Program-made: the position numbers and the translations under genes
The notes under the pieces: generated by a model
Databases searched by the model: none
What the model was told of the DNA's origin: nothing
Seen by the model: the letters and a program-made list of their open reading frames with translations, nothing else
Shown: positions 1 to 57,906 of the stretch, in pieces
Layout of the letters: the number at the start of each line of letters is the position of its first letter
Position numbering within the stretch: position 1 is the first letter of the stretch
IMG/VR virus record: IMGVR_UViG_3300032401_000578
Coordinates: 1 to 57,906 of that record
DNA length: 57,906 nucleotides
Reading direction: 5' to 3' (one strand)
Source of the DNA: a virus
Lineage: Duplodnaviria; Caudoviricetes

Positions 1-142
1 AAGCCTTGACGCGACTCTGAGACGGCTGGAAGATCGGATCGAAGAATACCTTACTCGTGCGGGAGCGGTGGACGATGGCGAAAAACAAGGCGGCGGTGGT
101 GGCTCCGGTCGCGGTCCGGCAGCGGATCGTTCGGACTGTTCT
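1..142. repeat. Terminal direct repeat / circular overlap, left copy
   Basis: 1..142 matches 57765..57906 except T16 vs G57780. Confidence 0.97.
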
Positions 143-710
143 GATCCCGGCTCGGGAACTCAAAGCGAACGCGAAGAACTTCCGGCGGCACGGCGACGAA
201 CAGCGGCGGGATGTCGCGGCGTTGCTGGACGGGATCGGCCAAGTGGCTCCGGTGATCGGCCGGGACATGCCAGACGGATCGGTGCAGCTGCTCGACGGCC
301 ACTTGCGAACCGATCTTGCGGACGACCGGGAGATTCTGGTTGCGGTCACGGACCTGAACGACGCGGAAGCAGCGACAGTGCTGGCGATGCTCGACTACAC
401 GGCGTCACTGGCAACAATCGACCCGGCCCTTGCGGCGGCTCTGGCGGTCGATGCCAAGGCGTCCGGTGTGGTGTCGGAGGAATCTTGGGCGGCGTGGGAA
501 ACCGTGATAGGTGTTCCGCTCGGCGGCGGTGAATACATCTTCACTCCGAACACGCAGCCGGAGGCAGACAAGGCGGCGGTGACGGCGGAACAGATTGACG
601 CGGCCGGGGACGGGCTGGCGGCGAGGTTCGATGGGGAGAAGGGGCCGGAGTTGGTCGAGGTCACTTGTCCGCACTGCGGGCAGGTCTTCGGTCTGGATGC
701 TCGGACGTGA
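75..710 (+). CDS. ParB-like N-terminal domain protein with C-terminal CPxCG zinc ribbon
   Basis: NxKNFRRH...G...PVI...LLDGHLR ParB/Srx motif; C-terminal VTCPHCG; ATG at 75. Confidence 0.8.
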   Translation: MAKNKAAVVAPVAVRQRIVRTVLIPARELKANAKNFRRHGDEQRRDVAALLDGIGQVAPVIGRDMPDGSVQLLDGHLRTDLADDREILVAVTDLNDAEAATVLAMLDYTASLATIDPALAAALAVDAKASGVVSEESWAAWETVIGVPLGGGEYIFTPNTQPEADKAAVTAEQIDAAGDGLAARFDGEKGPELVEVTCPHCGQVFGLDART

Positions 711-1528
711 CGTTCGATGACGCGGCTTCGCGTCTGGAAACGGTGGCGTGGACGTTCGCCAAAACGATGCCGAACAATCCGCACTACTGGACGCTGCGGA
801 AGGCGTGGCCCGGTGGCTCGGAGGATTTCGAGGCCGTCGTGCAGTTCATCCGGGACGCGGGGCACACAATCCGGTTCGGGCGGACCGACTACCGCTGCCT
901 GAACGTCAACGGGTGGCGGTACTGGACGATGGGTTCTCCGCTCGACCAGACGACCCTGATCAATCGGTGTCGCCTGAACACGCCTTGCCTTTACGATGAG
1001 ATCGCGCCGGTCTACGAAGAGATGCACGCGACGCCGGAAGCGGCTGCAGAAAACGTCCGGCTATTCGAGATGATCGGCTGCCGTGGCGGATCGGTGCTGG
1101 ACATCGGTTGCGGGACGGGTCTGTTTCTCGACTGTGCGGCCCCTGACGAGTACTGTGGCATCGACCCAAGCGGGAGGATGTTGGAACGGTTGGGGAAGAA
1201 GTACCCGACGGCTCGAACGATCCAGACGCCTTTGGAGTCGTTTTGGAGCGGACGCAAGTACGATCTTGTCGTGTCGCTGTTCGGGGCGGCGTCTTACGTG
1301 ACGCCGGACGCGGTCGAGCGGGCGAGGCGGTGGGTTCATCCCTACGGGCGGCTGGTGATGATGTTCTACAAGCCGGGGTACGTGCCGGTGACGCACCTTC
1401 AGTCGGGGGTCGCGGTTCCGTTCTTCGAGTACACTGGCCCCGGCGTTCCGTTTGGGAATTACGTGATTGCGGGGGGCGGGGTCAATGAAACTGTATCTGC
1501 AGAAGACGGTCTACGAAGCGGCACTTGA
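707..1528 (+). CDS. Class I SAM-dependent methyltransferase with an extra N-terminal domain (WTFAKTMPxxPHY)
   Basis: VLDIGCGTG motif I, GIDPS motif II; GTG start overlaps the upstream stop (GTGA). Confidence 0.8.
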   Translation: MTFDDAASRLETVAWTFAKTMPNNPHYWTLRKAWPGGSEDFEAVVQFIRDAGHTIRFGRTDYRCLNVNGWRYWTMGSPLDQTTLINRCRLNTPCLYDEIAPVYEEMHATPEAAAENVRLFEMIGCRGGSVLDIGCGTGLFLDCAAPDEYCGIDPSGRMLERLGKKYPTARTIQTPLESFWSGRKYDLVVSLFGAASYVTPDAVERARRWVHPYGRLVMMFYKPGYVPVTHLQSGVAVPFFEYTGPGVPFGNYVIAGGGVNETVSAEDGLRSGT

Positions 1529-2660
1529 ACGCATCCGGTGGCTGTACGACGAGTTCGACCAAGTCTTCGTGTCGTTCTCCGGCGGGAAAGACTCGACGGT
1601 CTGCCTTCATCTGGCGTTGCAAGTGGCGGCGGAACGGGGGCGGCTCCCTTTGCCCGTGCTGTTCATCGACCAAGAGGCCGAGTGGCAGATGGCTATCGAC
1701 TACATCCGGACGGTGATGTCGGACCCGCGAGTCAAGCCGTTGTGGCTCCAAGTTCCCTTCAAGATATTCAACGCGACATCCGGGACGGACCCTTGGCTGC
1801 AATGTTGGGAGCCGCGCAAGACGTGGATCCGGGAGCGTGAGCCGGAAAGCTATCACGAGAACGTCTTCGGGACGGACCGCTTCGGCGAGATGTTCAACGC
1901 GGCGATCAATTACTTCGCAGGCGGGAAACGGGCGGCAAACATCGGCGGGATGCGGTGCGAGGAAAGCCCGTCCCGGCTCCGGGGGCTGACGCACGGGAAC
2001 ACGTACAAGGGACAAGCGTGGGGGAAGGTGCTGGATCGGAAACGGGAGCAGTTCACGTTCTACCCGATTTACGACTGGTCGCTTTCGGATGTCTGGAAGG
2101 CGATTCATGACGAGGCATGGAAGTACTGCCCGCTCTACGACTTCCAGTATCGCTACGGAATTGCGCCGCGAGACATGCGAGTCTCAAACGTGCATCACGA
2201 GACGGCTGTCAAGAATCTGTTCTATCTCCAAGAGGTGGAGCCGGAGACGTGGGAACGGATCGTCGGGCGATTGTCGGGGGTCAACACGGTTGGCAAGCTG
2301 CGGGACGATATGCTTTGCCCGAAGGAACTGCCGTTCATGTTCACTTCGTGGGCGGAGTATCGGGACTATCTGGTTGAAAATCTGGTCACGGAGGAGGCGG
2401 ACAGGGAAGACTTTCGGAAACTCTGGAAGCGGGGCGAGGGCAAGTACGATGCGGAGACGACCGAAAAGCTGCACCGGATGCAGGTCAAGGCTGTCCTCGC
2501 GAACGACCATTGGGGGGTGAAGATCGGTTCTTTCGAGAACAGTCATCAGAAGAACGTCGTGGGCGGGGTGGCGAACGACCGCTATCACGAACGCCAAGCG
2601 GCCAAACGGAAAGACCGGGAAACGACAAAGCTCTTGATCGGAAAGCGGGTGGAAGGATGA
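1485..2660 (+). CDS. PAPS-reductase-family (PP-loop) protein, IbrA/YbdN-like
   Basis: VSFSGGKDS PP-loop, FIDQEAEW, GMRCEES..R, YPIYDWS..DVW, MRVS. Confidence 0.9.
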   Translation: MKLYLQKTVYEAALERIRWLYDEFDQVFVSFSGGKDSTVCLHLALQVAAERGRLPLPVLFIDQEAEWQMAIDYIRTVMSDPRVKPLWLQVPFKIFNATSGTDPWLQCWEPRKTWIREREPESYHENVFGTDRFGEMFNAAINYFAGGKRAANIGGMRCEESPSRLRGLTHGNTYKGQAWGKVLDRKREQFTFYPIYDWSLSDVWKAIHDEAWKYCPLYDFQYRYGIAPRDMRVSNVHHETAVKNLFYLQEVEPETWERIVGRLSGVNTVGKLRDDMLCPKELPFMFTSWAEYRDYLVENLVTEEADREDFRKLWKRGEGKYDAETTEKLHRMQVKAVLANDHWGVKIGSFENSHQKNVVGGVANDRYHERQAAKRKDRETTKLLIGKRVEG

Positions 2661-3322
2661 CGTGGCAAACGGAACTAGCGGCGGCGTGCGACGCGGCCCC
2701 GGACAAGACGGCGTTCATCGCTGAGGCGAGGGAGATTCTTCACGGGTCGAGTCCGCTCAAGGCGCAACCGGTGGACATCGTGCGGTGGGTACCGATAGGG
2801 ATGGTGGACCCGAACGACTACAACCCGAACTCGGTGGCGAAGTCGGAGATGAAGCTGCTCTACACGTCGATTCTGCACGACGGCTACACGCAGCCGATTG
2901 TCACGATCCAAAACCCGGACACGGGACGATTCTGCATCGTAGACGGATTTCACCGGTACTTCACAGCGTTCTCGAATCCGGACATTCTGGCCCGAAACCT
3001 CGGACGGGTTCCGGTCGTGGTGATTGCGAAGGAAATCAACGACCGGATGGCTTCGACGGTTCGGCACAATCGGGCGAGGGGGAAACACTCGATTACAGGG
3101 ATGGCGTCGATGGTGTTCACGATGCTGGAGAACGGCTGGGAAGACGCGGCAATCTGCAATGAACTCGGGATGGAGCCGGAGGAACTACTCAAGCTGAAAC
3201 ACGTTACCGGATTTTCAAAGCTGTTCGCGAACGTGGAGTACCGGAGAGCGTGGGTCACGGATCAACAGGTAGCAATCCGCAAGAAGCACGAAAGGGAGGT
3301 CGCGGCTGGAACTCTGGGGTGA
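2657..3322 (+). CDS. ParB-like nuclease domain protein, IbrB/YbdM-like
   Basis: NDYNPNSVA..EMKLL..SI..DGYTQPIV, IVDGFHRY, RMASTVRHNRARGKH; ATGA coupled to the upstream gene. Confidence 0.9.
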   Translation: MTWQTELAAACDAAPDKTAFIAEAREILHGSSPLKAQPVDIVRWVPIGMVDPNDYNPNSVAKSEMKLLYTSILHDGYTQPIVTIQNPDTGRFCIVDGFHRYFTAFSNPDILARNLGRVPVVVIAKEINDRMASTVRHNRARGKHSITGMASMVFTMLENGWEDAAICNELGMEPEELLKLKHVTGFSKLFANVEYRRAWVTDQQVAIRKKHEREVAAGTLG

Positions 3323-3385
3323 TTCTTCGGTATTATCGAACCAAGGGTGATGAAACTGTGGCGTCGATAATTCACGGAGAACGCA

Positions 3386-4153
3386 ATGGCGGAAGCCGAG
3401 GCTGAGAAACCCAAGGGGAAACGTGGGCGGAAACCGGGGAGGCAACCCGGAAAAGTCTACTGTCATGCAAACGGCAACACGTGCGGGCGGTTCCCGGCGA
3501 AGGGGCGAACGACGTGCAAGGCTCACGGTGGTGGAGCCAAGGTCGGTTCGGACTCGCCTTCGTACAAGGGGAAGAACTTCTCCCGTCACATGCCGAAACG
3601 GTTGGGGCAACTCTTCGATGAAGCGATGCTCGACCCGGACTTCCTGAACCAGCGGCGGCGGATCGCGCAGATGTCGGCCCGGTGCGAAGAGCTGTGGGTT
3701 CGTATCTCGGCGGAGGAGCGGGCGGCCAATTGGGCGGAGGCCAAGAAGGTCTGGTCAGCCATGTGGGCGGCGAACGCGGCTTACTCGGTGGCCAGCAAGG
3801 CTGGGGACGCGGCGGAGGTGTCGCGGCAAGCCGGGGTCATGGCGGACACGAAGGCGGAGCTGGAGACGATGCTCGGCGTCGGAGCCGGGGAGCAGTTCGC
3901 GTGGGAAGAGTTCCGGAAGGCGTTGGACACGACGCGGCGACTGATTGAGTCGGAGCGGCGTCGCGAGGTAGAGTCGCAACAGGTGATCTCGATGAGTCTT
4001 GTCACGATGCTGGTGGACCGGCTGGCCGATATTGTGAGGCGAAATGTCACGAACAAGGCTGAACTTCGGACAATCTCGGTCGAGTTCACTCGGGAACTTG
4101 GTCAGCAGGTTGGGACTCAGATTGATGCCGGAGTTGGAGCCGGAGCCGGGTGA
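3386..4153 (+). CDS. Probable terminase small subunit (HGG-motif protein)
   Basis: C..C..CKAHGG motif; directly upstream of and overlapping terL. Confidence 0.6.
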   Translation: MAEAEAEKPKGKRGRKPGRQPGKVYCHANGNTCGRFPAKGRTTCKAHGGGAKVGSDSPSYKGKNFSRHMPKRLGQLFDEAMLDPDFLNQRRRIAQMSARCEELWVRISAEERAANWAEAKKVWSAMWAANAAYSVASKAGDAAEVSRQAGVMADTKAELETMLGVGAGEQFAWEEFRKALDTTRRLIESERRREVESQQVISMSLVTMLVDRLADIVRRNVTNKAELRTISVEFTRELGQQVGTQIDAGVGAGAG

Positions 4154-6455
4154 CGAGGCGGAGCCGACGGACGACGCGGTAGACTTCGAGGATCTCTACC
4201 CGGCTCAACCCGGCCCGCAGCGGATTTTCCGGAAGTCGCGGGCGGACATCGCCATCTACGGCGGGGCGGCTGGCGGCGGGAAGTCGTGGTCGCTGCTGAC
4301 GGAACCGCTGCAACACGTGACGAACGGAAACTTCGGGGCCGTGATCTTCCGGCGGACAAACCCGGAGATCACGAACGAAGGCGGGTTGTGGGATGAGTCC
4401 GTCAAGCTGTACCCGCTTCTACAGGCTGAACAGGCGGGGCATTCGTGGCGGTTCGACTCCGGGGCGTCAATCACGTTCGGAGCGATCCAGCTCGAAAAGG
4501 ACGTCTTTAAATGGAAGTCGTCGCAAATCTGTCTCATGTGCGTCGCAAGCGGAACGCCGATTGTGATGGCAGATGGGAGTCGGGTGGCGGTCGATGACGT
4601 GCAGGAGGGCGACTACGTGATGACTCTGGCGGGGCCGAGAAGAATCACAAGAAAGCACGACCCACGAATAGCGAAATGCGTCACGGCGACGATTGTGTCA
4701 GAAACGGGTGACGTCGTCGGATCGCAAACGCATCCCGAAGACCATCCTATTTTGACGGACAGGGGATGGGAGTCGTTCGCTTCGATTGCCAGACAATCCC
4801 GATCCGCTCGCAAACCGACTTCGCGACCTGCGAAGAGATGCCGGTCGCGGCGGCAAAGTCGCGATACCCGATTGACGGGTCAGAAGCGGCGACCCGGACG
4901 GCGGACTCCACTTCTGGAGAGTGCGGGTTGCAAGGGCGTCTGCGTGTCGTCAGCAGATGCGGGAAGCGGTTCCGTAAGGTCTGGTGGTGGACTCCGAGCA
5001 GCGTGGCGGCCTCAAGCGTGGAGCGTCCAAGTAGTGCTGCACGAACGGACTCTTCTGGAAGATTCACGGCATGGTCATCTTCAAATCCGTGAAGATTCTT
5101 GTGGTCAACATCCGTCATCAACTGGAGGTTGCTCGGGTCATTGTTTTGGCGATTCCGGTCAATGTGATGAACAACCTCAAGCCCGCTTAGGTAACGGCCG
5201 AGAACTTTTTCCATCACAAGCCGATGTTGGCGGACGAAACCCCGTTTTGTCACGGCCGGGTGGTGTGGGGCGTATTCGAGAACATACCCAAAAGCGTCGA
5301 TTTGAGTTCGACCACCCATACACGAAGGAACGACGCTTGGCTTCGGAGGACGTCCAGCTTTGTTCATGCGAATTGACTCCAGTTGGGGAACGGACGGTAT
5401 TTGACCTGACAATCGAGGGCGAAAACCATTATGTGAGTTCGTTCGGTTTCGTCAATCAAAATTGTTTCGACGAATTGACATCGTTCACGGAGAAGCAATT
5501 CTGGTACATGCTGAGCCGGAACCGGTCAACGTGCGGCATCAAGCCCTACGTCCGGGCAACGACGAACCCGGACGCGGACTCTTGGGTCGCGACGCTCGTG
5601 GCGTGGTGGGTCGACGAAGAGACTGGCAATCCGATCCCGGAGCGGGCTGGCGTGCTCAGATGGTTTGTCCGGGTGGACGACGTCTTGGTGTGGGGCGACT
5701 CGGCCGACGAACTGCGGCGGCGGCATCCGGGATCGTTCCCGAAATCGTTCACGTTCATCCCGGCGAAGCTGGAGGACAATCCGGCCCTTGAGCGGCTCGA
5801 CCCCGGCTACCGGGCGAATCTGATGGCGTTGCCAACGGTCGAACGGATGCGGCTCCTCGGGGGAAACTGGAAGGTCCGGCTGACGGGCGGCATGTTCTTC
5901 CGGGCGGGAAGTATCGGCGTGCTGGATTGGGAGCCGACGGCGACGCATATCGTGAGGGGCTGGGACTTGGCGGCGTTGGAAGGGAGCGGCGACTGGACGG
6001 CCGGTCTCAAGATGGGAGTTCAAGGGAACGGCCGGTACGTGATTCTCGACCTGATCGCGGGGCAGTGGGAAACGGGCGGCCGTGATGCGAGGATCAAACA
6101 GGCGGCGGACATGGACGGGATTAGCGTGCATCAACGGCTGCCGCAAGATCCGGGGCAGGCCGGGAAGTCGCAGGTTGCCCACTTCGCCCGGATGCTGAAT
6201 GGCTGCAATTGGTCGAGCGGCCCGGTGATCGGAAACAAGGCGACGCGGGCGACGCGGTTCGCGGCGGCTGTCAATTCGGGGCAAGTGGACATGGTGAGAG
6301 CCGACTGGAACAAGCGGCTGCTCGACCGGCTCGACCGGTTCCCGGACTCGTCCGTACCCGACGACGAGGTGGACGCTTGCGCCGACGCCTTCAACACGAT
6401 TCTCGACGGGTGCTGGATCTCGGACGAAACGGAAGTGTCGTCAGTGTCGGTGTAA
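4125..6455 (+). CDS. terL: Terminase large subunit, intein-containing
   Basis: Walker A YGGAAGGGKS; Walker B ICLM|CFDE split by the intein; RATTNP; nuclease motifs WDLAA, QDPGQAGK, DDEVDA. Confidence 0.95.
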   Translation: MPELEPEPGDEAEPTDDAVDFEDLYPAQPGPQRIFRKSRADIAIYGGAAGGGKSWSLLTEPLQHVTNGNFGAVIFRRTNPEITNEGGLWDESVKLYPLLQAEQAGHSWRFDSGASITFGAIQLEKDVFKWKSSQICLMCVASGTPIVMADGSRVAVDDVQEGDYVMTLAGPRRITRKHDPRIAKCVTATIVSETGDVVGSQTHPEDHPILTDRGWESFASIARQSRSARKPTSRPAKRCRSRRQSRDTRLTGQKRRPGRRTPLLESAGCKGVCVSSADAGSGSVRSGGGLRAAWRPQAWSVQVVLHERTLLEDSRHGHLQIREDSCGQHPSSTGGCSGHCFGDSGQCDEQPQARLGNGRELFPSQADVGGRNPVLSRPGGVGRIREHTQKRRFEFDHPYTKERRLASEDVQLCSCELTPVGERTVFDLTIEGENHYVSSFGFVNQNCFDELTSFTEKQFWYMLSRNRSTCGIKPYVRATTNPDADSWVATLVAWWVDEETGNPIPERAGVLRWFVRVDDVLVWGDSADELRRRHPGSFPKSFTFIPAKLEDNPALERLDPGYRANLMALPTVERMRLLGGNWKVRLTGGMFFRAGSIGVLDWEPTATHIVRGWDLAALEGSGDWTAGLKMGVQGNGRYVILDLIAGQWETGGRDARIKQAADMDGISVHQRLPQDPGQAGKSQVAHFARMLNGCNWSSGPVIGNKATRATRFAAAVNSGQVDMVRADWNKRLLDRLDRFPDSSVPDDEVDACADAFNTILDGCWISDETEVSSVSV
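4747..5367 (-). CDS. HNH homing endonuclease (206 aa) encoded antisense within the intein
   Basis: GYV...HP...GFVRQHRLVMEKVLGRYL...EVVHHIDRNRQNNDPSNLQLM (HNH); two HTH-like C-terminal segments; GGAG about 10 nt upstream of the ATG. Confidence 0.9.
   Translation of the reverse strand: MNKAGRPPKPSVVPSCMGGRTQIDAFGYVLEYAPHHPAVTKRGFVRQHRLVMEKVLGRYLSGLEVVHHIDRNRQNNDPSNLQLMTDVDHKNLHGFEDDHAVNLPEESVRAALLGRSTLEAATLLGVHHQTLRNRFPHLLTTRRRPCNPHSPEVESAVRVAASDPSIGYRDFAAATGISSQVAKSVCERIGIVWQSKRTTPIPCPSK
5428..5455 (-). promoter_or_regulatory. Sigma70-like promoter for the antisense HNH gene
   Basis: Minus strand reads TTGACG-16 nt-CATAAT, about 60 nt upstream of the HNH ATG. Confidence 0.6.
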
Positions 6456-6523
6456 TCCCTTTGGTCGCGTGTGTCGTTGTGCGGTCGGTGTCGGATCTGC
6501 AAACGAACAACGAAGGGTTGGAA

Positions 6524-6811
6524 ATGCCAAGGCGAGGCGAGCATACATTCGAGAACACGGAAACCGGGCGGCCGGTCAGTCGGTCTTCGGAAGAGTTGTT
6601 GGAGTTGGTGAGGATCGGAGCCGGGTTGAGGATCTGCGAGATTCACACGCTCGCAGTGGCGTCCGGCGAGGACGTGATGACGCGGCAACAGATGAACAAG
6701 ATTGAGGCGTCGGCACTCCGGAAGTTCCGTGAGGCGTTCGAGGGGCTGGACTTCACTCCGGAGCCAAGGCGGCACGGCAAGCGGGGGCGGACTGCCTGTC
6801 AGATCTCGTGA
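6524..6811 (+). CDS. Small sigma70 region-4-like HTH protein
   Basis: MTRQQMNKIEASALRKFR resembles region 4.2 TRERVRQIEAKALRKLR. Confidence 0.55.
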   Translation: MPRRGEHTFENTETGRPVSRSSEELLELVRIGAGLRICEIHTLAVASGEDVMTRQQMNKIEASALRKFREAFEGLDFTPEPRRHGKRGRTACQIS

Positions 6812-6895
6812 GCCGGGCGAGTCCGTCCGTCTTGACGTGAACGGGCGGCCGGAATAGCGTTCTTCCGTGCAATCCGCACGGAAGGCCCGCTGAAC

Positions 6896-8941
6896 ATGGC
6901 AACCGAAGAACTGGTCGAGTCAGTATGGGGCGACATGGTCCCGTGGGAAGACTTCCCGCAAAACGATTGGGACTCCGCAACCGGGTCTGCGCCGGGCGGT
7001 GTGTACGCGATCATTGAAGACCGGAGCGACGGAAGATTCCGCCCGGTCTATCAATTCGAGTCGGACCTTCACCGGCAACTGGCGTCCGTTCGTCGGGTGA
7101 TCGGACTGAACGAATTGACGGAAGCGGTCACGACGGCCTTGCGGGTCTACATCTTCGGCAAGGGCATTGAGGTCGGAGTCCGGGCAACGGCCCGAAAAAA
7201 TGTTCCGCCGGATCTGGTGGACGACGTGAAGCGTGTGGTAGACCGGTTCATCGAAAACAACGGGTTCATCAACGGGCTGGACACGGAAATCCACCAGCGG
7301 AGCCGGGACGACGGCGAAGCGTGCTTGCCGATTGAGCGGGACGGCAACGACATCATCTGCGAACCGATTGAGACGGTGCAGCTTACGGAGCCAGCGGCCG
7401 GGCGGAGCCTTGAGCCGTGGATCAGTCACGCCTTCGGAATCGACTTCGATTGTTTCGTCCCGTCGTGGTCGTTCGGCGTGCTGTCGGATTTCAAGCGGCC
7501 GTCTCGGGCGAAGGGCTACCATGTCGTTTACGACGGAGCCGGTCGCGACTACGAGTTCTTTCCGCCGGAGCGGTTCGTCCATATCAAGCGGAACGTGCCG
7601 AGATCGGCCAAGCGTGGGATCTCGGACTGGCTGGCGGTTCTCGACCGGATCAATCGGGTGGGGAAGCTGGTGCGGAACTTGTCGCATGGCGCAGCTCTCC
7701 AGTCGGCGATAGCGTGGATTGAGGAGTACGCGGCCGGGACTCCGGCGTCTCAGATCATGGGTTCGGGATCTCCGGGGATCGGCGGGAACGTCCAGAACGG
7801 CCGGAACGGATCGCGGCAGGAACGGACCGTCACCTACAAAGAGGGGTCGATCCTCCGGGTGGGGATCGGCAAGCAATACAAACCCGGCCCGTTGGGTGCG
7901 GAGCGGAACGCAGGCTTCCAAGTGGTTGAGGAGATGCTTGAGCGGCTGATCGGAACGCGGTGGCTGATGCCTTACGCGATGATTTCAGGCGATGCGTCCA
8001 ACAACAACTTTGCCTCCGGACTCGTGGCGGAGGCCCCGTTCGTAAAGGCACGTGAGGCCGATCAACAGTTCTACGGCGGGGCGTACAAGTCGCTGCTGTG
8101 GAAGGTCGTTCGGTACGCGGTGCAACTCGGGTGGCTCGACACGCGGGGCGTCCCGTGCGACCGGCTGGAAGAGCTGATCGACATCACGGTTGATTTCACG
8201 AGTCCGGCGAGCCGTGATCGGTCGCAGCTTGTCGATCAATTGGTGAAGGAGGTCGGGCTTGGGGCGACTTCGCTGCGTACGGCGGCGGTCGAACTCGGCC
8301 GGGACTACGAAGAGGAGGTCGCGGCCGGGGCGAGTGCGTCGGCGGCAATAGGCGGAGAGATCGCGTCTGCGGCACCCGGAGGCGTGGTCGATGCTGGTTC
8401 CGAGAATGTCGCGGCGTCGGCTCTTAATGGGGCGCAAATCGGCAGCCTGATGAACATTCTCGACGCGGTGACTAGCAAACGGATTCCGCCGGAAACGGCA
8501 CTGGTTACGATGCAAGCGGCCTTCCCGTCGCTTAGTGCTGATGTGTTGAACGGAATCCTAAATCCGCTGATCGGCTACGTCTCGCCAATTCTTGCCGATG
8601 GGACTCCGAATCCCGCCGCGTCCAGTGCTGACGTGAGCGGCGCGACTGGTGAGATGGCTAACATCTCGACGCAACAGTGGAATCGCAACACGAAGGCAAT
8701 CCGAAAAATTCTCGACGAGTTCAAGGCGGGCGGGTCTCGTGTCATCGCGAAGGGGATGCTTACGGCGTTGTCGATCCCAGATGTGAAGGCTGAGGAGTAT
8801 CTGGACGACGCTTCTGACGGATCAATCGACTCTCCAGAATTGAGTGACACGGAACAAGCTGCGGTTGGGGCGGCCCTCGAATCGGTAGAAACGACCGAAG
8901 AGGCGTTGCAGGTCTTGCGGTCGATTCGGGATTATCCGTGA
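6896..8941 (+). CDS. Portal protein with long C-terminal extension
   Basis: Position after terL; RDDGEA, VHIKRNV...KRGIS, MISGDASNNNFAS portal-like motifs. Confidence 0.85.
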   Translation: MATEELVESVWGDMVPWEDFPQNDWDSATGSAPGGVYAIIEDRSDGRFRPVYQFESDLHRQLASVRRVIGLNELTEAVTTALRVYIFGKGIEVGVRATARKNVPPDLVDDVKRVVDRFIENNGFINGLDTEIHQRSRDDGEACLPIERDGNDIICEPIETVQLTEPAAGRSLEPWISHAFGIDFDCFVPSWSFGVLSDFKRPSRAKGYHVVYDGAGRDYEFFPPERFVHIKRNVPRSAKRGISDWLAVLDRINRVGKLVRNLSHGAALQSAIAWIEEYAAGTPASQIMGSGSPGIGGNVQNGRNGSRQERTVTYKEGSILRVGIGKQYKPGPLGAERNAGFQVVEEMLERLIGTRWLMPYAMISGDASNNNFASGLVAEAPFVKAREADQQFYGGAYKSLLWKVVRYAVQLGWLDTRGVPCDRLEELIDITVDFTSPASRDRSQLVDQLVKEVGLGATSLRTAAVELGRDYEEEVAAGASASAAIGGEIASAAPGGVVDAGSENVAASALNGAQIGSLMNILDAVTSKRIPPETALVTMQAAFPSLSADVLNGILNPLIGYVSPILADGTPNPAASSADVSGATGEMANISTQQWNRNTKAIRKILDEFKAGGSRVIAKGMLTALSIPDVKAEEYLDDASDGSIDSPELSDTEQAAVGAALESVETTEEALQVLRSIRDYP

Positions 8942-8945
8942 TGCG

Positions 8946-9212
8946 TTGAACGCGAAAGGGGCGGGGATGAAGACGGACGCAGAGTGCGGCGAGATCGAAA
9001 CCGCTGGCGAGGTGGCGGCCAAGCGGCGGCCTTCCGGTGTGATCAAACATGAGGGCGTCGCGGCCTTTCGTCGGCATGAGTCGGCGGAGTCCTGTTCGTA
9101 CCCGTCGGGCGGGGAAACCTCGCAGGGGAGGCAGTGGTGGATGCACGGGTTCGTAGCGGCGCAGGTTGTGGCGAGCTGTCGGGCGATGACTCTGGCTGAG
9201 ATGCTCCGGTGA
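8946..9212 (+). CDS. Hypothetical protein
   Basis: Fills the gap between portal and head morphogenesis gene; weak start signals. Confidence 0.3.
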   Translation: MNAKGAGMKTDAECGEIETAGEVAAKRRPSGVIKHEGVAAFRRHESAESCSYPSGGETSQGRQWWMHGFVAAQVVASCRAMTLAEMLR

Positions 9213-9221
9213 AGGAACGAT

Positions 9222-9896
9222 GTGGCTGAACTCGAAGACCGAATGCAGCGTGAGGCGAAGCTGGCGGCGTTGCTGTCCCGCGTGGGGGCGAACCAACGGC
9301 GTGAGCTGGAGAAGCTGCTGGGGAATCCGCCGGACATCCGGAACGTCCCGGAAACGTGGTGGGACGATTCCCAAAAGGAAATCGAGGAAGTCCTGATCGC
9401 GTTGCTGCTGCTGACGTTCGCGGCGTCGGCGTTCGCTCACGGGCTGGACGAAGTGAGGGCGGCGGCACGGGCGGAAGCGTGGGCGAACCGCACGGGGGCG
9501 AGGATCGCGAGGGACATGATCAAGAACACGCGGACTGGCCTCCGGGTGTCGCTGCGTGGAATCGTCGTGGACGGCAAGCCGGTGAGGCTGGCGGATCTCC
9601 GACAAGTGACGGTGCGATGGCTCGGCCCGGCTCGGTGGTCGAACGTCGCGACGACGGAGACGACGCGGGCGCAACACTTCGGGTCTGAATACGGGATCGA
9701 AGAAACCGTCGGGCTGAGCAAGGACGACTACTGGGTCACGTCCGGGGATGCCAAGGTCTGCCCGGTCTGTGCTCCACTGAACGGCACGACGCGGCCGGTG
9801 TGGTCGCGGAAGTTTCCGGGAGGGCCTCCGGAGCCTCACGTGAATTGCCGCTGTTACATCTCCTATGTCGGGGCGGCCGTGAAGGCGTCCCCGTGA
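9222..9896 (+). CDS. Head morphogenesis / minor capsid protein (Mu F / SPP1 gp7-like)
   Basis: ATTETTRA, W....D..VCPVC..LNG, PPEPHVNCRC; AAGGA RBS. Confidence 0.85.
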   Translation: MAELEDRMQREAKLAALLSRVGANQRRELEKLLGNPPDIRNVPETWWDDSQKEIEEVLIALLLLTFAASAFAHGLDEVRAAARAEAWANRTGARIARDMIKNTRTGLRVSLRGIVVDGKPVRLADLRQVTVRWLGPARWSNVATTETTRAQHFGSEYGIEETVGLSKDDYWVTSGDAKVCPVCAPLNGTTRPVWSRKFPGGPPEPHVNCRCYISYVGAAVKASP

Positions 9897-10026
9897 GATG
9901 GTGGCGACGGACCGGCTGAATCTTTTTTGGAATCGTCGCTTGCGTTCGTTTCGGTTCTCTAGTCGAATCCCTTTGATGTTGGTCAGCAGTCACTCGGATG
10001 ACGCGACACAAACAAACGGAGTCGAT

Positions 10027-11211
10027 ATGAAAACGAAGGCGATGAAGTCGATCAGGACGCAGATGCTCGAAACCGTCGTCAGCGAGAATCTGGCGACGGA
10101 CGCGGTGGACCGGGATGCCGGTATCATTCGCGGGGTGAAGATTCTCGGCCGCGTCTCGAAGAACGGCCGGGTCTACTCAGACAAAGCAATGGACGACGGC
10201 GTCCGTATCTACGAGGGTCTCAAGGTCAACGTGGATCATCCCGACAAGTCGCGGCCGAAGGCGGAGCGTGGATTCTTGGAGGGGTTCGGCGAACTGCGTG
10301 GGGTGACTCGTCGGGATGACGGCGTCTACGGGGATCTCCACTTCCTCAAGAGTCATTCGGCGGCGAGTACCGTCTGCGAGTCGGCGGAGCGGTTCCCGAA
10401 ACAGTTCGGGTTGTCTCACAACGCCGAAGGGGAGACGGTCCGCAGGGATGGCCAGACGGTGGTGGAGTCGCTGACAAGTGCCGTATCGGTGGACATCGTA
10501 GGACGCCCGGCAACGAACGAGGGGATCTTTGAGTCGGTCGATGCCGACAAGGGGGCGACAGTGGTCAAAACGTCGATTCGGAAGCTGGTTGAGTCCGGCA
10601 AATGTGCGATCTATAAGGCGAAACATCTCGTGGAGATGGAAGGCGGCGACTCTGCTTTGATGGATGCTCCCTACAACATGCCGATGCCGATGTCGAACGA
10701 TGGCATGGAAGTGGAGGCGAACCCGGACGAGGCAATCGCGGACGCCTTCGAGCAGGCGGTGGCGGCGGTGGTCAAGGACGAGTCGCTGGACATCGCGGCC
10801 AAGATGGCGCGAATCGAAGAGATACTGACGGCTCACGAAACCCTCAAGAGCGGTGCAGCGGTTCCAGCGGAACCGGTGGCGGCCGATGTGCCGGTCGCGG
10901 AGTCGGTCGTTCTGGAGTCGATCAAGGGCCTCCGGTCGCTGATCGAATCGCAGTCTGTCAAGAACGCCGAACTCTCGGCCCGGTTGACGCTGATGGAATC
11001 GCGACGGGAGGTGAAGCCGGAGCGTGTGAGGGCGTTGGTCGAGGCGAAGGACGACGCGCACCGGTCGCTGTTGTTGGAGTCGTGGCCGCTTGTAGCGGGT
11101 CCGGCGAAACCGGCGACGTCCCGGCCGTTGATGGAATCAGCCGGGGCCAGCAAGCCAGCGGGCGACGCCAAGGGGTTCATGCAACGCATCAAGTCCAGCG
11201 GAAACATCTGA
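10027..11211 (+). CDS. Prohead protease / scaffold fusion
   Basis: GVKILG..SKNGRVY, VNVDHP, FGLSHNA, SVDIVGRPAT then acidic helical tail; located upstream of the capsid gene. Confidence 0.75.
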   Translation: MKTKAMKSIRTQMLETVVSENLATDAVDRDAGIIRGVKILGRVSKNGRVYSDKAMDDGVRIYEGLKVNVDHPDKSRPKAERGFLEGFGELRGVTRRDDGVYGDLHFLKSHSAASTVCESAERFPKQFGLSHNAEGETVRRDGQTVVESLTSAVSVDIVGRPATNEGIFESVDADKGATVVKTSIRKLVESGKCAIYKAKHLVEMEGGDSALMDAPYNMPMPMSNDGMEVEANPDEAIADAFEQAVAAVVKDESLDIAAKMARIEEILTAHETLKSGAAVPAEPVAADVPVAESVVLESIKGLRSLIESQSVKNAELSARLTLMESRREVKPERVRALVEAKDDAHRSLLLESWPLVAGPAKPATSRPLMESAGASKPAGDAKGFMQRIKSSGNI

Positions 11212-11269
11212 CCGGCAGCAGCCGGACGCAGTCGATTGTTCAATTCAAACCGTTAGAGGAGTGATAAAG

Positions 11270-11980
11270 ATGAACGTGGTCCCAAGGGCACAGGCGACGA
11301 GAGAGCGACAGTTCTACGGATTCTTCGATGACTTCCTTTGGTACGTGATTACGCACCTTTGGACGTCGTTGAAGGCTGACACGAACACGACAATGGACAT
11401 TGACGCCAGCTATGCGGGCGGTCGGGTTCTGTTGTACGGGTTGACAGCGGATAACGACGAAGTGGCAATCGGGACGACTCAGAAGAACTTCAAGGACTTG
11501 GCTGACAAGCCGATGGTGTATGAGGCCCGCATCCAGTTCGCGGAAGGATCGACGAACAAGCTGAACGTGCTGGCGGGGTTCTGCTCAGTGCTGACATCCG
11601 CGAACACGCTTGTGGACAACGGGGGCGGCGTGGTCACGACCAACGACGGCCACTACATCTACAAGGTGGACGGCGAAACCGTGTGGCGTTGCGGGTCGAG
11701 CCGTGGCACGACCCAGTATTCAACGACCAGCGGAACGACCGCAGGCGGATCGGCTGCGCAGACTCTGCGGATCGAAACGCAACCGGAAGACGCGACGACT
11801 TGCACGACCCGGTACTACGTGGATGACGTCCAACTGGCGGACGCGAACGGCGTCCCGATTGTTCACACGTTGCTTCTGGCATCGGCGGCCGCGATGCAGG
11901 CTGGCGTCGCGATGAAGATCGGCTCGGCCGCTGCCGAGTCGGTTTACGTGGATTACGTTTCGGCCTATCAACTCCGCTGA
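11270..11980 (+). CDS. Putative head decoration / cement protein
   Basis: Beta-rich Thr/Gly/Ala protein between scaffold and major capsid; strong GAGGAG RBS. Confidence 0.55.
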   Translation: MNVVPRAQATRERQFYGFFDDFLWYVITHLWTSLKADTNTTMDIDASYAGGRVLLYGLTADNDEVAIGTTQKNFKDLADKPMVYEARIQFAEGSTNKLNVLAGFCSVLTSANTLVDNGGGVVTTNDGHYIYKVDGETVWRCGSSRGTTQYSTTSGTTAGGSAAQTLRIETQPEDATTCTTRYYVDDVQLADANGVPIVHTLLLASAAAMQAGVAMKIGSAAAESVYVDYVSAYQLR

Positions 11981-12033
11981 CCCGCTCCGGCGGTGATCGA
12001 ATCTATTCAACCAAGCAACACGAAAGGTCGATA

Positions 12034-13215
12034 ATGCTGAACATCAAGAATCTGAAGAGAGAGCATTTGGCTCACGTCCGAGACGGCAACGAAGACAAGT
12101 TCTTCGAGCTGTTTCAGGAGGGACTCGACTCGAAGCAAATCACGTTGAAGGACGTTTCGCTGCGAGAAATCGCGGAGTCGTTCATTGACGGCGGTCACGA
12201 AGCCGTGATGAGCTGGAACCCGCGATATGGCGGTCATGGCGGCGTGACGATGAAGCTGTTGGAAGAATCCGGTGCGGTCACGTCCGGGGGCTTCTCTCGG
12301 ATCACTGGCCAGTTGCTGGTGACGTCGATCATGCAGGCGTACGACATGGAAGAGAACGTCTTTTCCAACGTTATCCCTACGGAATCGACCCAACTGAACG
12401 GGCAGAAAATTCCGGGCATCAGCCGGATCGGCGACGAGGGCACGACCGTCGGCGAAGGCATGGCGTACCCGGTCGCTGGTGTGTCTGAGGACTACATCGA
12501 AACTCCGCTCACGACCAAAAGCGGGTTGATGGTTCACGTCACGAAAGAGGCAATCTTTTTCGATTTGACCGGCCAATTGCAAAACCGATGTTCCGAAGTC
12601 GGCGAGATGCTCGCGATCAACAAGGAGAAGCGGTTGATCGACTGCGTTATCGACGAGAACCGGACCGCACACCGGTACAAGTGGAAAGGCACGTCTTACG
12701 CGACCTACCAGACTTCGACTCCCTACATCAACAGCAAGACGAGCAATGCGTTGGTGGACTGGACCAACGTCGATGCGGCGGAGCTGATGTTCAATCAATT
12801 GACGGACCCTTACACGGGCGAGCCGATCATGGTGAACCCAAAGCATCTGGTGGTGACTCGCCAGAATTTGCGGACTGCCCAACGAATCCTGACCGCAACT
12901 CAGGTGACGACTACGACTCCGGGCTTCGCTACTTCTGGCAACCCGAACGCGGTCAATTGGGCGAATCCGATCTCCGGATACCAGATCCTCAGTTCGGCAC
13001 AATTGGCGGCTCGGCTCGGGACCGACACGAGCTGGTTCCTCGGTGACTTGACCAAGGCGTTCCGGTACATGGAAAACTGGCCGATCACTGTCGTGCAGGC
13101 TCCGGCCAACTCGGAAGCTGAGTTCACTCTGGACGTGGTCTACCGCGTCAAGGCGAGCGAACGCGGTGCGGCTTCGACGTGGGAGCCGAGGCAAATAGTC
13201 AAGAACGCTGCATGA
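12034..13215 (+). CDS. Major capsid protein (Mu gpT-like, HK97 fold)
   Basis: 393 aa; VGEGMAYP, TKEAIFFDLTG, DPYTGEPI...PKHLVV, WFLGD; position. Confidence 0.85.
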   Translation: MLNIKNLKREHLAHVRDGNEDKFFELFQEGLDSKQITLKDVSLREIAESFIDGGHEAVMSWNPRYGGHGGVTMKLLEESGAVTSGGFSRITGQLLVTSIMQAYDMEENVFSNVIPTESTQLNGQKIPGISRIGDEGTTVGEGMAYPVAGVSEDYIETPLTTKSGLMVHVTKEAIFFDLTGQLQNRCSEVGEMLAINKEKRLIDCVIDENRTAHRYKWKGTSYATYQTSTPYINSKTSNALVDWTNVDAAELMFNQLTDPYTGEPIMVNPKHLVVTRQNLRTAQRILTATQVTTTTPGFATSGNPNAVNWANPISGYQILSSAQLAARLGTDTSWFLGDLTKAFRYMENWPITVVQAPANSEAEFTLDVVYRVKASERGAASTWEPRQIVKNAA

Positions 13216-13291
13216 ACGGTGTGAGGCGATGGGTTCCGGTCGCGTAAGCCGGAGCGGTGCAAATCTCGGTTCAACGCGGGGGGTGGTTGTG

Positions 13292-13534
13292 ATGGCGAAA
13301 CTCAAAAATCCGGACGCTGGTCTGGAGTCGGAGAAGGCGGACGCGGGTCCGGTGGAGACGGAAGCCGTGGGTACGATCCGCAGCTACTCGGTTCGGCAAC
13401 GGACTGAGCCGGAGGGAGCGGCCGTTGTGGTCGAGTCTCCAGACGGGACGCCAGAGGACGCTGTGCGGATGTTCAACGCTCGGCGTGGCGGAGAGATTCG
13501 GACGATGAAGCAGTTGATTCTGGTTCAAATCTGA
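13292..13534 (+). CDS. Hypothetical protein following the capsid gene
   Basis: ORF ends just before a terminator. Confidence 0.55.
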   Translation: MAKLKNPDAGLESEKADAGPVETEAVGTIRSYSVRQRTEPEGAAVVVESPDGTPEDAVRMFNARRGGEIRTMKQLILVQI

Positions 13535-13557
13535 GGCGGTCGATGACGACGCGAACG

Positions 13558-13591
13558 AACGGCCCCGGCGAAAGTCGGGGCCGTTTCGTTT
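13558..13591 (+). terminator. Intrinsic terminator after the head operon
   Basis: AACGGCCCCGGC-GAAA-GTCGGGGCCGTT followed by TCGTTT. Confidence 0.75.
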
Positions 13592-13678
13592 GATGGTGGC
13601 ATCTTTACAGATCGGCGGGGCGGCGGTACGGTGTTGGAAGGTGACTGGGCACGGTGACGAAACACGAAAGGGAATCCG

Positions 13679-14059
13679 ATGAGCGACGAACTGGACAAGC
13701 AGGCTAGGGCATGTGCGGCCCGCGTACCGGCGAACGTCGGGCTGGACCCGATTACAATCGTCACGATTCTGACGCAGGTTCTGCCGCTGCTGATGTCGTG
13801 CTTCCAGCGGAACGATGAGCCGTCTCCGGCTGCGATGCGGGCGAACGTGAAGGCTCAACAGACGCGGGCGCCGGAACAGTTGCGACGACGGACGGCCCGT
13901 AGGGTCCGGGGCGACGCAGACGTTCCGATGACGAAGTTTGAGTCGTTCATGCTGGCGGACGCGGTGATAGCGGAGTGTTGCGAGACGGACGACTCAACCG
14001 TGGTGTCTCTGGCGATGGCGTGCGGGATCACGGAACAGGCGGCCAGTTCGGTCGAGTGA
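13679..14059 (+). CDS. Hypothetical protein with hydrophobic helix
   Basis: AAGGGA RBS; LDPITIVTILTQVLPLLMSC. Confidence 0.65.
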   Translation: MSDELDKQARACAARVPANVGLDPITIVTILTQVLPLLMSCFQRNDEPSPAAMRANVKAQQTRAPEQLRRRTARRVRGDADVPMTKFESFMLADAVIAECCETDDSTVVSLAMACGITEQAASSVE

Positions 14060-14082
14060 AGCTTCAACTCAGGGGGTGCGAC

Positions 14083-15072
14083 GTGGAAGAGGTGAAACCG
14101 GCGAAGGACGTGGTGGTGGTGAGCAAGCTGGATCAATGGAAATGGTTCGTGACGCCCGCGACACTCCTCTTGCTGGCGATTGCGGTTCAGCTCGGGTGGC
14201 TCACGCAAGGCGAGGCGGACAAGATCAAGCCGTTGGTCGTGGTGGCTCAGGCGGACGTGGAGACGAAGCCGGTCGGTCCTGTCAAGCCGGTTGAGCCGAT
14301 CGTGGTGGCGCAGGTCACTAAGGACATCGACTGGAAGGCGATCATCGACCGGTGGGTTCCGATCATTATCGACCAGTTGAAGCCGAAACCGGAGCCGGAC
14401 CCGAAACCAAAACCGGACCCGAAACCTGAACCGACTCCGCCGCTTCCGTCCGACTCGACGATCAAGATCACGGACGAAACCGGAAAGACGGTCACGGCGG
14501 CGACGGTCGATTCCGGGTCGTTGTTCCTCGCGACGGCGACGGGGAATATCGGCTGGCAATCGTCGCGGCATGGCTCGGTGCGGCTGGTGACGCTTCCGAA
14601 CAATCTCGGCTACGCGTTCAGTCTCGACGCGGGGGCGTGGGTCGAGTTCTTCCTGACGGATTACACGGCGAAGACGCAAACGAGTCTGAGGGTCACGGCG
14701 AATCACGGGCCGATGCCTCCTCCTCAGCCGGAACCAAGGCCGGAGCCAAGACCGGAACCAAGGCCGGAACCGGCAACGAACAGGGTGCTGGGGTTGGTGG
14801 TGTTCGCGGACTTGTCGGAGCGGAGCCCGGAGTACGCGAGCCTGATGGCGTCCAAGTACTGGCAAACTCTGAGCGACAGGCACCGGGTCGCGATCTACAC
14901 GCGGACGACGAATGAGGCGGTGGGCAAGGCGTTCTTGGCGGAGACGGCCGGGGCGAAAGGTGCGACTCTGTTGATCCGGGACGATACCGTATCGGCCAAG
15001 CTCGCAGTGGTCCCGCTACCGAAAACGGAGGCGGAGTTCGAGGCGGCAATTAAGGCTTGGAGTTCGCGATAA
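14083..15072 (+). CDS. Membrane-anchored protein with Pro-rich linkers
   Basis: N-terminal TM segment; PKPEPDPKPKPDPKPEP and (PEPR)n repeats. Confidence 0.7.
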   Translation: MEEVKPAKDVVVVSKLDQWKWFVTPATLLLLAIAVQLGWLTQGEADKIKPLVVVAQADVETKPVGPVKPVEPIVVAQVTKDIDWKAIIDRWVPIIIDQLKPKPEPDPKPKPDPKPEPTPPLPSDSTIKITDETGKTVTAATVDSGSLFLATATGNIGWQSSRHGSVRLVTLPNNLGYAFSLDAGAWVEFFLTDYTAKTQTSLRVTANHGPMPPPQPEPRPEPRPEPRPEPATNRVLGLVVFADLSERSPEYASLMASKYWQTLSDRHRVAIYTRTTNEAVGKAFLAETAGAKGATLLIRDDTVSAKLAVVPLPKTEAEFEAAIKAWSSR

Positions 15073-15872
15073 TGGTGGACGTGATCGTTGACGAAAGAGG
15101 CTTCGAGCGGCGGTGTGGTTCGCTGCCGATGCCGGTGAACCGGGTGTGCAGTCTACCGCCGTTCGGGAGCGATCCGAACATGCCGCTTTGGACGGAGGCC
15201 GAGATCAAGGCCGTCGTGACGAGGTCGGACCGGGAGAAGTCGCGGGACTTGTTCGGCCCGGAGTGGATTCTCGACCAGCTTTCCTACGGGAGCTGCAACG
15301 GGCACGCTTTGGCCGGATGCGGGGCAAGGACGCGGTTCGTCGGTGGACGGAGGGACGGGCTGCTGTTCAGCGGGGCGTATTCCTACTCCAAGATGAACGG
15401 AGGCCGCGACAACGGAAGCGTGATTCTCGACGACATCGACGTAGCCCAACGGGACGGGTTCGCGCCGTTGTCACTCGTTTCAGCGACAATGATCTACCCG
15501 AAGAATCAACCGGCGGACGCGGACGAGGAAGCGGCCAAGTACAAGGGGCTGGAGTGCTACGCCTTGATGGGGTTGATGGCGTTGCGAACGGCGTTGGCCT
15601 GTCGGATCCCGTGCATCGTCGCAGTGATGGCTGGGAACAATTTCGCCCGACTCAATGGCGGGGTCTGTGGAATCGACAACGGCTCCGGAAACCATGCGGT
15701 TCTCGTGGACGACGTGCTTTGGGACGGGACGCAGTGGCTCTACGACATGGCGAATAGCTGGGGCACGAAGTACGGCGACGGCGGACGCGGCTACTTGACG
15801 GACGGGCACTTCAAGCAGACGTTCGGGCCTCATTCCTTTGTGGCGGTCCCGGCGTTTGACGAACTGAGGTAA
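15072..15872 (+). CDS. Papain-like (C1 family) cysteine peptidase
   Basis: DQ..YGSC (Gln/Cys), NHAV (His), ANSWG..YG..GRG (Asn) catalytic motifs. Confidence 0.9.
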   Translation: MVDVIVDERGFERRCGSLPMPVNRVCSLPPFGSDPNMPLWTEAEIKAVVTRSDREKSRDLFGPEWILDQLSYGSCNGHALAGCGARTRFVGGRRDGLLFSGAYSYSKMNGGRDNGSVILDDIDVAQRDGFAPLSLVSATMIYPKNQPADADEEAAKYKGLECYALMGLMALRTALACRIPCIVAVMAGNNFARLNGGVCGIDNGSGNHAVLVDDVLWDGTQWLYDMANSWGTKYGDGGRGYLTDGHFKQTFGPHSFVAVPAFDELR

Positions 15873-15875
15873 ACC

Positions 15876-16625
15876 ATGCGATTGACGTGGGTCTGTGTCG
15901 CTGTGGCGGCGTTGGTGTGGGGATCGTGTGGAATGGCCGGGGAACGGCCGACTCCTCCGGCTGGTGTCTGCTACAGCGACGCGACCAGTGGGACTCCGGC
16001 GGCGGCCCCGACTCCTTTGGCGGAGGTCGTGCGAGTGCTGGCGTTGCTGCCGGAACCGAAGGTTGCCTACGCGGATCTCGGTTGTGGCGATGGTCGCTGG
16101 TTGTTCGCGGCGGCGGAGCGGTGGCCGGGCGTGAGGATCATCGGGGTCGAGTTGGACCCGGTCACGGCGGCGGCGACGCGGGACCAAGTGCGGCGAGCTG
16201 GGTTGGCGGATCGCGTCACGGTCATCACGGGTGACGCGACTCAGGTTGACGTCCAAGTTGACGTGGCGACGGCGTATCTCTACGCGGACGTTCTGGAGCA
16301 ACTGAGGCCACGGTTGGAGAAGCTGCGGGCGTTCGCGTCCTACTTGCACAGACCGCCGGGGCTGCCGGTCGTGCGGAATGGTGACTCGTGGTTCTACACT
16401 CAACCGACTCCGCAGGCGGCGGTGTGGAACGGGAGGACGTTCACGTCTGCGGTGTGCAGCGATCCGAACTGTGCGATGTGCCGGTCAATCCGGGCACAGC
16501 TCTCGGTGGCGGTGTCGGTCGCGGCTCCGGAGCCTACCAAGGCGGCGTCCGGGAAGTGGGTGCGAACGAAGGTCTGCAACGGCCGGGCGTGCTGGTTCGA
16601 GGATCGCTGGGTTCCGGCGCAATGA
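15876..16625 (+). CDS. Signal-peptide-bearing class I SAM methyltransferase with Cys-rich tail
   Basis: Hydrophobic N-terminus; ADLGCGDGR, IGVELDP, GDA; C-terminal CSDPNCAMC and VCNGRAC. Confidence 0.8.
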   Translation: MRLTWVCVAVAALVWGSCGMAGERPTPPAGVCYSDATSGTPAAAPTPLAEVVRVLALLPEPKVAYADLGCGDGRWLFAAAERWPGVRIIGVELDPVTAAATRDQVRRAGLADRVTVITGDATQVDVQVDVATAYLYADVLEQLRPRLEKLRAFASYLHRPPGLPVVRNGDSWFYTQPTPQAAVWNGRTFTSAVCSDPNCAMCRSIRAQLSVAVSVAAPEPTKAASGKWVRTKVCNGRACWFEDRWVPAQ

Positions 16626-16705
16626 CTCGGCTTTCGCGAATCGGCCGAACGGATATGATCCGCCAGCGGACGTTCGGCGGATCGAATTAAACGGGGGGGG
16701 CGACG

Positions 16706-17011
16706 ATGCGAATCAACACTGTCGGGACGATCTATCACGGGTCGCTGGGCTCCATCGGGGCGACGGCTCTCCAGTTGACGGCGACGAGTCGGAGGCTGCT
16801 TCGAGGGGTGCGAGTTAAAGCGAGCGTCGAGAATGCGGCGACTCATGTCTACGTCGGGCTGGTCGGTGTGACGGCGGGGATCAGTGCTGCCGCGACGGAC
16901 GGATTTCAGCTAGGAAAAAACGAGGAAATTCTGATTGAGATCGACGATCCTTCAAAGCTGTACGTGATCTCAGATTCGACGGGTCAAGCCGTCACATGGT
17001 TGGGGTGCTAA
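16706..17011 (+). CDS. Small virion-associated hypothetical protein
   Basis: Compact beta-rich ORF abutting the head-tail genes. Confidence 0.6.
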   Translation: MRINTVGTIYHGSLGSIGATALQLTATSRRLLRGVRVKASVENAATHVYVGLVGVTAGISAAATDGFQLGKNEEILIEIDDPSKLYVISDSTGQAVTWLGC

Positions 17012-17236
17012 ATGCCAACGATTGCAGAAAACCTCGCGACGGCGAAGGCGAACTACGCGGCGACGCTGGCGAGTATCTCAGCTTCGCCGAAGCCGACTTA
17101 CTCGATTGATGGACGATCCTACTCGTGGGTCGAGTACCAGAAGTTCCTTTTGGAGCAGATGGCTGCCATCGACAAGCAAACGGCGTCCGAGTCCGGTTCG
17201 GATACGTTCGAGGGTGTTGTCTTCGGGGGGACGTGA
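17012..17236 (+). CDS. Head-tail joining protein (lambda gpW-like)
   Basis: 74 aa helix - YSIDGRSYS hairpin - helix pattern. Confidence 0.6.
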   Translation: MPTIAENLATAKANYAATLASISASPKPTYSIDGRSYSWVEYQKFLLEQMAAIDKQTASESGSDTFEGVVFGGT

Positions 17237-17574
17237 TGGCAGTCGATCATGCGACAGAGTACCTTGTCTGGGACGACGTCGAAGCCGGGTCGGTCGTTCT
17301 CAAAAGGAACGCTGGCAACACGACAGTCTCAATTGCGGTCATGCTCCGGGAAGAACTGACGTCAGCGGACGGAACCGTGGATGGCGTCGGGGTGGACGCG
17401 AAGGCGATTCGGTTCGTGGTTCCGAACGCTCTGCTGAATCCGACGGCACTCGGCCGGGTCATCAAGCGGAACGACGTGATCGTGGGTGCGGACGCAATCC
17501 GCTACCAAGTGCTGTCCGTGGACACGGTGTTCGCGGGTGCAGAATGGTCTTGCGTGACTACTCCGGAGCGATGA
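17236..17574 (+). CDS. Putative head closure / head-tail connector
   Basis: TGATG coupling to the gpW-like gene; size and beta-rich composition. Confidence 0.5.
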   Translation: MAVDHATEYLVWDDVEAGSVVLKRNAGNTTVSIAVMLREELTSADGTVDGVGVDAKAIRFVVPNALLNPTALGRVIKRNDVIVGADAIRYQVLSVDTVFAGAEWSCVTTPER

Positions 17575-17575
17575 G

Positions 17576-17896
17576 ATGAGCCAAGACGAGCTTGAGGCGG
17601 GCGGGACGGTAGTTCACACGACGGCGGAGCTGGACGCCGCAGTCGAGGCGTGGGTGGCTCCAGCGGTGGATCCGGTGGTAGCTGCGGTCGAGGTCAAGCC
17701 GGTGCGAACGTGGTGGCAAGTCACGTCGCGGGGCCGTGCGATCTGGTGCGGCCCGGCGTGGGACGGGACGGAGGCGGCGGCGATGGCGTCCAAAGCGTAC
17801 TGCCTGAACGAGCCGAGTCGGTTCAAGCTGACATCGGAACCGATTGAAAAGCCTAAAAAGGGTGTGAACTATGCATTGGGCAGACGCGGTACGTGA
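17576..17896 (+). CDS. Hypothetical protein
   Basis: Tightly packed ORF within the operon. Confidence 0.55.
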   Translation: MSQDELEAGGTVVHTTAELDAAVEAWVAPAVDPVVAAVEVKPVRTWWQVTSRGRAIWCGPAWDGTEAAAMASKAYCLNEPSRFKLTSEPIEKPKKGVNYALGRRGT

Positions 17897-19685
17897 AACG
17901 ACTGCTTCGACCGGGACCGGAAACCTCGCACTCGACGGGGCATACCGTGGACACCAGACGTTCCTCACAGCGATAGGCAACTCAAAGGCGTTCTACTACT
18001 GCGTGCGGCATCGGTCGGCTAACTTGTGGGAAGTGGGGATCGGCACGCTGTCGGGCGGCACGACGCTGACTCGCAACAAGGTGCTGGCCGGTTCAAGCGG
18101 TGCTGGCGTGGCGGTCACGTTCACGGCTGGAACGTCCGATGTGTTTCTGACGGAACCGGCGACAGCGGCCGACGGGGCGACGCACCTGAAGAAGCCGTGC
18201 GTCGTCGCGTCGTTGGCGAACTTGACGATAGCGACCGGCCTGAACGCCGGGGACACGGTCAACGGTGTTGTGCTTGTCGCTGGCGACCGCGTGCTGCTCA
18301 CGGCGCAGACGACGGTGTCGGAAAACGGTGTTTACCTCGCGGGCGTCACTCCGGCTCGGGCGGAGGATCTCTTCACCGGGTCGAAGGCGGCCGGTGCGTT
18401 GGTTCCAGTGCAAGGCGGCACGACGTTCGGCAACACGCTTTGGCAATGCACGGCGGCAATTGGCTCGGAAATCGTCGGGACCAATTCGCTGGCGTGGGTG
18501 AAGGTCGGAGCCGGAACAGGCGGGGCAGTCGGGCCGAACCCTTCGACGCTGAACTCGATTCCGCGATGGGACTCGACAGACGGGACGACGCTCGAAGACT
18601 CGGAATTGCTGATCTACCCGTCGTCAAACGACAAACTACAGACGAACGCGACGTTCCAAGCGTGGACGACGGCAACGGACGGGGCGACGGTTGCCTTCGA
18701 CTTCGATCAATCGGACAAGCAGATTCTGACGGAGGCGGGGAACCGGACGCTGTCGGCCACGAACGTCTCAGTCGGGCAACGGATCACGCTGCACAGGTAT
18801 CAGGACGGCACGGGTGGCCGGGTGGATACTTGGTTTGTGAACATTAGTTGGGACAACGGGCTGGCCCCGGTGCAAGACCCGACGGCGGCCGGGTGGGACT
18901 TGGTCGTTCTCGACTGCATCGGACTGGACGGATACTCGGTTCCGCAATGGGTAGAGGTCTGCCGGACATCGTCGGCCCCAAGGAAGGGGATTACGACGGC
19001 AACCGACGGGGCGACGGTCACATTCGACTTGCGGAAGTCCCCAAAGCAAACGGTGACACTCGGAGGAAACCGGACGCTGGAGGTGAATACGTCGTCGTTC
19101 TACGTGGGGATGACGTTCGCTGTCGGGCTGATTCAAGACGGGACCGGGTCGCGGACGGTGACGTGGGGAACGTCTTTCGGGACGATCAACTGGCGTGCGA
19201 ACAACGGGACGGAGCCGACGCAGCCGACGGCGGGCGGGGCGGTGTGCTGGTTGTGCTTCATTTGCCGAACGGCTGGCGGGTCTCCGGTGTTCGACTGCGT
19301 CGGCATCTCCGGGCAAGCGGCGGAGGTCGTCACGGTCTCTCACTTGATCGGCGGCACGGCCGCTCCGGCAATCGCAGCCGGTGTCGGGGCGGGGACCGGA
19401 CCGACGGTGGCGGTGAGTCGGGGCTCAGACTTGTCTGGTGTGATTGAGGTCACGACTGGCACGACTCCGACGGCGGCCGGTGTGGTCGCGACGCTGACCT
19501 TTGCGGCGGCATACACGGCGGCTCCGAACGTCCAACTCACTCCGGCCAACGCGATCACGTCGGAGCTTTATGGGACGGCAAGCCCTTGGCCTTCGACGAC
19601 GACGACGACTCTGGTGCTGACGGCCGGTTCGGCGGCGTTGACGGCGGCGACGGCGTACAAGTGGTTCTACCAACTGGCTCAGTAA
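17871..19685 (+). CDS. Fibre-like virion protein with a duplicated domain
   Basis: DAVRETTASTGTG N-terminus; GDRVLL..QT...ENGVY module; two copies of TTATDGATV.FD...S.KQ..T..GNRTL. Confidence 0.75.
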   Translation: MHWADAVRETTASTGTGNLALDGAYRGHQTFLTAIGNSKAFYYCVRHRSANLWEVGIGTLSGGTTLTRNKVLAGSSGAGVAVTFTAGTSDVFLTEPATAADGATHLKKPCVVASLANLTIATGLNAGDTVNGVVLVAGDRVLLTAQTTVSENGVYLAGVTPARAEDLFTGSKAAGALVPVQGGTTFGNTLWQCTAAIGSEIVGTNSLAWVKVGAGTGGAVGPNPSTLNSIPRWDSTDGTTLEDSELLIYPSSNDKLQTNATFQAWTTATDGATVAFDFDQSDKQILTEAGNRTLSATNVSVGQRITLHRYQDGTGGRVDTWFVNISWDNGLAPVQDPTAAGWDLVVLDCIGLDGYSVPQWVEVCRTSSAPRKGITTATDGATVTFDLRKSPKQTVTLGGNRTLEVNTSSFYVGMTFAVGLIQDGTGSRTVTWGTSFGTINWRANNGTEPTQPTAGGAVCWLCFICRTAGGSPVFDCVGISGQAAEVVTVSHLIGGTAAPAIAAGVGAGTGPTVAVSRGSDLSGVIEVTTGTTPTAAGVVATLTFAAAYTAAPNVQLTPANAITSELYGTASPWPSTTTTTLVLTAGSAALTAATAYKWFYQLAQ

Positions 19686-19744
19686 ACTGGCGACGAAACG
19701 GTCGGTAGCTTACAAAGGCCGCTTTCAAACAAAGGGGGTGAGGC

Positions 19745-20170
19745 GTGGCGGCGTTCAACAAATTCAATTCGTTCGTAGAACAGCTCGCGGAGAAGAATTT
19801 TAACCTCGGAACGGACACGCTGAAAATCGTGCTGACGTTGACGGCTCCGACGAGTGCGAACACGGTGCTTTCGGATCTGACGCAGATCGCGAACGGCAAC
19901 GGATACACGACAGGCGGGACGGCAGTCACGATTTCCAGTTCGTCGCAGACGGCCGGAGTCTACAAGCTGGTGTGTGCTGACGTGACGTTCACGGCGGCCG
20001 GTGGATCTATTGCGCCGTTCCGGTACGTGACGCTGTACGACGACACGGCGGCTTCTCCGGCCGATGGTCTGATTGGCTGGTGGGACTACGGGTCGTCGTT
20101 GACGCTGGCGAGTGGTGAGACGTTCACGGTAGATTTCTCGGCTTCGACCGGGGTTTTGACTATTACGTAA
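19745..20170 (+). CDS. Phage structural-type protein
   Basis: MAAFNKFNSF...GNGYTTGG...ADVTFTA.GG...DYG; good RBS. Confidence 0.7.
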   Translation: MAAFNKFNSFVEQLAEKNFNLGTDTLKIVLTLTAPTSANTVLSDLTQIANGNGYTTGGTAVTISSSSQTAGVYKLVCADVTFTAAGGSIAPFRYVTLYDDTAASPADGLIGWWDYGSSLTLASGETFTVDFSASTGVLTIT

Positions 20171-20225
20171 TTCGAGGCGTTCGATGTGCGGTCATGCGGT
20201 TCAGCGTTTTTGGGGAGGTCGAAAG

Positions 20226-20495
20226 ATGAGTGAAGCGGCGACAAAACATCCGGAAATGGTAGCCTTGCGTGAGGAACTCCAGCGAGAGAAGGCCGGGTTG
20301 ATGGAATCGACAGCGGTCATGCGAGAGCGTCGGGCGGAACTCCAGCGACTGATGGTCCCGTACGAGAAGGAACTGCGGGAATTGACGCTCGCGATCAACA
20401 CGATTGAGCGGCCACGGCTGGCAGAGATCGACAATCAAATCGGGGCGTTGTCTCGTGGCGTCGGCGGTGCGGCGATGTCGGCGTCCGGTGGTTGA
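20226..20495 (+). CDS. Small coiled-coil protein
   Basis: GGAGG RBS; heptad-like E/R/L pattern. Confidence 0.6.
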   Translation: MSEAATKHPEMVALREELQREKAGLMESTAVMRERRAELQRLMVPYEKELRELTLAINTIERPRLAEIDNQIGALSRGVGGAAMSASGG

Positions 20496-20518
20496 TCGTC
20501 AGCGGATGAGGGGCGATC

Positions 20519-21730
20519 ATGGCTACTCGTTTTTACCTGCCGTACGCTCAGTCAGCGACGCCGTTCTCCAGAGATACAAGCACGGAGTGGCGGACGTTCA
20601 TCGGTACACGCTCGATGAGCTCAGACGTCCCGCAAGCCGACACGTTGACGACGAAGATACATAGCGGGGATGACGGCGGCAGTGGTGTGGCTATGGAAGG
20701 CCCGGACGGTCTCTGGCATACGTACGTCCTTTACAAGCAATACGTCAGTCCGCCGCTGGCGGCGCAAACGATCCCGGCGGCTACGCCGTGGCGTTTGCAG
20801 TGTCAAATCGACAAGATGACAACTGCTTCCGCTTACGCGACGGATCTTCATTACGTGAGGTTCAGGGGGTATCTAGTCGGGGAGAACAATAGCGGTGTTT
20901 ACTCGGCGTACAGCGGCGAAAGCACGGCTGAGGCTAACAATAATGAAGTGATGGAAAACCGCACAGTCACTGGCAACACAAGTACAGCTAGGACAATAAC
21001 GTCCGGTGCAAGGTTGGTGCTGGAAGTCGGTGTTCATTCGGTCTACGCAGCTCAACCGTACAGCGTAGCGCAACATGCGATGAGGTTCGGCTACAACGTA
21101 GCGGGATGGCTACCGAGTGCCGACAACGTAAGCATCAGCACGACGCTGTCGCCGTGGTGGGAGCTGGACCACAACCTACTGTTTCAACGTGAGTTGTCGG
21201 CGGCAACGGGATCGTTCTCGTTGGAAGGGCAAGCCCCGCGTCTGTGGGCTAACAAGGTGAATGCTGACGTCGTGGCATTCGGGGTGAGCGGAAAAGACGC
21301 CGCTTTAACGCGGACACGACTATTGGCAGCCGATGCCGGATCGTTCTCGCTAACCGGACAAGACGCTGCCTTCATCGTCGGCAAAACAGTCGGTGCGGAC
21401 GTGGGGTCGTTTACGCTAGCGGGGCAGGCGTCCGGCTTGCTGGCGACGCGAGTGATCGTTCCGGATGCAGCGGCGTACGTTCTGGCGGGCCAAGACGTCG
21501 GCCTGAATCACGGCTTCGCTGCCGAGATGGGCGTCGGGGAGTTCGTGCTGGCGGGGCAGGACGCGGGGTTCGTCGTCGGTAAAGGGGTCGCGGCCGATAC
21601 GGGCATCTTCGTCGTGAACGGCAAGGACGCGACGCTGGCGTACAGCGGGACTCCTCCGGTGACTGGCAACGGGACGCAGTGCGACACTCTGGCGTGGCTG
21701 ATGATCGACGAGCCGGGGGGAAGCTGGTGA
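20519..21730 (+). CDS. Virion/fibre protein with about 7 C-terminal 22-aa repeats
   Basis: Repeats of A..G.F.L.GQDA across about 21195..21650. Confidence 0.7.
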   Translation: MATRFYLPYAQSATPFSRDTSTEWRTFIGTRSMSSDVPQADTLTTKIHSGDDGGSGVAMEGPDGLWHTYVLYKQYVSPPLAAQTIPAATPWRLQCQIDKMTTASAYATDLHYVRFRGYLVGENNSGVYSAYSGESTAEANNNEVMENRTVTGNTSTARTITSGARLVLEVGVHSVYAAQPYSVAQHAMRFGYNVAGWLPSADNVSISTTLSPWWELDHNLLFQRELSAATGSFSLEGQAPRLWANKVNADVVAFGVSGKDAALTRTRLLAADAGSFSLTGQDAAFIVGKTVGADVGSFTLAGQASGLLATRVIVPDAAAYVLAGQDVGLNHGFAAEMGVGEFVLAGQDAGFVVGKGVAADTGIFVVNGKDATLAYSGTPPVTGNGTQCDTLAWLMIDEPGGSW

Positions 21731-23283
21731 GTATCTCGCAGGCTCAACCGACGGCACAGCGGGAACGCAAGAAGCTGACTCATGCACAATCCGGCGACCC
21801 GCTGCCGGTGACAATCTCGGACGCTGTGGCTGATCAAACGCGGGTCGCGCTACGGCGGCTTCCGGTTCCGGTGTCGATCATCATCGCGGGGCGGAACTCG
21901 GCGGCGTGGCTGGTCGAAGCGATTGTGTCGGCACTCACTCAGTCGGTGATGTGCGAGGTGATCTACTCCGACGATTGTTCAACGGACGGTAGCGTGGAGC
22001 TGGCGGACAGGTTCGCGTCGTCCGGCCTGATCGTGGTGACGGCGGCGATGCACGGCGGAGTCTGTGCGGCACGCAACCGGGGGGCGGCGGCGGCTCACGG
22101 CGAGTTCTTAGTGTTCTTGGACTCGGACGATCAACTGACGGAATTCTACGTCGCGGACATGCTGGCGGCGTGGTCTCCCGGCGTCCCGTTGGTCTACGGC
22201 TCGGCAAAGGCGGTCGGTGGGCGTTATGACGGGCGGCACTGGCTCCCGGCTGAGTTCGCGGCGTGGGACCGCTGGGGCTACAACACGGTCAACACGACGT
22301 CGCTCTACCATCGGGCGGCGTTCGTCGCGGCGGGCGGCTGGATCGACGCTCCGACGCTGTGGGATTGGGATCTGGCGTTGCGGGTGATTCGGTTCGGAGA
22401 GCCGGTCACGTCGAAGGCCGTGCTGCTGTACCGACAACACGACGCAAGCTGGTCGGCATTGCTTGAGGAAAAGGAGTCTGGGTGCGATGAACTCCGGGAG
22501 GTGATCCGCAGGCGGAACGCGAGGCTGACGGTCGGGACGCTCTTGTCCGGACGGATACCGGAACTGCTTCCGGTTTGGATGCAGTCGGTCGCGATGTCGG
22601 TGCGGTTCGCGGAGCTGACGCAGCCGGTGGAATTGGTGATCTTGTGCGACAAGGCGGCTGCCGGGATGCGGCTGGACATCCGGCGGGAGGCGGCTCGGTG
22701 GGGGAACGTCTTCGACTCGGTCGTCGTGACGCCGATAGCGGCCCCTCTGGCGACGGACGGCGAGCGGTCGCACAATGTGTCACGGTTCCTTGCGTCGGCG
22801 ATGCAGCAGCTTCGTGACGCTTCACACGGGGACGTGCTTTGGATGGTCGAGGACGATGTGCTGGTTCCGCTGGCGGGATGCCGGACCTTGTGGGAGACGG
22901 TGACGGCCGGTGTGGTTCCGGTTGAAGCGGCTTCCGGAATCTACCGAAACCGACACGCTCCGCAGTGGCTGATCGGCGGCTGGTGCGAGCCGACGGCGGA
23001 GGGTCCGTTCAGATACCGGGAGCCGACGCGACTGCACGAGGTCGCGGCTACCGGTTCGGTCCCGATAGACTTCACAGGGTGCGGCTGCTTGATGACGTGG
23101 CTTGATCGTCCGACGATTCCGAAGGCGTGGCGTTCTCATGTGGCGGGGTCAATCGCGGCTCACGATTGGGCATATTGTCTTGACGTGAAGCGGTTGGGTG
23201 GGCGGGTTGTGTGGCGTCCTGACGTGCGGTGTGGGCACGCTCGGACAGTGAACGAAATCATCTGGCCGGAATGGGTGGGATAA
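21727..23283 (+). CDS. GT2-family glycosyltransferase, apparently two GT-A domains
   Basis: VSIII, DDCSTD, ARNRG, FLDSDD, WDWDL; second domain with VEDDV, TGCGC, HDW. Confidence 0.85.
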   Translation: MSISQAQPTAQRERKKLTHAQSGDPLPVTISDAVADQTRVALRRLPVPVSIIIAGRNSAAWLVEAIVSALTQSVMCEVIYSDDCSTDGSVELADRFASSGLIVVTAAMHGGVCAARNRGAAAAHGEFLVFLDSDDQLTEFYVADMLAAWSPGVPLVYGSAKAVGGRYDGRHWLPAEFAAWDRWGYNTVNTTSLYHRAAFVAAGGWIDAPTLWDWDLALRVIRFGEPVTSKAVLLYRQHDASWSALLEEKESGCDELREVIRRRNARLTVGTLLSGRIPELLPVWMQSVAMSVRFAELTQPVELVILCDKAAAGMRLDIRREAARWGNVFDSVVVTPIAAPLATDGERSHNVSRFLASAMQQLRDASHGDVLWMVEDDVLVPLAGCRTLWETVTAGVVPVEAASGIYRNRHAPQWLIGGWCEPTAEGPFRYREPTRLHEVAATGSVPIDFTGCGCLMTWLDRPTIPKAWRSHVAGSIAAHDWAYCLDVKRLGGRVVWRPDVRCGHARTVNEIIWPEWVG

Positions 23284-23284
23284 C

Positions 23285-24523
23285 ATGCACGTTTCAATCG
23301 TCATCACTTGCAAGGGGTATCGGCGGCATTTGGAACAGTCGGTACCGGCGTGGCTCCGGCAACAGGCCCCGGACGGCGTGACGTTCGACTTGATCGTGGT
23401 GGATTACGGCTGCCCGGACGGGACGTTCGACTGGCTCAAGACGCTGACGGTCGGAGACGGGCTGGAGAAACGGCTGCGAGGCATGTTTGTGCCGGACGTG
23501 GGAGATACGTTTAATCTGAACATCGCAAGAAATGTGGGGGCCAGAGCGACGTCGGCGGAGTGGATACTATTCTCTGACGCGGACGACGTTCCGCCTGAGT
23601 CAGCCTTGCGTGATGCGTTGGCGGCGGCGACGGTCGAGATCGAACTCGTGAACTGGACGCGGGACTTCGGAGAGCGGAGGCCAAGCTGCTTCGGGTCGTG
23701 TCTTGTGCGTCGGGACGTGTGGGGCGTTGTGCGGGGCTATGACGAGACTCTCGGCGAGCGGTACGGATACGACGACTCGGACTTCTACCGGCGGGTGCGG
23801 AACGATCACGACTACGCGGAGCTGCCGTTTGACGGCTGGCGGATAGTTAATCGGGTTCACGGGGAAGCGACGCGGTTCTACGAAACGGCTGATATGGAAG
23901 CGATGAAGGCGGAGAACAGGCGGAGAATCTGGCATCGCGGAGGCGTGGTCAATCCGAACGGGTTCGGCGTGGCTCCGGTGCGTCTGTGGTCTCCGCTACC
24001 GGAGTTCGACGGGTGGATGTCGTGGGCGGAGCTGGCTTGGCTGGAGGACAGGGCGAGCAAGATTCCGCCGGGCGGGACGTGGGTCGAAGTGGGCGTCTAC
24101 CTCGGCCGGTCGTTCAATCGGGTAGGGCGGTCGCTTCCGCACGGGGCGACTTTGATCGGAATCGACTTGTTCAATTCGATGACTGACAAGGCGAAACCGC
24201 CGGTCTACGTTTGGGAGCGACTCGGGGCGGCGGTCGATGACTTGCAGCGTGCGAGGCCTGATCTCAGGATCGTGCTGGGGATGCCGGGGGCCGTGGTGAT
24301 TCCAGACAGTAGCGTGGACGGGCTGTTCATCGACGGGGATCATTCCTCGGAGGGCGTGCAGGGCGATCTGGACCGCTACGTCAGAGCCGTGAAGCCGTGC
24401 GGGGTGATCGGCGGACATGACTACGCTCGCGATCATTACCCGGACTTGTGCGACGTCGTGGACGCCAGCTTTCCGGACCGAAGGATTCATCATACGATCT
24501 GGGAGGCCCGCAAGCCGTCTTGA
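23285..24523 (+). CDS. GT2-like glycosyltransferase fused to a class I methyltransferase
   Basis: VVDYG, ARNVGA, FSDADD, GYDE...YGYDD; then VEVGVYLGRS, FIDGDHS, GGHDY. Confidence 0.88.
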   Translation: MHVSIVITCKGYRRHLEQSVPAWLRQQAPDGVTFDLIVVDYGCPDGTFDWLKTLTVGDGLEKRLRGMFVPDVGDTFNLNIARNVGARATSAEWILFSDADDVPPESALRDALAAATVEIELVNWTRDFGERRPSCFGSCLVRRDVWGVVRGYDETLGERYGYDDSDFYRRVRNDHDYAELPFDGWRIVNRVHGEATRFYETADMEAMKAENRRRIWHRGGVVNPNGFGVAPVRLWSPLPEFDGWMSWAELAWLEDRASKIPPGGTWVEVGVYLGRSFNRVGRSLPHGATLIGIDLFNSMTDKAKPPVYVWERLGAAVDDLQRARPDLRIVLGMPGAVVIPDSSVDGLFIDGDHSSEGVQGDLDRYVRAVKPCGVIGGHDYARDHYPDLCDVVDASFPDRRIHHTIWEARKPS

Positions 24524-24601
24524 CGCCTACGACGCTCGCAGACAGACTGGCTCGCAGAGGGCGGGCCGGGCGAGAGTGCGACGGAGGTTGCAGGGGGATC
24601 T

Positions 24602-24838
24602 ATGGCGTTCATACGCGGCGATAGAGTCCGGATCACTTCCGGGGACGACGGCGGGAGGTTCGCTGTGGTCGAGGACGACGCTGAGATCGCTGGCGGTGTC
24701 GGTCGGATGGTGAGCGTGATTCTGGACGGGTGGGGCACGCGAATCATGCTTCGTCCGGGGTGGCTGGTATTGAAGGGGGTGTACGGTGCGGCACAAAATA
24801 AAGCTCTCGAAGGCGGCGGCGCAAATGGTCGTGGCTGA
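24602..24838 (+). CDS. Small hypothetical protein (SH3/KOW-like start)
   Basis: GGGGGA RBS; FIRGDRVRITSG. Confidence 0.55.
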   Translation: MAFIRGDRVRITSGDDGGRFAVVEDDAEIAGGVGRMVSVILDGWGTRIMLRPGWLVLKGVYGAAQNKALEGGGANGRG

Positions 24839-25511
24839 GTGGATAACGCGGGACATCCTGTTGAGGGTGGAGCCGAACGAATACAACGACCCGGAGCCGG
24901 AAGTCACAATGACTCTCGGCGAATTGCGGCCAGAATCGAGGCGACTACGAACAGCAGTCCTGTGTGTCGCGTTCCTAGCGTTCGTGTTGGTTCCGTTCGC
25001 GATGCTGTGCTTAGGCGGAGATTGGGCGGCAGTCCCGTCGTTGCAGGCCCCGGCCGATAGCGGGCACGCGGACATCCGGGGCGAAATCGAAGCGGCGTTC
25101 GGGGAGGCGGCTCCCGTCAAGGCGGGGGCGACGGGCGGGGCTGCTACGAACCTACGGGCGCAGTGGGAGACGGAATACCGACGGGCGACGGCCAAGATAA
25201 ACAAAGATCGGAAGCTGGCTGGAACGTGGGAGTGCGACGGATGCAGGTTCCGCCCGGTGCTGGATGGTCCCGGTCAGCTCGATCATCATCATCTCGTCAG
25301 TGTGAGTCGAATCGCGACAGAACAGCTTCCGGTCGAACTGATATGGGATCCCCGAAACCTCGTGCTGGCGTGCAGGCGGGACGGACCCGACGGGCACGAG
25401 TGCGGTTGTCATTGGGCAATCTGTCATCGTGTGGCGGGGAAATCGAACTGGTCAACGGCGAACAAGAACTCTAAAAACGATCTCGCGGCACGCCAGAAAC
25501 TTCATCCGTAA
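24825..25511 (+). CDS. Membrane-anchored HNH-like nuclease
   Basis: TM segment, then CDGC...LDHHHL...WDPRNLVLACR...CHWAICH. Confidence 0.6.
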   Translation: MVVAEWITRDILLRVEPNEYNDPEPEVTMTLGELRPESRRLRTAVLCVAFLAFVLVPFAMLCLGGDWAAVPSLQAPADSGHADIRGEIEAAFGEAAPVKAGATGGAATNLRAQWETEYRRATAKINKDRKLAGTWECDGCRFRPVLDGPGQLDHHHLVSVSRIATEQLPVELIWDPRNLVLACRRDGPDGHECGCHWAICHRVAGKSNWSTANKNSKNDLAARQKLHP

Positions 25512-25521
25512 AGGGCATGGG

Positions 25522-25728
25522 ATGCGACTTCCGAAAACGAGCAGGCAATGGGAGCTTCTGTGGCAGGTTGCGATGGCGATCATCTTTTTCGGGTTCGTCG
25601 CTTTCGGCTACAATAACGGCATGAGCAGGACTGACATCGTATTCTGGCTGACACTGGCAGGATCGTCATTCGGGTTCATGCAGGCGAAAGAGGCGTCCAC
25701 AAAACACGAAAAAGGCGAGTCAATATGA
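25522..25728 (+). CDS. Small two-TM membrane protein (holin candidate)
   Basis: Two hydrophobic helices and a charged C-terminus. Confidence 0.5.
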   Translation: MRLPKTSRQWELLWQVAMAIIFFGFVAFGYNNGMSRTDIVFWLTLAGSSFGFMQAKEASTKHEKGESI

Positions 25729-25970
25729 ACGCGAGACAAGTCTATGCGCAACAGTGCCGTGCGGAATGCGTGCATCTGACGCGACCGATCTGGCGTATTT
25801 TCTGGCTGGCGGTAATCTTGATCGTCGGCGTCGGTGCAATCACAAAAAGGATACACGAGTCGGCTCACGAATCGGCTCACGAAAGGATACGCAGCAATGC
25901 TCAGATTCTGCTTCGTGGCGGCGGACCCAATGACGCTGGACGCTATCATGCCAGCGATTTCGTCCATTAG
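25725..25970 (+). CDS. Small single-TM protein
   Basis: ATGA coupling; IFWLAVILIVGVGAI. Confidence 0.45.
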   Translation: MNARQVYAQQCRAECVHLTRPIWRIFWLAVILIVGVGAITKRIHESAHESAHERIRSNAQILLRGGGPNDAGRYHASDFVH

Positions 25971-26181
25971 CTCAATCGGGTTCGCGTTGTGGTTCGCACA
26001 CTACGCGACGACGGTGGCGATGCCGAAGCAACAGGCGGAGCATAGGGAAGCGATCAAGGAGCAGTGCAACACTCATGCGGCGACGATCAAGGAACTGGTC
26101 GGAGAACTCAGGGAACACAGGGAGTCCTGCAGTCGCTGGAAGGATTGCCTGCTGTCGCGGCAGACGAACGGGGGTGAGTGA
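25897..26181 (+). CDS. Single-TM coiled-coil protein (holin-like candidate)
   Basis: AAGGA RBS; hydrophobic helix followed by charged coil. Confidence 0.55.
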   Translation: MLRFCFVAADPMTLDAIMPAISSISSIGFALWFAHYATTVAMPKQQAEHREAIKEQCNTHAATIKELVGELREHRESCSRWKDCLLSRQTNGGE

Positions 26182-26360
26182 TGGGTGGCATGTTCCCGGT
26201 AGGCTCCAACTCGATAGATGGCCTGATCGACGAGCTGTCCGGCAACGCGGGGATTCCGTCAATCGAGGTCTCGTCGGAGCGGAAGATCGCGTTCTCGGCG
26301 CAGATCGTCCCGAAAGTGAAGTTCAACCCGGTCACGCCAGCGGAAGACACGGAGCGATAG
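26178..26360 (+). CDS. Hypothetical protein
   Basis: Coupled to the upstream stop. Confidence 0.45.
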   Translation: MMGGMFPVGSNSIDGLIDELSGNAGIPSIEVSSERKIAFSAQIVPKVKFNPVTPAEDTER

Positions 26361-26361
26361 C

Positions 26362-26679
26362 ATGGCATTGACGCTGCTGCGAAACAACGCGAACTACCTC
26401 GTGCTGGAGCGGGTGACGGACTACCTGTCAGGCGAGATTACGGACATGGCGGGGACGATCACGATCTTCGACCAGCGGGACGATACGATTCTTCTCGGGT
26501 GCGATGCGATGCCGATCACGTACGCGACGAACTCGGAGGGGCGGCACGTCTATTACGTGGCGATTCCGCAAACGGTGCAGATCACTGACGGCACGAAGTA
26601 CCGGGCTCTGTTCATCTCGTCCAATTACGGGGTTGAGGCGGAGATGATACTGACAGGCCGAAGGAGGGTGCTGACGTGA
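26362..26679 (+). CDS. Hypothetical virion protein
   Basis: GGAG RBS; tight packing. Confidence 0.6.
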   Translation: MALTLLRNNANYLVLERVTDYLSGEITDMAGTITIFDQRDDTILLGCDAMPITYATNSEGRHVYYVAIPQTVQITDGTKYRALFISSNYGVEAEMILTGRRRVLT

Positions 26680-27140
26680 CCGCTACCATCGACCAAGTGC
26701 TTGCCGGTGTGGTGTCAACGATCCGGGGCTTGTCGCTCACGGGGATCACGTCAGCGAACGTGGTGTCACAGATCGTCGGCGACGACGAAGAGGGGGCGGG
26801 GCCGACGGTGGCGGGCTACCCAGCGATCATCTGCACATGCAACGCAGGAGAGACGACGGGCGAGGGGACCAACTTAAGGGACGACTGGCTCTACCCGGTG
26901 ACGGTGGTCATCATCTCGACGGAGAACCGGAGCCAGACTACGAATCGGGCTAGGAATTTACAGTGGCGGCAGAGCGTGAAGAGGGCGTTCCACAACAAAC
27001 GGTTGGCCGGAGTAGACGGCGGCGACTCGCTTCCGTGTCGTGTGGTCGGTGGCACTGTGGCGGATCGTCCGCGATGGTTGCAGAATCAACAGGCTCAGTC
27101 GCTGCGAGTCGATGTCACAATTCGGGAGGTGAGGACGTGA
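26676..27140 (+). CDS. Putative tail terminator / neck protein
   Basis: 154 aa with YPAII motif, upstream of the tail tube gene. Confidence 0.55.
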   Translation: MTATIDQVLAGVVSTIRGLSLTGITSANVVSQIVGDDEEGAGPTVAGYPAIICTCNAGETTGEGTNLRDDWLYPVTVVIISTENRSQTTNRARNLQWRQSVKRAFHNKRLAGVDGGDSLPCRVVGGTVADRPRWLQNQQAQSLRVDVTIREVRT

Positions 27141-27409
27141 GCAAAGCAAAACCCATTAAGGTGGACGAGTCCGTAGACGTGCAAGGCGAGTGGGAGATCA
27201 CTGGCCCGTCCGGTGAACTCCGATTCAAGCTGGGCGGCGTTCAAAGGGCGTTGGGGCTGTACGCGGAACACTTCGGGCTGGGACTGGATGCAGTGGTCGA
27301 TGGCGTGCGTTCGGGTCGCGTAAGCGTGAGGGCATGGAATGAGCGAGCTGAAGCTGGAGGAGCTGCCGGTGTTCATGGACACGGTGGGGCAACTGACGTC
27401 CCGGCCTAA
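27137..27409 (+). CDS. Hypothetical protein
   Basis: GTGA coupling; GAGG RBS. Confidence 0.5.
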   Translation: MSKAKPIKVDESVDVQGEWEITGPSGELRFKLGGVQRALGLYAEHFGLGLDAVVDGVRSGRVSVRAWNERAEAGGAAGVHGHGGATDVPA

Positions 27410-27788
27410 GCTGTCGGGCGTGCTTACCGATTGGCTCCAGAGGGTGGCGGGTTCGCTCGGCGTCGGGTTCCAGCAGTCCAAGGATCCGTCCGGGGCGGTG
27501 TGGAGGCCGCTGAAACGGAAGCGGCCGAAAGGGCACAATCAGGGGACTCGTCCGCTGATCGACACGGGGGCAATGCAGGCGTCTATCATTTCGACCGGAG
27601 CCGGTCATCTTCAAGAGGTGACGGACGATTCAGCCATGATGGGGACGGCGGACGAGAAGGCGGCCTTCCATCAATTCGGGACGTCCCGTATACCGGCCAG
27701 ACCGTTCGTCGGGATCTCGGACGAAATGGCGGACTTGGCGGCCGAGATGGTCGCTGCGGAAATCATCAAAACCTTGCAAGGGATCTGA
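27339..27788 (+). CDS. Virion morphogenesis / tail completion protein (Mu gpG / P2 S-like)
   Basis: DPSG..WRPLK, LIDTG.M..SI, AAFHQFGT..IPARPFVG. Confidence 0.88.
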   Translation: MSELKLEELPVFMDTVGQLTSRPKLSGVLTDWLQRVAGSLGVGFQQSKDPSGAVWRPLKRKRPKGHNQGTRPLIDTGAMQASIISTGAGHLQEVTDDSAMMGTADEKAAFHQFGTSRIPARPFVGISDEMADLAAEMVAAEIIKTLQGI

Positions 27789-27791
27789 AAC

Positions 27792-28685
27792 ATGGGAACT
27801 CCAGCGGTCGGTGTGGCGGCGAAGATGGCATTCGACACGGCACTGCCTTTCGATACTTCGTCGATCCCGATGGAGTTCGAGTCGTGTTCGGTCAAGAAGA
27901 CGGGCCGGATCATCGCTACCGACGGGATGCGAGGAACACGTCAGCTTATCAAGGAGCGATCCCGCGATGACGGCTACGACGTAGCGGGAACGATTGTCAT
28001 GGCGGCGACGCCGCTGGCGTTGGACCAGTGGTTGCCTTTGATTCTCGGAGCCGTAGAGGCCAGCGACGTTTTCGATCTGGCGGAAACGCTACAGTCGGGC
28101 CTCCTCATGGTGGATTTTGGTTCCAAGGTGTTCACGTGGGCAGGAGTCCATGTCAACAAAGCGACGTTCAAGGCGCAACAGGGGAAGGTGTTGATGATGT
28201 CGCTGGACATCGTGGCTAAGACGGAGAGCGTAGGGAACTCCGGAACCTTCCCGGCCCTGACGATGCCGGTGGACCTGCCGTATGTGCTGTCCGACGCGGT
28301 AGTGACGGAGGTCGGGGCGACTCGCGAAGTGTCAGAAATCGAGATCGTCATCGACAATCAACTGGACACGGCTCGGGCTCAGAACAGTCTTACGCGAACG
28401 GCGTTTCCTTCTGCGGGTGTCATGATTACGCTGAACACGAGTCACCCCTACTCGACGTCGGAGACGGACCTTTACGGACAGTCGGTGCTGGGTTCGGCCG
28501 GGTCGGTCGTGTTCACGAACGCGGCGACGAACACGAAGGTCTTGACGTTCGCGTTCGCGAACCTGCAAGCCCCGGACATCGGGCCGGATCTCGGGTCCAA
28601 GGCGGAGGTCAGGCTTCCGGTCCAGTACGTGGCGAGACGAACGACGGCGACGTCAGCCCTGATCGTGACGAACGCGAACACTTGA
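27792..28685 (+). CDS. Major tail tube protein
   Basis: 297 aa beta-rich; GMRGTR; followed by terminator, chaperones and tape measure. Confidence 0.75.
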   Translation: MGTPAVGVAAKMAFDTALPFDTSSIPMEFESCSVKKTGRIIATDGMRGTRQLIKERSRDDGYDVAGTIVMAATPLALDQWLPLILGAVEASDVFDLAETLQSGLLMVDFGSKVFTWAGVHVNKATFKAQQGKVLMMSLDIVAKTESVGNSGTFPALTMPVDLPYVLSDAVVTEVGATREVSEIEIVIDNQLDTARAQNSLTRTAFPSAGVMITLNTSHPYSTSETDLYGQSVLGSAGSVVFTNAATNTKVLTFAFANLQAPDIGPDLGSKAEVRLPVQYVARRTTATSALIVTNANT

Positions 28686-28715
28686 TGAAAGCACGCTCCC
28701 GCACCGGGCGACGCG

Positions 28716-28757
28716 CGGCAACGGCCTCGGGACTTGTTCCGGGGCCGTTGTTGTTTC
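28716..28757 (+). terminator. Terminator-like hairpin after the tail tube gene
   Basis: CAACGGCCTCGGGA-CTTG-TTCCGGGGCCGTTG followed by TTGTTT. Confidence 0.65.
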
Positions 28758-28833
28758 TAGTATGGGTGGCGGGATGGTCGCGAAAACTGTTTCGCGACCA
28801 CAGTGGAAAACACTAGAAAACAGGGGCGGCGGC

Positions 28834-29214
28834 ATGGGTGCTTACATTCCAGACGGGCAAACGGCAAAGGGCTACATTCCAGAAGAACGCAACGGTGCGA
28901 GCGTGCTGTGGGAGCCGTGCAGGTTTTCCTATCGTCCGGCGACAGCGGCGGAGGTCGAGGCGTTGGCGTTGTCGGCGTCGGCGGTGCAGCTCGAACAGAG
29001 GCGGGTCAAGTTTCTTGCGGATCATCTCGTTTCGTGGGATCTGCGATACAACGGCGACGTGCTGCCGGTGTCGGCGGACGTGCTGTCCAGACTCCAACAC
29101 GGATTCCGCCTGACCATGCTGAACGTCATCACGGGGCAATGGCACTCGGACCCGGACCCGCTGGACGTCGCCGCTGTGAAGCCGGTTGATCTGGTGGCGA
29201 CGGCGGGAAACTGA
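28834..29214 (+). CDS. Tail assembly chaperone (G-like)
   Basis: Between tube and tape measure; ends in a slippery site. Confidence 0.75.
   Translation: MGAYIPDGQTAKGYIPEERNGASVLWEPCRFSYRPATAAEVEALALSASAVQLEQRRVKFLADHLVSWDLRYNGDVLPVSADVLSRLQHGFRLTMLNVITGQWHSDPDPLDVAAVKPVDLVATAGN
29205..29211 (+). other. Programmed -1 ribosomal frameshift site G GGA AAC
   Basis: X XXY YYZ heptamer immediately before the stop; the -1 frame is open into ORF 29223..29609. Confidence 0.85.
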
Positions 29215-29609
29215 CGAGCGGGGTGATACTGCTGGAGCGGTGGCCGGAGGTCGCGGCCGTCGATTGCCTCGTCTGTCAGAAGATCCAGCATGACGACAAC
29301 TGGCGTCCGATCATGCAAGCGGGGCAGCCGGTCCCAAGGCCGTCTGGCATAAAACCGCCTTGCGGCTATCCTCACATCGGCTGCCCGAAGGGGACGCCGG
29401 AACAATCACGGGCACTGACGACGGAGAACATGCAGGCTTACCGTTTTCACAAGGAGTGCGAGGCTGTCCAGCAATGGCCGGAAGACGCGATTGTGAGGAG
29501 GAACGCGGCTGTGATTCGGAGTGCGGAGTCCGTCGTGCGGAGGTGGCGAGAGCAGGAAACGGCGGCGTTGTTGAAGGCGTTCTTGGGAGTCACAGCTAAT
29601 GTCCGCTGA
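29205..29609 (+). CDS. Tail assembly chaperone frameshift extension (GT-like)
   Basis: -1 frame GGG AAA CTG ACG AGC GGG GTG continues to the stop at 29609. Confidence 0.75.
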   Translation, partial: GKLTSGVILLERWPEVAAVDCLVCQKIQHDDNWRPIMQAGQPVPRPSGIKPPCGYPHIGCPKGTPEQSRALTTENMQAYRFHKECEAVQQWPEDAIVRRNAAVIRSAESVVRRWREQETAALLKAFLGVTANVR

Positions 29610-31557
29610 CGTCACAAAATCAGTGATTCTGACGCTCAAGGTGGTGGCCGATCCGTCGAACGCTAAGGTCACGGCAGCAACGACGAAGTCCGTCAAGGAC
29701 GGCGTCGCGGCGCAGGTGTCGGAGTTCGCCAAGGCGACGGCGGTGGTGGAAAAGGAATCGGCCAAACAGGCGGCGGCGGTGAAACGTGCGGCGGAGCAGA
29801 ACGCCAAGCAATTCGACATGTTCTCCGAAAAGGCGTCGGCGATGAGTCGGGGGGCGTCCCGGAAGATCATCGAAGTCGGCGGGGCTTTTCTGCAGGTTGC
29901 CCAAGGCGTGGCGACGCTCGGCGTGCTGTCGGAGGAGACGACGGAGGGGATGCTTCGTGGGTTGGTCAAAGTCCAAGGCGGGTTCCAGATCATCCAAGGA
30001 CTAGGGAAGAGTTATCTGGATCTGACGGAGGCGGCTCAAGGGTTTGCGAAGGCGGCGGAGGCGGCCGCATCCGCTCAGAAGTTACTGGCGACCTACTCCG
30101 GTGTGCAAACGGCAGCGGCTGGTGTCAGTGCGGCTACGGCGGCCGGTGGAGCAGCGGCAGCGGGCGGTGGGACGGCGGCGGCAGCAGCCAGTGGAACAGC
30201 GGTGGCCGCCGGGGCGACGGCGGCGAAGACGGCGATGCTCGGCGTGGTGTCTGCGTTTGGGGCTGTCGTCGCTGTCGGCGGTGCGATTGCGTTGGCTGGC
30301 CAAGAAATCGGGGCACAGCTCGGACTGTGGGAGTCATTCACCGGGGCGATAACCAAGTGGCATACGGAGGCCAAGACCGGGGCTCAGGTCGCTCGGGATC
30401 TCGCGGCGACAGAGGCGGCGGTGGCGAAATCGAGGACGGAGGCGGACCGGAGGAATCAACGTCAGGGAGCGGAGGCGGATCGCAACGACCGCAACGCGGG
30501 GTTCCGTGGGACACTGTCGTCTCTGGCACTCGGCGCAAGTGGCGGGACCGACAAACAGAAAGTCGAGGCGGAGAAGGCGAATCTTTTGAAAGAGCAGGCG
30601 ACGATTCAACGACAACTTGCCGACGCGAAAGGCAAGATGGGGCAAGAGGAGGCGCAGGCGAAGGCTGGCAGCGGGTTCAAACAGAAGGAGGCCCGGACGT
30701 GGGCGGGCTACATGGGCGGACAGAGTGCGGACGGCGAGGTCGCGAAACGCGGACCGAAGGTCACGGTGTCACGGGAGGGTGTGGATCGCGGAAATCAGGC
30801 GGCGGCGGCGAATCTCCAGAAGATGGCCGAGACTGATTCCCGGCGGTTGGAGACGGCGAGGGCGTTGCAGAACGCGCAGAAGGAATCCCTGTCAACGGCA
30901 CGCGGGCAATACGAGACGGCGATTCAGACGCTGGCGGCCGAGAAGTCGCGGCATCAATCGGCACTCGCTCAGGTCGGGGCGATGACTGCCGGAGAACAGG
31001 CCCAACTCGCTCGGATACTGGACAAGAACGACAAGCAGGAGAAGTTCTCGAAAGCCGAAATCAAGTTCCTGAAAGATCGGAATCTGCTGAACGACCAAGT
31101 CACGGAGCAAGAGGCGGAGAAGGGTGACACGGCGGTAGGGAGACGGCTCGCGGAGGTGCAGGGGACGCAAGGCGGCGGGACCGGGGTCGAAGGGGCACAG
31201 ACGGCGGCGGACGAGGCCTACGCGGCGATGAACTCGGCCTCAGCGGAAGTCGCGAAAACGACGGCGGAGATCGCGAAGCAGGAGAAGGAGTTCGTAGATA
31301 CTCTCCAGAGACTCCAAGAGGCGATGCAGACGGTGAGCGACGCGGCGGCCGACAAGGCGGGCGTACAACGACAGGACATCAACGCAGACTCAACAGCGGC
31401 CGTTGGGCAGGCTGGGGACGGGGTGGCATCGGCGACGGTGGAGCTGAAGGACGCGATGGTCGCGGCTCTCGACAAGGTCGAGTCGTCAATTCGTGACGCT
31501 ACGGAGGCGGTGGCGGCGAGAGCAAGTCGCGGCTCGGCAAACAGTGCTGTGAGCTAG
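29599..31557 (+). CDS. Tape measure protein
   Basis: 652 aa Ala-rich helical protein right after the chaperones. Confidence 0.85.
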   Translation: MSADVTKSVILTLKVVADPSNAKVTAATTKSVKDGVAAQVSEFAKATAVVEKESAKQAAAVKRAAEQNAKQFDMFSEKASAMSRGASRKIIEVGGAFLQVAQGVATLGVLSEETTEGMLRGLVKVQGGFQIIQGLGKSYLDLTEAAQGFAKAAEAAASAQKLLATYSGVQTAAAGVSAATAAGGAAAAGGGTAAAAASGTAVAAGATAAKTAMLGVVSAFGAVVAVGGAIALAGQEIGAQLGLWESFTGAITKWHTEAKTGAQVARDLAATEAAVAKSRTEADRRNQRQGAEADRNDRNAGFRGTLSSLALGASGGTDKQKVEAEKANLLKEQATIQRQLADAKGKMGQEEAQAKAGSGFKQKEARTWAGYMGGQSADGEVAKRGPKVTVSREGVDRGNQAAAANLQKMAETDSRRLETARALQNAQKESLSTARGQYETAIQTLAAEKSRHQSALAQVGAMTAGEQAQLARILDKNDKQEKFSKAEIKFLKDRNLLNDQVTEQEAEKGDTAVGRRLAEVQGTQGGGTGVEGAQTAADEAYAAMNSASAEVAKTTAEIAKQEKEFVDTLQRLQEAMQTVSDAAADKAGVQRQDINADSTAAVGQAGDGVASATVELKDAMVAALDKVESSIRDATEAVAARASRGSANSAVS

Positions 31558-31570
31558 AGGAGGAGCGGCG

Positions 31571-32320
31571 ATGCAGTTGGTCAAAGGATCGTATCGACAT
31601 GCGTTGTACGAGGCGGCGGTGGTGATTACTCGCCAGCCAAGCTATTCGGACACCGGTCTCAAGCTCGGCTATCTCGAAAAGTGGGCAATCTCTGGCATTT
31701 TACAGGCGGACACACAGGCGGCGTTGACAACGGCGATGCTCGAGTTGGAGGTGGCTTACAGTAGGGACGGCGAAGATGTGTCGATCAGTACGGCTGCCGG
31801 TGGCAGTACGGCTCACTACATTCGGGCGGCGGGTTGCCAATACGTGCGGTCAACGCCGGTGTCGTACCCGATGGGGACCGGGGCGCAGTACACGACCTAC
31901 CGAAACTACGAGGTCGGGATTGAGGCTTACGTGGCAATCGGGGCGAATGGACTTATCACGGCTCCGGGGTCTCCAATGGATCTGATGGCCTACACGGAGA
32001 CGATCAGCTACTCGGGCAACGGAGGGCCGATCAAGATGTACGTGCCGGTGATCACGGGGGACTGGCCTGAGCAGCAAATCAACAGCGTGAGTCCGATTGT
32101 GATCGTGCAGTCGGGGTCTGCAATCGGTGCGACCGGACGGCCGGTGATCCCGTACCCGCTCTACCCGGACCGGATACAGAATCCGCCAAGCGACTACCGG
32201 CTCTCACTGGATTGGCCTCGGTCGTTCTTCCCGGTGAAGGGTCAGTTTCCGATTTCTTGGAGTTACACTTTCACGTTCATGGGTTCCGGCCCGACGGTCT
32301 TCCCGACTGGGCCTCTGTAG
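31571..32320 (+). CDS. Distal tail-type protein
   Basis: First gene after the tape measure; GAGGAGG RBS. Confidence 0.6.
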   Translation: MQLVKGSYRHALYEAAVVITRQPSYSDTGLKLGYLEKWAISGILQADTQAALTTAMLELEVAYSRDGEDVSISTAAGGSTAHYIRAAGCQYVRSTPVSYPMGTGAQYTTYRNYEVGIEAYVAIGANGLITAPGSPMDLMAYTETISYSGNGGPIKMYVPVITGDWPEQQINSVSPIVIVQSGSAIGATGRPVIPYPLYPDRIQNPPSDYRLSLDWPRSFFPVKGQFPISWSYTFTFMGSGPTVFPTGPL

Positions 32321-32335
32321 AAAAGGTGGTGATCT

Positions 32336-33598
32336 ATGACGGTTGTGAGGTGGATTGGAGCGGCTCCTTCGATCAAACAAGTGGACGTCGCGACTGTCGG
32401 CGGCACGATAGAGGTGGGGGATCTGTTCTGGTTGAGGATCGGGACGAAGACGATCTACGTTCCGGCGACGACGACGGTGGTGGCGACGACGGCGCAAAAC
32501 ATCGCGGACTACTGGGCGGCTCTCGACCGGGGATCCTACGCAGAGTTCGCGGGGATCACGGCGCAGGCGAACGGCGTCTACGTCACGTTTGAGGCGTCGG
32601 AGGCTGGCAAACCATTCACGGTTACGGTCGGCACGACCGAAGCGAACGGCGACGCCTCAGACGGCCAGACGTTCACGATATCGGCGTCGGTCGTCAGCAG
32701 TTCTCCGAACGCCGTGGGGGTGGCCGCAAATTACACTGGAGCGACTCTGCCAGTGAACGGTGACACGTTGGTGGTCGATGTCGATTCCCCGAACATGCTG
32801 TGGGATCTGGAGGCGTTGGCGGCAGTGCAATTGGCGAAGCTAGTGTTCACGGCTCCGGCGACGGAGAGCGGGCTTCCGGATCAAGACCGCGACGGATACT
32901 CGCAGTACCGGCCACGGTATTTCAAGATTCGGGCGACGGAGGTCACTGTCGCCACGGGGTCGCAGTTGATGCGGTTCGACTTTCAGACGTACGCTACCGC
33001 AATAATCGTCAACGCGACTGGGTCGAGTCGTGAGCAGCAGCGGCGGACGCTGTGCATTCAAGGTAGCAACGCGGCCAACGTGCTGAGGGTGAACAAGGGA
33101 TCCGTCGGCGTGGCGATGATGGCTGACGAGACGGCACGCTTCGACGATCTTCGACTCGGCTACGTGACGAACGTGGCGGGTGACGCGAACGTAGAGTGCG
33201 GCCAGTCTTGCACGTTGTCTTCGATCACGAAGAATGGCGGCACGCTGCGGACGCAGTCGGCGGTGGCAAACGCTGTGCATCGTGGCGGGACGTGGACACA
33301 CGACAAGGGTGAGCTTGTGGTCGTGGCAATCGAAGCGGGGGACGTGATCTACAACTCGGCCGATACACTCGGGACGACGACGCTGTCGGGAACCGGGATT
33401 CTGGATTTCTCTCGCGATCCCGGAACGAAGACGGTCACGAATCCGCTGGAGCTGTACGGCACGGCCGTCAAGTTCAAGGATCCGGCGAACACGGGCAACG
33501 CGGGCGGGTCGCTGGTGTTCGACTTCAACCAAGGGGCAAGTCTGGCGAATCTGGAGCTGGCTAACAACGTCCGCATCACTCGCTCGACACCAGCGTGA
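32336..33598 (+). CDS. Minor tail protein
   Basis: Thr/Gly/Val-rich; tail module position. Confidence 0.65.
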   Translation: MTVVRWIGAAPSIKQVDVATVGGTIEVGDLFWLRIGTKTIYVPATTTVVATTAQNIADYWAALDRGSYAEFAGITAQANGVYVTFEASEAGKPFTVTVGTTEANGDASDGQTFTISASVVSSSPNAVGVAANYTGATLPVNGDTLVVDVDSPNMLWDLEALAAVQLAKLVFTAPATESGLPDQDRDGYSQYRPRYFKIRATEVTVATGSQLMRFDFQTYATAIIVNATGSSREQQRRTLCIQGSNAANVLRVNKGSVGVAMMADETARFDDLRLGYVTNVAGDANVECGQSCTLSSITKNGGTLRTQSAVANAVHRGGTWTHDKGELVVVAIEAGDVIYNSADTLGTTTLSGTGILDFSRDPGTKTVTNPLELYGTAVKFKDPANTGNAGGSLVFDFNQGASLANLELANNVRITRSTPA

Positions 33599-33610
33599 AA
33601 GGGTTGACGG

Positions 33611-35308
33611 ATGGCACTGGCAGCACGCTTTGAGTTCCCCGGAATCCCAGCGACGTCGGTGATCGCGGCGAACTACTCGCTCGGTCACGGGATCACTCCG
33701 GGGGTGGTGACAGTCGAGGTTCCGGCCGGAATGGCGAAGCCGAGACAAGAGGGGACGTGCGTCTTCAGCTTCGGTTCGACGACGCTGAACATTGAGGGGT
33801 GCAAGGTCGATACGGGGCAGAGCCGAATCGGCCAAGGACAAATCTGGACGTACGCGATCTTGGACGGACGCTGGCCGTGGCAGTACGGCTACATCATCGG
33901 GCACTACAACGTGCGACGGCCGGACGGGCGGCTGAGGGAGATGACGGAGAAGACGCCGCAGGAGCTGGCAACGATGCTGCTTGAGGAAATGAACGTCGCG
34001 TCGTTCGACGTCTCAAAGATGGAAAACACTCGGCGGCCGGAGATCCACTGGAGTTACGAGAACCCGGCGCAGGCGTTGGCGACGCTGGCGGATGAAGTCG
34101 GCTGCCGGGTGGTGTATCGGATCGACAAGAGCGTGGCGATTCTACCGGCGGGCGAAGGGGCTGCTTTGCCGAACTACGCAGCAATGTCAATCGACTTCAC
34201 GCTGGACACGGCGCAGCTTCCGTCAGGAATTATCGTCGTCGGTGCGGAGTCCACTTACCAGACACGGTGGGAGCTAGAGGCGGTCGGGCTGGATGACGAC
34301 GGCCTCTGGAAGCTGATCGACGATCTGTCCTACACGCCGACGAACGGCTGGGAGGAGGAGGATCCGGAGACGATGGGCAACGTGGTGGAGCAGACGAACC
34401 CGTTGAAGCCGAACCCGCGTGCGTTGGCACTCCAGACGGTGTGGAGGTGCTACCGGATCAAGCTCTCGGAAAGCGGCGGTCCGTTGGGTGACGGCGATTT
34501 CGAGGGGATCGACACTCTGCCCGATACGTATCGGGGATACCTACCGCTGTCGTCCGGACTGATCGACATCCAGTCAACGGAAACGTCCGACGAGGACGGG
34601 GTGTCACTGGAGCGGAAGCCGAAACCGGCGATGGTTCGGGGCAAGTTTTTCGATTCCCAGTGGCTGCACGACATGGTCGAGGACGTGGCCTACAAGGGGC
34701 AGGTCTCAGTCGATGGGGAGAATGGGATCGTGCAGTTCGGCAAGCCTATGTACGAGGACGACGACGGCCGGTACAAAGAGGCAACAATCGTCGTCGAAGT
34801 GGCGCATCCGATACGGCGTGCTGACCGAGAACTAGAGCGGCCTACGTGGGTGTTCGACTTGACTGGCTCACGTTCGGTCGGGAAAAAGGTGCTGATGGCT
34901 CCGGACCTGAAGTACACGGTCAAGGTGGAGTACGACATCGACAACAACGAGACGGGGAGGATAGACAATCGCGTCAGCGACAAGCTCGACGATCAAGCGG
35001 AGTATCTGGCGAACACGTTTCTGACGTCGCTATCAACGGTGGAGTCCGGGGACAGATCCTATCCGGGGCTAATCGACACGAAGACGGACGGGGCAATCTC
35101 TCAGATTTCGTGGTCGATTGGTCGCGGCCCGGCGACTACGAGGGTCTCGCGAAACTCGGAGCATGACGCCGACATCATTCCGCCGTTCAAGGAGCGGCGC
35201 CGAAAAGAGTTGTCTGCGAAATTCGAGCGGGATCTAGCCGACACGCGGGAAACGACCGCTGCCTACCGGATGACTTCCGGGAAACTGGAGCCGAAATTCA
35301 GTGATTAG
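33611..35308 (+). CDS. Tail tip / hub protein
   Basis: 565 aa; NPAQALATLADEVGCRV hub-like motif; position. Confidence 0.6.
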   Translation: MALAARFEFPGIPATSVIAANYSLGHGITPGVVTVEVPAGMAKPRQEGTCVFSFGSTTLNIEGCKVDTGQSRIGQGQIWTYAILDGRWPWQYGYIIGHYNVRRPDGRLREMTEKTPQELATMLLEEMNVASFDVSKMENTRRPEIHWSYENPAQALATLADEVGCRVVYRIDKSVAILPAGEGAALPNYAAMSIDFTLDTAQLPSGIIVVGAESTYQTRWELEAVGLDDDGLWKLIDDLSYTPTNGWEEEDPETMGNVVEQTNPLKPNPRALALQTVWRCYRIKLSESGGPLGDGDFEGIDTLPDTYRGYLPLSSGLIDIQSTETSDEDGVSLERKPKPAMVRGKFFDSQWLHDMVEDVAYKGQVSVDGENGIVQFGKPMYEDDDGRYKEATIVVEVAHPIRRADRELERPTWVFDLTGSRSVGKKVLMAPDLKYTVKVEYDIDNNETGRIDNRVSDKLDDQAEYLANTFLTSLSTVESGDRSYPGLIDTKTDGAISQISWSIGRGPATTRVSRNSEHDADIIPPFKERRRKELSAKFERDLADTRETTAAYRMTSGKLEPKFSD

Positions 35309-35942
35309 TCGCGACAATACACCGAAGGGGCTGTTCGGACGGCTCCAGTATTTGGAATGCAAAAACGTCGGGACGGCCGATCTCGTGGCGTACTCGGCCG
35401 CAGAAATCACTGGGGCGGTCGAGGTGTCGGAGCGGATCATCCTGACGGTGCAGCGGCCGACGGACTTTGGTTGGCGTCCGAATATGGTCACAATCGGCCC
35501 GGCGAAGATCTCTGCCGGGGAACGCGGGGCATGTCTCGATGAACAACACTGCTTCGGGGCCTACGACAAGGGTGGAGCGGTTCCGGCCAAAGGGGAGACG
35601 TGGGGGCCGATCGAGGACGAAGGAGAGTTGCATCAGCATGTTCCGGGCGGTCTGGTGTTGCGCGACGGGGCGGACGGCCGGGTCTTGATTCGGCGGTACG
35701 AGCCGGGGATCATTTGGGCTAAAACGACAGCCTCGCTTTCGGCCGGGGCGACGGGCACGGTGGACTTCTGGCGATACGATCCGGACGCTGGAGGAAACGG
35801 GTCGCTTCAGATAGTGGAGGACGTGACGTTCGAGGTCACGGAAGCCAGCGGTGAAACCGACACAATCGACGAAGATACGTTCGTCTTCGCCTCATGGAAT
35901 CAACAGGCGGAGTGCTACATTCTCCAAGGTTGGGTGTGCTGA
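35301..35942 (+). CDS. Minor tail protein
   Basis: Overlaps both neighbours in the tail operon. Confidence 0.6.
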   Translation: MISRDNTPKGLFGRLQYLECKNVGTADLVAYSAAEITGAVEVSERIILTVQRPTDFGWRPNMVTIGPAKISAGERGACLDEQHCFGAYDKGGAVPAKGETWGPIEDEGELHQHVPGGLVLRDGADGRVLIRRYEPGIIWAKTTASLSAGATGTVDFWRYDPDAGGNGSLQIVEDVTFEVTEASGETDTIDEDTFVFASWNQQAECYILQGWVC

Positions 35943-37387
35943 TGGGAGCCTACGGATACGGGCCGGGATGCTGCGAGGCGTTGGTCTGCGGTTGGACGCC
36001 GAAGCTGACGAATACGATCTTGCGTCCGCTATCCGGGTCGCTCACTCTGACGTTGAACGATCTCGGGGCTAACGGGCGATCCGGCGACATAATCGCGACA
36101 GGAACGGGCGTGACGGTCGCGGAGGGGGACGTTGGGACGAAGGGGCTCGGGTCGAGCGTTAGACTTTACGGCGAGCTATACCCGCGGGTTGCGGCTTGTT
36201 GTGCGACGACGTTCACAGTGGCCTTCCCGGTCATCACGATCAACGGGGCGACGGCCCCGGTTCCCTTTGGGATTTACGAGGCGAACAGGGGCGACAGGTC
36301 GATGACATACTACGGGACGCAAGGGCCGTTCCCGTGGGGGTTCCCGTATTACGATTGCGTTTGGGTGGAGACTGGCAATCCGCACGACTCAATGTTCGTG
36401 TATCTAAAGCGGGAAACTGGCGAGATGCGGGTTTTCGTGACGATCCCTTACGCATCTGGCGGGATGGTTGGGGTGTCGTCCTACACGTCCTACACGGGCG
36501 TCCTTGGTTGCAACGGCGGAACGCTAACGAGAGACGTCGCGAACACTAGCTACACGGGATTCTATGGGACTCAAAACTATCCCGACACGATTGAGGTCGT
36601 GTCGACAGCGAATGATCCGCAACAAGTCTGGGTCGGCATCAAAAACTCGGTTGGGATCGCCTATACGCCGTCGTCGCTGACATGGTCGGCCGTGACGCTC
36701 GGGGCCGATGGTAACATCGACACGACGATTGCCGAAGTCGAGACGACAATCGCAACCCACACGCCGGGCGGGGCGTTCTGGTGGTCGGACGAAGAGACTG
36801 TCCAATTCGGCTGGCATGATGAAATCCGTGACTGGGGTTGGGCCTACTCGGGCGGCGTTCGAGAGATCAAGGACATGATCAAGGTCGACTACGCGAAGGC
36901 GGCCCCGTTGCCTCGGGTGCGGACAGGGTTCGTTGGGGCGTCGGGGGCGTTCGCGACGTTCCAAGCGGGTATGCGTTGCTATGGCGACTCATGCAACCCA
37001 AATAACGGGATGTCGCCAAGCTGGCTGCAACGACCTCCGAGTCGGTTCTACATGCTGACGATCACAAGTTCGGGCGGGACGGCGGGCTGTTCGACGGCAC
37101 TTCCTTATCAATTCTACATCTTCGCGCAACCATACTCTTCTGAGGCTTGCCATTGGCTCAATGTTCTCTACTCGCCCGTTTATCAGGTCTGGCAAGCGGA
37201 CATCGGCGAAACTGATTCCGACAAGTTCACTCTGGAGTTGAAGGGCGGGTCATCGCGGGGGAAATGGCAGATCGACTTGACGACTTCGTTCGACTTTTGG
37301 AGGCCGTTCACGGTGACGAAGGTGGCGGGGAGTGACACGGGGTCACAATGCTTGTACCCGGAAACGATCGAACTGAGCCCGCTCTGA
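35942..37387 (+). CDS. Putative receptor-binding / tail tip protein
   Basis: TGATG coupling; begins GPGCC; aromatic/Thr/Gly-rich. Confidence 0.6.
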   Translation: MGAYGYGPGCCEALVCGWTPKLTNTILRPLSGSLTLTLNDLGANGRSGDIIATGTGVTVAEGDVGTKGLGSSVRLYGELYPRVAACCATTFTVAFPVITINGATAPVPFGIYEANRGDRSMTYYGTQGPFPWGFPYYDCVWVETGNPHDSMFVYLKRETGEMRVFVTIPYASGGMVGVSSYTSYTGVLGCNGGTLTRDVANTSYTGFYGTQNYPDTIEVVSTANDPQQVWVGIKNSVGIAYTPSSLTWSAVTLGADGNIDTTIAEVETTIATHTPGGAFWWSDEETVQFGWHDEIRDWGWAYSGGVREIKDMIKVDYAKAAPLPRVRTGFVGASGAFATFQAGMRCYGDSCNPNNGMSPSWLQRPPSRFYMLTITSSGGTAGCSTALPYQFYIFAQPYSSEACHWLNVLYSPVYQVWQADIGETDSDKFTLELKGGSSRGKWQIDLTTSFDFWRPFTVTKVAGSDTGSQCLYPETIELSPL

Positions 37388-37782
37388 TGCTCCCACAATG
37401 CCGACATCGCGGAGCCGAACACGGCGGCCGATACTTTTGCCGGTCGGACAAGGCGGCACGGGATCGGCGGTGGCTGGCGGTGTGCGATGGCTGCCCGGTC
37501 GCAGACGTGCCGAACAGGGTCTACGAGACGGTCCCGGACGTGGCGGCGGCGGCTCTGGCGGGCGACGCGGCCCCGCGTTGGGACGCTTACGCGACGTTCC
37601 CGAAATGCCGACATCGCGGCCCGAAGATTGAGGACAAGGAAGCCGACTTGTGCGGCCTCAAAGGTCACGTCTTCGAGGTGATGGCGTGCGACGCGGTGGA
37701 GTCCGGGCGGTGTGTCGCGACACGAATCTGCGGGAAACAGACGGAGGTGGCGTGTTCGACGTGCGACAAAAGAGAACCTTGA
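37387..37782 (+). CDS. Cys-rich protein with duplicated PxCRHRG motif
   Basis: TGATG coupling; multiple CxxC. Confidence 0.65.
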   Translation: MLPQCRHRGAEHGGRYFCRSDKAARDRRWLAVCDGCPVADVPNRVYETVPDVAAAALAGDAAPRWDAYATFPKCRHRGPKIEDKEADLCGLKGHVFEVMACDAVESGRCVATRICGKQTEVACSTCDKREP

Positions 37783-37997
37783 CCTACGCTGACGCGATTG
37801 GAATCGCGGAATCAATCTCGATGCTCAACCGGGCGAACGGGGCGGAAGTGGCTGTTCAGCGGGCAATCCGGTCGATTGAGGACAGGTGCGGCGGCCAAGC
37901 GATCCCGGAAGAGTGGCTGCCGGAGATCGTGCGGGCGGTGGAGATCGGATTCCCGGAGGTGCAGAAACCGTTGCGTGCGGGGCAGTGGTTCCGATAA
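37779..37997 (+). CDS. Hypothetical protein
   Basis: TTGA coupling to the upstream stop. Confidence 0.5.
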   Translation: MTYADAIGIAESISMLNRANGAEVAVQRAIRSIEDRCGGQAIPEEWLPEIVRAVEIGFPEVQKPLRAGQWFR

Positions 37998-38049
37998 CCT
38001 TTCGGCGGCGTGGATGGCGGTTCGGTGGCTCAGTGTGGAGGCGAAGAAT

Positions 38050-38247
38050 ATGCGAGGCTGGATTCTGTTGGTCGTGGTGGCATCGCTGGCGTTCGCTGAC
38101 GGCGTCTGTGAGGCCCGTTCAGTGGTGCGTGAACGAACGGTCGTCCGCAGGCCGGTCGTCGCTCTGGAGCGGCCTACGGTGACGACACAGGTGATTGTGC
38201 GAGGAAGGCGAGTGACGGCCGTCCAGTACGGTCGGTTACGTGACTGA
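38050..38247 (+). CDS. Small secreted basic peptide
   Basis: GGAGG RBS; signal peptide MRGWILLVVVASLAFADGVCEA; Arg/Val-rich mature part. Confidence 0.6.
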   Translation: MRGWILLVVVASLAFADGVCEARSVVRERTVVRRPVVALERPTVTTQVIVRGRRVTAVQYGRLRD

Positions 38248-38278
38248 CGGCGGTGGCCTGAATGGACACGCCGACGCG

Positions 38279-38318
38279 GCCCCGGACGACTGACCCACAG
38301 CGTTTCGGGGCTTTTTCG
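38279..38318 (+). terminator. Probable end-of-late-operon terminator
   Basis: GCCCCGGA...TTCGGGGC followed by TTTTTCG. Confidence 0.5.
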
Positions 38319-38383
38319 TGCCCGGTGGAAGAATCTCGGGATTCTCGTGATCCGGCCTGACCGGCTGTCGTTGTGGGTTGTGG

Positions 38384-38412
38384 TTGACGAGTCGTCCGGC
38401 GTGGCGTATCGT
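38384..38412 (+). promoter_or_regulatory. Sigma70-like promoter
   Basis: TTGACG-17 nt-TATCGT. Confidence 0.6.
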
Positions 38413-38418
38413 TTGCCA

Positions 38419-38576
38419 TGTCCGTGGCAGGACACAAGACGAGGATTAACGCGGGCTTGCCCGCTTTACCAACTGAACCCGCGACTACTTCCTGCCACGG
38501 ATGTCGCGGGTTCAGTCATTTCTGGACTCCGCGTTGAGCCGTCCCGGTTCCGCAGGTTCGAGTCCTGCCCGGCTCA
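38419..38576 (+). ncRNA. Structured leader RNA: pseudoknot/kissing pair plus tRNA-like minihelix
   Basis: 38421..38432 is complementary to 38490..38501, which lies in the loop of a perfect 14-bp stem (38472..38516); T-arm GCAGG-TTCGAGT-CCTGC at 38552..38568. Confidence 0.55.
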
Positions 38577-38789
38577 TCCTGTAGGGGTGTTGCGGATTGT
38601 GCGACTCAGCGGGCAGGTTCAAAACCGCTGGCAGACAATCACGGCTCAGGTCGGGGCGTCGTGCGTCAGACTGACCGTCGGATTCAACCTTGTCGTACTC
38701 ATCAGAAGCTGGTGGGGGGTAAGGGGGGTCTGTACGGTCTTGGTCAAACATCGTCGTCAAACTGTTCGAATCACAATCGGATTGAGAAA

Positions 38790-39128
38790 ATGAACAAAAC
38801 GTGGTGTTGGACGTTCGGCAGAAATCGCGGAGTCCGGTTGGATGCGACTCCGGCCAGCTATCTGGAATGGATGGTCGCGAACTTCAGCGGGGCGGAGATC
38901 CGGGACTCGTGTCGGAGGGAGCTGACGCGGCGTGCGAAAAAAGAGATGGAAGCGGCCAAGCCGGAGCGGAAGACTCGGAGGCGGCGGCGTGACACTCTTC
39001 GGGACGATTTCCGGGCAATCGTCGGACCGGTCCCGAAGGTGTGGCAGACGGCGGAGTCGCGGGAGGGCGAGCCTTGCCCGTTCGACGTGGTGGAGTCAGG
39101 GCCGCAACTATTCGAGGGGGTGTCATGA
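38790..39128 (+). CDS. DUF3820 / exodeoxyribonuclease X C-terminal-like small domain protein
   Basis: FGRNRG..L...PASYLEW motif. Confidence 0.7.
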   Translation: MNKTWCWTFGRNRGVRLDATPASYLEWMVANFSGAEIRDSCRRELTRRAKKEMEAAKPERKTRRRRRDTLRDDFRAIVGPVPKVWQTAESREGEPCPFDVVESGPQLFEGVS

Positions 39129-39445
39129 TTACGCGGAAAGAGCGGCTGACGGTGATCGGTCACACGAGCCATAGGAACCCTGTGATGCACGCTGTGGCTA
39201 TCACGAGGACGACAGACCGGGACGGCACGCGGTACACGGAGCCGGGGTTCGTCCGGTCGCTGTGCGAGCAGGTCATGAACGTGATTCATCCGGAGCAGTC
39301 GGCGGAGGCGATGCTGGTCTTCGCTCACAGCAAGGACAGGTGTCGAAACTGCCGTCGGGCGATGGCGGCGTCAGTCCGGGCACGGAGGGAACGCGAAGCG
39401 ATTTTTGGCGATTCCGAACAATTCCAAAAAAATGCGGCGGAATAG
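39125..39445 (+). CDS. Hypothetical protein
   Basis: ATGA coupling. Confidence 0.55.
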   Translation: MITRKERLTVIGHTSHRNPVMHAVAITRTTDRDGTRYTEPGFVRSLCEQVMNVIHPEQSAEAMLVFAHSKDRCRNCRRAMAASVRARREREAIFGDSEQFQKNAAE

Positions 39446-39477
39446 TGTTGACGTTGCGGCGGTCGGTCGATTATAAA
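39409..39477 (+). promoter_or_regulatory. Repeated early promoter cassette, copy 1
   Basis: ATTCCAAAAAAA tract; TTGACG at 39448; TATAAA at 39472. Confidence 0.65.
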
Positions 39478-39540
39478 CCCGCCATGCGAACGCGACGTGC
39501 GGACGCGGGCCGAAACGGACGACGAAACGGAGCCGGAATC

Positions 39541-39873
39541 ATGACGAACGCAACGACGACGATGGACGAAATCAAGAACTCGCTGATCGAAACAATCGAC
39601 ACGCTGGAGCAGATGCAGGTGAGCTTGCGGTCAATGTTGTGCGACTGCACCTACGTCGTGCAGCTTGAGGGTGGATTCCTCCGCTACTCAAACGGGGTGG
39701 CCTCACTGGCTCGCGTCGGGATGGCGAACAGGTACACGAAGGAATCGGCGAAAGCTGTCGCGGCAACGGTCTCGAACGGCGACAACGTCCAAGGGAGGCC
39801 GGTCAAACTGGTGGACGCTGTGTCGCTGGAAAAAGTGAACGCTCGGCGAATGCTGGCCTCGCTGGACGAGTGA
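39541..39873 (+). CDS. Hypothetical protein
   Basis: Preceded by ACGGACGACGAA and GGAG. Confidence 0.65.
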   Translation: MTNATTTMDEIKNSLIETIDTLEQMQVSLRSMLCDCTYVVQLEGGFLRYSNGVASLARVGMANRYTKESAKAVAATVSNGDNVQGRPVKLVDAVSLEKVNARRMLASLDE

Positions 39874-39943
39874 ACTGGACGGACGCTGGCCGGGTCGCGA
39901 CGTGCGGCCCGGCCCTTCGGTAACAACGAACAAGGGGCGGACG

Positions 39944-40507
39944 ATGACAAACGACGAACTGATGGAAGCGGCGGCGACCGGAGATCAAGCGGCCTTCGGG
40001 ACGCTGGTGGAACGGCACGGCGGGCGGCTGGTCGGGTGGATCTCGGCCCGCGTCGGAAGCGACCCGTCGCTGGACGCTGAGGACGTGGCTCAGGAGGTGT
40101 GGCTGCGTGTGATTCGGGGGGCTGGCGGTTATCAACCGCAGGGGCAATTCGTCGCGTGGCTGTACCGAATGGCTCGAAACATCCTGATGGATTCGGCCAA
40201 GATTCGGCGGCGGTCTGCGTTGGGTCACGTCGAGGCTAACGGCGACGACTGGAGCCAGCTCGACGTGGTGGCTACCGACGACGAGGCGGTAGTGGACGTG
40301 GTGGACCGTCGGGACGTGCTGCGACAGATTGAGGGCGTTCTGGAGTACTTGGACGCGGAGCAGGTCGAGGTCTTGCGTGGAGTCGCGGAAGGGGAGTCGC
40401 TGTCGGAGATCGCGGCCCGGATGGGTGCGTTGCTGCCGACGACGAAGGGGCGGTGGCGGATCGCGAAGGAAAAGATTCGGAGGCGTCTGGTCAAGTGCGA
40501 TGCGTGA
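39944..40507 (+). CDS. ECF-type RNA polymerase sigma factor
   Basis: GDQAAFGTLVERH, DAEDVAQEVW, FVAWLYRMARN, region 4 SLSEIAARMG. Confidence 0.92.
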   Translation: MTNDELMEAAATGDQAAFGTLVERHGGRLVGWISARVGSDPSLDAEDVAQEVWLRVIRGAGGYQPQGQFVAWLYRMARNILMDSAKIRRRSALGHVEANGDDWSQLDVVATDDEAVVDVVDRRDVLRQIEGVLEYLDAEQVEVLRGVAEGESLSEIAARMGALLPTTKGRWRIAKEKIRRRLVKCDA

Positions 40508-40568
40508 CGCTGGCGGCGGTGTGATCCGGGGCGGTGTCGGTGTCGTTTGGACTGCATAAGGAGGCATT

Positions 40569-40727
40569 ATGGACAGCTTGGAGACGAGGCAGGGGCAGTC
40601 TGTTGTGACGCTGCTGCGGACGTGGTTGAGGCGGCACGGGTTGGCGTGGGTTGAGGCCCGGCTGACGGAGGCGAGGGAAAAGGAAATCGACGCTGACGAA
40701 AGGCGGATTCAAAATGGGTGCGAGTGA
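40569..40727 (+). CDS. Small hypothetical protein (52 aa, not in the ORF track)
   Basis: AAGGAGG RBS; MDSLETRQGQSVVTLLRTW... Confidence 0.6.
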   Translation: MDSLETRQGQSVVTLLRTWLRRHGLAWVEARLTEAREKEIDADERRIQNGCE

Positions 40728-41088
40728 TGCAGTTGGAGGGAAGTCGATTCCGGGTCTGGAGAATCCGGGGAAGCGGCTTGAATGGGCGTTCGACTCGCTG
40801 TGTGAGGTGGATGCTTTGCTCGGGGCGATTGTTGCGACGTGGGCGAGGTACACGGCCGCGAACATGAAGCCGGGGGCGGAACGCTGGATCTGCGACAAGA
40901 CGGAGTGGGGGCCGATCTTGCAAGCGGACATCCGGCGGGAATGGAAGGCCCGCGTCAATGCCGATGCGGGGGCGTGGGTGAACTGGCGGAAACAGAAAGA
41001 GGAATACCGGGTCGCGGTGTGCGAGTTCTTCGGGGTCAAGTACGCTTCGCGACGGTCCGAAGGGGGGCTGGATGGCTCGCAAGAATGA
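40714..41088 (+). CDS. Hypothetical protein
   Basis: Overlapping operon packing. Confidence 0.55.
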   Translation: MGASDAVGGKSIPGLENPGKRLEWAFDSLCEVDALLGAIVATWARYTAANMKPGAERWICDKTEWGPILQADIRREWKARVNADAGAWVNWRKQKEEYRVAVCEFFGVKYASRRSEGGLDGSQE

Positions 41089-41476
41089 TCGGCCGGAGAT
41101 CCGGGCGGAGTACAAGCGGGCGAACCCGGAGTGCGAGCTGTCGGGGCTGCTGTGGATGCTCGGGATCGTGCGGGAGTCGCGGACATCCGACACGCTGGAG
41201 ATTCATCACTTGGTCGGCGGGTCGGGCCGACGTGATGCTGTGGCAAATCTGGTGACGGTCAACCGGGTGGTACACAGATGGCTCGAAGCGTACGTCGCCG
41301 ACGGCCGGATTGCGTGCTTGGCGGTCAAGGCGGTCAAGGGCGAGGTGAACCCGGATGAGTTCCGGGAACTGACGGGGCAGTATTTGAGCGGGTGGCTGGC
41401 CTGTCATCCTCCGAAAGACGGACGACTGGAAGCAATTTGGAGGACGCTGTGCAAGGCGTACCCATGCGACGGATGA
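41072..41476 (+). CDS. HNH-like nuclease domain protein
   Basis: CE...LEIHHL.GG..R.D...NLVTV...VH. Confidence 0.6.
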   Translation: MARKNDRPEIRAEYKRANPECELSGLLWMLGIVRESRTSDTLEIHHLVGGSGRRDAVANLVTVNRVVHRWLEAYVADGRIACLAVKAVKGEVNPDEFRELTGQYLSGWLACHPPKDGRLEAIWRTLCKAYPCDG

Positions 41477-41543
41477 CTATTTTCGAGAATCGTAAAAATC
41501 GCGGGCGAATTGTGTTGACTTGCGGGGCCGGGTGGACGATACT
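41476..41543 (+). promoter_or_regulatory. Repeated early promoter cassette, copy 2
   Basis: ACTATT...A-tract; TTGACT(41515)-17 nt-GATACT(41538). Confidence 0.75.
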
Positions 41544-41606
41544 CCTCTTGTCGGACGCGACGTGCGAACGACTGGCCCGAACGGACGACGAACAGGAGCG
41601 ACGAAA

Positions 41607-41933
41607 ATGGCTGTCAATTACACTGTCGAGCTGGATAACAATGGCCGGGTGAAGTCGGTCGAGATCGGCGAACAGAGCGGAAACGGGATCGGCGAACTGA
41701 GTGCGTGGCGGACGGCCAGTGATGGGACGTGCTTCGTCGTGTCGCCGTCTTGCACGTGGGCGATCCGGTCGCTCGGGTGGCTAATCCGGGAGTGCGGAGA
41801 ACACGACAGCGTGGCGGACTTGGTCGAGCTGCTCGGCGAGTCGATGGAGGACGCGGCGGCAACGGCGGCGGAGACAGACGGCTTCGAGCGTGCCGCTGAG
41901 GAACGCGAAGCGATGGCGGTGATCGTGCGGTGA
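41607..41933 (+). CDS. Hypothetical protein
   Basis: ACGGACGACGAA plus AGGAG RBS. Confidence 0.7.
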   Translation: MAVNYTVELDNNGRVKSVEIGEQSGNGIGELSAWRTASDGTCFVVSPSCTWAIRSLGWLIRECGEHDSVADLVELLGESMEDAAATAAETDGFERAAEEREAMAVIVR

Positions 41934-42003
41934 GATGGCGGACGACGCCGGGCTGCAATGTGCGGCCCGGCGGTGTGGTGGATCCAACAAGGAGGGTGGG
42001 ACG

Positions 42004-42195
42004 ATGCTGGTACTTTCAAGAAACATCGAGCAGACAGTGGTGCTGACGGTCGGCGGCGAGACAATCGTGGTCAAGGTCGTGCGGGTGACGCAGGAGGGCC
42101 GAGTCAAGCTAGGATTCGAGGCTGGCCCGGCGGTGACGATCAATCGCGGGGAGATCCAAGACCGGATCGACGCGAAGGAAGGGGGTGAAGCGTGA
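42004..42195 (+). CDS. csrA: Carbon storage regulator CsrA homolog
   Basis: MLVLSR...I.V.V......VKLGFEA...V.I.R.EI; AAGGAGG RBS. Confidence 0.9.
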   Translation: MLVLSRNIEQTVVLTVGGETIVVKVVRVTQEGRVKLGFEAGPAVTINRGEIQDRIDAKEGGEA

Positions 42196-42347
42196 CAGAT
42201 TCTGCAATCGACGTCGCTCTGTTGGTAGTGCTGGTGAGTGGGTGGCTCGTAGCCGTGGTGGCGGTTGGGTGGACGCTGTGGAGCGTGGTGACGATGGGCG
42301 ACGATGACTTCGAGTCCGAAGAAACAAAAGGGGGCGGTGATGGATGA
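42192..42347 (+). CDS. Small single-TM protein (51 aa, not in the ORF track)
   Basis: GTGA coupling to csrA; VALLVVLVSGWLVAVVAVGWTLW then acidic tail. Confidence 0.55.
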   Translation: MTDSAIDVALLVVLVSGWLVAVVAVGWTLWSVVTMGDDDFESEETKGGGDG

Positions 42348-42672
42348 CTTTGATTCGGTCGAGGAAGAGGCTGTTGGGCTGGCGAACTCTTTCGGGATGA
42401 AGCTGGTGCTGAATCCAGACGGGTTCTGGCAGTTGGAACACAACGCGAAAGGGTGGCTGATAAACCTTTCACCTGCGACGTACAGACGCGGCGGGAGGAT
42501 CTGGCACGAGCCGGGGCGAATGGGGCCGAAGCTGGCTGTCCCGCGACGGTGGCTACTGGTCGAGGCGGTGATCGCTGCGGTCAACGCGGAACAGCCGGGG
42601 GCGGTGGAGCCGCTGAGCATCGAGGACGGCGGCGGAGCGATCCGGCGGCCGAATGGGAGACGCGGCGGGTGA
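42340..42672 (+). CDS. Hypothetical protein
   Basis: RBS and operon packing. Confidence 0.55.
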   Translation: MDDFDSVEEEAVGLANSFGMKLVLNPDGFWQLEHNAKGWLINLSPATYRRGGRIWHEPGRMGPKLAVPRRWLLVEAVIAAVNAEQPGAVEPLSIEDGGGAIRRPNGRRGG

Positions 42673-42773
42673 TCGTGATCCGGCGGCGGGTGGACGGCGT
42701 TATGGTGGCGGCCGGGTCGCAATGTGCGGCCCGGCGGAACGGACGGACGGACGGCGAACGAAAGGTGAATATC

Positions 42774-43721
42774 GTGGCGCATGGACTTGATATTGATGCG
42801 GCGGGACGGGGTTCGATGGTCTACGTTGGCAAAACCCCTTGGCACGGGCTTGGGACGCGGTTCGACACTCCGCCAAACTGGGAGGCTGCGTCGGAGGCGT
42901 GCGGGGCCGGATACAAGGTTTTGACGGCGGGCTGCTACACGCAGGACGGCCGGGAGCTTCCGGCGCAGTACACGTACCGGGAGGACACGCAGGACATTTT
43001 CGGCGTCGTCGGTCCGGCCTACACGGTGTTGCAGAACTCGGAGATGTTCCAGTGGTTCTCTCCGCTGATCGACTCCGGGCTGGTGGAGCTTCACACGGCC
43101 GGGGTGTTGTGGGGCGGCAAGAAGGCGTGGTGCTTGGCACGGATCGCGGGCAAGAATCTGGAGGTCCAAGACGGCGACGACGTCGAAAGGTTCGTGTTGC
43201 TGTCGAACGCTCACGATGGGAGCCGGGCGGCACGGGCGGGCTTCACTCCGATTCGGGTGGTGTGTGCGAACACGGAGGCGTTGGCCGTCAATTCAGAAGA
43301 GTCGAATCTGGTGAGGCTGCTTCACACGTCAGGGATCAAGTCGAGCCTGAACGCTTTGCGGGACGTGATGAACACGGCCAACAGCCAATTCGAGGCGACG
43401 GTGGAGCAATACCGACGGCTGGCGAAGACGCCGATCAATCGGCAGGACATCAAGGCCTACGTGCGGCAAGTCCTGAAAATCAAGCCGGACGAGAAGGTTC
43501 ACACGCGGACTGAAAACAAGATGCGGGACATCGTCGCGGCGGCGGTGGACGGCCGGGGGAATCACGGAAAGACGCTGTGGGACGCCTACAACGGGGTCAC
43601 GGAGTGGCTTTCGTACACGTCGTCCAAGACGGACGATAGAAGGGTGGACTCACTCTGGTTCGGCGAAGCGGCGACGCTGTCGAGTCGAGCCTTGGCTATC
43701 GCGGTTGAGATGGCCGGGTGA
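42774..43721 (+). CDS. DUF932-family phage/plasmid protein
   Basis: MAH...PWHGLG, Y..LQN...F, TAG.L.GG...W, LL.N.HDGS, TPIRVVCANT, TLWDAYNGVTE. Confidence 0.9.
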   Translation: MAHGLDIDAAGRGSMVYVGKTPWHGLGTRFDTPPNWEAASEACGAGYKVLTAGCYTQDGRELPAQYTYREDTQDIFGVVGPAYTVLQNSEMFQWFSPLIDSGLVELHTAGVLWGGKKAWCLARIAGKNLEVQDGDDVERFVLLSNAHDGSRAARAGFTPIRVVCANTEALAVNSEESNLVRLLHTSGIKSSLNALRDVMNTANSQFEATVEQYRRLAKTPINRQDIKAYVRQVLKIKPDEKVHTRTENKMRDIVAAAVDGRGNHGKTLWDAYNGVTEWLSYTSSKTDDRRVDSLWFGEAATLSSRALAIAVEMAG

Positions 43722-43757
43722 GTCTGGCTGACGGATCGGCGGGAGGGATCCCGACTG

Positions 43758-43787
43758 AGCCCGGCAAGGGATTGCCGGGCTTTTTCG
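43758..43787 (+). terminator. Intrinsic terminator
   Basis: AGCCCGGCAA-GGGA-TTGCCGGGCT followed by TTTT. Confidence 0.85.
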
Positions 43788-43839
43788 TTGTCGTGATCCG
43801 GGTGCGGCGGCCCGTCGTTTCGGTGGGGGAGGGCAAACT

Positions 43840-44649
43840 ATGTTGAAGCCGCACTTGTCGGTGAGTCAGTTGAACACGCTCGCGAATTGCGGGGAAGCCT
43901 ATCGGCGGTCCTATGTGGAGCGAGAGAAGATTCCGCCAAACTACGCGATGCTCCGGGGCCGTGCGGTACACGGCGGGGCGGAGCTGAACTTTGGCCAGAA
44001 GATCGGTTCGCACTGCGACCTTCCATCCGGGCAAATCGTGGACGCTTCCGTGGCGCAGCTTGAACTGGAGGCGGCGAAAGGTGTCGAGCTGGCGGCGGAG
44101 GATCGCGGCCGGTCCCGGCAGCTGGTACACGGCGAGGCGGTGGACGAGGTGGCGAAGCTGGCTCGGTTGCACGCGACGACGCAGGCCCCGGTCTATCAGC
44201 CGGTCGCGGTGGAGACGGCGATTCGGGTCGTGCTGCCGGATAAGACACACGATCTCGTGTCGGTGCTGGACATGGTGGACGATGCCGGGCGGGTCGTGGA
44301 CTTCAAAACGAAACGGAAGCCGATGACGACCGGCGAAGTCGCGGAGTCGCTCCAGTTCACGGCCTACGCTTTCGCGAGGAAAATCCAGACGGGTGAATAC
44401 CCGGTTGAGCTGGTGATGGAAAACCTGATCAACACGGGGACGACTCAGAAACGTCAACGGATCGCGACGACGCGAGGCGACGAGGACGTGGCTGTTCTGG
44501 CGGCCCGGTTCGATGCGGCCGTCCGGGCGAAGGAAGCCGGGATCTATCAACCGGCGGCGATTGGGGCATGGAATTGTTGCCAAGCCTACTGTGGATATTG
44601 GTCAACCTGTGCCTACGCGGCAGGGAAAAAGGGGGCACAAGGTGACTGA
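43840..44649 (+). CDS. PD-(D/E)XK exonuclease (RecB/Cas4-like)
   Basis: HLSVSQL...C, G.AVH, E...LD.....VVDFKT, Q...YA, C....CGY...C. Confidence 0.85.
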   Translation: MLKPHLSVSQLNTLANCGEAYRRSYVEREKIPPNYAMLRGRAVHGGAELNFGQKIGSHCDLPSGQIVDASVAQLELEAAKGVELAAEDRGRSRQLVHGEAVDEVAKLARLHATTQAPVYQPVAVETAIRVVLPDKTHDLVSVLDMVDDAGRVVDFKTKRKPMTTGEVAESLQFTAYAFARKIQTGEYPVELVMENLINTGTTQKRQRIATTRGDEDVAVLAARFDAAVRAKEAGIYQPAAIGAWNCCQAYCGYWSTCAYAAGKKGAQGD

Positions 44650-44983
44650 GACGAAAACGGAAAAGGCGGTCGATCAATCGGCGGAGGCGATCCGGGGCCG
44701 AGTGGCTTTCGCGATCCGTGACGGCGGGGACAAGGTCGCGCTGCAAATCGTCTACACGGGGGCGGACGGCGTGACGAAGCGGCGGTGCGTGTCTCCGACG
44801 GCGTCCTTCGGGTTCGGCCGTGACGAGGGCTTCAAGGCGTTGTGTCTCGGTGACGGGAAGCCGAAACGGTTCTATCTGTCCGGGGTGAGCGAGGCGGTTC
44901 AGGTGCTGGCGTCGGACATGCTGATTCCGATGCCGGTGGAGGTCGTGCGAAAGGGGGGCTTCAATGTCGCTGACGTGGGATGA
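44642..44983 (+). CDS. Stand-alone WYL-domain protein
   Basis: I.Y....G....R.VSP......ALC.....KRFYL pattern. Confidence 0.7.
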   Translation: MTETKTEKAVDQSAEAIRGRVAFAIRDGGDKVALQIVYTGADGVTKRRCVSPTASFGFGRDEGFKALCLGDGKPKRFYLSGVSEAVQVLASDMLIPMPVEVVRKGGFNVADVG

Positions 44984-45578
44984 GATTCGGGCACGGAACA
45001 CGGGGCGGCGTACAGAGGAGGACGTGGCGGCGTTGCTGTCGGACGCTTTGGGGGCTGGCCCGGACTGGATGATAGTGTACCGGGATTGGCTCGGCCGGTG
45101 GGATCTACCGCTGAACCTCGCACCGGCAAACGTGATGGCGTTCTTGCGGGATTCGATTGAGCCGACGGTCGCAGACCCGGAGGCAGCGGCGATACTGGCG
45201 ACGATGCGGCGTCTGTGCAGCGTGCGGCCTCGTTCCGGAGTCGGGCTGACGGCGGTGGAGTCGCTCGGAGAAATCCGGCAGACGATTCGGGAGTACGGGC
45301 TGCGTCGTGCGGACGAGATGCGGCACAAGCCGGGGGGCGAGGTGACGCGGACGATTGAGACGGCGGCGGACATGGTGGAGCGGCTGTGCAGTATCGTCGC
45401 GAAGATGGCGGCGGCGATACCCGGCGCAGAGTGTGACTGTTTCTGTGGCCGCTGCCGGAAATCGCGATCCGCTACGCCGGTCGCGTCGTTTCGTCACAGA
45501 TACCGTGTGACTCCGGTGCTGTTGGAGCTGCTGGACGACTTCGTCAATTCATTGGGCGTGGAAACAAGAGGGGGCTGA
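44964..45578 (+). CDS. Hypothetical protein
   Basis: Operon packing; CDCFCGRC. Confidence 0.55.
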   Translation: MSLTWDEIRARNTGRRTEEDVAALLSDALGAGPDWMIVYRDWLGRWDLPLNLAPANVMAFLRDSIEPTVADPEAAAILATMRRLCSVRPRSGVGLTAVESLGEIRQTIREYGLRRADEMRHKPGGEVTRTIETAADMVERLCSIVAKMAAAIPGAECDCFCGRCRKSRSATPVASFRHRYRVTPVLLELLDDFVNSLGVETRGG

Positions 45579-45579
45579 C

Positions 45580-46716
45580 ATGAGCGGGAATGAGGTCGCG
45601 AAAGTGGAGAAGGCGGGGTTCACGGTGAACTACGTGCCGTTCGGGGAGCGTGAGGCGATTACGCTGACAATCGACCGGGTCCGGCAGTTCCTTTGCACGC
45701 CGACGAGGAGCGGGCAGTTGCCATCAGACGCCGACGTGGTGCGGTACTGCATGCTCTGCAAGGCCCAAGGACTGAACCCGTGGGTGAACGACGCATACTG
45801 CGTCGGCTACGACACGCAGGACGGGGCGAAGTTCAATCTGATCACGTCACACCAAGCGTTCCTGAAACGGGCGGAGGCGTCTCCGCAGTACGACGGGATG
45901 CGGTCTGGCGTGGTCGTGCAGGTCGGTGACGGCGAGCCGATCAAGCGGGAGGGGGATCTTGTCTACAAGGGCGAGATCCTGATCGGTGGCTGGGCGGAGG
46001 TCTTTCGCAAAGATCGACTGGTCCCGTCGTCGGATGCGTTGTCGCTGGCGGTGTTCTCAACCGGGCGGAGTCGCTGGAAGGACGACCCGGCCGGGCAAAT
46101 CTGCAAATGTGCGGAGGCGTCGGCGGTACGCAAAGCGTACCCGTCGTGCCTGTCCGGGCTGCGGTGTCGCGAGGAAATGGACGCGGTACACGAGGCCACA
46201 GTCGCGGCCAAGCGGGCAACCGTGGTCGCGGAGTCCGGGTTCGGGGCCGGGGCGTCAGTGGTCGAGGTTGAGCGGCCGGGGTCGCTGCCGGATCGGAGGT
46301 CGTGTCTGCCGACACACCTGCGACAAGACTCCAGTGATACCCGGCCGCTCGCGGACTATCTCGTGGCGAAGATTGCGACCGGGACGGCGACGGACCGGGT
46401 GGCTATTGCGGAGGCTTTGCCCGGTCTTGGGATCGGAGCGGACGGGATGATGGCCGTGATCGCGTCGCTATCTGGTCGGGACGCGGACATCCCGGAGCGT
46501 GAGGAGGAGCGGGCGGAGCCGGTCCCGACTGAACCGGTCCGTCCGGAGGCGGTGCGGCAAGTGCTAGATGCGATCCGGAGAGCGAGGTCAGTAATGTCGC
46601 TGGAGCTGGTAATGACTCGGTGGGACGTCAACGGTGCAGCGGAGTTCGAGGACTTTGCGGAGATCATTGAAGCGGCGGTTCTGGCGAGGACTGCACGCTT
46701 GAACGGGGGTGAGTGA
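45580..46716 (+). CDS. bet: Single-strand annealing recombinase (Bet/RecT family)
   Basis: CKAQGLNPW...Y, GGWAEV.RKD, W...P...I.KCAE..A.RKAYP. Confidence 0.88.
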   Translation: MSGNEVAKVEKAGFTVNYVPFGEREAITLTIDRVRQFLCTPTRSGQLPSDADVVRYCMLCKAQGLNPWVNDAYCVGYDTQDGAKFNLITSHQAFLKRAEASPQYDGMRSGVVVQVGDGEPIKREGDLVYKGEILIGGWAEVFRKDRLVPSSDALSLAVFSTGRSRWKDDPAGQICKCAEASAVRKAYPSCLSGLRCREEMDAVHEATVAAKRATVVAESGFGAGASVVEVERPGSLPDRRSCLPTHLRQDSSDTRPLADYLVAKIATGTATDRVAIAEALPGLGIGADGMMAVIASLSGRDADIPEREEERAEPVPTEPVRPEAVRQVLDAIRRARSVMSLELVMTRWDVNGAAEFEDFAEIIEAAVLARTARLNGGE

Positions 46717-47228
46717 TGGCCAGCTTGTTCGGTGTGGAGCAGCCTTGCCGGGACGGCACGGCGGAGCAGTGGGTGGAGTGGCTGGCGGAGAATGTGCCGC
46801 CGGACACGCTGAGGGAAGCGGCGGCAATCCTGTCGCGGCCGAGTTGCGGCGACGGTCTTCGGGACTTGTGTTTCTGGTGGAACGAGTTGCACGACGCGGG
46901 GCTTGTGTCTCACGGAGTGAAGCCGGACAATCCGGCGAAGGAACTCAAGACGGCGTGGGCGGCGTTCTTAAAAAACGACACGGCTCGCGAATGCCTATCC
47001 GATCGCGAAGCGGTGAGATCCGAGATCGAGCGGGCGTCGTTTGTGAGGGGCGGCTGGTTCCGTCTGGAGAAACTTCTCCGGGGAGCTTGCAACGGGGCGG
47101 GTGTGCCGATCTGCCGAGTGCTGATCGACGGGGGCTATCGTGATGACAACAATCGGAAACAAGCTGACGACCCAAGGGGGAGCCGGACGGCCGCCAGCGA
47201 ATACCTCGCCCGGTTCGGGCAGGGCTGA
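46713..47228 (+). CDS. Hypothetical protein, possibly replication-related
   Basis: Lies between Bet and a loader-like gene. Confidence 0.5.
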   Translation: MMASLFGVEQPCRDGTAEQWVEWLAENVPPDTLREAAAILSRPSCGDGLRDLCFWWNELHDAGLVSHGVKPDNPAKELKTAWAAFLKNDTARECLSDREAVRSEIERASFVRGGWFRLEKLLRGACNGAGVPICRVLIDGGYRDDNNRKQADDPRGSRTAASEYLARFGQG

Positions 47229-47856
47229 CGACCGGCCGAGACGCATCGCGGAGGCGGTGCAGATTCTGGCGGAGTCGTTTCTGAAACCGGTGACGCCGCT
47301 GACGATCCGGGCCTACGACGTGGGGACTTCGGACTTGCCGATTGAGGCGGTCGAGTCGGCAGTGATGGAAGCGATCAAGAGCCGGAAGTTCTTCCCGACG
47401 GTGTCGGAGTTGCGGGAGATGGCCGGGGTCGTGACGCCGGACGCGAGGGCGGTCAAGGCGTGGTTGGTCGCGAAAACAGCGGTGCCGGTGTGGGGTTCCT
47501 ATCGGTCGGTAGACTTCGACGACCCGTTGGTGAACGCGACCGTCAGGGCGTTGGGCGGGTGGGTTGAGTTCTGCGGGACTCCGGCCGGGGAAAAAACGGA
47601 CACGTGGCTGAGGAAGAACTTCGAGGCGACATACAAGGCGTTGATGTCGTCGGGGGTGGCGGCTGACGACGTGAGGCCGCTGAGGGGTCTCTGTGCGGTC
47701 GAGAACGGGGCGAGCGGGCACGACGGCCCGGCGGTCGTGCGGATCGCGTGCGGACTGCCAGAACACGTCAAGAGGCTTGTGAGCGGTGCGGATTCCGGCG
47801 GGCGTTCTGCCGGATACTTGGGTGCGGACGCGAAAAGGATCGGACGGATAGAATGA
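47140..47856 (+). CDS. Helicase-loader-like / DUF6475-type replication protein
   Basis: FFPTVSELR; SVDFDDP.....V..LGGW...C; F...Y. Confidence 0.7.
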   Translation: MMTTIGNKLTTQGGAGRPPANTSPGSGRADDRPRRIAEAVQILAESFLKPVTPLTIRAYDVGTSDLPIEAVESAVMEAIKSRKFFPTVSELREMAGVVTPDARAVKAWLVAKTAVPVWGSYRSVDFDDPLVNATVRALGGWVEFCGTPAGEKTDTWLRKNFEATYKALMSSGVAADDVRPLRGLCAVENGASGHDGPAVVRIACGLPEHVKRLVSGADSGGRSAGYLGADAKRIGRIE

Positions 47857-49010
47857 GTGACGAGGGTGCGGTCGTGGACGGAGTAGAAGAACTGATGGTC
47901 GCGAGGCGAGAAATCGCGACGCTCAAGGCCCGCTTGTCCGGGGTGTCGGTGGCGGACGATATGATCTGCCAAGCGGAGCAGGAGGCGGCCTACGCTCAGT
48001 CGGAGCTGGCGGACGCGGACGCGGTGAGGAAAGAGGCCAAGAAACGATTCGAGGCGGCGATTGAGCATCTTCGGAAGCTGGTTCGGGATCGTGCGTCGGG
48101 ACAGATGGCCCTGCCGTTCGACGATGCTCCGGCTCCGGTGACGGCTGTCAAGGCGAACCCGGAGGCGGCGAAAGCGAAACTTGTGGCGGTCGCTGGCGAT
48201 GTCGCGCAAGAGGACACGGGGCCGGACGACGAGCTGACGACCGGAAAGCCGGAGGAAATCCCGGCGGGCGTGAGGAGGATCGACGCGAGGCTGGGGTCGA
48301 TCTCGATACCGGGTGAGCAGGACGAGATGGTCGCGGTTCCGCCGGGTGTGGTCGCACTGCTGGCGGCTGAGGGGCTGCATACTTGCAAGGACATCTGGCC
48401 AGCGATGCGAGCCGGGAAACTCAAGATCAAGGGACTCGGCCCGGCGAAACTCAAGCAGCTTGCCGACGTAGTGACGGCGTGGGTTGGTGACGACGGTGCG
48501 GCGTTGGTGGTCGCGGAGACGCAAGTCGCGGAGACGCAAGTCGCGGGTGAGCCGACGCATCTGTTTTGTGAGGAATGCCGCGACTGGTTCGACCTTGAAA
48601 CTCCGGAGTGCGAGAAGTGCGGCGAGCTGGATCTGCATCGCGTCGGCTGTTACGGGGATCCGTGCATCGACGCGGAGGGAGACATCGTTGCTGGCTGCGA
48701 GACGATTGAGATTCAGCCGGGCAACTACCCGGAATCCAGCGTGATTGTCGTTGATAAGCGGGGCGGGTGGCGGTCCGGCTGGATGGTCGAGGATTTTACC
48801 GACGGAGACGCAGGCGGCGAGGTCGGAGCCTACCCGTCAGTCCTTCGGCCGTCTCACGACACGAGGCCAAAGGCAATCGCGGCTGCGGTGGCGGACATGC
48901 GGGCTTACCTTGCGGCGAACGGAAGTGCCGACGTGCTGGGCGAGTGGGACGCGGCGGTGATCGACAAGGTCGGTGCGGCGTGCGTCCCGAAGACCGTGCT
49001 GCCGTTCTAG
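47853..49010 (+). CDS. Multidomain hypothetical protein (coiled coil, HhH-like, Zn ribbon)
   Basis: IKGLGPAK; CEEC...CEKCG. Confidence 0.6.
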   Translation: MSDEGAVVDGVEELMVARREIATLKARLSGVSVADDMICQAEQEAAYAQSELADADAVRKEAKKRFEAAIEHLRKLVRDRASGQMALPFDDAPAPVTAVKANPEAAKAKLVAVAGDVAQEDTGPDDELTTGKPEEIPAGVRRIDARLGSISIPGEQDEMVAVPPGVVALLAAEGLHTCKDIWPAMRAGKLKIKGLGPAKLKQLADVVTAWVGDDGAALVVAETQVAETQVAGEPTHLFCEECRDWFDLETPECEKCGELDLHRVGCYGDPCIDAEGDIVAGCETIEIQPGNYPESSVIVVDKRGGWRSGWMVEDFTDGDAGGEVGAYPSVLRPSHDTRPKAIAAAVADMRAYLAANGSADVLGEWDAAVIDKVGAACVPKTVLPF

Positions 49011-49025
49011 GGTGAGGGGCGTCGG

Positions 49026-49505
49026 ATGCTGCGAGTAATGATAACGATGAACGTCTCCGGGAAGCCGGAGCCAGCGGGGTCGAAGAACGCTTTCGTCCCG
49101 CTGAATCGGAAGACTCGGGAGCCTTTCCGGAGGCCGAACGGCGGCGTCGTCGTGAGCGTGATCGACAACAACCCGAAAGCCAAGGGATGGAAGGCGGCGG
49201 TCGCGGACGCGGCGGCGGAGGCGATGTTCGGGAGGGAGCCGACACGTGAGGCGGTGTCGGTGTTCCTGACGTTCCGGGTGGCTCGGCCAAAGGGGCACTA
49301 CGGGACCGGGAAGAACGAGGATGTTCTCAAGGACTCGGCTCCGAAGTGGCCGACGTCAAAGCCGGACGTCCTGAAACTCGCGAGGGCGGTCGAGGACGCG
49401 ATGACGGGGATCGTCTACGTGGACGATTCGCAGATTGTCGTGGAGACGCTGCGGAAAGAATACGGCGAACCGGGCGTCTACGTGGCGGTTCATCGGCTTG
49501 CGTGA
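49026..49505 (+). CDS. rusA: RusA-family Holliday junction resolvase
   Basis: KPDVLKLARAVEDAMTGIVYVDDSQIV. Confidence 0.92.
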   Translation: MLRVMITMNVSGKPEPAGSKNAFVPLNRKTREPFRRPNGGVVVSVIDNNPKAKGWKAAVADAAAEAMFGREPTREAVSVFLTFRVARPKGHYGTGKNEDVLKDSAPKWPTSKPDVLKLARAVEDAMTGIVYVDDSQIVVETLRKEYGEPGVYVAVHRLA

Positions 49506-49544
49506 GTGTGAGGCGGCGGGTTAAGGTGTGGCACGGAGGCCGAG

Positions 49545-49799
49545 ATGCTTGGACAACGCGAACGGATCTACGACGTCTACCTTGCGACCCCGACGGGTCC
49601 GGAGGTCCGCAGGGTAATCGCGGCCTCCGAAGGACTCGGGGTCCGGGCGGCTGAGGCGATGGTGCAGGGATCGCTGGCACTGCATTACACGGTCCAAGTG
49701 GATGTCGTCGGGACGTGCAAGCGGTGCGGCCAACTGGTCGAGGCGTCGGAGCTGTTCCGCGAAGTCGTCTCCGGCGTCCTTTGCCGAGAGTGCAAGTGA
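49545..49799 (+). CDS. Small Zn-finger protein
   Basis: GGAGG RBS; CKRCG...CREC. Confidence 0.55.
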   Translation: MLGQRERIYDVYLATPTGPEVRRVIAASEGLGVRAAEAMVQGSLALHYTVQVDVVGTCKRCGQLVEASELFREVVSGVLCRECK

Positions 49800-50068
49800 T
49801 GTCTGATCCGATCACGGTTCGACGGCTGCACAAGGCTCTAAGGGTCGCAAAGCGAGTGCCGGGCGTGATCTTGTTCGACTTACGCGGCGGCCCGTTCGAC
49901 GGCTGCCCGATGCCTTGCCGGGTCGAGTACGCGGCCCGCTTGGTGTTGTCGGGCTACGATCTGTTCCTTCCGGTTGACGAAGCGGAACAGACGTTCGCGT
50001 GCTACCTAGCCACGAAGCCGGAGGGCGACTGGATCGGCGTTTTCGCTGGGTACGGCCGTCGCGAATAA
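49799..50068 (+). CDS. Hypothetical protein
   Basis: TGATG coupling; GGPFDG motif. Confidence 0.55.
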   Translation: MSDPITVRRLHKALRVAKRVPGVILFDLRGGPFDGCPMPCRVEYAARLVLSGYDLFLPVDEAEQTFACYLATKPEGDWIGVFAGYGRRE

Positions 50069-50165
50069 TTCGGGCGGGTTCCGTGATCCGATTCGCGCCG
50101 CCGTCGTTATGTTTCTGGATCGGTCGTAGACCGTGAAAAAAACACGAAACGGAAGGGGTGCGGCG

Positions 50166-51701
50166 ATGGCGAAGATGAAAACGGCCAAGGCGGCGGAGCC
50201 GGTCGAGGCAACGGACGAGTTAAAGATTGAGATTGAAAACATCGGCCCGGTCGAGCGGGCTTCAATCCCTTTGCGGCCCGGTCACGTCACTGTGCTGACG
50301 GGGTCGAATGGGGCGGGAAAGTCGGAGACGTTGGCGGCTGTCACGGCGTTGGCCGTCGGCGGCACGTCGCTGGAGGCCCGTGACGGCACTGAGGGCGGGT
50401 CGGTCTCTGGGTTGGGGATTACGATCAAGGTCGGACGCAAGGGGCAGAACCGGCGGACTGGAGAGCTGGAGGTGCTGGCGGTGGAGGACGGGTTCGACTT
50501 GTCCAAGTTCGTCGATCCGGGATTGAAGGACCCGGTGGCGGCCGACAAGCAACGGATCAAGACGCTGGCGACGCTGCTCGGGGTCAAGGTGACGGTCGAG
50601 TCGGTGAAGGCCCTGATCGGCACTTCCGATCTCTACGACGCGAACGTGACGGACAAGACGGCGAAGCTGGCGGCGGTGTCGGCGGTGGACTTCGTGAACG
50701 GCGCCAAGCGTGACTTGGAGTTCGGGGCACGCGAGATAGAAGCGGAGGCGGCACGGGCGGAGCAAGACGCGGCGACGCTCGAAGGGACGCTGGCCGGGGT
50801 CGATCTGACGGCGGAGAGTGACGGCGACGTTCTGACGAAGCGGTGGACGGAGGCGTCTCAGAACTCCGCTCGGCTGCGGGAACAGGGGCGGCTGGCGGTC
50901 GAGGCGGCACGGATCGCGGAGGAGGCCAAGCTGCTGATCGATTCGGTCGAGGTCGTGTCTGTGGACGACTGGGCCGACGAACTCGACTTGCTCAAGAAAT
51001 CTTATGACGAAGCGGTGAAACGTCGCGGGAAGGCGGAAGAGGAGCTTCGGGCGGCATCGGCGGCGGAAGCGGTCGAGTTGCGGGATTGTGAGCAGTCCGC
51101 ACTTCGGCTGTCGTCGGCGAAAGCGGTGGCGGCCCGGCGTGATGCGGCGAAGGCCAAGCTGGTCCCGTCGGTCGTTCATCCGACAGAGGCGGAACTGGAC
51201 GCGGCCTCGGTGGCGGAGATCGCGGCGGAGACGGCTGTCATCGCTGGGGCAAAGATCCGCGATGGAAAAGCGACGATGGAGCGGGCGACGAGGGCGAGAA
51301 TCAAGGCGTCGTCGCTGGGTTGCGACGCGGTCGTGATCCGGGACGCGGCGGCAAAGGTGGCCGGGCTGCTGGCCGGTCCGATCAACGCCGTCGGGTGCGG
51401 CGTCCGGGTGTCGAAGGAAGGGCGTCTGGTCGTGGACGGTCACAAGCGGGGCGAGTGTTTCGCGTCCGATCTGAGCCCCGGAGAGATGTGGACAGTGGCG
51501 TTGCGATTGGCGGCAACAGTGTTCAAGGCGGCTGGCGTCCCGGCGTTGCTGGCCGTCCCGCAGGAGTGCTACGAGGCCCTTGACGGGCACAACCTGCGGG
51601 TCTTCACGGAGGCGGTCCGTGAGTCCGGTCTGATGGTTGTCACGGCAAAGGCGTCGGCTGAGGACGTGGACTACGTGCCGGTGACGGCGACGGTGCTTTG
51701 A
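50166..51701 (+). CDS. SMC/SbcC-like ABC ATPase with coiled coil
   Basis: IENIGP, Walker A GSNGAGKS, long coil, signature LSPGE, degenerate Walker B AVPQE. Confidence 0.8.
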   Translation: MAKMKTAKAAEPVEATDELKIEIENIGPVERASIPLRPGHVTVLTGSNGAGKSETLAAVTALAVGGTSLEARDGTEGGSVSGLGITIKVGRKGQNRRTGELEVLAVEDGFDLSKFVDPGLKDPVAADKQRIKTLATLLGVKVTVESVKALIGTSDLYDANVTDKTAKLAAVSAVDFVNGAKRDLEFGAREIEAEAARAEQDAATLEGTLAGVDLTAESDGDVLTKRWTEASQNSARLREQGRLAVEAARIAEEAKLLIDSVEVVSVDDWADELDLLKKSYDEAVKRRGKAEEELRAASAAEAVELRDCEQSALRLSSAKAVAARRDAAKAKLVPSVVHPTEAELDAASVAEIAAETAVIAGAKIRDGKATMERATRARIKASSLGCDAVVIRDAAAKVAGLLAGPINAVGCGVRVSKEGRLVVDGHKRGECFASDLSPGEMWTVALRLAATVFKAAGVPALLAVPQECYEALDGHNLRVFTEAVRESGLMVVTAKASAEDVDYVPVTATVL

Positions 51702-51735
51702 GGTGTCGGTGCGACGAAACTGAAAGGGTGAGAAC

Positions 51736-52038
51736 ATGGCGGTCAAGAGGTCGATGGTTGAGCTGATGCGGGCGTTGGTGGACGCGGCGAGGGTGTCGGA
51801 GGTCACGGAGGCGTTGCTGGCGGAATGCGAGTCGCGGCTCCGGGCACAGAAGAAACAGGTCACGAAGGCCGCGAAGGCGTCGGCTCGGTCCGGGAACTCT
51901 GGACGGCCGGGGATGCCGGAGGAGACGCGGCAGGCGATCTTGGCGCATCCGGGGAGCAACTACGAGACGGCGGACGCCTTCGGGGTCCACTACGAAACGG
52001 TCCGGAGATTACGAAAGGCCGTTCGTGACAAAGCGTGA
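51736..52038 (+). CDS. HTH DNA-binding protein
   Basis: SNYETADAFGVHYETVRRLR. Confidence 0.75.
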   Translation: MAVKRSMVELMRALVDAARVSEVTEALLAECESRLRAQKKQVTKAAKASARSGNSGRPGMPEETRQAILAHPGSNYETADAFGVHYETVRRLRKAVRDKA

Positions 52039-52198
52039 ATACTTCGACCGGCTGATGGCGGAGCCGGTCTGGTGGCTCGAAAAGAACGCAGAGCGGCCGT
52101 CGGTCGGGATGACGAGGATTCACGTTCTGTTGTCCCGGCTGGCGGTGCGAAAGAAACTATTTCCACAATTCCGAAAAAACGCTGGCGAATTGCGTTGA
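52025..52198 (+). CDS. Small hypothetical protein (57 aa, not in the ORF track)
   Basis: GTG start after AAAGG; MTKREYFDRLMAEPVWWLEK...; stop lies inside the -35 box of the next promoter. Confidence 0.45.
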   Translation: MTKREYFDRLMAEPVWWLEKNAERPSVGMTRIHVLLSRLAVRKKLFPQFRKNAGELR

Positions 52199-52223
52199 CA
52201 ATCGGGACGGCGGAGACGATACT
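52156..52223 (+). promoter_or_regulatory. Repeated early promoter cassette, copy 3
   Basis: ACTATT...ATTCCGAAAAAA; TTGACA(52195)-17 nt-GATACT(52218). Confidence 0.8.
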
Positions 52224-52286
52224 ACACGCAACGCGGTTGACGTGACTGCGAATCCCGGACGGACGACGAACTGAGGAGCTGAGACA

Positions 52287-52439
52287 ATGGTTAAAACACT
52301 TGCGGAAGCGGTTGTGGTTGCGATGAGAACCTTCGCAGCGGAACCTTCGGCTATCGAGGTCGAGATCGCGATGGTCTTCGGTTCGGTTTGGATCGGCCGG
52401 GACGGGGAAATCTACGACCGGCCACGGTTCGCCAACTGA
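52287..52439 (+). CDS. Small hypothetical protein (50 aa, not in the ORF track)
   Basis: ACGGACGACGAA plus GAGGAG RBS; MVKTLAEAVVVAMRTF... Confidence 0.65.
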   Translation: MVKTLAEAVVVAMRTFAAEPSAIEVEIAMVFGSVWIGRDGEIYDRPRFAN

Positions 52440-52472
52440 GGCGGACGGTTCGCCAACTGAGGCGGACGGTTC
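52424..52472. repeat. 21-bp tandem repeat x2.3
   Basis: ACGGTTCGCCAACTGAGGCGG twice, then ACGGTTC. Confidence 0.9.
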
Positions 52473-52532
52473 AAACTGCCCGGTTCGCAACGTGCGGACC
52501 GGGCGATTCCTGCGGACGACGAAAGGGACGAT

Positions 52533-52793
52533 ATGACGACCATGACGAAATCGCCGACAGCTTCTCAAGTGGGTGAACGCATCGGTGGGGAAGTGACAAA
52601 GCGGGCGGGCGTCTTCACTTACCGACGCGGGTTCTTTTACCGGAACGGGGTCACGTCGCAAGATGTTGTCGATATGGTCAAGGCCGCTTACCCGGAGGCT
52701 GTTGTGGTCGATTCTGGGGAGGTCTGGAGGTCGTTCAACGGCGGGGCGTCAACTGCCAAGAGTTCTCACTGGTGGGTCACGTTCACGCTGTGA
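52533..52793 (+). CDS. Hypothetical protein
   Basis: CGGACGACGAAAGGGA leader. Confidence 0.7.
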   Translation: MTTMTKSPTASQVGERIGGEVTKRAGVFTYRRGFFYRNGVTSQDVVDMVKAAYPEAVVVDSGEVWRSFNGGASTAKSSHWWVTFTL

Positions 52794-52830
52794 GCGGGCT
52801 CTGTTTCTAACGGACGACGAAAGGGACGAC

Positions 52831-53055
52831 ATGACGATTCAAACGGTGACGGCGAAGAACACGACGGAAGCAGGCGGCTACCGATTCTTGACGGAAGCTT
52901 CGACAATCGGCTGCCCGCCCGGTTGCGTTCCGGAGAAGCTGGCGACGACGCTCGGGAACGGGCAGCCTTTGACGCGGGTGGAAATCGACGAGGACGGGAC
53001 GGCACACTATCGCCAAGATCTCGGGTGCGTGCGGCTTATTCTGATCAACGACTGA
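52831..53055 (+). CDS. Hypothetical protein
   Basis: ACGGACGACGAAAGGGA leader. Confidence 0.7.
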   Translation: MTIQTVTAKNTTEAGGYRFLTEASTIGCPPGCVPEKLATTLGNGQPLTRVEIDEDGTAHYRQDLGCVRLILIND

Positions 53056-53078
53056 CGGACGACGAAAGGGGACTTGCG

Positions 53079-53372
53079 ATGATGACTTCAACGGGCTTTC
53101 AGATGGCGGTGGCGATGACGATGGACCGGATGACGGAGTCCGAACGCCAAGCGGTACGTGAGGCAATCCGGGGCGGGTCGCGGCCGACAGAGCTTTGCCG
53201 CTACCGGGAAGGCGGACCGTTGGTCTTGCGGTGCGAGGTGCCGGAAACGTGGCGGCATCTGGAGGTCTTCCAGGTCGCTCGGGATCTCAACTGCACGATT
53301 CCGGCGGACAAGGAAGCGGCGACGATTGCGTGGTTCAAAGCGAGATCTGTTGAGCCGGTTCCGTCGTTGTGA
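53079..53372 (+). CDS. Hypothetical protein
   Basis: ACGGACGACGAAAGGGG leader. Confidence 0.65.
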   Translation: MMTSTGFQMAVAMTMDRMTESERQAVREAIRGGSRPTELCRYREGGPLVLRCEVPETWRHLEVFQVARDLNCTIPADKEAATIAWFKARSVEPVPSL

Positions 53373-53418
53373 CGGCCGGTGGGGTGGACGTGCGAAGCTT
53401 CAAACGAAAGGGTGCGGA

Positions 53419-53535
53419 ATGTCGATTCAACTGCCGACGGTACACTTGAACGGGACGAGCAAGGCGGAGCTGCTGGACACGCTGGGCGAGGCGTCGGAAG
53501 CCTTGGACGCGGCCTACCGGGCGTTGTGCCGTTGA
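53419..53535 (+). pseudogene. Probably truncated small gene (MSIQLPTVHLNGTS...)
   Basis: 38 aa; its stop codon is part of the TTGACA -35 box of the next gene's promoter. Confidence 0.4.
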
Positions 53536-53559
53536 CATGGCGTCGGAGCGAATGATAAT
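53532..53559 (+). promoter_or_regulatory. Sigma70-like promoter of the endonuclease-like gene
   Basis: TTGACA-16 nt-GATAAT. Confidence 0.65.
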
Positions 53560-53598
53560 AAACAGACGTGCGGACCACTTAGAAAAAGGGGGAATGCT

Positions 53599-54138
53599 AT
53601 GTCTGTGAAATGCCGATGGTGTGAAGCGGAGGCTACCCGTCAACGCGGACGGACGCCGGTATGCCGGATTCACTTCCGGTTCGTGACAATGCGGGAATCG
53701 TGCGTTCGGAGGGGGACGGAGGTCCCCACGATGGAGCGACTCGAAGCGATTGCAAAAAAGAGTGGGACGACATGCCCAATATGCAAACGCGAAATGAATT
53801 GGACACGGGCGGAGGGGGCCGACACTGTGTTGACGTTGCAGCACGACCGCGATGGGGAAATGACGTTTCTGTGCATGTCGTGCAACAGCCGACACTTCGC
53901 TTACAGCGGCGATGAGTTCTATGTGGTTGGGCCGGATCTGAAAAGATGCTCTGTTTGTAAGACCGTCAAGACGTTGGATGAGTTCGGAAACGACAAATCT
54001 GGAAGATGGGCCGGGAAAACGTGCAGATGCAAAGTGTGTGTTGGGGTTCTTCACAAAAAATGGCAGGAGGAAAATCGTGACAAGTACAACGCCTACATGC
54101 GGGAATACAAGCGGCGGCGACGGGCGGAGGCCCGGTGA
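53599..54138 (+). CDS. Zn-binding His-Me (HNH/EndoVII-like) free-standing endonuclease candidate
   Basis: CPIC...TLQHD......LCMSCN..H plus KRCSVCK..K...EF...CKVC; visibly more AT-rich than its flanks. Confidence 0.65.
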   Translation: MSVKCRWCEAEATRQRGRTPVCRIHFRFVTMRESCVRRGTEVPTMERLEAIAKKSGTTCPICKREMNWTRAEGADTVLTLQHDRDGEMTFLCMSCNSRHFAYSGDEFYVVGPDLKRCSVCKTVKTLDEFGNDKSGRWAGKTCRCKVCVGVLHKKWQEENRDKYNAYMREYKRRRRAEAR

Positions 54139-54348
54139 CGACCCGACGAAGGTCTACTGGACGGCCCGCATCGGAGTGGATCGTCTGTGGGTGATCGACG
54201 GCTATTGTTTGGAGTCGCACGGGCTGACACGGGTGTTGTCGGAGGACGCCAGCTTCTCGCGTTCCGGTGAGATCGTGGCGGAGATCGAAGCGGGGCCGGA
54301 CCGTGCGGAATGCCTTGAGATCGCGGCCGAAGCGTGCGAGGGGGATCT

Positions 54349-54579
54349 ATGAGCGACGAAGCGAGGGAACGGTTGAGACTTCTCGAAGACGATCACGAGC
54401 CGGATGGCTGGCCGGCTGTGAGGATGGGGGACGTCTCGGCAGTACTGGACATGTTGGCTGCGGTGGAGAGCGAAAATCAATGCCTTCGCACAGTGGTGAA
54501 AGACTGCTTGAGCCAGTTGATCCGAACGTCCGAAACCAAGAAAAAGAAACGGCGGAAGCCGGGAAAGTCGAGACGATGA
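54349..54579 (+). CDS. Hypothetical protein
   Basis: GAGGGGG RBS. Confidence 0.6.
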   Translation: MSDEARERLRLLEDDHEPDGWPAVRMGDVSAVLDMLAAVESENQCLRTVVKDCLSQLIRTSETKKKKRRKPGKSRR

Positions 54580-54908
54580 ACGAGAACGCAAAATTACCGC
54601 TGAACGTGCATCACTTCGTCCGCGATGGCATGGACAGGACTGACACCGGGCTGCTGGAGATCGAAGAACTGAACGAGATGGTCAACGACGCTCTGGCGAA
54701 CGGAGATCGCGGGACGGCCGAGAAGATCGCGACGGAGGCGGCGGCGATGATGTCGCTGGCACCGGAGGCGTGGGCGGTGCTGGAGCGAATAGAGCTTGTC
54801 CGGCGTGGGTTCGGCGAGTTCTCCGGCACGGAACTCTTCGAGGTCGTGAACGATCTGTTGAAGCGGCGGGACACGGCGGCTGGTGGGTCCGTAAAGCTAT
54901 TCCGCTGA
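54576..54908 (+). CDS. Hypothetical protein
   Basis: ATGA coupling. Confidence 0.6.
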   Translation: MNENAKLPLNVHHFVRDGMDRTDTGLLEIEELNEMVNDALANGDRGTAEKIATEAAAMMSLAPEAWAVLERIELVRRGFGEFSGTELFEVVNDLLKRRDTAAGGSVKLFR

Positions 54909-54963
54909 TTCCAAAAAAAACGGACGAGTTGAGATTGACGAACGGACGCCGAGAGCCGATACT
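54896..54963 (+). promoter_or_regulatory. Repeated early promoter cassette, copy 4
   Basis: CTATT...ATTCCAAAAAAAA; TTGACG(54935)-17 nt-GATACT(54958). Confidence 0.8.
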
Positions 54964-55026
54964 CCCTACATCGCAACCGGACGCCGGTTGCAACGAACCC
55001 CAAACGGACGACGAAAGGGCTGAACG

Positions 55027-55452
55027 ATGATTGCAATCGGAACTAAGATTCTGGCGAATGACGGCTACTCGAAACGACTCGGCGAAGTCGTCAATCACGA
55101 GACGAACAGGTGGGGCGACTGGCACGTCGTAGCGGTCGGTGACGGCCGGGAGATGGTCGGGACGATTGACGGCCCGGACGCCAAAGGGATCGGCTGGAAG
55201 GTCGCGACGGAGGCCGAGATCGCGAGGGCGGCCCGGTACGCTGCGGCGGAAGAGGCGGAGCAGAGCCCGAAAACATTCCGGAACGCCAACTTCGACGGAA
55301 AGCGGAACTACAACTGCACGAACATTGTCGCCTGCCAAGGCGGGGCGGCTCCGGATGGCGTGTGGGTGGAGTGCGGCCCGGAGATCATCGCGGAGATGAA
55401 GCTGAGCCCGCTGTGGATTCAAGGTGGGGTCCGGTTCTTCGGATGGTTGTGA
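55027..55452 (+). CDS. Hypothetical protein
   Basis: ACGGACGACGAAAGGG leader. Confidence 0.7.
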   Translation: MIAIGTKILANDGYSKRLGEVVNHETNRWGDWHVVAVGDGREMVGTIDGPDAKGIGWKVATEAEIARAARYAAAEEAEQSPKTFRNANFDGKRNYNCTNIVACQGGAAPDGVWVECGPEIIAEMKLSPLWIQGGVRFFGWL

Positions 55453-55523
55453 GTGACTGACTCTAGCCCGGCTCCAATGTGGGGCCGAGCATCTTGGACG
55501 GACGACGAACAGGAGACGATGCG

Positions 55524-55874
55524 ATGACGACAACAAGCGAGATCAAACCGGCTGACATCATCCTACGACAGCTCGGCGGGAGCCGTCGGCTGACGGTGAT
55601 GATCGGAGCCTACGACTTCTACTCCGACAACGGAGGCCGGACGCTGCGGTTCCGGTTCAAGGGCTGCCCGGTGGCGAATCTGTGCAAGGTGACGCTTGAG
55701 GCGTCGGACACGTACACGGTGAAGCTGGAGAAACTCGGCCGGATGTCGCGGAAGACCTACACGATTCCGGTGACGGTCGCTGCGGAGTTCGGCGACGTCT
55801 ACGCGGAGAATCTCCGGGACGTGATCGAACGGGCGACAGGGCTCTACCTGTCGATGGGCACGATGGGTCGGTGA
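55524..55874 (+). CDS. Phage hypothetical protein (IL.QLGG...MIGA type)
   Basis: ACGGACGACGAA plus AGGAG; DTY.V, DVY.E.L...IE..TGL. Confidence 0.75.
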   Translation: MTTTSEIKPADIILRQLGGSRRLTVMIGAYDFYSDNGGRTLRFRFKGCPVANLCKVTLEASDTYTVKLEKLGRMSRKTYTIPVTVAAEFGDVYAENLRDVIERATGLYLSMGTMGR

Positions 55875-55948
55875 ACGGGTGGCGGCTGGCTGGGGCCGAT
55901 GTGGTCCCGGCCCGGTGTGGCGGTTCCGAAACGAAAAAGGGGCGAGCG

Positions 55949-56155
55949 ATGACTGACCGAGATGCAATCGAAGCGAACGTGCGAAACAAAATCAAAGACC
56001 TGAAAACGGCGAAAGTGACGGCGATGTCGGTGGACAATCTTCGCCAGATCACGAGGACGGTTGGGGTGTTCTGTGCGGTCGCGGCCTACCCGGCGATGTT
56101 CCGGGAGGTGGCAATTGACGCCGGGAAAGCCCTTGGGTTCAGCGTGACGGATTGA
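55949..56155 (+). CDS. Hypothetical protein
   Basis: AAGGGG RBS. Confidence 0.6.
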   Translation: MTDRDAIEANVRNKIKDLKTAKVTAMSVDNLRQITRTVGVFCAVAAYPAMFREVAIDAGKALGFSVTD

Positions 56156-56164
56156 GTCGAAAGA

Positions 56165-56232
56165 ACTATTCCCAACAATCCGAAAAAAACGTGCGGGTTG
56201 ATGTGGACAAACGAACGCGGGGAGACGATACT
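56165..56232 (+). promoter_or_regulatory. Repeated early promoter cassette, copy 5
   Basis: ACTATT...ATCCGAAAAAAA; TGGACA(56204)-17 nt-GATACT(56227). Confidence 0.75.
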
Positions 56233-56292
56233 CCCTACACGCAACCAACGCGGCTGCGACAAACCGAACGGACGACGAACGGAGGCTTGATC

Positions 56293-56547
56293 ATGATGAC
56301 ACGGCGCAACGAATACAAACTGTCGGCCGCCCTTCCTCTTGTGGCTAAGCACGGCTTCACGGTGGTCTCGGTCGGGATGGACTACGCGACCTGCTCCGGC
56401 AAGGTGGTTGACGACCGGTTGGTGTCGCTTCATCAGGACTGGACCCCCAAGGGGGCGGAGTTCGTCCGGGTCCAACTGACGCGGGGCAAGTGGGCCGGGC
56501 AAAACATCGGGTCGATTCACAAGACCGGGTTCGACTGGCGGAAATGA
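56293..56547 (+). CDS. Hypothetical protein
   Basis: ACGGACGACGAA plus GGAGG. Confidence 0.7.
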   Translation: MMTRRNEYKLSAALPLVAKHGFTVVSVGMDYATCSGKVVDDRLVSLHQDWTPKGAEFVRVQLTRGKWAGQNIGSIHKTGFDWRK

Positions 56548-56596
56548 GCCGGGCGGCGGTGGCGAACAATCTTCAACGGACGACGAAAGGGATCAC

Positions 56597-56773
56597 ATGA
56601 ACGAAAACTTCCGGGAACTCGGCCCCTTCAAAAAGTGGGCGGAGCGTGACGCGGCCGTGGCGGTGGAAACTGCCAAGCTGACTTGTGCGGCGTCGATCTT
56701 GACTCGGGTGGCGAACGGCGACAACGCGGGGGAGATCTCCGGGGACATCTACGTCTTGATCGTGGAACACTGA
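56597..56773 (+). CDS. Small hypothetical protein (58 aa, not in the ORF track)
   Basis: ACGGACGACGAAAGGGA leader; MNENFRELGPFKKW... Confidence 0.65.
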   Translation: MNENFRELGPFKKWAERDAAVAVETAKLTCAASILTRVANGDNAGEISGDIYVLIVEH

Positions 56774-56800
56774 AACTCTTCAACCGAAAGGACGACTGCG

Positions 56801-57040
56801 ATGAAAACGAAATGGGAAGCTAAATTCGGCGGATACGTGGCGAGGGAACTCCGGAGCGGCGAGGTCCGCTACAAGGAAGTGACGGTGTGGGCCGATGCGA
56901 TGATCGACGTCATGGACTGCGGAGCCGGGACGGACACAATCGTCCGGGCGTTGGCCGAGAAGGCCAAGGCGAGTCCGGGCGACGTCCGGGAGTGCTGGCG
57001 GTGTTCGGGGCCGGGGACGACGCGGAAGGCCAAGGCGTGA
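56801..57040 (+). CDS. Hypothetical protein
   Basis: AAGGA RBS; CWRC. Confidence 0.6.
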   Translation: MKTKWEAKFGGYVARELRSGEVRYKEVTVWADAMIDVMDCGAGTDTIVRALAEKAKASPGDVRECWRCSGPGTTRKAKA

Positions 57041-57128
57041 GCGTGGCGGCGTCTGTGGTAACATCTGAAACGAATGAACGCCGGGCGGTCCGGCGTTCTC
57101 TGGTTCGTGGTCACGAAGGGCGGGCGGC

Positions 57129-57773
57129 ATGACGATCAAGACAATCGGGGCGCATCGGATTCAGCATGGGGACATCCAGAACGGGATCGACGAGCTGATG
57201 AGCGGCGTGAAGGCGGACATCCTGTACTCGGATCCGCCGTGGGGTGGAGGGAACCTAAAGTATTGGGCAACGTACAACAAGAAGACGACCGGGGCGGAAA
57301 CCGTCCCGATGGAGTTTGAGGCGTTCATCGGGAAGTTCTTCGGGATCGCGGAGAGCTACGCTTTGAAGTACCTGCTGGTCGAGTACGGGCAACGCTGGCG
57401 TGACACGATACAAGCGAGGGCGACGGGGGCCGGGTTCGTTCCGCACGGGATCCCGGAAACGATTTACGGGGCAACGTCGCAACGATTGAGGCTGGACTTG
57501 CACTTGTTCGCGAGGCCGGGGTTCTTTTACCCGGCGGGGTACGCGGAGGAGATTCAAGGAACGAAGGGCTACGATACGGTCCGGAAGTCCGTCGGCCCGC
57601 TTGTCGCGAGTTTGGCGGCTGTCGGTGTGGCGGAGCCGGTGATCTTGGATCCTTGTTGTGGGATGGGATACACGGCGAAAGCGGCTCTGGAGTTCGGTTG
57701 TCGATTTCGCGGGAACGAACTGAACGCGGCGCGTCTGGCAAAAACGGAGGCAAGGCTCCGGACAAAGCCTTGA
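57129..57773 (+). CDS. Amino (N6-A/N4-C) DNA methyltransferase-like protein, beta-type motif order
   Basis: Catalytic YSDPPW near the N-terminus; SAM motif ILDPCCGMG.T...G.ELN near the C-terminus. Confidence 0.8.
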   Translation: MTIKTIGAHRIQHGDIQNGIDELMSGVKADILYSDPPWGGGNLKYWATYNKKTTGAETVPMEFEAFIGKFFGIAESYALKYLLVEYGQRWRDTIQARATGAGFVPHGIPETIYGATSQRLRLDLHLFARPGFFYPAGYAEEIQGTKGYDTVRKSVGPLVASLAAVGVAEPVILDPCCGMGYTAKAALEFGCRFRGNELNAARLAKTEARLRTKP

Positions 57774-57906
57774 CGCGACGCTGAGACGGCTGGAAGATCG
57801 GATCGAAGAATACCTTACTCGTGCGGGAGCGGTGGACGATGGCGAAAAACAAGGCGGCGGTGGTGGCTCCGGTCGCGGTCCGGCAGCGGATCGTTCGGAC
57901 TGTTCT
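57765..57906. repeat. Terminal direct repeat / circular overlap, right copy
   Basis: Matches 1..142 with one mismatch. Confidence 0.97.

What the first reader, a model, noticed from the sequence alone, without database searches (positions are those of the whole stretch)
4539..5462. Terminase intein whose homing endonuclease is a separate gene on the opposite strand
Seen: TerL is interrupted in Walker B (ICLM|CFDE) by a 308-aa intein with intact splicing blocks. The roughly 200 residues where an endonuclease would normally sit are low-information R/S/G/C-rich sequence. The reverse strand of that same DNA encodes a clean 206-aa HNH endonuclease (5367..4747) with two HTH-like tails. It is the only convincing minus-strand gene in the genome. 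Established: intein homing endonucleases (LAGLIDADG, sometimes HNH) are normally translated in frame as part of the intein. Inference: this is a two-strand selfish element, with the splicing protein on one strand and the homing nuclease on the other. In this register a sense stop arises whenever an HNH codon NTT, NCT or NTC is followed by an A-starting codon. Several would be expected over about 200 codons and none occur, which points to selection on both frames. I cannot confirm novelty without a literature search.
Basis: partly seen in the sequence, partly recalled or inferred. Interest (0 to 1): 0.95.

Follow-up and report, generated by a model that had tools for sequence, protein, structure and literature searches.

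The report
Terminase intein with antisense HNH gene
A phage DNA-packaging gene is interrupted by a self-splicing intein whose homing nuclease is an intact HNH gene on the opposite strand; the layout is real and kept by selection, but it is an HNH version of an arrangement already described for other nucleases.

Summary
TerL (4044-6455, +) carries an exact 308-codon insertion (4539-5462) in Walker B, shown against an intein-less Rhizobium-phage TerL. The insertion's two ends fold as a Hint domain. The opposite strand (5367-4747) encodes an HNH_3 endonuclease with two helix-turn-helix modules.

The layout is not chance. In 39 of 40 related loci the HNH homologue lies antisense inside a long open frame, always in the same register. 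19 of 20 tested host frames are terminases. For the window, 3.7-6.7 sense stops are expected and none occur. Codon-position divergence shows that the HNH frame is the one under amino-acid selection.

A sigma-70-like promoter for the HNH gene lies in the intein's block F/G codons, with codon-bias support at family level.

Antisense homing-endonuclease genes in inteins are already in print (Gorbalenya 1998, as cited by others; Gosselin et al. 2025 preprint: antisense LAGLIDADG and VSR-like, also in TerL). I found no paper on the antisense HNH version. This scan has noted that version before on other DNA. Verdict: new variant of a known kind.

The parts
4044..6455 (+). Terminase large subunit (TerL) precursor ORF, 803 aa, with the intein in frame
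   Evidence: ORF. Pfam Terminase_6N 63.2 bits and Terminase_6C 42.3 bits. PHROG 979 terminase large subunit, E 1.4e-135. 52-60% identical to the Rhizobium phage RHph_TM3_3_3 TerL on both sides of the insertion.
4260..4286 (+). Walker A / P-loop (GGAAGGGKS, residues 73-81)
   Evidence: Read from the translation. The motif definition is recalled, not tested. It shows that the intein is not in the P-loop.
4539..5462 (+). Intein, 308 codons, inserted in Walker B (ICLM | intein | CFDE)
   Evidence: Exact insertion relative to an intein-less homologue. Cys1, block B His69, Asp289, C-terminal Asn308 and +1 Cys. Hint fold by AlphaFold2 plus Foldseek.
4539..4808 (+). N-terminal splicing domain (intein residues 1-90; blocks A and B)
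   Evidence: pLDDT 81-98 in blocks of 10 residues. Conserved CVAxGTPVLMADGS...TLEGPR...H motif in 29 inteins. Weak Pfam Hom_end_hint/Vint hits, all below the cut-off.
4809..5288 (+). Central sense-frame region (intein residues 91-250), mostly a disordered read-through of the antisense gene
   Evidence: pLDDT <50 for residues 95-153 and most of 187-250. No family hit. Sense-frame identity 0.209 against 0.474 for the HNH frame over the same DNA.
5019..5084 (+). Internal conserved strand and helix of the sense frame (intein residues 161-182, WSVQVVLHE...); a dual-coded patch
   Evidence: pLDDT 92 for residues 161-170 and 69 for 171-180; strand E161-168 and helix H169-182. At nt 5031-5049 the sense residues are more conserved than the HNH residues, and the HNH wobble positions are constrained (0.23-0.45 against about 0.7 elsewhere).
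5289..5462 (+). C-terminal splicing domain (intein residues 251-308; HPYT motif, blocks F and G, ends ...FVNQN)
   Evidence: pLDDT 83-98. His259 and Tyr261 invariant and Asp289 in at least 90% of 29 inteins.
4747..5367 (-). HNH_3 homing-endonuclease gene (206 aa plus stop), with two C-terminal helix-turn-helix modules
   Evidence: Pfam PF13392 at 43.1 bits against cut-off 24.8. 14 PHROG HNH endonuclease families. 153 homologues with E <= 0.001. Full-length conservation with invariant H83, N91, N95 and H104 (numbering from TTG 5412). AlphaFold2 mean pLDDT 88.3. Best PDB fold match is I-HmuI, prob 0.94, E 0.03.
5377..5380 (-). Shine-Dalgarno-like GGAG, 9 nt upstream of the HNH ATG
   Evidence: Read. 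A Shine-Dalgarno-like motif of at least 4 nt lies in the 13 nt (positions -16 to -4) upstream of a candidate start in 19 of 28 inteins (window included).
5428..5455 (-). Sigma-70-like promoter for the HNH gene (TTGACG, 16 nt, CATAAT), written in the antisense of the block F/G codons (N-H-Y ... F-V-N)
   Evidence: 10 of 12 matches, the only promoter-like site in 4400-6000 (0.4 expected). The homologous site scores >=9/12 in 17 of 29 inteins against 1.0% of 1836 background windows, and the Tyr codon is TAT in 20 of 26 against 7.4 expected. Recoding control: observed sum 262 against 235.1 +/- 4.3. Function is not shown.
5310..5331 (.). Dual-coded patch: sense HPYT(K)E against antisense HNH N-terminal PSxxGG
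   Evidence: Sense residues are more conserved than HNH residues at 5 of the 8 codons. HNH wobble divergence is 0.26-0.33 at four codons against about 0.7 elsewhere.
5463..5474 (+). C-extein start CFDE (Walker B acidic residues), with +1 Cys as the splicing nucleophile
   Evidence: (C)(G)FDE follows the intein in 19 of the 28 locus inteins that carry a C-extein; the other 9 have related motifs such as CFDQ, CVDQ, CGIDE, CAYDE and (T/C)H(I/L)xFD. The Walker B assignment is recalled knowledge. Kelley et al. 2016 (passages) report TerL inteins in Walker B.

Best explanation
This is a composite, two-strand homing element in the Walker B motif of a phage terminase gene.

On the plus strand a class-1-type intein is translated as part of TerL and must splice out to give an active packaging ATPase. 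It has Cys1, the block B His, a C-terminal Asn and a +1 Cys. About 150 of its 308 residues (1-90 and 251-308, plus one short internal strand) build the Hint fold. The rest is a disordered read-through.

On the minus strand the same DNA encodes a free-standing-type HNH_3 endonuclease with two helix-turn-helix DNA-binding modules. It has its own Shine-Dalgarno site and probably its own sigma-70-type promoter, which lies in the antisense of the intein's block F/G codons.

By inference, the nuclease cuts or nicks intein-less terL alleles near the Walker B codons during co-infection. Repair from the intein-bearing copy then spreads the whole cassette.

Selection acts on the amino acids of the HNH frame. 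In the sense frame it mainly removes stops and frameshifts, because a truncated TerL is lethal to the phage.

Shown: the architecture, its recurrence, the stop avoidance, the frame-specific constraint and the predicted folds. Inferred: splicing, transcription from the embedded promoter, nuclease activity and its target.
For: - **Exact in-frame insertion.** Shown against an intein-less homologue.
- **Hint fold.** Residues 1-90 and 251-308 have block pLDDT of 81-98. Foldseek gives 14 PDB matches with E <= 0.001; all of the listed ones are inteins (PI-SceI, Prp8, gp41-1, Ssp DnaB). TM normalised to the target is 0.74-0.78 against the Mtu RecA mini-intein.
- **HNH protein.** Pfam HNH_3 is above its cut-off. 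There are 153 homologues, conserved along the full length. AlphaFold2 gives pLDDT 88.3.
- **Recurrence.** In 39 of 40 loci fetched with the HNH alignment, exactly one opposite frame has 0 stops across the match. It is always in the register of the window (codon position 1 opposite position 1). The locus G+C ranges from 0.39 to 0.70, and the other two frames have 1-24 stops.
- **Hosts.** 19 of 20 tested host ORFs hit terminase families.
- **Stop avoidance.** All 33 distinct HNH stretches have 0 sense stops against expected means of 2.1-12.7 or 2.0-13.1 under the two nulls.
- **Frame-specific constraint.** HNH codon-position divergence is 0.448 / 0.382 / 0.653. Amino-acid identity is 0.474 in the HNH frame and 0.209 in the sense frame.
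- **Promoter.**
- **Mobility hints.** HNH identity (0.40-0.60 to the window) exceeds extein identity (0.26-0.37) for 21 of 22 loci, and the two correlate only weakly (rho 0.26 over 253 pairs). Contigs from related sediment samples carry terL relatives without the insert: one X4 contig bridges 4289 to 5565 with 357 instead of 1275 letters, and one X5 contig, 94% alike, has a loose end after 4531 that reads C-L-M-G-F-D.
- **Decayed copy.** In a Pseudorhizobium pelagicum genome (L044) both frames are broken, as expected once TerL is no longer needed.
Against: - No expression or activity data exist. No RNA run holds the stretch.
- Pfam Hint models hit the window only below their cut-offs (19-21 bits against 27-36).
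- The penultimate intein residue is Gln, not the usual His. The block B Thr is absent.
- The fold match of the HNH model to I-HmuI is weak (E 0.03, TM 0.28-0.34), and there are 0 PDB matches with E <= 0.001. The PDB profile search found nothing.
- Much of the promoter-likeness follows from the conserved protein motif. Recoded sequences already average 8.1 of 12. Only 5 of 29 inteins individually exceed 95% of their recodings; the window is at 0.041.
- The related loci are relatives, not independent trials.
- The window's nearest relative with DNA in hand (L001) also has the most similar extein (0.54), so recent movement of this particular copy is not shown.
- Exceptions among the loci: L039 has stops in all three opposite frames (partial, at a contig edge). 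In L036 the sense frame stops 35 nt beyond the match. L018 is open across the match but has no recognisable Hint or TerL flanks.
Confidence: 0.8

Rival explanations
1. The intein is a vertically inherited resident, and the antisense HNH gene is a former invader that no longer drives homing. It would be an intact-looking passenger or one on its way to decay.
For: The closest relative with DNA (L001) shares both a similar extein (0.54) and a similar HNH (0.60), which is compatible with vertical descent. Decayed or interrupted copies exist: L044, L036 and L018. No activity data exist.
Against: The catalytic-motif residues are invariant in 25 sequences. Wobble-position divergence of 0.653 against 0.382 at position 2 shows long-term purifying selection on the HNH protein. 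HNH is more conserved than the essential host gene in most pairs. The start signals are kept.
Confidence: 0.1
2. The HNH protein serves the phage rather than the intein. It would act, for example, as a terminase-associated HNH nuclease that helps DNA packaging, placed inside terL by accident.
For: HNH genes next to terminase genes are common in phages (abstract of PMC3592412, seen in the listing). The gene sits in terL.
Against: The protein is of the HNH_3 plus double helix-turn-helix type, whose best fold match is the homing endonuclease I-HmuI. The closest TerL in the phage collection (52-60% identical over the aligned exteins) has no such gene inside terL. The gene travels with the intein through very different TerL families.
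Confidence: 0.04
3. The minus-strand ORF, or the open sense frame, is a chance product of G+C-rich DNA, or the insert is a group I intron rather than an intein.
For: The window has 62% G+C and many long spurious ORFs on both strands.
Against: There are family hits and 153 homologues. The arrangement holds at locus G+C as low as 0.39, where the other frames carry up to 24 stops. The codon nulls reject chance. The Hint fold is predicted with confidence. No Rfam family, group I introns included, matches 4300-5700 at E <= 1.
Confidence: 0.01

Closest known systems
Non-canonical actinobacteriophage inteins with anti-sense LAGLIDADG or anti-sense VSR-like homing endonucleases (Gosselin, Arsenault, Gogarten, bioRxiv 10.1101/2025.01.02.630785; abstract, sections 8 and 15 and passages read)
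   Same: The endonuclease ORF lies on the strand opposite to an intein, between the splicing blocks. The sense frame is open and unstructured there. Terminase large subunit is among the hosts. The proposed origin is invasion of an intein by a free-standing endonuclease gene.
   Different: The nuclease here is an HNH_3 protein with two helix-turn-helix modules. That paper lists HNH only as an in-frame domain. Here the family comes from uncultured phages of many TerL types rather than from actinophages. I did not see its supplementary tables, which may list further types.
Synechocystis DnaX intein and Chloroflexus SpoVR-like intein with an antisense or out-of-frame LAGLIDADG ORF (Gorbalenya 1998 and Gogarten 2002, not seen, cited through; Phillips et al., bioRxiv 10.64898/2026.09.14.751524, abstract and section 17 read)
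   Same: The homing endonuclease is encoded in a reading frame other than that of the intein. The endonuclease frame is under purifying selection and the intein frame is relaxed over the overlap.
   Different: The hosts are cellular and the nuclease is LAGLIDADG. The dnaX case is described in the 2026 preprint as a +2 ORF.
I-HmuI-type free-standing or intron-encoded HNH homing endonucleases of phages (PDB 1u3e)
   Same: It has an HNH_3 catalytic motif and is the best fold match (prob 0.94). It is modular, with a nuclease followed by DNA-binding modules.
   Different: The fold match is weak (E 0.03). The C-terminal modules here resemble paired or Tc3-type bipartite helix-turn-helix domains, also weakly (E 0.3-0.8). 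The gene lies antisense inside an intein, not in an intron or between genes.
Fractured genes: split inteins with a free-standing endonuclease gene between the halves (Dassa et al. 2009, PMC2677866; abstract and passages seen)
   Same: An intein is associated with a separately translated endonuclease gene at the site where an in-frame domain would normally sit.
   Different: There the host gene is broken into two ORFs and spliced in trans. Here TerL is one continuous 803-codon frame.
ShiLan insertion: hidden out-of-frame HNH in a phage methylase (Arsenault et al. 2025, PMC11855218; abstract only)
   Same: An HNH endonuclease is hidden in another frame of an insertion that stays open in the host gene's frame.
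   Different: That HNH is on the same strand in another frame, and no splicing domain was detected there. Here it is on the opposite strand, inside a recognisable intein.

Membership tests
Intein (Hint-fold protein-splicing element, class 1) | In-frame insertion absent from orthologues, in a conserved site of the host protein | tested here: met
   Residues 166-473 are absent from the Rhizobium phage TerL. That protein's single Cys131 aligns to both junctions.
Intein (Hint-fold protein-splicing element, class 1) | N-terminal Cys/Ser, block B His, C-terminal Asn (or Gln), and +1 Cys/Ser/Thr | tested here: met
   Cys1 and His69 are invariant in 29 inteins. The inteins end in Asn (24 of 29) or Gln (5 of 29, each followed by Thr). 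The window has Asn308 followed by Cys.
Intein (Hint-fold protein-splicing element, class 1) | Penultimate His in block G and Thr in block B (TxxH) | tested here: not met
   The window ends in QN. None of the 29 inteins has His at the penultimate position. Block B reads PEDH in the window. Inteins without these residues are known to splice; this is recalled, not tested.
Intein (Hint-fold protein-splicing element, class 1) | Hint fold | tested here: met
   The AlphaFold2 model is confident for residues 1-90 and 251-308. Foldseek matches PI-SceI, Prp8, gp41-1 and the Mtu RecA mini-intein (TM up to 0.78 of the target). The Pfam Hint models score below their cut-offs.
Intein (Hint-fold protein-splicing element, class 1) | Protein splicing activity | not testable with these tools
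   Inferred from the essential role of TerL and the conserved splicing residues.
HNH_3 homing endonuclease (I-HmuI-like) | HNH_3 profile match above the curated threshold, with conserved His/Asn motif residues | tested here: met
   PF13392 at 43.1 bits against 24.8. H83, N91, N95 and H104 are invariant in 25 sequences.
HNH_3 homing endonuclease (I-HmuI-like) | Fold similarity to a solved HNH homing endonuclease | tested here: inconclusive
   I-HmuI is the top hit, but at E 0.03 and TM 0.28-0.34. The PDB sequence-profile search found 0 hits.
HNH_3 homing endonuclease (I-HmuI-like) | Site-specific cleavage or nicking of the element-free allele | not testable with these tools
The target is inferred to be the intein-less Walker B region.
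Non-canonical inteins with an antisense homing-endonuclease ORF | An endonuclease ORF on the opposite strand inside the intein, with the sense frame uninterrupted | tested here: met
Non-canonical inteins with an antisense homing-endonuclease ORF | Endonuclease of the LAGLIDADG or VSR-like type (the types published for this layout) | tested here: not met
   The ORF is HNH_3. No LAGLIDADG hit lies in this intein. The LAGLIDADG hits in L004 and L034 lie upstream of the HNH-bearing intein's Hint start.
Split intein / fractured gene | Host gene broken into two separately translated halves | tested here: not met
   The window has a single 803-codon ORF. The frame is continuous in 28 complete related inteins.
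Group I intron with antisense endonuclease gene | Group I intron RNA structure | tested here: not met
   No Rfam match at E <= 1 in 4300-5700. The insert is kept in frame and stop-free, which an intron would not need.

The most novel reading that the evidence does not exclude
The element is a fully self-contained, strand-symmetric mobile cassette. The codons of the intein's catalytic C-terminal blocks (N-H-Y ... V-N) double as a portable sigma-70 promoter for the antisense HNH gene. Two short patches are under amino-acid selection on both strands at once. One of them is a beta-strand of the Hint fold, encoded opposite the linker between the nuclease and its first helix-turn-helix module. If so, splicing chemistry, transcription signals and nuclease coding have co-evolved in the same bases. 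That would explain how one HNH-intein lineage has colonised the Walker B site of very different terminases.
Probability: 0.45. Interest if true: 0.6.

Novelty: new variant of a known kind. Interest (0 to 1): 0.45.

Why it matters
It extends a layout thought rare to the HNH family: an intein whose homing nuclease is a separate gene on the other strand. It also shows that in uncultured phages this is a large, old and mostly unannotated lineage aimed at the terminase Walker B motif.

For annotation, gene callers will report either a terminase of about 800 aa with an unexplained insert or an HNH gene that appears to split the terminase. Knowing the layout prevents both errors.

For evolution, it supports the idea that inteins acquire nucleases by invasion of free-standing genes.

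It is also a natural case of long antisense overlap (about 620 bases) in which the constraint on each strand can be measured. The codon-level evidence for a promoter written into splicing-block codons gives a simple testable prediction.

Tried and rejected
- **Chance ORF in G+C-rich DNA.** Rejected.
- **Group I intron.** No Rfam hit.
- **Origin by inversion of an in-frame HNH domain.** No flanking inverted repeats. The repeat finder gave only one 18-nt pair at 78%. This is not excluded for the distant past.
- **A known in-frame endonuclease in the sense middle.** No Pfam or PHROG hit, and the region is mostly disordered in the model.
- **PDB sequence-profile search with the HNH alignment.** 0 hits.
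- **RNA evidence.** No RNA holder was listed for 4300-5700, so expression could not be examined.
- **Read laying on four sediment runs.** It gave only short contigs. Parts of the intein without cover in X4 and X7 carry no weight.
- **The look-up of encoding contigs.** I wanted it for the genomic context of the closest HNH homologues (P0001 at 77% identity, and P0002).
- **Gorbalenya 1998 (PMC147447).** Not held. I know it only through citations in papers I read.
- **Supplementary files.** I did not open any. Supplemental Table 1 of the Gosselin preprint may bear on whether an antisense HNH was seen there.
- **'Not in print' claim.** My statement that the antisense HNH version is not in print rests on four full-text searches and on the sections read only.
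- **Unused tools.** The search of protein representatives, the protein-atlas search, complex prediction and the third homologous-protein search were not used.


Full report
**What is in the window**

The plus strand carries an 803-codon ORF, 4044-6455. It is a terminase large subunit: Pfam Terminase_6N and Terminase_6C, and PHROG 979 at E 1.4e-135.

In the phage collection 1373 records hold a relative, and none covers more than about 58% of it. The matches fall in two pieces on either side of residues 166-473.

BLASTP against the closest one, the 466-aa TerL of Rhizobium phage RHph_TM3_3_3, aligns residues 55-166 to 17-131 and residues 474-787 to 131-456. The insertion is therefore exact and lies between ...PLI and CFDE. 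The P-loop (GGAAGGGKS) is at residues 73-81. The insertion is thus in the hydrophobic-stretch-plus-DE motif that I take to be Walker B; the motif name is recalled. Kelley et al. 2016 report TerL inteins in Walker B (passages).

**The sense product is an intein with a mostly meaningless middle**

The insert starts with Cys and ends with Asn followed by Cys. Pfam Hint-type models hit only its first 33-85 residues, and below their cut-offs.

An alignment of 29 homologous inserts (the window plus 28 complete ones from related loci) has invariant Cys1, Thr29, Gly32, His69 (block B), His259 and Tyr261, and a nearly invariant Asp289. The ends are well conserved and the middle is not.

AlphaFold2 on that alignment gives pLDDT 81-98 for residues 1-90 and 83-98 for residues 251-308. 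It gives below 50 for residues 95-153 and most of 187-250.

Foldseek against the PDB returns 14 matches with E <= 0.001; all of those listed are inteins (PI-SceI, Prp8, gp41-1, Ssp DnaB). TM normalised to the target is 0.74-0.78 for the Mtu RecA mini-intein across both halves.

Two canonical residues are missing. The penultimate residue is Gln (never His in the 29), and block B lacks the Thr. Five of the 29 end in Gln followed by Thr.

**The antisense product is a real HNH endonuclease**

The minus-strand ORF runs from ATG 5367 to TAG 4749-4747. It matches HNH_3 at 43.1 bits against a cut-off of 24.8, and 14 PHROG HNH endonuclease families.

The large protein database holds 153 relatives with E <= 0.001, up to 77% identical. 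The 25 aligned ones are conserved along the whole length, with invariant H83, N91, N95 and H104 and an invariant helix-turn-helix core...HHQTLRN....

AlphaFold2 gives mean pLDDT 88.3: a beta-beta-alpha core followed by two three-helix bundles. The best PDB fold match is the homing endonuclease I-HmuI, but weakly (prob 0.94, E 0.03). The next matches are bipartite helix-turn-helix DNA binders such as Tc3 transposase and the Pax paired domain, at E 0.3-0.8. A PDB sequence-profile search found nothing.

**The arrangement recurs and is not chance**

With the HNH alignment I fetched 14 viral and 26 metagenomic loci; some are duplicates of one another.

In 39 of the 40, exactly one frame of the opposite strand has no stop across the HNH match, and it belongs to an open frame of 234-1194 codons. 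The other two frames have 1-24 stops.

In all 39 the register is that of the window: codon position 1 opposite position 1, and HNH wobble opposite sense position 2. Locus G+C ranges from 0.39 to 0.70.

Of 20 host frames tested, 9 hit Pfam terminase families and 10 more hit PHROG terminase families. L034 was not put to PHROGs. L004 and L034 also have LAGLIDADG-family hits, and L017 a second Hint hit, upstream of the HNH-bearing intein, which suggests a second intein.

The insertion point is the same in all complete ones, just before (C)(G)FDE or a related motif.

A scan of one genome per prokaryote species added three loci:
- an intact case in a Verrucomicrobiota MAG (L043);
- a duplicate of L015 filed as a Chlamydiae MAG (L042);
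- a decayed copy in Pseudorhizobium pelagicum (L044), where the nuclease half of the HNH ORF and the TerL frame are both broken.

Exceptions must be told:
- L039, a partial match at a contig edge, has stops in all three opposite frames.
- In L036 the sense frame ends at a stop 35 nt beyond the match, at the contig edge.
- L018 is open across the match, but its flanks show no Hint or TerL.

**Stop avoidance**

I kept each HNH protein and permuted its own synonymous codons. For the window the expected number of sense stops is 6.73, and 0 of 2000 trials were stop-free. Recoding with the extein's codon usage gives 3.68, with P0 = 0.015.

All 33 distinct HNH stretches have 0 stops, against means of 2.1-12.7 under the first null and 2.0-13.1 under the second. 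The sequences are relatives, so these are not 33 independent trials. However, their synonymous sites are close to saturation (see below).

**Which frame is selected**

Over the 159 alignment columns that are at least 80% occupied in the 33 sequences, mean pairwise nucleotide difference is 0.448, 0.382 and 0.653 at HNH codon positions 1, 2 and 3. The position that varies most is the second position of the sense codons, which is the opposite of what a selected sense protein would show.

Amino-acid identity is 0.474 in the HNH frame and 0.209 in the sense frame over the same DNA.

A per-codon table shows two patches where the sense residue is the better conserved and the HNH wobble is constrained:
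- nt 5310-5331, sense HPYT.E, upstream of block F;
- nt 5031-5049, sense VVLHE, which the model places with pLDDT 92 as a strand (161-168) within the confidently modelled part.

These are the only places where I see selection on both strands at once. I could not inspect contacts in the model, so the role of the internal strand is an inference.

**Expression signals**

GGAG lies 9 nt upstream of ATG 5367. A Shine-Dalgarno-like word of at least 4 nt lies in the 13 nt (positions -16 to -4) upstream of a candidate start in 19 of 28 inteins, the window included.

The only sigma-70-like site in 4400-6000 is on the minus strand: TTGACG (5455-5450), 16 nt, CATAAT (5433-5428). That is 10 of 12 matches, with 0.4 sites expected. 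It is the antisense of the codons for N-H-Y and F-V-N in intein blocks F and G.

At the homologous place, 17 of 29 inteins score at least 9 of 12 and 11 score at least 10. L002 is a perfect TTGACA-16-TATAAT. Among 1836 windows on the antisense of the exteins the corresponding figures are 1.0% and 0.0%.

Because the protein motif itself favours these letters, I ran two synonymous controls.
- The Tyr codon of the H-Y pair is TAT in 20 of 26 cases against 7.4 expected from extein usage (0 of 100000 simulations reach 20). The window's exteins use TAC 7 times and TAT never.
- Recoding the last 16 codons with extein usage gives a summed score of 235.1 +/- 4.3 (maximum 250 in 1000 trials), against 262 observed. 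Only 5 of 29 inteins are individually beyond their 95% level, and the window is at 0.041.

The promoter is therefore supported at family level and unproven for this copy. A first-stage note on this same window had pointed to the same promoter and ribosome-binding site. I reached it independently through and tested it.

**Mobility**

HNH identity between loci (0.40-0.60 to the window) exceeds identity of the flanking TerL (0.26-0.37) for all but L001 (0.54 extein, 0.60 HNH). The two are only weakly correlated (rho 0.26, 253 pairs). This fits an element that moves among divergent terminases, but I built no tree and ran no congruence test.

The window comes from sediment metagenomes, and no RNA run holds it. 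Laying contigs of four related runs gave two weak hints of empty sites:
- One X4 contig joins 4289 to 5565 with 357 letters in place of 1275. The extein part of that span is 351 nt.
- One X5 contig, 94% alike over 4337-4531, continues for 15 letters that read C-L-M-G-F-D instead of entering the intein.

Each hint is a single short contig of low depth.

**The rest of the window**

The 10 longest other minus-strand ORFs that I tested have no PHROG hit. Of the 10 plus-strand ORFs tested, 8 have hits, 6 of which overlap tested minus-strand ORFs (head protein or protease, sigma factor, exonuclease, endonuclease VII, ParB-like and others). I did not test every ORF.

**What is known**

Full-text searches led to four relevant papers.
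[quoted passage not shown] TerL is among the hosts. They credit the antisense LAGLIDADG layout to Gorbalenya 1998 and Gogarten 2002 (sections 8 and 15 and passages read).
- Phillips et al. (bioRxiv 2026) show frame-specific selection for the dnaX intein's out-of-frame LAGLIDADG (abstract and section 17 read).
- Arsenault et al. 2025 describe a hidden out-of-frame HNH in a methylase insertion with no splicing domain (abstract only).
- Dassa et al. 2009 describe split inteins with free-standing endonuclease genes (abstract and passages).

None of the text I saw describes an antisense HNH inside an intein. I did not see supplements or the 1998 paper itself.

This scan's own notes list the same HNH layout on other DNA: 78 findings hold the search words, in at least 63 genomes. 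Most of those shown are in the TerL P-loop. Those notes are unchecked leads, and I did not use them as evidence.

**Verdict**

It is an HNH variant, at the TerL Walker B site, of a published kind of non-canonical intein.
- the size and age of the family;
- the fixed register;
- quantified stop avoidance;
- the two doubly constrained patches;
- codon-level support for a promoter written into the splicing-block codons.

Splicing, transcription and nuclease activity remain inferred.

Noticed in passing
window 5360-5377 and 5462-5479: There is an 18-nt direct repeat at 78% identity. The intein-internal codons L-C-S-C-E-L-T resemble the C-extein start N|C-F-D-E-L-T, 102 nt downstream. The HNH start codon lies inside the first copy. 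This may be chance, or a trace of target-site mimicry or duplication.
   Followed up: no
L008, L010, L011, L034, L040 (intein C-termini): Five related inteins end in Gln instead of Asn and are followed by Thr instead of Cys (SSQ|T, NAQ|T, SIQ|T). They form a sub-lineage with a different splice-junction chemistry in the same HNH-bearing family.
   Followed up: partly
L004 2889-6470, L017 1438-4908, L034 2709-6224 (minus strand of the loci): In L004 and L034, LAGLIDADG-family hits lie upstream of the antisense-HNH intein. L017 has a second Hint hit upstream (Hom_end_hint 146-253, no LAGLIDADG hit). This suggests a second intein, so two different selfish elements may share one gene.
   Followed up: no
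L044 (Pseudorhizobium pelagicum contig), about 2905-3552: This is a decayed copy in a cultured bacterium's genome. The helix-turn-helix half of the HNH ORF survives, but the nuclease half, the intein and the TerL frame are broken. It is presumably a defective prophage.
   Followed up: partly
window 39902-40507 (+): The phage encodes an RNA polymerase sigma-factor-like protein (PHROG 1740, E 4.4e-16). This could bear on which promoters are used late in infection, including the antisense one in terL.
   Followed up: no
window 53599-54138 (+): An ORF has two endonuclease VII-like matches (PHROG 2633 at residues 3-97 and PHROG 2340/1035 at residues 114-178). It is a possible second free-standing nuclease in the genome.
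   Followed up: no
window 2510-3322 (+): A ParB-like nuclease-domain protein (PHROG 2159, E 1.8e-67) lies just upstream of the packaging genes.
   Followed up: no
window 4271-4297 region, runs X6 and X7: Contigs of much higher depth (36.6 and 59.9) match only 4245-4297, just around the P-loop codons, with 6 differences, and run on unlike on both sides. They probably come from another abundant phage's terminase sharing the conserved motif.
   Followed up: no

Follow-up and report, generated by a model that had tools for sequence, protein, structure and literature searches.

The data assembled here support a model in which the HNH gene nested in a phage terL intein is probably transcribed from a host-type promoter that, together with its ribosome-binding site, is written into the antisense of the intein's splicing-block codons and kept there by selection. 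This model proposes that, within the window (the whole stretch of 57,906 nucleotides that was analysed), the antisense of the F-V-N codons of block G would act as the -35 element and that of the H-Y-V codons of block F as the -10 element, and that the antisense of a T-P codon pair would supply the GGAG by which ribosomes could find the HNH ATG. Host RNA polymerase carrying the primary sigma factor may then start transcription near position 5421, as we infer from the usual spacing, and a leader of about 54 nt, predicted to be unstructured, would lead into the HNH message. The resulting nuclease could cut the intein-less terL alleles of co-infecting phages. The host-type look of the promoter suggests that the HNH would be expressed early, perhaps uncoupled from terL, and its mRNA may interfere with that of terL. 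The features on which this model is built are collected in the table.

Table. Features of the terL intein and its antisense HNH gene (window coordinates; terL codons are numbered from 4044)
Feature	Position	Strand	Remarks
terL precursor ORF	4044..6455	+	maximal ORF, 803 aa; N-extein to 4538, C-extein from 5463
Intein	4539..5462	+	308 codons, C166 to N473, followed by Cys (C474)
HNH_3 homing-endonuclease gene (putative)	4747..5367	-	206 codons + stop; antisense, within the intein from block B to block F
HNH start codon ATG	5367..5365	-	over terL S441/C442
HNH stop TAG	4749..4747	-	over P/I codons of D-H-P-I-L (4740..4754)
-35-like TTGACG	5455..5450	-	over F469 (ttC), V470 (GTC), N471 (AAt), block G
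-10-like CATAAT	5433..5428	-	over H462 (cAT), Y463 (TAT), V464 (Gtg), block F
Predicted transcription start	5419..5423 (~5421)	-	~7 nt after the -10, from usual sigma-70 geometry
Shine-Dalgarno core GGAG	5380..5377	-	9 nt before ATG; over T445 (aCT), P446 (CCa)

The host gene is recognisable as terL by a Pfam profile search, in which the ORF matches Terminase_6N (3.7e-17) and Terminase_6C (9.9e-11). It carries an in-frame insertion that is missing from intein-less homologs, as seen in an alignment of 12 precursors and in a two-piece match to the intein-less terL of Rhizobium phages (54% identity, with about 440 codons of the record matched against a span of 733 query residues). The insertion point lies immediately upstream of an F-D-E-L-T (Walker-B-like) motif, and the inserted segment has the Cys1 (C166), the block B His in D-H-P-I-L, the C-terminal Asn (N473) and the +1 Cys (C474) of an intein, of which Cys1 and the block B His are the same in 12/12 relatives. 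The penultimate His is missing, with a Gln in its place, and among curated intein profiles Pfam Hom_end_hint scored 19.3 bits, under its cut-off of 32.1, with no other intein model found at E<=0.01. The insertion is presumably a protein-splicing intein, splicing being expected from the essential role of terL and from the open sense frame.

The homing nuclease of this intein is encoded apart from the intein polypeptide, by an HNH_3 gene of its own on the other strand. Its ORF matches Pfam HNH_3 at 43.1 bits (cut-off 24.8, E 3.2e-11); H67, H68, N76, N80 and H93 (the H-H, N and H residues of HNH_3) are invariant in 7/7, and a conserved stretch, LLGVHHQTLRNRF, lies at the C-terminus. The product is a putative homing endonuclease that would act on intein-less terL. 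Nesting and frame relation of HNH to intein are identical in 23/23 loci, and the HNH stop falls inside intein block B, as the first-pass annotation had read it, such that both ends of the gene overlap intein coding. The HNH needs start signals of its own, because all other large genes in the window are oriented the other way. A TTG at 5412 was considered as its start codon and rejected, as it lies about 9 nt from the predicted transcription start, has no Shine-Dalgarno sequence and is followed by residues upstream of the ATG that are not conserved.

Read directly, the minus strand carries the TTGACG and CATAAT that the first-pass annotation had placed over the block F/G codons (on the plus strand, cgtcaa at 5450..5455 and attatg at 5428..5433), and the GGAG it had reported before the HNH ATG is likewise present. 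The spacer between the two hexamers is 16 nt long (5434..5449), and the pair lies 60 nt upstream of the ATG (5367). The pair agrees with the sigma-70 type at 10/12 positions, including the A at position 2 and the T at position 6 of the -10, and is weaker than the consensus of its family, in that the -10 begins with C, the -35 ends in G, and the TG extension is missing. The A at -10 position 2 falls on the wobble base of the Tyr codon TAT (Y463), which is used for 17% of the window's tyrosines and for 1/10 in the terL ORF; the ACT under the GGAG accounts for 14% of the window's Thr codons. This phage could plausibly use a host-type promoter here, because four repeated intergenic modules also place T(T/G)GACx-17-GATACT before a Shine-Dalgarno sequence and an ATG, and the ribosome-binding sites of its intergenic modules are of GGAG type.

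In a promoter scan, TTGACG-16-CATAAT was the best-scoring promoter-like site in the first 20 kb. Sites of at least 10/12 numbered 3 in the whole window against 0.84 expected from 100 dinucleotide shuffles, and the chance of such a site is about 7e-4 for a given 100-nt stretch of one strand. When the amino acids were held fixed and synonymous codons redrawn, the site reached P = 0.022 or 0.017 (two runs) by a position weight matrix (PWM) of E. coli frequencies, which may not be those of the hosts; by plain match count, P was 0.054. For GGAG, the null frequency was 0.096.

Conservation of the -35, -10 and ribosome-binding site at synonymous positions, the check put forward with the first-pass annotation, was assessed in 26 distinct homologous terL inteins with the same antisense HNH, ranging from 38 to 70% GC. 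L036, whose contig ends upstream, was unscored, L043 breaks off within the -35, and L107 (C-part match too short) and the near-duplicates L056 and L078 were left out. In most of the 26, the corresponding codons spell TTGAyA-16-(TGa)TATA(A/G)T, with a family -35 consensus of aTTGACa. Synonymous resampling with the PWM gave P<0.05 in 12/26 of these inteins (Fisher 5.2e-11) and in 0/6 HNH-less ones (Fisher 0.88), the latter being a control set of only six related inteins, two of them distant, and the Fisher combinations overstating independence since the loci are related. The observed PWM scores also separate HNH-bearing from HNH-less inteins (Mann-Whitney 2.5e-4). An earlier run on 12 loci had given Fisher values, subject to the same overstatement, of 2.5e-8 by PWM and 7.6e-4 by plain match count; the match count, with P>0.8 in several loci, is the weaker measure because it ignores the TG extension and spacers of 15 or 19 nt. 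The null was calibrated, with P<0.05 in 3/116 control windows from the same terL ORFs, and a PWM score of 12 was reached by 1/116 control windows as against 9/12 windows upstream of HNH. Taken one by one, 14/26 HNH-bearing loci are not significant, and scores are low in L033 (8.4), L081 (8.6), L039 (8.9-9.9), L053 (9.3) and L062 (9.5), with TAC at the key -10 codon in L053 and L033.

The signal can be followed to single wobble positions. The Tyr or Phe wobble that yields the A at -10 position 2 (TAT or TTT) is T in 17/19 HNH-bearing inteins, where 9.4 would be expected (P 5e-5), as against 1/6 HNH-less relatives (Fisher 0.002 between the two groups). Within the spacer, wobble positions hold about 0 bits of information, so that shared descent does not account for the conservation of the motif. 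The motif also persists over other amino acids, as in L008, where the -35 covers V-S-S, and in a second arrangement, layout B, where the -10 (TGcTATAAT) lies over G-I-I-A, on other codons but still upstream of the ATG. The Shine-Dalgarno core is found in 16/25 HNH-bearing loci against 3.4 expected (P 6e-11). At the level of sequence comparison, then, the motifs are selectively maintained at synonymous sites in the HNH-bearing relatives and not in the HNH-less ones.

The predicted leader is less structured than shuffled sequence, with a folding energy of -13 kcal/mol where shuffles average -18.9 (z +1.88); an I-TevI-type hairpin sequestering the ribosome-binding site was sought in it and not found. 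A terminator candidate inside the HNH gene (5312..5296) was taken as chance, 6 having been found where 16.3 were expected.

Several other explanations of these motifs have to be weighed. The conserved H-Y-I-T and V-N residues might spell them by chance, with the HNH transcribed from elsewhere on the minus strand or not expressed at all. In keeping with this, the amino acids by themselves are enough to lift the antisense score (null mean 9.7, against 5.4 in control windows), HNH-less relatives have near-motifs at the same place (TTGATG-16-TGTAGT and TTGATG-16-TGAAAT), and the site in the window reaches by itself only P 0.02-0.05. However, the excess at wobble level appears only where the HNH is present, the motif survives amino-acid change and co-occurs with the Shine-Dalgarno core, and 26 distinct loci have an intact, conserved HNH ORF, whereas the same DNA translated in the sense frame shows no conservation; an origin as a by-product of coding is therefore unlikely. 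It is still less probable that the promoter serves mainly to make an antisense RNA controlling terL or intein expression, with HNH translation secondary. The transcript would indeed be antisense to terL mRNA, as the first-pass annotation had proposed, being by geometry fully complementary to about 0.7 kb of it, and a terminator scan of the minus strand from 4747 to 4000 found no terminator-like site downstream of the HNH stop. However, the promoter is followed at a suitable distance by the Shine-Dalgarno core and the ATG, which are also kept at synonymous sites, and the promoter signal is absent from HNH-less relatives that still have both terL and the intein.

The conserved DNA could also be a protein-binding or recombination signal, for instance a co-conversion tract, or an operator or half-site bound by the nuclease in the manner of I-TevI. 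According to the available text of one account (PMC2988022), the operators bound by T4 intron nucleases overlap the promoters of these nucleases and are similar to their homing sites, and the site described here lies 10-35 nt from the intein/C-extein junction. However, the conserved letters are those of TTGACA and TATAAT at a spacing of 16-18 nt, the spacer itself is unconserved, and the layout B box lies on other codons and still precedes the ATG, all of which makes a signal of this kind very improbable as the explanation. Such a signal is compatible with a promoter at the same place, and both could hold.

The proposed transcription of the HNH from signals in the splicing-block codons sets this intein beside several known arrangements. 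Inteins with an antisense LAGLIDADG ORF have been described in Synechocystis dnaX and a Chloroflexus SpoVR-like protein, and inteins with antisense LAGLIDADG or VSR-like ORFs in actinophage terL, minor capsid and other genes (Gosselin, Arsenault, Gogarten, bioRxiv 10.1101/2025.01.02.630785, which cites Gorbalenya 1998 and Gogarten 2002). As far as the available text of that preprint extends, those inteins share with the present one an antisense nuclease ORF between the splicing blocks, a sense frame left open for translation and splicing, terL among the host genes, and a proposed origin in which a free-standing nuclease gene invaded an intein. The nuclease here is of HNH_3 type rather than LAGLIDADG or VSR-like, and HNH is listed there solely among in-frame types; its main text uses the word "promoter" 0 times and does not address expression of the antisense gene. 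Literature searches turned up no paper that describes a promoter for the antisense nuclease of an intein. Within the portions of these sources that were available, antisense intein nucleases are thus published for the LAGLIDADG and VSR-like types, and the HNH type and a promoter analysis are not.

Comparison with other overprinted or nested nucleases is subject to the same extent of the cited texts. The intron nucleases of T4 likewise have a promoter of their own inside the transcription unit of the host gene, within a self-splicing element, and a timing that differs from that of the host gene. However, their genes lie on the same strand in non-coding intron RNA, with phage-specific promoters and a hairpin sequestering the ribosome-binding site, whereas here the gene is on the opposite strand, the proposed promoter is host-type and lies in protein-coding splicing codons, and the leader is predicted to be unstructured. 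In fractured genes, split inteins flank a free-standing nuclease gene (Dassa et al., 2009, PMC2677866), which similarly occupies the nuclease position of the intein and has 5' regulatory signals of its own; there, all three ORFs share a strand, the host gene is split into two parts, and hairpins and T4-late-type elements mark the leader of the nuclease, whereas here the host ORF is continuous. The ShiLan insertion in a phage methylase hides an out-of-frame HNH (Arsenault et al., 2025, PMC11855218) and resembles the present case in that an HNH gene is overprinted on DNA inserted in frame into a phage gene. That HNH is on the same strand, in an insertion with no splicing domain and with no detectable ribosome-binding site, such that its authors propose leaderless translation; here, the HNH is antisense, lies in a recognisable intein, and has promoter-like motifs and a Shine-Dalgarno sequence.

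A broader reading, which is offered only tentatively, is that, in this clade of inteins, some 30 codons are under double selection, for splicing blocks F and G and for a working host-type promoter, with an autonomous, probably early nuclease whose mRNA is complementary to that of late terL. If so, the nuclease and the terminase would be expressed at different times or in opposition to each other, and the promoter would decay after loss of the nuclease. Recent papers describing antisense or out-of-frame intein homing nucleases leave open, so far as their available text goes, how these are expressed, and this intein family may offer a concrete, testable answer, namely start signals in splicing-block codons whose wobbles are kept only with the nuclease. 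A synonymous TAT->TAC change at the block F Tyr should silence the nuclease and leave the intein protein untouched, which would give a clean handle on whether the timing of nuclease expression affects homing. The family would also stand as a compact natural case of a promoter overprinted on coding sequence.

The promoter-like boxes and ribosome-binding site (RBS) overlying the intein splicing codons are confirmed: on rereading the sequence, all the positions that the first-pass annotation had given were correct, and the HNH stop (4749..4747) does fall in intein block B, where it overlaps the codons for P and I in D-H-P-I-L, the motif that contains the block B His. In a promoter scan, TTGACG-16-CATAAT was the top site of the first 20 kb (10/12 matches; three sites scoring at least 10/12 in the whole window, versus 0.84 expected), and it is weaker than the consensus of HNH-bearing relatives. 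The predicted 92-nt HNH 5' region folds more weakly than 196 of 200 shuffles, so that no hairpin would be expected to hide the RBS. The viral record (57,906 bases, ~94% complete) has a G+C content of 62% and a positive GC skew along its whole length. Its terL is interrupted immediately 5' of F-D-E-L-T, and the intein-less terL of a Rhizobium phage aligns to both exteins in two pieces at 54% identity (~440 codons in the record versus 733 query residues spanned). No curated intein profile exceeded its threshold against the terL ORF (Hom_end_hint, 19.3 bits; cut-off, 32.1), and the intein assignment is therefore based on boundary residues and insertion pattern. A sense-frame H-P-Y-T, kept in 10/12 precursors, sits exactly opposite the HNH motif S-C-x-G-G (HNH residues ~13-22), such that the same bases look constrained on both strands.

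Features of the window, with positions along the given strand
Feature	Position	Strand	Detail
ORF directly upstream of terminase genes	2510-3322	+	weak ParB N-terminal match, 23 bits, below cut-off of 26.3
terL large terminase ORF	4044..6455	+	Terminase_6N 3.7e-17; Terminase_6C 9.9e-11
Intein in terL, 308 codons	4539..5462	+	Cys first, V-N-Q-N last, then Cys
H-P-Y-T	5301-5330	+	
HNH_3 protein, 206 residues	5367..4747	-	HNH_3 43.1 bits vs 24.8
-35-like TTGACG	5455..5450	-	antisense of ttC GTC AAt (F-V-N)
-10-like CATAAT	5433..5428	-	antisense of cAT TAT Gtg (H-Y-V); 16-nt spacer from -35
Shine-Dalgarno-like GGAG	5380..5377	-	9 nt ahead of ATG at 5367
Four repeated intergenic modules	41465-41640, 52145-52320, 54885-55060, 56154-56329	+	
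Promoter-like sites of the four modules	41515, 52195, 54935, 56204	+	
Possible further module	39469		
Fifth promoter-like site	53532		TTGACA-16-GATAAT

Relatives were gathered by several routes. An HNH protein search returned 31 viral loci, with full-length relatives in nine, all of which carry the HNH ORF antisense and nested in an ORF of 743-1194 residues; further loci were added by genome and metagenome scans, and in 23/23 loci examined the nesting and frame relation are identical, HNH codon position 1 lying opposite terL codon position 1. A profile search with the intein N-domain returned 80 viral loci, of which 28 possess the antisense HNH, nine a C-terminal splicing region without HNH (mini-inteins of ~158-199 residues and three more distant cases), and seven a same-strand HNH relative; 36 have neither. 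Among these profile-found loci, a C-terminal splicing region was looked for and not detected in L085-L088, L095, L099 and L125, which may represent a split or fractured arrangement. One viral contig (L002/L073) bears two inteins in terL, one at the Walker-B position with an antisense HNH and one right behind the P-loop GGGK with an in-frame LAGLIDADG-like domain. An HNH-bearing terL intein also occurs on a 2.9-kb contig in a Chlamydiae MAG bin (L033, identical to L035); it has TAC at the key Tyr, no start codon precedes its conserved N-terminus, and it may be either a copy in decay or a phage fragment that was mis-binned. Filtering and removal of near-duplicates at 90% identity left 26 distinct HNH-bearing inteins (G+C 38-70%) and six HNH-less relatives.

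Most HNH-bearing loci display TTGAyA-16-(TGa)TATA(A/G)T over the same codons as in the window, and L001/L050 have a perfect TTGACA-16-TATAAT at the window's distance of 60 nt from the ATG. In L002, L003, L037, L039, L044 and L046 the HNH start is nearer the junction, and the -10, either TGcTATAAT or TACAAT, overlies block G codons (G-I-I-A). For two of these loci, L002 and L037, the -10-like box ends 8 nt ahead of the ATG with no SD, which suggests leaderless HNH mRNAs. L008 (66% G+C) places its -35 TTGACA over V-S-S instead of V-N. The motif therefore appears to track the HNH start and not specific amino acids.

The amino acid sequence by itself pushes the null mean score to 9.7. Scores were compared with redraws of synonymous codons from the usage of each locus, terL amino acids being fixed; the promoter matrix used E. 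coli frequencies and not the host's own. Over the 50 codons upstream of the HNH ATG in 12 loci, P was 0.022 for the window, 0.022 for L001, 0.059 for L002, 0.32 for L003, 0.037 for L004, 0.003 for L008, 0.010 for L009, 0.50 for L033, 0.005 for L037, 0.26 for L039, 0.006 for L044 and 0.033 for L046 (combined Fisher 2.5e-8 by matrix and 7.6e-4 by plain match count, the loci not being independent). Scores exceeded 12 in 9/12 test windows, versus a mean of 5.4 and a maximum of 12.27 in 116 control windows from the same ORFs, three of which gave P<0.05 and one P<0.01. The first-pass annotation had looked to conservation of the -35, -10 and RBS at synonymous positions in HNH-bearing homologs, and such conservation is found: over 44 codons around the junction, 12/26 HNH-bearing loci gave P<0.05 (Fisher 5.2e-11, loci not independent), the other 14 not being significant singly and five or six having poor boxes, and a GGAG, GAGG or AGGA core lies 3-11 nt ahead of the chosen ATG in 16/25 loci, versus 3.4 expected under synonymous resampling (P 6e-11; null frequency in the window, 0.096). 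None of the six HNH-less relatives, few as these controls are, reached P<0.05 (Fisher 0.88; Mann-Whitney between the two groups' scores, 2.5e-4). Across the junction region of the HNH-bearing loci, the mean score was 13.9 on the antisense strand versus 8.0 on the sense strand. Among single bases, the most telling is the wobble position in the block F Tyr/Phe codon, which supplies the A at -10 position 2 of the putative promoter. It is T in 17/19 loci with boxes over the window's codons versus 9.4 expected (P 5e-5; L064 excluded because it has Ser in place of His), and in 1/6 HNH-less relatives (Fisher 0.002), that one from a 30% G+C genome; TAT makes up 17% of Tyr codons in the window and 1/10 in the terL ORF. 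Shared descent was rejected as the cause of this conservation: spacer wobble positions carry ~0 bits, and synonymous sites are thus saturated. Judged from these sequence comparisons, the interpretation of the HNH upstream region as a putative promoter and RBS is well supported. Such a promoter may allow early HNH expression and antisense effects on terL.

Antisense LAGLIDADG nucleases in inteins have already been published, and actinophage inteins, terL included, are described with antisense LAGLIDADG and VSR-like nucleases (bioRxiv 10.1101/2025.01.02.630785); in the main text of that preprint HNH figures only as an in-frame type and the word "promoter" is absent, whereas the nuclease antisense in the window is an HNH_3. 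T4 intron nucleases are reported to have their own promoters within the intron (PMC2988022), and fractured genes to involve a free-standing nuclease on the same strand with leader hairpins (PMC2677866). A literature search found no promoter analysis for any antisense intein nuclease.

Elsewhere in the genome, the four repeated modules contain ACTATT and an A-tract, then GAATTG and T(T/G)GACx, with GATACT after a further 17 nt, followed by a ACGGACGACGAA leader and, beyond it, an SD and ATG. The leader is conserved among them (seven pattern matches versus 0.12 expected), and the RBS style of the phage (GGAG, 8-10 nt spacing) is the same as that of the HNH gene. These modules probably serve the phage itself as early or middle promoters that have a leader element in common, and, with the fifth site, they indicate that the phage seems to use a primary-sigma-like consensus.

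Follow-up and report, generated by a model that had tools for sequence, protein, structure and literature searches.

Bacteriophage T4 uses a single protein, RegA, to shut down many early mRNAs by binding where their translation initiates. RegA is not related to CsrA, and it recognizes AU-rich sites of low conservation. Other phages carry repeated elements in front of their genes. Cluster K mycobacteriophages contain start-associated sequences (SAS), for whose function a 2025 paper calls for experimental verification (PMC3203893; PMC12699233), and the T4-type phages RB49 and phi1 contain PeSL (promoter-early stem-loop) cassettes (Arbiol et al. 2010, PMC2839356). CsrA, with L4 and R44 as its critical residues, recognizes sites with a GGA core, and its dimer bridges two such sites 10–63 nt apart (optimum >18 nt). 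In the SELEX consensus the ACA before the GGA is 100% conserved, and in most SELEX ligands an AC/GU-closed hexaloop carries the GGA (PMC7652899). Genes for csrA occur in 30 of 2517 phage genomes, and the passages of the survey that deal with them name no targets (PMC7366521).

Here, we describe a repeated 12-mer, ACGGACGACGAA, in the window, by which we mean the whole virus record of 57,906 nt. A count on both strands, as proposed in the initial annotation, returned the nine exact copies listed there, all on the + strand and none on the − strand, compared with an average of 0.05 and at most 1 per sequence in 100 dinucleotide shuffles; the same sequence written backwards has no match in the record (0/0, forward/reverse). 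The two one-mismatch copies that had been named, 52512 (GCGG...) and 42747 (...GGCGAA), were recovered by a mismatch search. Together, the start-linked copies are:

39515..39526, + strand, exact 12-mer, 14 nt before the ATG at 39541 of gene 47 (110 aa)
41581..41592, + strand, exact 12-mer, 14 nt before the ATG at 41607 of gene 52, directly 5′ of csrA
42747..42758, + strand, variant ACGGACGGCGAA, 15 nt before the GTG at 42774 of a DUF932 gene
52259..52270, + strand, exact 12-mer, before the ATG at 52287 of gene 70 (50 aa)
52512..52523, + strand, variant GCGGACGACGAA, before the ATG at 52533 of gene 71
52810..52821, + strand, exact 12-mer, before the ATG at 52831 of gene 72
53055..53066, + strand, exact 12-mer, before the ATG at 53079 of gene 73
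55004..55015, + strand, exact 12-mer, before the ATG at 55027 of gene 78
55498..55509, + strand, exact 12-mer, before the ATG at 55524 of gene 79
56268..56279, + strand, exact 12-mer, before the ATG at 56293 of gene 81
56576..56587, + strand, exact 12-mer, before the ATG at 56597 of gene 82

By our own heuristic gene calls, with 6203 of the 57,906 nt non-coding, all 11 copies lie in spacers between genes and end 9–16 nt from the start codon, in agreement with the intergenic, start-proximal placement first given to them. The first A of the copy at 53055 is the last base of the gene 72 stop codon, and tandem ACGG repeats precede the variant at 42747. Two further one-mismatch copies are located at 14901 (+ strand, within a gene) and 21569 (− strand). 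At up to two mismatches, 30 matches are found versus 18.1 ± 4.0 expected, a surplus that roughly equals the 11 start-linked copies. Since all called genes are on the + strand, the strand bias of the 12-mer alone cannot separate a function in RNA from one in DNA. The 12-mer lacks U, and its GGA is kept in 18/18 copies from the window and its sole close relative (G001); the four one-mismatch variants in this set differ at positions 1, 6, 8 and 12 only, and the directly flanking bases differ freely between copies.

The eleven genes behind the 12-mer are small accessory genes of the non-structural region, and we infer their early status from this location and from sigma-70-like promoters. An all-against-all BLASTP comparison of their proteins at E 1e-3 gave no pairs, indicating that they are mutually unrelated. 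Gene 47 is the first gene of an operon that also holds a gene for an ECF sigma factor. The promoters found by a promoter scan and the neighboring features are:

41515..41543, + strand, sigma-70-like promoter TTGACT-17-GATACT, 37 nt before a 12-mer
52195..52223, + strand, sigma-70-like promoter TTGACA-17-GATACT, 35 nt before a 12-mer
54935..54963, + strand, sigma-70-like promoter TTGACG-17-GATACT, 40 nt before a 12-mer
56204..56232, + strand, sigma-70-like promoter TGGACA-17-GATACT, 35 nt before a 12-mer
43757..43782, + strand, terminator-like hairpin and T run, closing the gene 52-csrA-DUF932 operon
39944..40507, + strand, ECF-type sigma factor gene, context outside the cassette
42004..42195, + strand, csrA homologue (63 aa, PF02599), candidate reader of the 12-mer

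The initial annotation had overlooked that the 12-mer belongs to a larger cassette that includes a hairpin. The order of this cassette is an optional sigma-70-like promoter, a covarying A-Y-G triloop hairpin, 6–12 nt, the 12-mer, a Shine-Dalgarno sequence (SD) 0–4 nt further on, and an ATG 4–8 nt after the SD. Besides the four promoters found by scan, one more promoter-like site was seen by eye, leaving 6/11 copies where it is missing, and between genes 72 and 73 the entire 23-nt spacer consists of a 12-mer and SD only. The 12-mer is thus fused to the ribosome-binding site rather than to promoters. Its 3′ half, ACGAA, is found at the SD of 12/73 other genes, structural ones included (background 4.6%), and among intergenic 7-mers ACGAAAG shows the strongest enrichment (10 copies versus 0.6 expected). 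ACGAA is therefore a generic ribosome-site context of this phage, with cassette specificity limited to ACGGAC(G). RNA folding predicts that the 12-mer is unpaired with a probability of at least 0.65 in 9/11 leaders.

Hairpins of the same loop type stand in the leaders:

39484..39508, + strand, imperfect hairpin with a 2x2 internal loop, loop GACGU, 5′ of the gene 47 12-mer
39888..39914, + strand, 11-bp stem without 12-mer, loop GACGU, the sigma gene starting 30 nt past its end
41549..41573, + strand, imperfect hairpin, loop GACGU, 5′ of the gene 52 12-mer
41946..41972, + strand, 11-bp stem without 12-mer, loop AAUGU, csrA starting 32 nt past its end
42711..42735, + strand, 10-bp stem, loop AAUGU, 11 nt 5′ of the 12-mer variant
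52232..52250, + strand, 7-bp hairpin, loop GACGU, 8 nt 5′ of the 12-mer
52477..52505, + strand, 12-bp hairpin, loop AACGU, 6 nt 5′ of the 12-mer variant
54973..54991, + strand, 7-bp hairpin, loop GACGC, 12 nt 5′ of the 12-mer
55469..55487, + strand, 7-bp hairpin, loop AAUGU, 10 nt 5′ of the 12-mer
55888..55912, + strand, 10-bp hairpin without 12-mer, loop GAUGU, before gene 80
56237..56261, + strand, hairpin with one mismatch (perfect in G001), loop AACGC, 5′ of the gene 81 12-mer

All eight hairpins with 7–12 bp stems are followed by a start codon at a distance of 28–39 nt, measured as the start coordinate minus the end of the hairpin. Loop-matching hairpins number 12 on the + strand versus 1 on the − strand, with a mean of 3.7 in mononucleotide shuffles. 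Stem pairs have changed on both sides in 8/8 cases, with a covariation score of 0.77 versus 0.20 after shuffling; in the 17-row hairpin set, 13 rows were chosen by a pairing filter and several are orthologues, so its paired percentage is inflated. RNAalifold finds the same helix, whose G.U pairs would turn into A.C mismatches if read from the opposite strand.

Comparison with relatives places the cassettes at mosaic joints. G001 carries five exact and two one-mismatch 12-mers (7 forward, 0 reverse), and only 2/7 of the genes behind them are orthologous to motif genes of the window. Homology blocks between the two genomes stop at cassettes in at least four places: gene 71 is missing from G001, with the joint at the 12-mer, and the gene 81 cassette has a counterpart of 95% identity in front of a different gene. 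The G001 fragment has the motif and stops short of the csrA region. A distant, partial genome (G403) has csrA, and its 26 kb contain neither a 12-mer at up to one mismatch nor another repeated start motif. Among 20 terminase relatives csrA is found in 0/20 and the 12-mer at chance level, which confines both to this lineage. Elsewhere, a 59.7-kb contig encodes a CsrA that shares 79% identity with the phage protein.

We consider it likely that the cassette is a start-associated control or initiation module that operates at the level of mRNA. From the sequence, one factor, perhaps the phage CsrA, probably controls translation of the eleven genes jointly; the full reading, with phage CsrA as the reader of the cassette, is possible and put forward tentatively. 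The csrA homologue noted in the initial annotation is genuine (PF02599, E 1.9e-11, 44.2 bits with a cut-off of 27; also phrog_9500) and, judged by its alignment, intact: the equivalents of E. coli CsrA residues L2, L4, R6, R44 and I47 are kept, and R7 is replaced by N. As in CsrA/RsmE systems with SD-overlapping operators (E. coli glgC, P. fluorescens hcnA), the neighborhood encodes a small dimeric member of the CsrA family that has L4 and R44, and GGA occurs twice, upstream in unpaired RNA and again within or next to the SD (PMC7652899). The two-site operator originally suggested is partly supported: the GGA is invariant, the csrA gene is genuine, and in 9/11 copies another GGA follows 11–14 nt downstream, within or next to the SD. 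This second GGA is not independent evidence, since the SDs of this phage contain GGA anyway, and the copies at 42747 and 55004 have none before the start. Other aspects of the proposal fit less well. The SELEX ACA is absent before the GGA of the 12-mer (A at −2 is the sole match, −3 is never C), and a short AC/GU hairpin presenting this GGA was not found, the only local stem being 2 bp. The spacing of 11–14 nt lies at the lower limit of the bridging range and below its optimum (PMC7652899). CsrA contacts would cover about 7 nt, not 12 exact nt; in our reading, the remainder is generic ACGAA context.

The proposed mechanism would run as follows. The 12-mer would be the core of a leader cassette acting in mRNA, in which the GC-rich hairpin may fold the upstream RNA away and leave the 12-mer mostly single-stranded 5′ of the ribosome-binding site. 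Its cassette-specific 5′ half, A-C-GGA-C-G, would serve as a protein-binding site. The phage CsrA homologue, produced from the second early operon, could then bind as a dimer to the GGA of the 12-mer and the SD GGA 11–14 nt downstream, thereby blocking 30S binding. The 11 small accessory genes with a cassette would be shut off as one group, while translation would continue for genes lacking the 12-mer (those for the sigma factor, CsrA itself and recombination). Because they are long near-repeats, the cassettes may also serve as recombination joints for swapping accessory genes. Such a shut-off would work like RegA repression of early mRNAs in T4. Should CsrA indeed be the reader, for which there is a modest chance, the regulator would be phage-encoded, unlike in the CsrA/RsmE systems above, with a private regulon of 11 small accessory genes.

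A rather doubtful alternative is a constitutive translation-initiation module with no dedicated regulator. Here, the hairpin would insulate the ribosome-binding site, the U-free, purine-rich 12-mer would act as an unstructured platform (standby site or enhancer) whose GAA would extend SD pairing with the 16S tail, so that new accessory genes are translated well regardless of their sequence; the identity of the copies would reflect recombinational spread of one successful cassette. The shared ACGAA context, the ACGAAAG enrichment and the mostly unpaired 12-mer suit this idea, as do cassettes at mosaic joints before unrelated genes, like those of PeSL (PMC2839356), and a translation-initiation role has likewise been suggested by the SAS authors (PMC3203893). 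The CCUUUC tail of 16S rRNA from three Planctomycetota, taken as illustration only, offers a pairing partner for GAAAGGG. However, an unstructured platform needs no 12 exact bases, and with freely varying flanks, gene conversion alone would need to end at the 12-mer edges. ACGGAC has no conserved complement among these 16S rRNAs: 1/3 has a match, in a variable region, and the share of shuffled 12-mers equalling the 16S match is 0.01, 0.30 and 0.85 for the three. Moreover, structural and replication genes do without the 12-mer.

It is unlikely that the cassette is an operator for another reader, be it host CsrA, a host small RNA, an endoribonuclease that processes the polycistronic early transcripts, or an unrecognised phage RNA-binding protein encoded by one of the numerous unannotated small ORFs, recognizing the triloop, the 12-mer or both. 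The hairpin speaks for such a reader. The A and G of its loop are invariant in 17/17 rows, and conservation of a loop on a free stem is typical of hairpins bound by proteins; the loop lacks GGA, so that CsrA leaves the hairpin unexplained. The 12-mer contains ACG three times and the A-Y-G of the loop presents the same type of triplet, and 12 exact bases are suited to RNA–RNA pairing. Genes 48, csrA and 80 have the hairpin without the 12-mer and genes 72, 73 and 82 the 12-mer without the hairpin, so the two parts can act apart. In family searches most early-region proteins had no match, which leaves room for an unrecognised reader but yields no candidate among these genes. The + strand complement of the 12-mer has a single, mismatched match in a coding region of the phage, and an Rfam search of the region gave 0 matches at E up to 1.

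A DNA-level element (an operator bound by some protein, a promoter element of the phage ECF sigma, or a recombination signal or homology patch through which gene cassettes are exchanged) would fit the homology breaks, a public-run contig that, in the manner of assembly breaks at repeats, stops precisely on the final base of a 12-mer (52270), the phage's ECF sigma, RecT, exonuclease and RusA genes, and the DNA-binding proteins favoured for ESAS by its authors (PMC3203893), but is very unlikely because the 12-mer is positioned relative to the SD and start (not −35/−10 geometry), the bases 5′ of it vary (GAAC-like −35 in 2/11 copies by eye), its distance from the GTGCGG of the hairpin ranges from 11 to 20 nt, stem G.U pairs are meaningful in one strand only, and 12 nt alone are too short for RecT-type recombination, the joints being better explained by the ~100-nt cassettes.

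Among known systems, the mRNA-level cassette appears to resemble most the SAS of cluster K mycobacteriophages and the PeSL cassettes, and the actinophage-like start-associated sequence, offered in the initial annotation as an alternative, fits its anatomy at least as well as a CsrA operator. SAS are likewise short asymmetric repeats (13 bp versus 12 here) in similar numbers (11–19 copies versus 11), nearly all in one orientation and only in the non-structural genome half. They directly precede start codons (ATG in 80/93 there, 10/11 here) of genes of differing families, and about half have a second, upstream inverted-repeat element (PMC3203893; PMC12699233). The SAS, GGGATAGGAGCCC, differs in including the SD core, 3–7 bp from the start, whereas the 12-mer adjoins a separate SD; ESAS arms do not support RNA pairing and are read as DNA sites, in contrast to the covarying, G.U-containing stems here. 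The two repeats share no sequence similarity and belong to different host groups, and the passages on SAS report no CsrA (PMC3203893; PMC12699233). The PeSL stem-loop lies in or upstream of the promoter and acts as a terminator or attenuator, with no fixed linear motif adjoining the SD, whereas the hairpin here is 3′ of the −10, in the leader, without a U run and also in promoter-less cassettes. Both systems are repeated cassettes combining a sigma-70-like promoter, a G-T-paired stem-loop, an SD and a start codon; PeSL cassettes also stand before small ORFans in plastic regions, and recombination between them accounts for genes gained, lost or replaced among close relatives (PMC2839356).

A genome-wide count on both strands, proposed as a check in the initial annotation, gives nine exact copies of the 12-mer ACGGACGACGAA in the window, all on the + strand, against an expectation of 0.05, which bears out its strand bias; no 12-mer in the genome is repeated more often. 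The one-mismatch copies reported at 52512 and 42747 are indeed present, giving 11 start-linked copies that span 39.5–56.6 kb on the + strand. All 11 are intergenic and stand ahead of a start codon, as claimed, ending 9–16 nt before it, and this codon is ATG in 10 cases. Two other one-mismatch copies, one inside a gene (14901) and one on the − strand (21569), are consistent with chance. Since the proteins encoded downstream of the 11 copies (50–315 aa) show no mutual similarity, the repeats do not stem from gene duplication. The earlier observation is confirmed, and it is enlarged here to a three-part cassette. In its full form, this cassette runs from a sigma-70-like promoter (5 of 11 copies, four found by scan and one by eye) through a hairpin (8 of 11) to the 12-mer, the Shine-Dalgarno sequence (SD) and the start codon.

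The whole IMG/VR record (57,906 nt) has an estimated completeness of 94%. Positions 1–142 recur at 57765–57906 (141 of 142 identical), and a metagenome contig of the same phage (L194) crosses from the end of the record into its start, so the genome is circularly closed or terminally redundant; IMG/VR classes the record as linear without end repeats. Our own heuristic gene call yields 84 genes, all on the + strand, with the following landmarks:

1–38 kb, + strand: methyltransferase, PAPS-reductase-like and ParB-like genes, then terminase, portal, head and tail genes
4125–6452, + strand: terminase large subunit, 776 aa, against about 450 positions in the matching stretch of the PHROG profile; an insertion or intein-like segment is possible
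38–57.9 kb, + strand: regulatory and recombination genes, with many small unannotated genes
38838–39128, + strand: gene 45, 96 aa, with an arginine-rich stretch (KTRRRRRD) of the type seen in RNA-binding antiterminators
39944–40507, + strand: ECF-type sigma factor gene (PF04542, PF07638), in second position in the first early operon
42004–42195, + strand: csrA
43757: terminator-like site ending the operon of gene 52, csrA, genes 54 and 55 and the DUF932 gene

Within the 12-mer, GGA is unchanged in all 18 copies from the window and its close relative G001, and the four one-mismatch variants differ at positions 1, 6, 8 and 12 only. The 3′ half behaves differently from the rest. ACGAA lying at most 28 nt from the start, in most cases joined directly to the SD, occurs at 12 of 73 genes that lack the 12-mer, structural genes included (background, 4.6% of 24-nt windows), and among intergenic 7-mers ACGAAAG shows the strongest enrichment. 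This makes the 3′ half generic ribosome-site context, and the cassette-specific part of the 12-mer is ACGGAC(G). In the copies with AAAGGG, the GAA can lengthen the pairing to a 16S tail of the form CCUUUC, for which three Planctomycetota rRNAs serve as an illustration. A conserved 16S rRNA site complementary to the 12-mer was sought and not found, nor was an antisense partner found in the phage genome. Predicted folding leaves the 12-mer largely accessible (P(unpaired) ≥ 0.65 for nine of the 11 leaders). The copy at 42747, before the DUF932 gene, has an SD without GGA; here (42736–42758), tandem ACGG units (GGAACGGACGGACGGACGGCGAA) precede the 12-mer variant, placing four GGA in 20 nt.

In the leader, the initial annotation had correctly recognized the 12-mer and overlooked a GC-rich hairpin that lies 6–12 nt upstream of it in 8 of the 11 copies. 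The hairpin also precedes three genes without a 12-mer (sigma gene 48, csrA and gene 80). Stems of at least 5 bp around the loop R-A-Y-G-Y number 12 on the + strand and one on the − strand (shuffle mean, 3.7), and the eight hairpins with stems of 7–12 bp all end 28–39 nt before the start codon. When 17 copies (window plus G001) are aligned, all eight stem pairs prove to have varied on both sides, and RNAalifold recovers this helix, predicting an A-Y-G triloop with an R-Y closing pair. In this alignment 85% of cells pair, compared with 52% in shuffles and 27–42% with the partner slid, a percentage that is inflated because 13 of the 17 rows had been selected with a filter for pairing and orthologues are included among the rows. 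Two features are sound despite the choice of rows: the stem sequences vary while the A and G of the loop stay fixed, and several columns contain G·U pairs, which are meaningful on the + strand only. Rfam 15 gave no matches at E up to 1 within 38000–57906, and a tRNA scan was empty.

A consensus scan finds seven sigma-70-like sites in 38–57.9 kb, where 2.3 ± 1.4 would be expected, and four of these promoter-like sites (TTGAC.-17-GATACT) end 35–40 nt before a 12-mer; the fifth, seen by eye, lies before gene 47. At the other extreme, genes 72 and 73 are separated by a 23-nt spacer holding a minimal cassette, which consists of the 12-mer and SD and nothing else. The position of the 12-mer follows the translation start rather than the promoter. 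Reading the hairpin and 12-mer together as an ECF promoter was rejected, as their spacings, judged by eye, are not constant, and a search for a promoter motif of the phage ECF sigma factor found none. The best sigma-70-like promoter of the region (53532–53559, TTGACA-16-GATAAT, 11/12) precedes the endonuclease-VII-like gene 75. Downstream of this promoter comes AGACGTGCGGAC, a sequence similar to the hairpin in its loop and 3′ arm and lacking the 5′ arm. The 9 nt ahead of the 12-mer often hold a pyrimidine tract (UUCCU, UCUU, CCC) that might base-pair with the SD, leaving the 12-mer as the loop. Such pairing reaches −4.3 kcal/mol versus −2.7 in control genes (Mann-Whitney p 0.016, 0.029; p 0.042 against random intergenic 9-mers), a weak effect in which cognate pairs do no better than non-cognate ones (p 0.48); we do not rely on this idea.

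The sole hint at a host comes from the ECF sigma factor, whose nearest protein-atlas cluster is mostly Planctomycetota. The 12-mer was therefore counted in 401 genomes of this phylum, a guess based on that sigma factor. One genome, G146, holds 61 copies (36 + 25), and all 30 inspected (loci L160–L189, e.g. L163:1440–1740) sit inside a dispersed palindromic repeat of about 230 nt. This repeat is MITE- or REP-like, often lies at contig ends and has no SD or start after it; as G146 shows no other similarity to the phage, it was rejected as a host lead. Five more Planctomycetota genomes have 5–12 copies, scattered and without a prophage cluster.

The only close relative in the collections is G001, a 24-kb fragment whose terminase is 91% identical. 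It carries five exact and two one-mismatch 12-mers, all forward and before the SDs of small genes, with the hairpin at six of the seven. Two of these seven genes are orthologous to motif genes of the window, and five have no counterpart there. Homology blocks between the two genomes end at cassettes: gene 71 of the window is missing from G001, with the joint at a 12-mer; genes 78–80, which lie between two cassettes, are missing as well; and the cassette of gene 81 has a 95% identical match in G001 that stands before a different gene. The fragment ends short of the csrA region and has no bearing on a CsrA link.

Further afield, a 16-mer scan of viral contigs returned 91 stretches, with more than one copy in G001 only, and a metagenome scan for promoter plus 12-mer returned 19 loci, one real (L194) and 18 due to chance. 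When gene 67, CsrA, P0002 (a CsrA 79% identical to that of the window, encoded on a 59.7-kb contig), RecT and DUF932 were used as queries in viral contigs, there were no matches beyond G001 and G403. The latter, a distant phage with a CsrA gene (33.9 bits), a 62% identical RecT and 52% GC, is represented by 26 kb, in which we found no 12-mer with up to one mismatch and no other repeated start motif. Cultured phages gave no match by megablast or tblastn, and the terminase found two distant matches in genome contigs, indicating no host. Among 20 terminase relatives (38–51% identity), none has csrA and the 12-mer is not above chance; a k-mer survey of seven of them found no strand-specific, start-linked 12-mer. 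As both csrA and the 12-mer are missing from these relatives, both are confined to this lineage, which is compatible with a link between them and does not show one. Contigs from four public DNA runs contain low-depth pieces of the same phage, with no informative variants and no cassette joints, and the public runs listed as containing the phage include no RNA data set. In two distant terminase relatives, G406 and G408 (L222–L227; about 42% GC), CGCCAGGAG is present on both strands (20 + 20 and 18 + 18 copies), for the most part within genes, and the palindrome CGTATATACG is found 22 times in G406; they have the appearance of DNA-level repeats rather than start signals.

The csrA homologue that had been placed at 42004–42195 holds up (PF02599, E 1.9e-11, 44.2 bits against a cut-off of 27; 44.4 bits in a six-frame search). 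L4 and R44 are critical RNA-binding residues of CsrA (PMC7652899), and a phmmer alignment to E. coli CsrA (1y00_A) pairs both with identical residues (INRGEI versus VHREEI around R44). Equivalents of L2, L4, R6, R44 and I47 are retained, while R7 is replaced by N, and by these sequence features the 63-aa phage protein is a good CsrA. The csrA leader (41973–42003) has the hairpin, no 12-mer, and three GGA (GGAUCC, AAGGAGGG, UGGGACG) within 25 nt of the start, making self-regulation of csrA conceivable.

The initial annotation had proposed that the 12-mer and the SD form a two-site operator for this protein. In its favor, none of the 18 copies deviates at the GGA, the four variants being altered only at the positions given above, and in 9 of 11 copies a second GGA follows 11–14 nt downstream (start to start), within the 10–63 nt that a CsrA dimer can bridge. 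Against it, two of the 11 copies have no second GGA, the SDs of this phage carry GGA anyway, and the spacing is at the lower edge of the bridging range, below the optimum of more than 18 nt (PMC7652899). The ACA that precedes GGA in 100% of CsrA SELEX ligands (PMC7652899) is absent, as only the A at −2 matches; in all 11 copies, −1 is C, not a purine, and −3 is A, G or U, never C. Predicted folding keeps the GGA fairly open (P(unpaired) 0.60–0.73 in 9 of 11 leaders), and we found no short hairpin presenting it in the leaders, where the local stem is 2 bp (CG/CG) and lacks AC/GU closing pairs.

Taken together, we consider an mRNA-level role of the cassette at translation initiation to be likely. 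The full CsrA-operator mechanism is possible though less likely than not, and we regard as slightly less likely still its most specific form, in which the phage would have adopted CsrA with a private regulon of 11 swappable early genes, each with an ACGGAC box one dimer-span upstream of the SD. The phage would then time the shut-off of accessory or host-takeover genes after transcription, through a RegA-like circuit built from the CsrA fold, and each gene would bring along its box and insulating hairpin as a plug-in cassette. The main rival is an insulated ribosome-site module that works constitutively. Alternatively, the cassette may be read by a factor other than phage CsrA. The hairpin loop lacks GGA and CsrA leaves the hairpin unexplained; the product of gene 45 is a possible alternative reader of it. 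A DNA-level role of the 12-mer is opposed by its tight linkage to the start codon, by the fact that no upstream element lies at a fixed distance from it, and by the pairing of the hairpin, which is strand-specific.

If CsrA does read the cassette, the pairing would be a compact one (a protein of 63 aa, about 45 nt of RNA), through which accessory genes could be added or swapped and yet kept under one post-transcriptional switch. It would also account for CsrA genes on mobile elements. Phage csrA genes occur in 30 of 2517 phage genomes (PMC7366521); the authors of that catalogue call for loss-of-function tests, and it names no targets in the portion of its text available to us. At the level of literature listings, no paper assigning targets to a phage CsrA was found. 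If CsrA is not the reader, the cassette would still be a clean, natural, insulated ribosome-binding-site module that moves between genes.

Among known systems, the 12-mer most resembles the start-associated sequences (SAS) of cluster K mycobacteriophages, known since 2011 (PMC3203893). Both are short asymmetric repeats, present in many copies and one orientation, directly before starts in a non-structural region. Unlike the 12-mer, which differs in sequence, the SAS consensus GGGATAGGAGCCC (up to two mismatches) contains the SD core, whereas the SD of our cassette is a separate element downstream; judged by sequence, the 12-mer is an analogue of SAS, not a member. A 2025 paper still asks for functional tests of SAS (PMC12699233), and a CsrA regulon, if true, would give the first mechanism for a class unexplained since 2011, here combined with a phage csrA in one genome. 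The second comparison is with the promoter-early stem-loop (PeSL) cassettes of the T4-type phages RB49 and phi1 (PMC2839356), which combine a sigma-70-like promoter, a stem-loop, an SD and a start codon and recur in plastic regions. There, genes of closely related phages are reshuffled as their cassettes recombine, as between the window and G001. A promoter-like site stands at 5 of the 11 copies in the window and a stem-loop at 8, and unlike in PeSL, the stem-loop lies downstream of the −10 element. The cassette is a new sequence family within a known kind, that of start-associated sequences and mobile early-gene cassettes.
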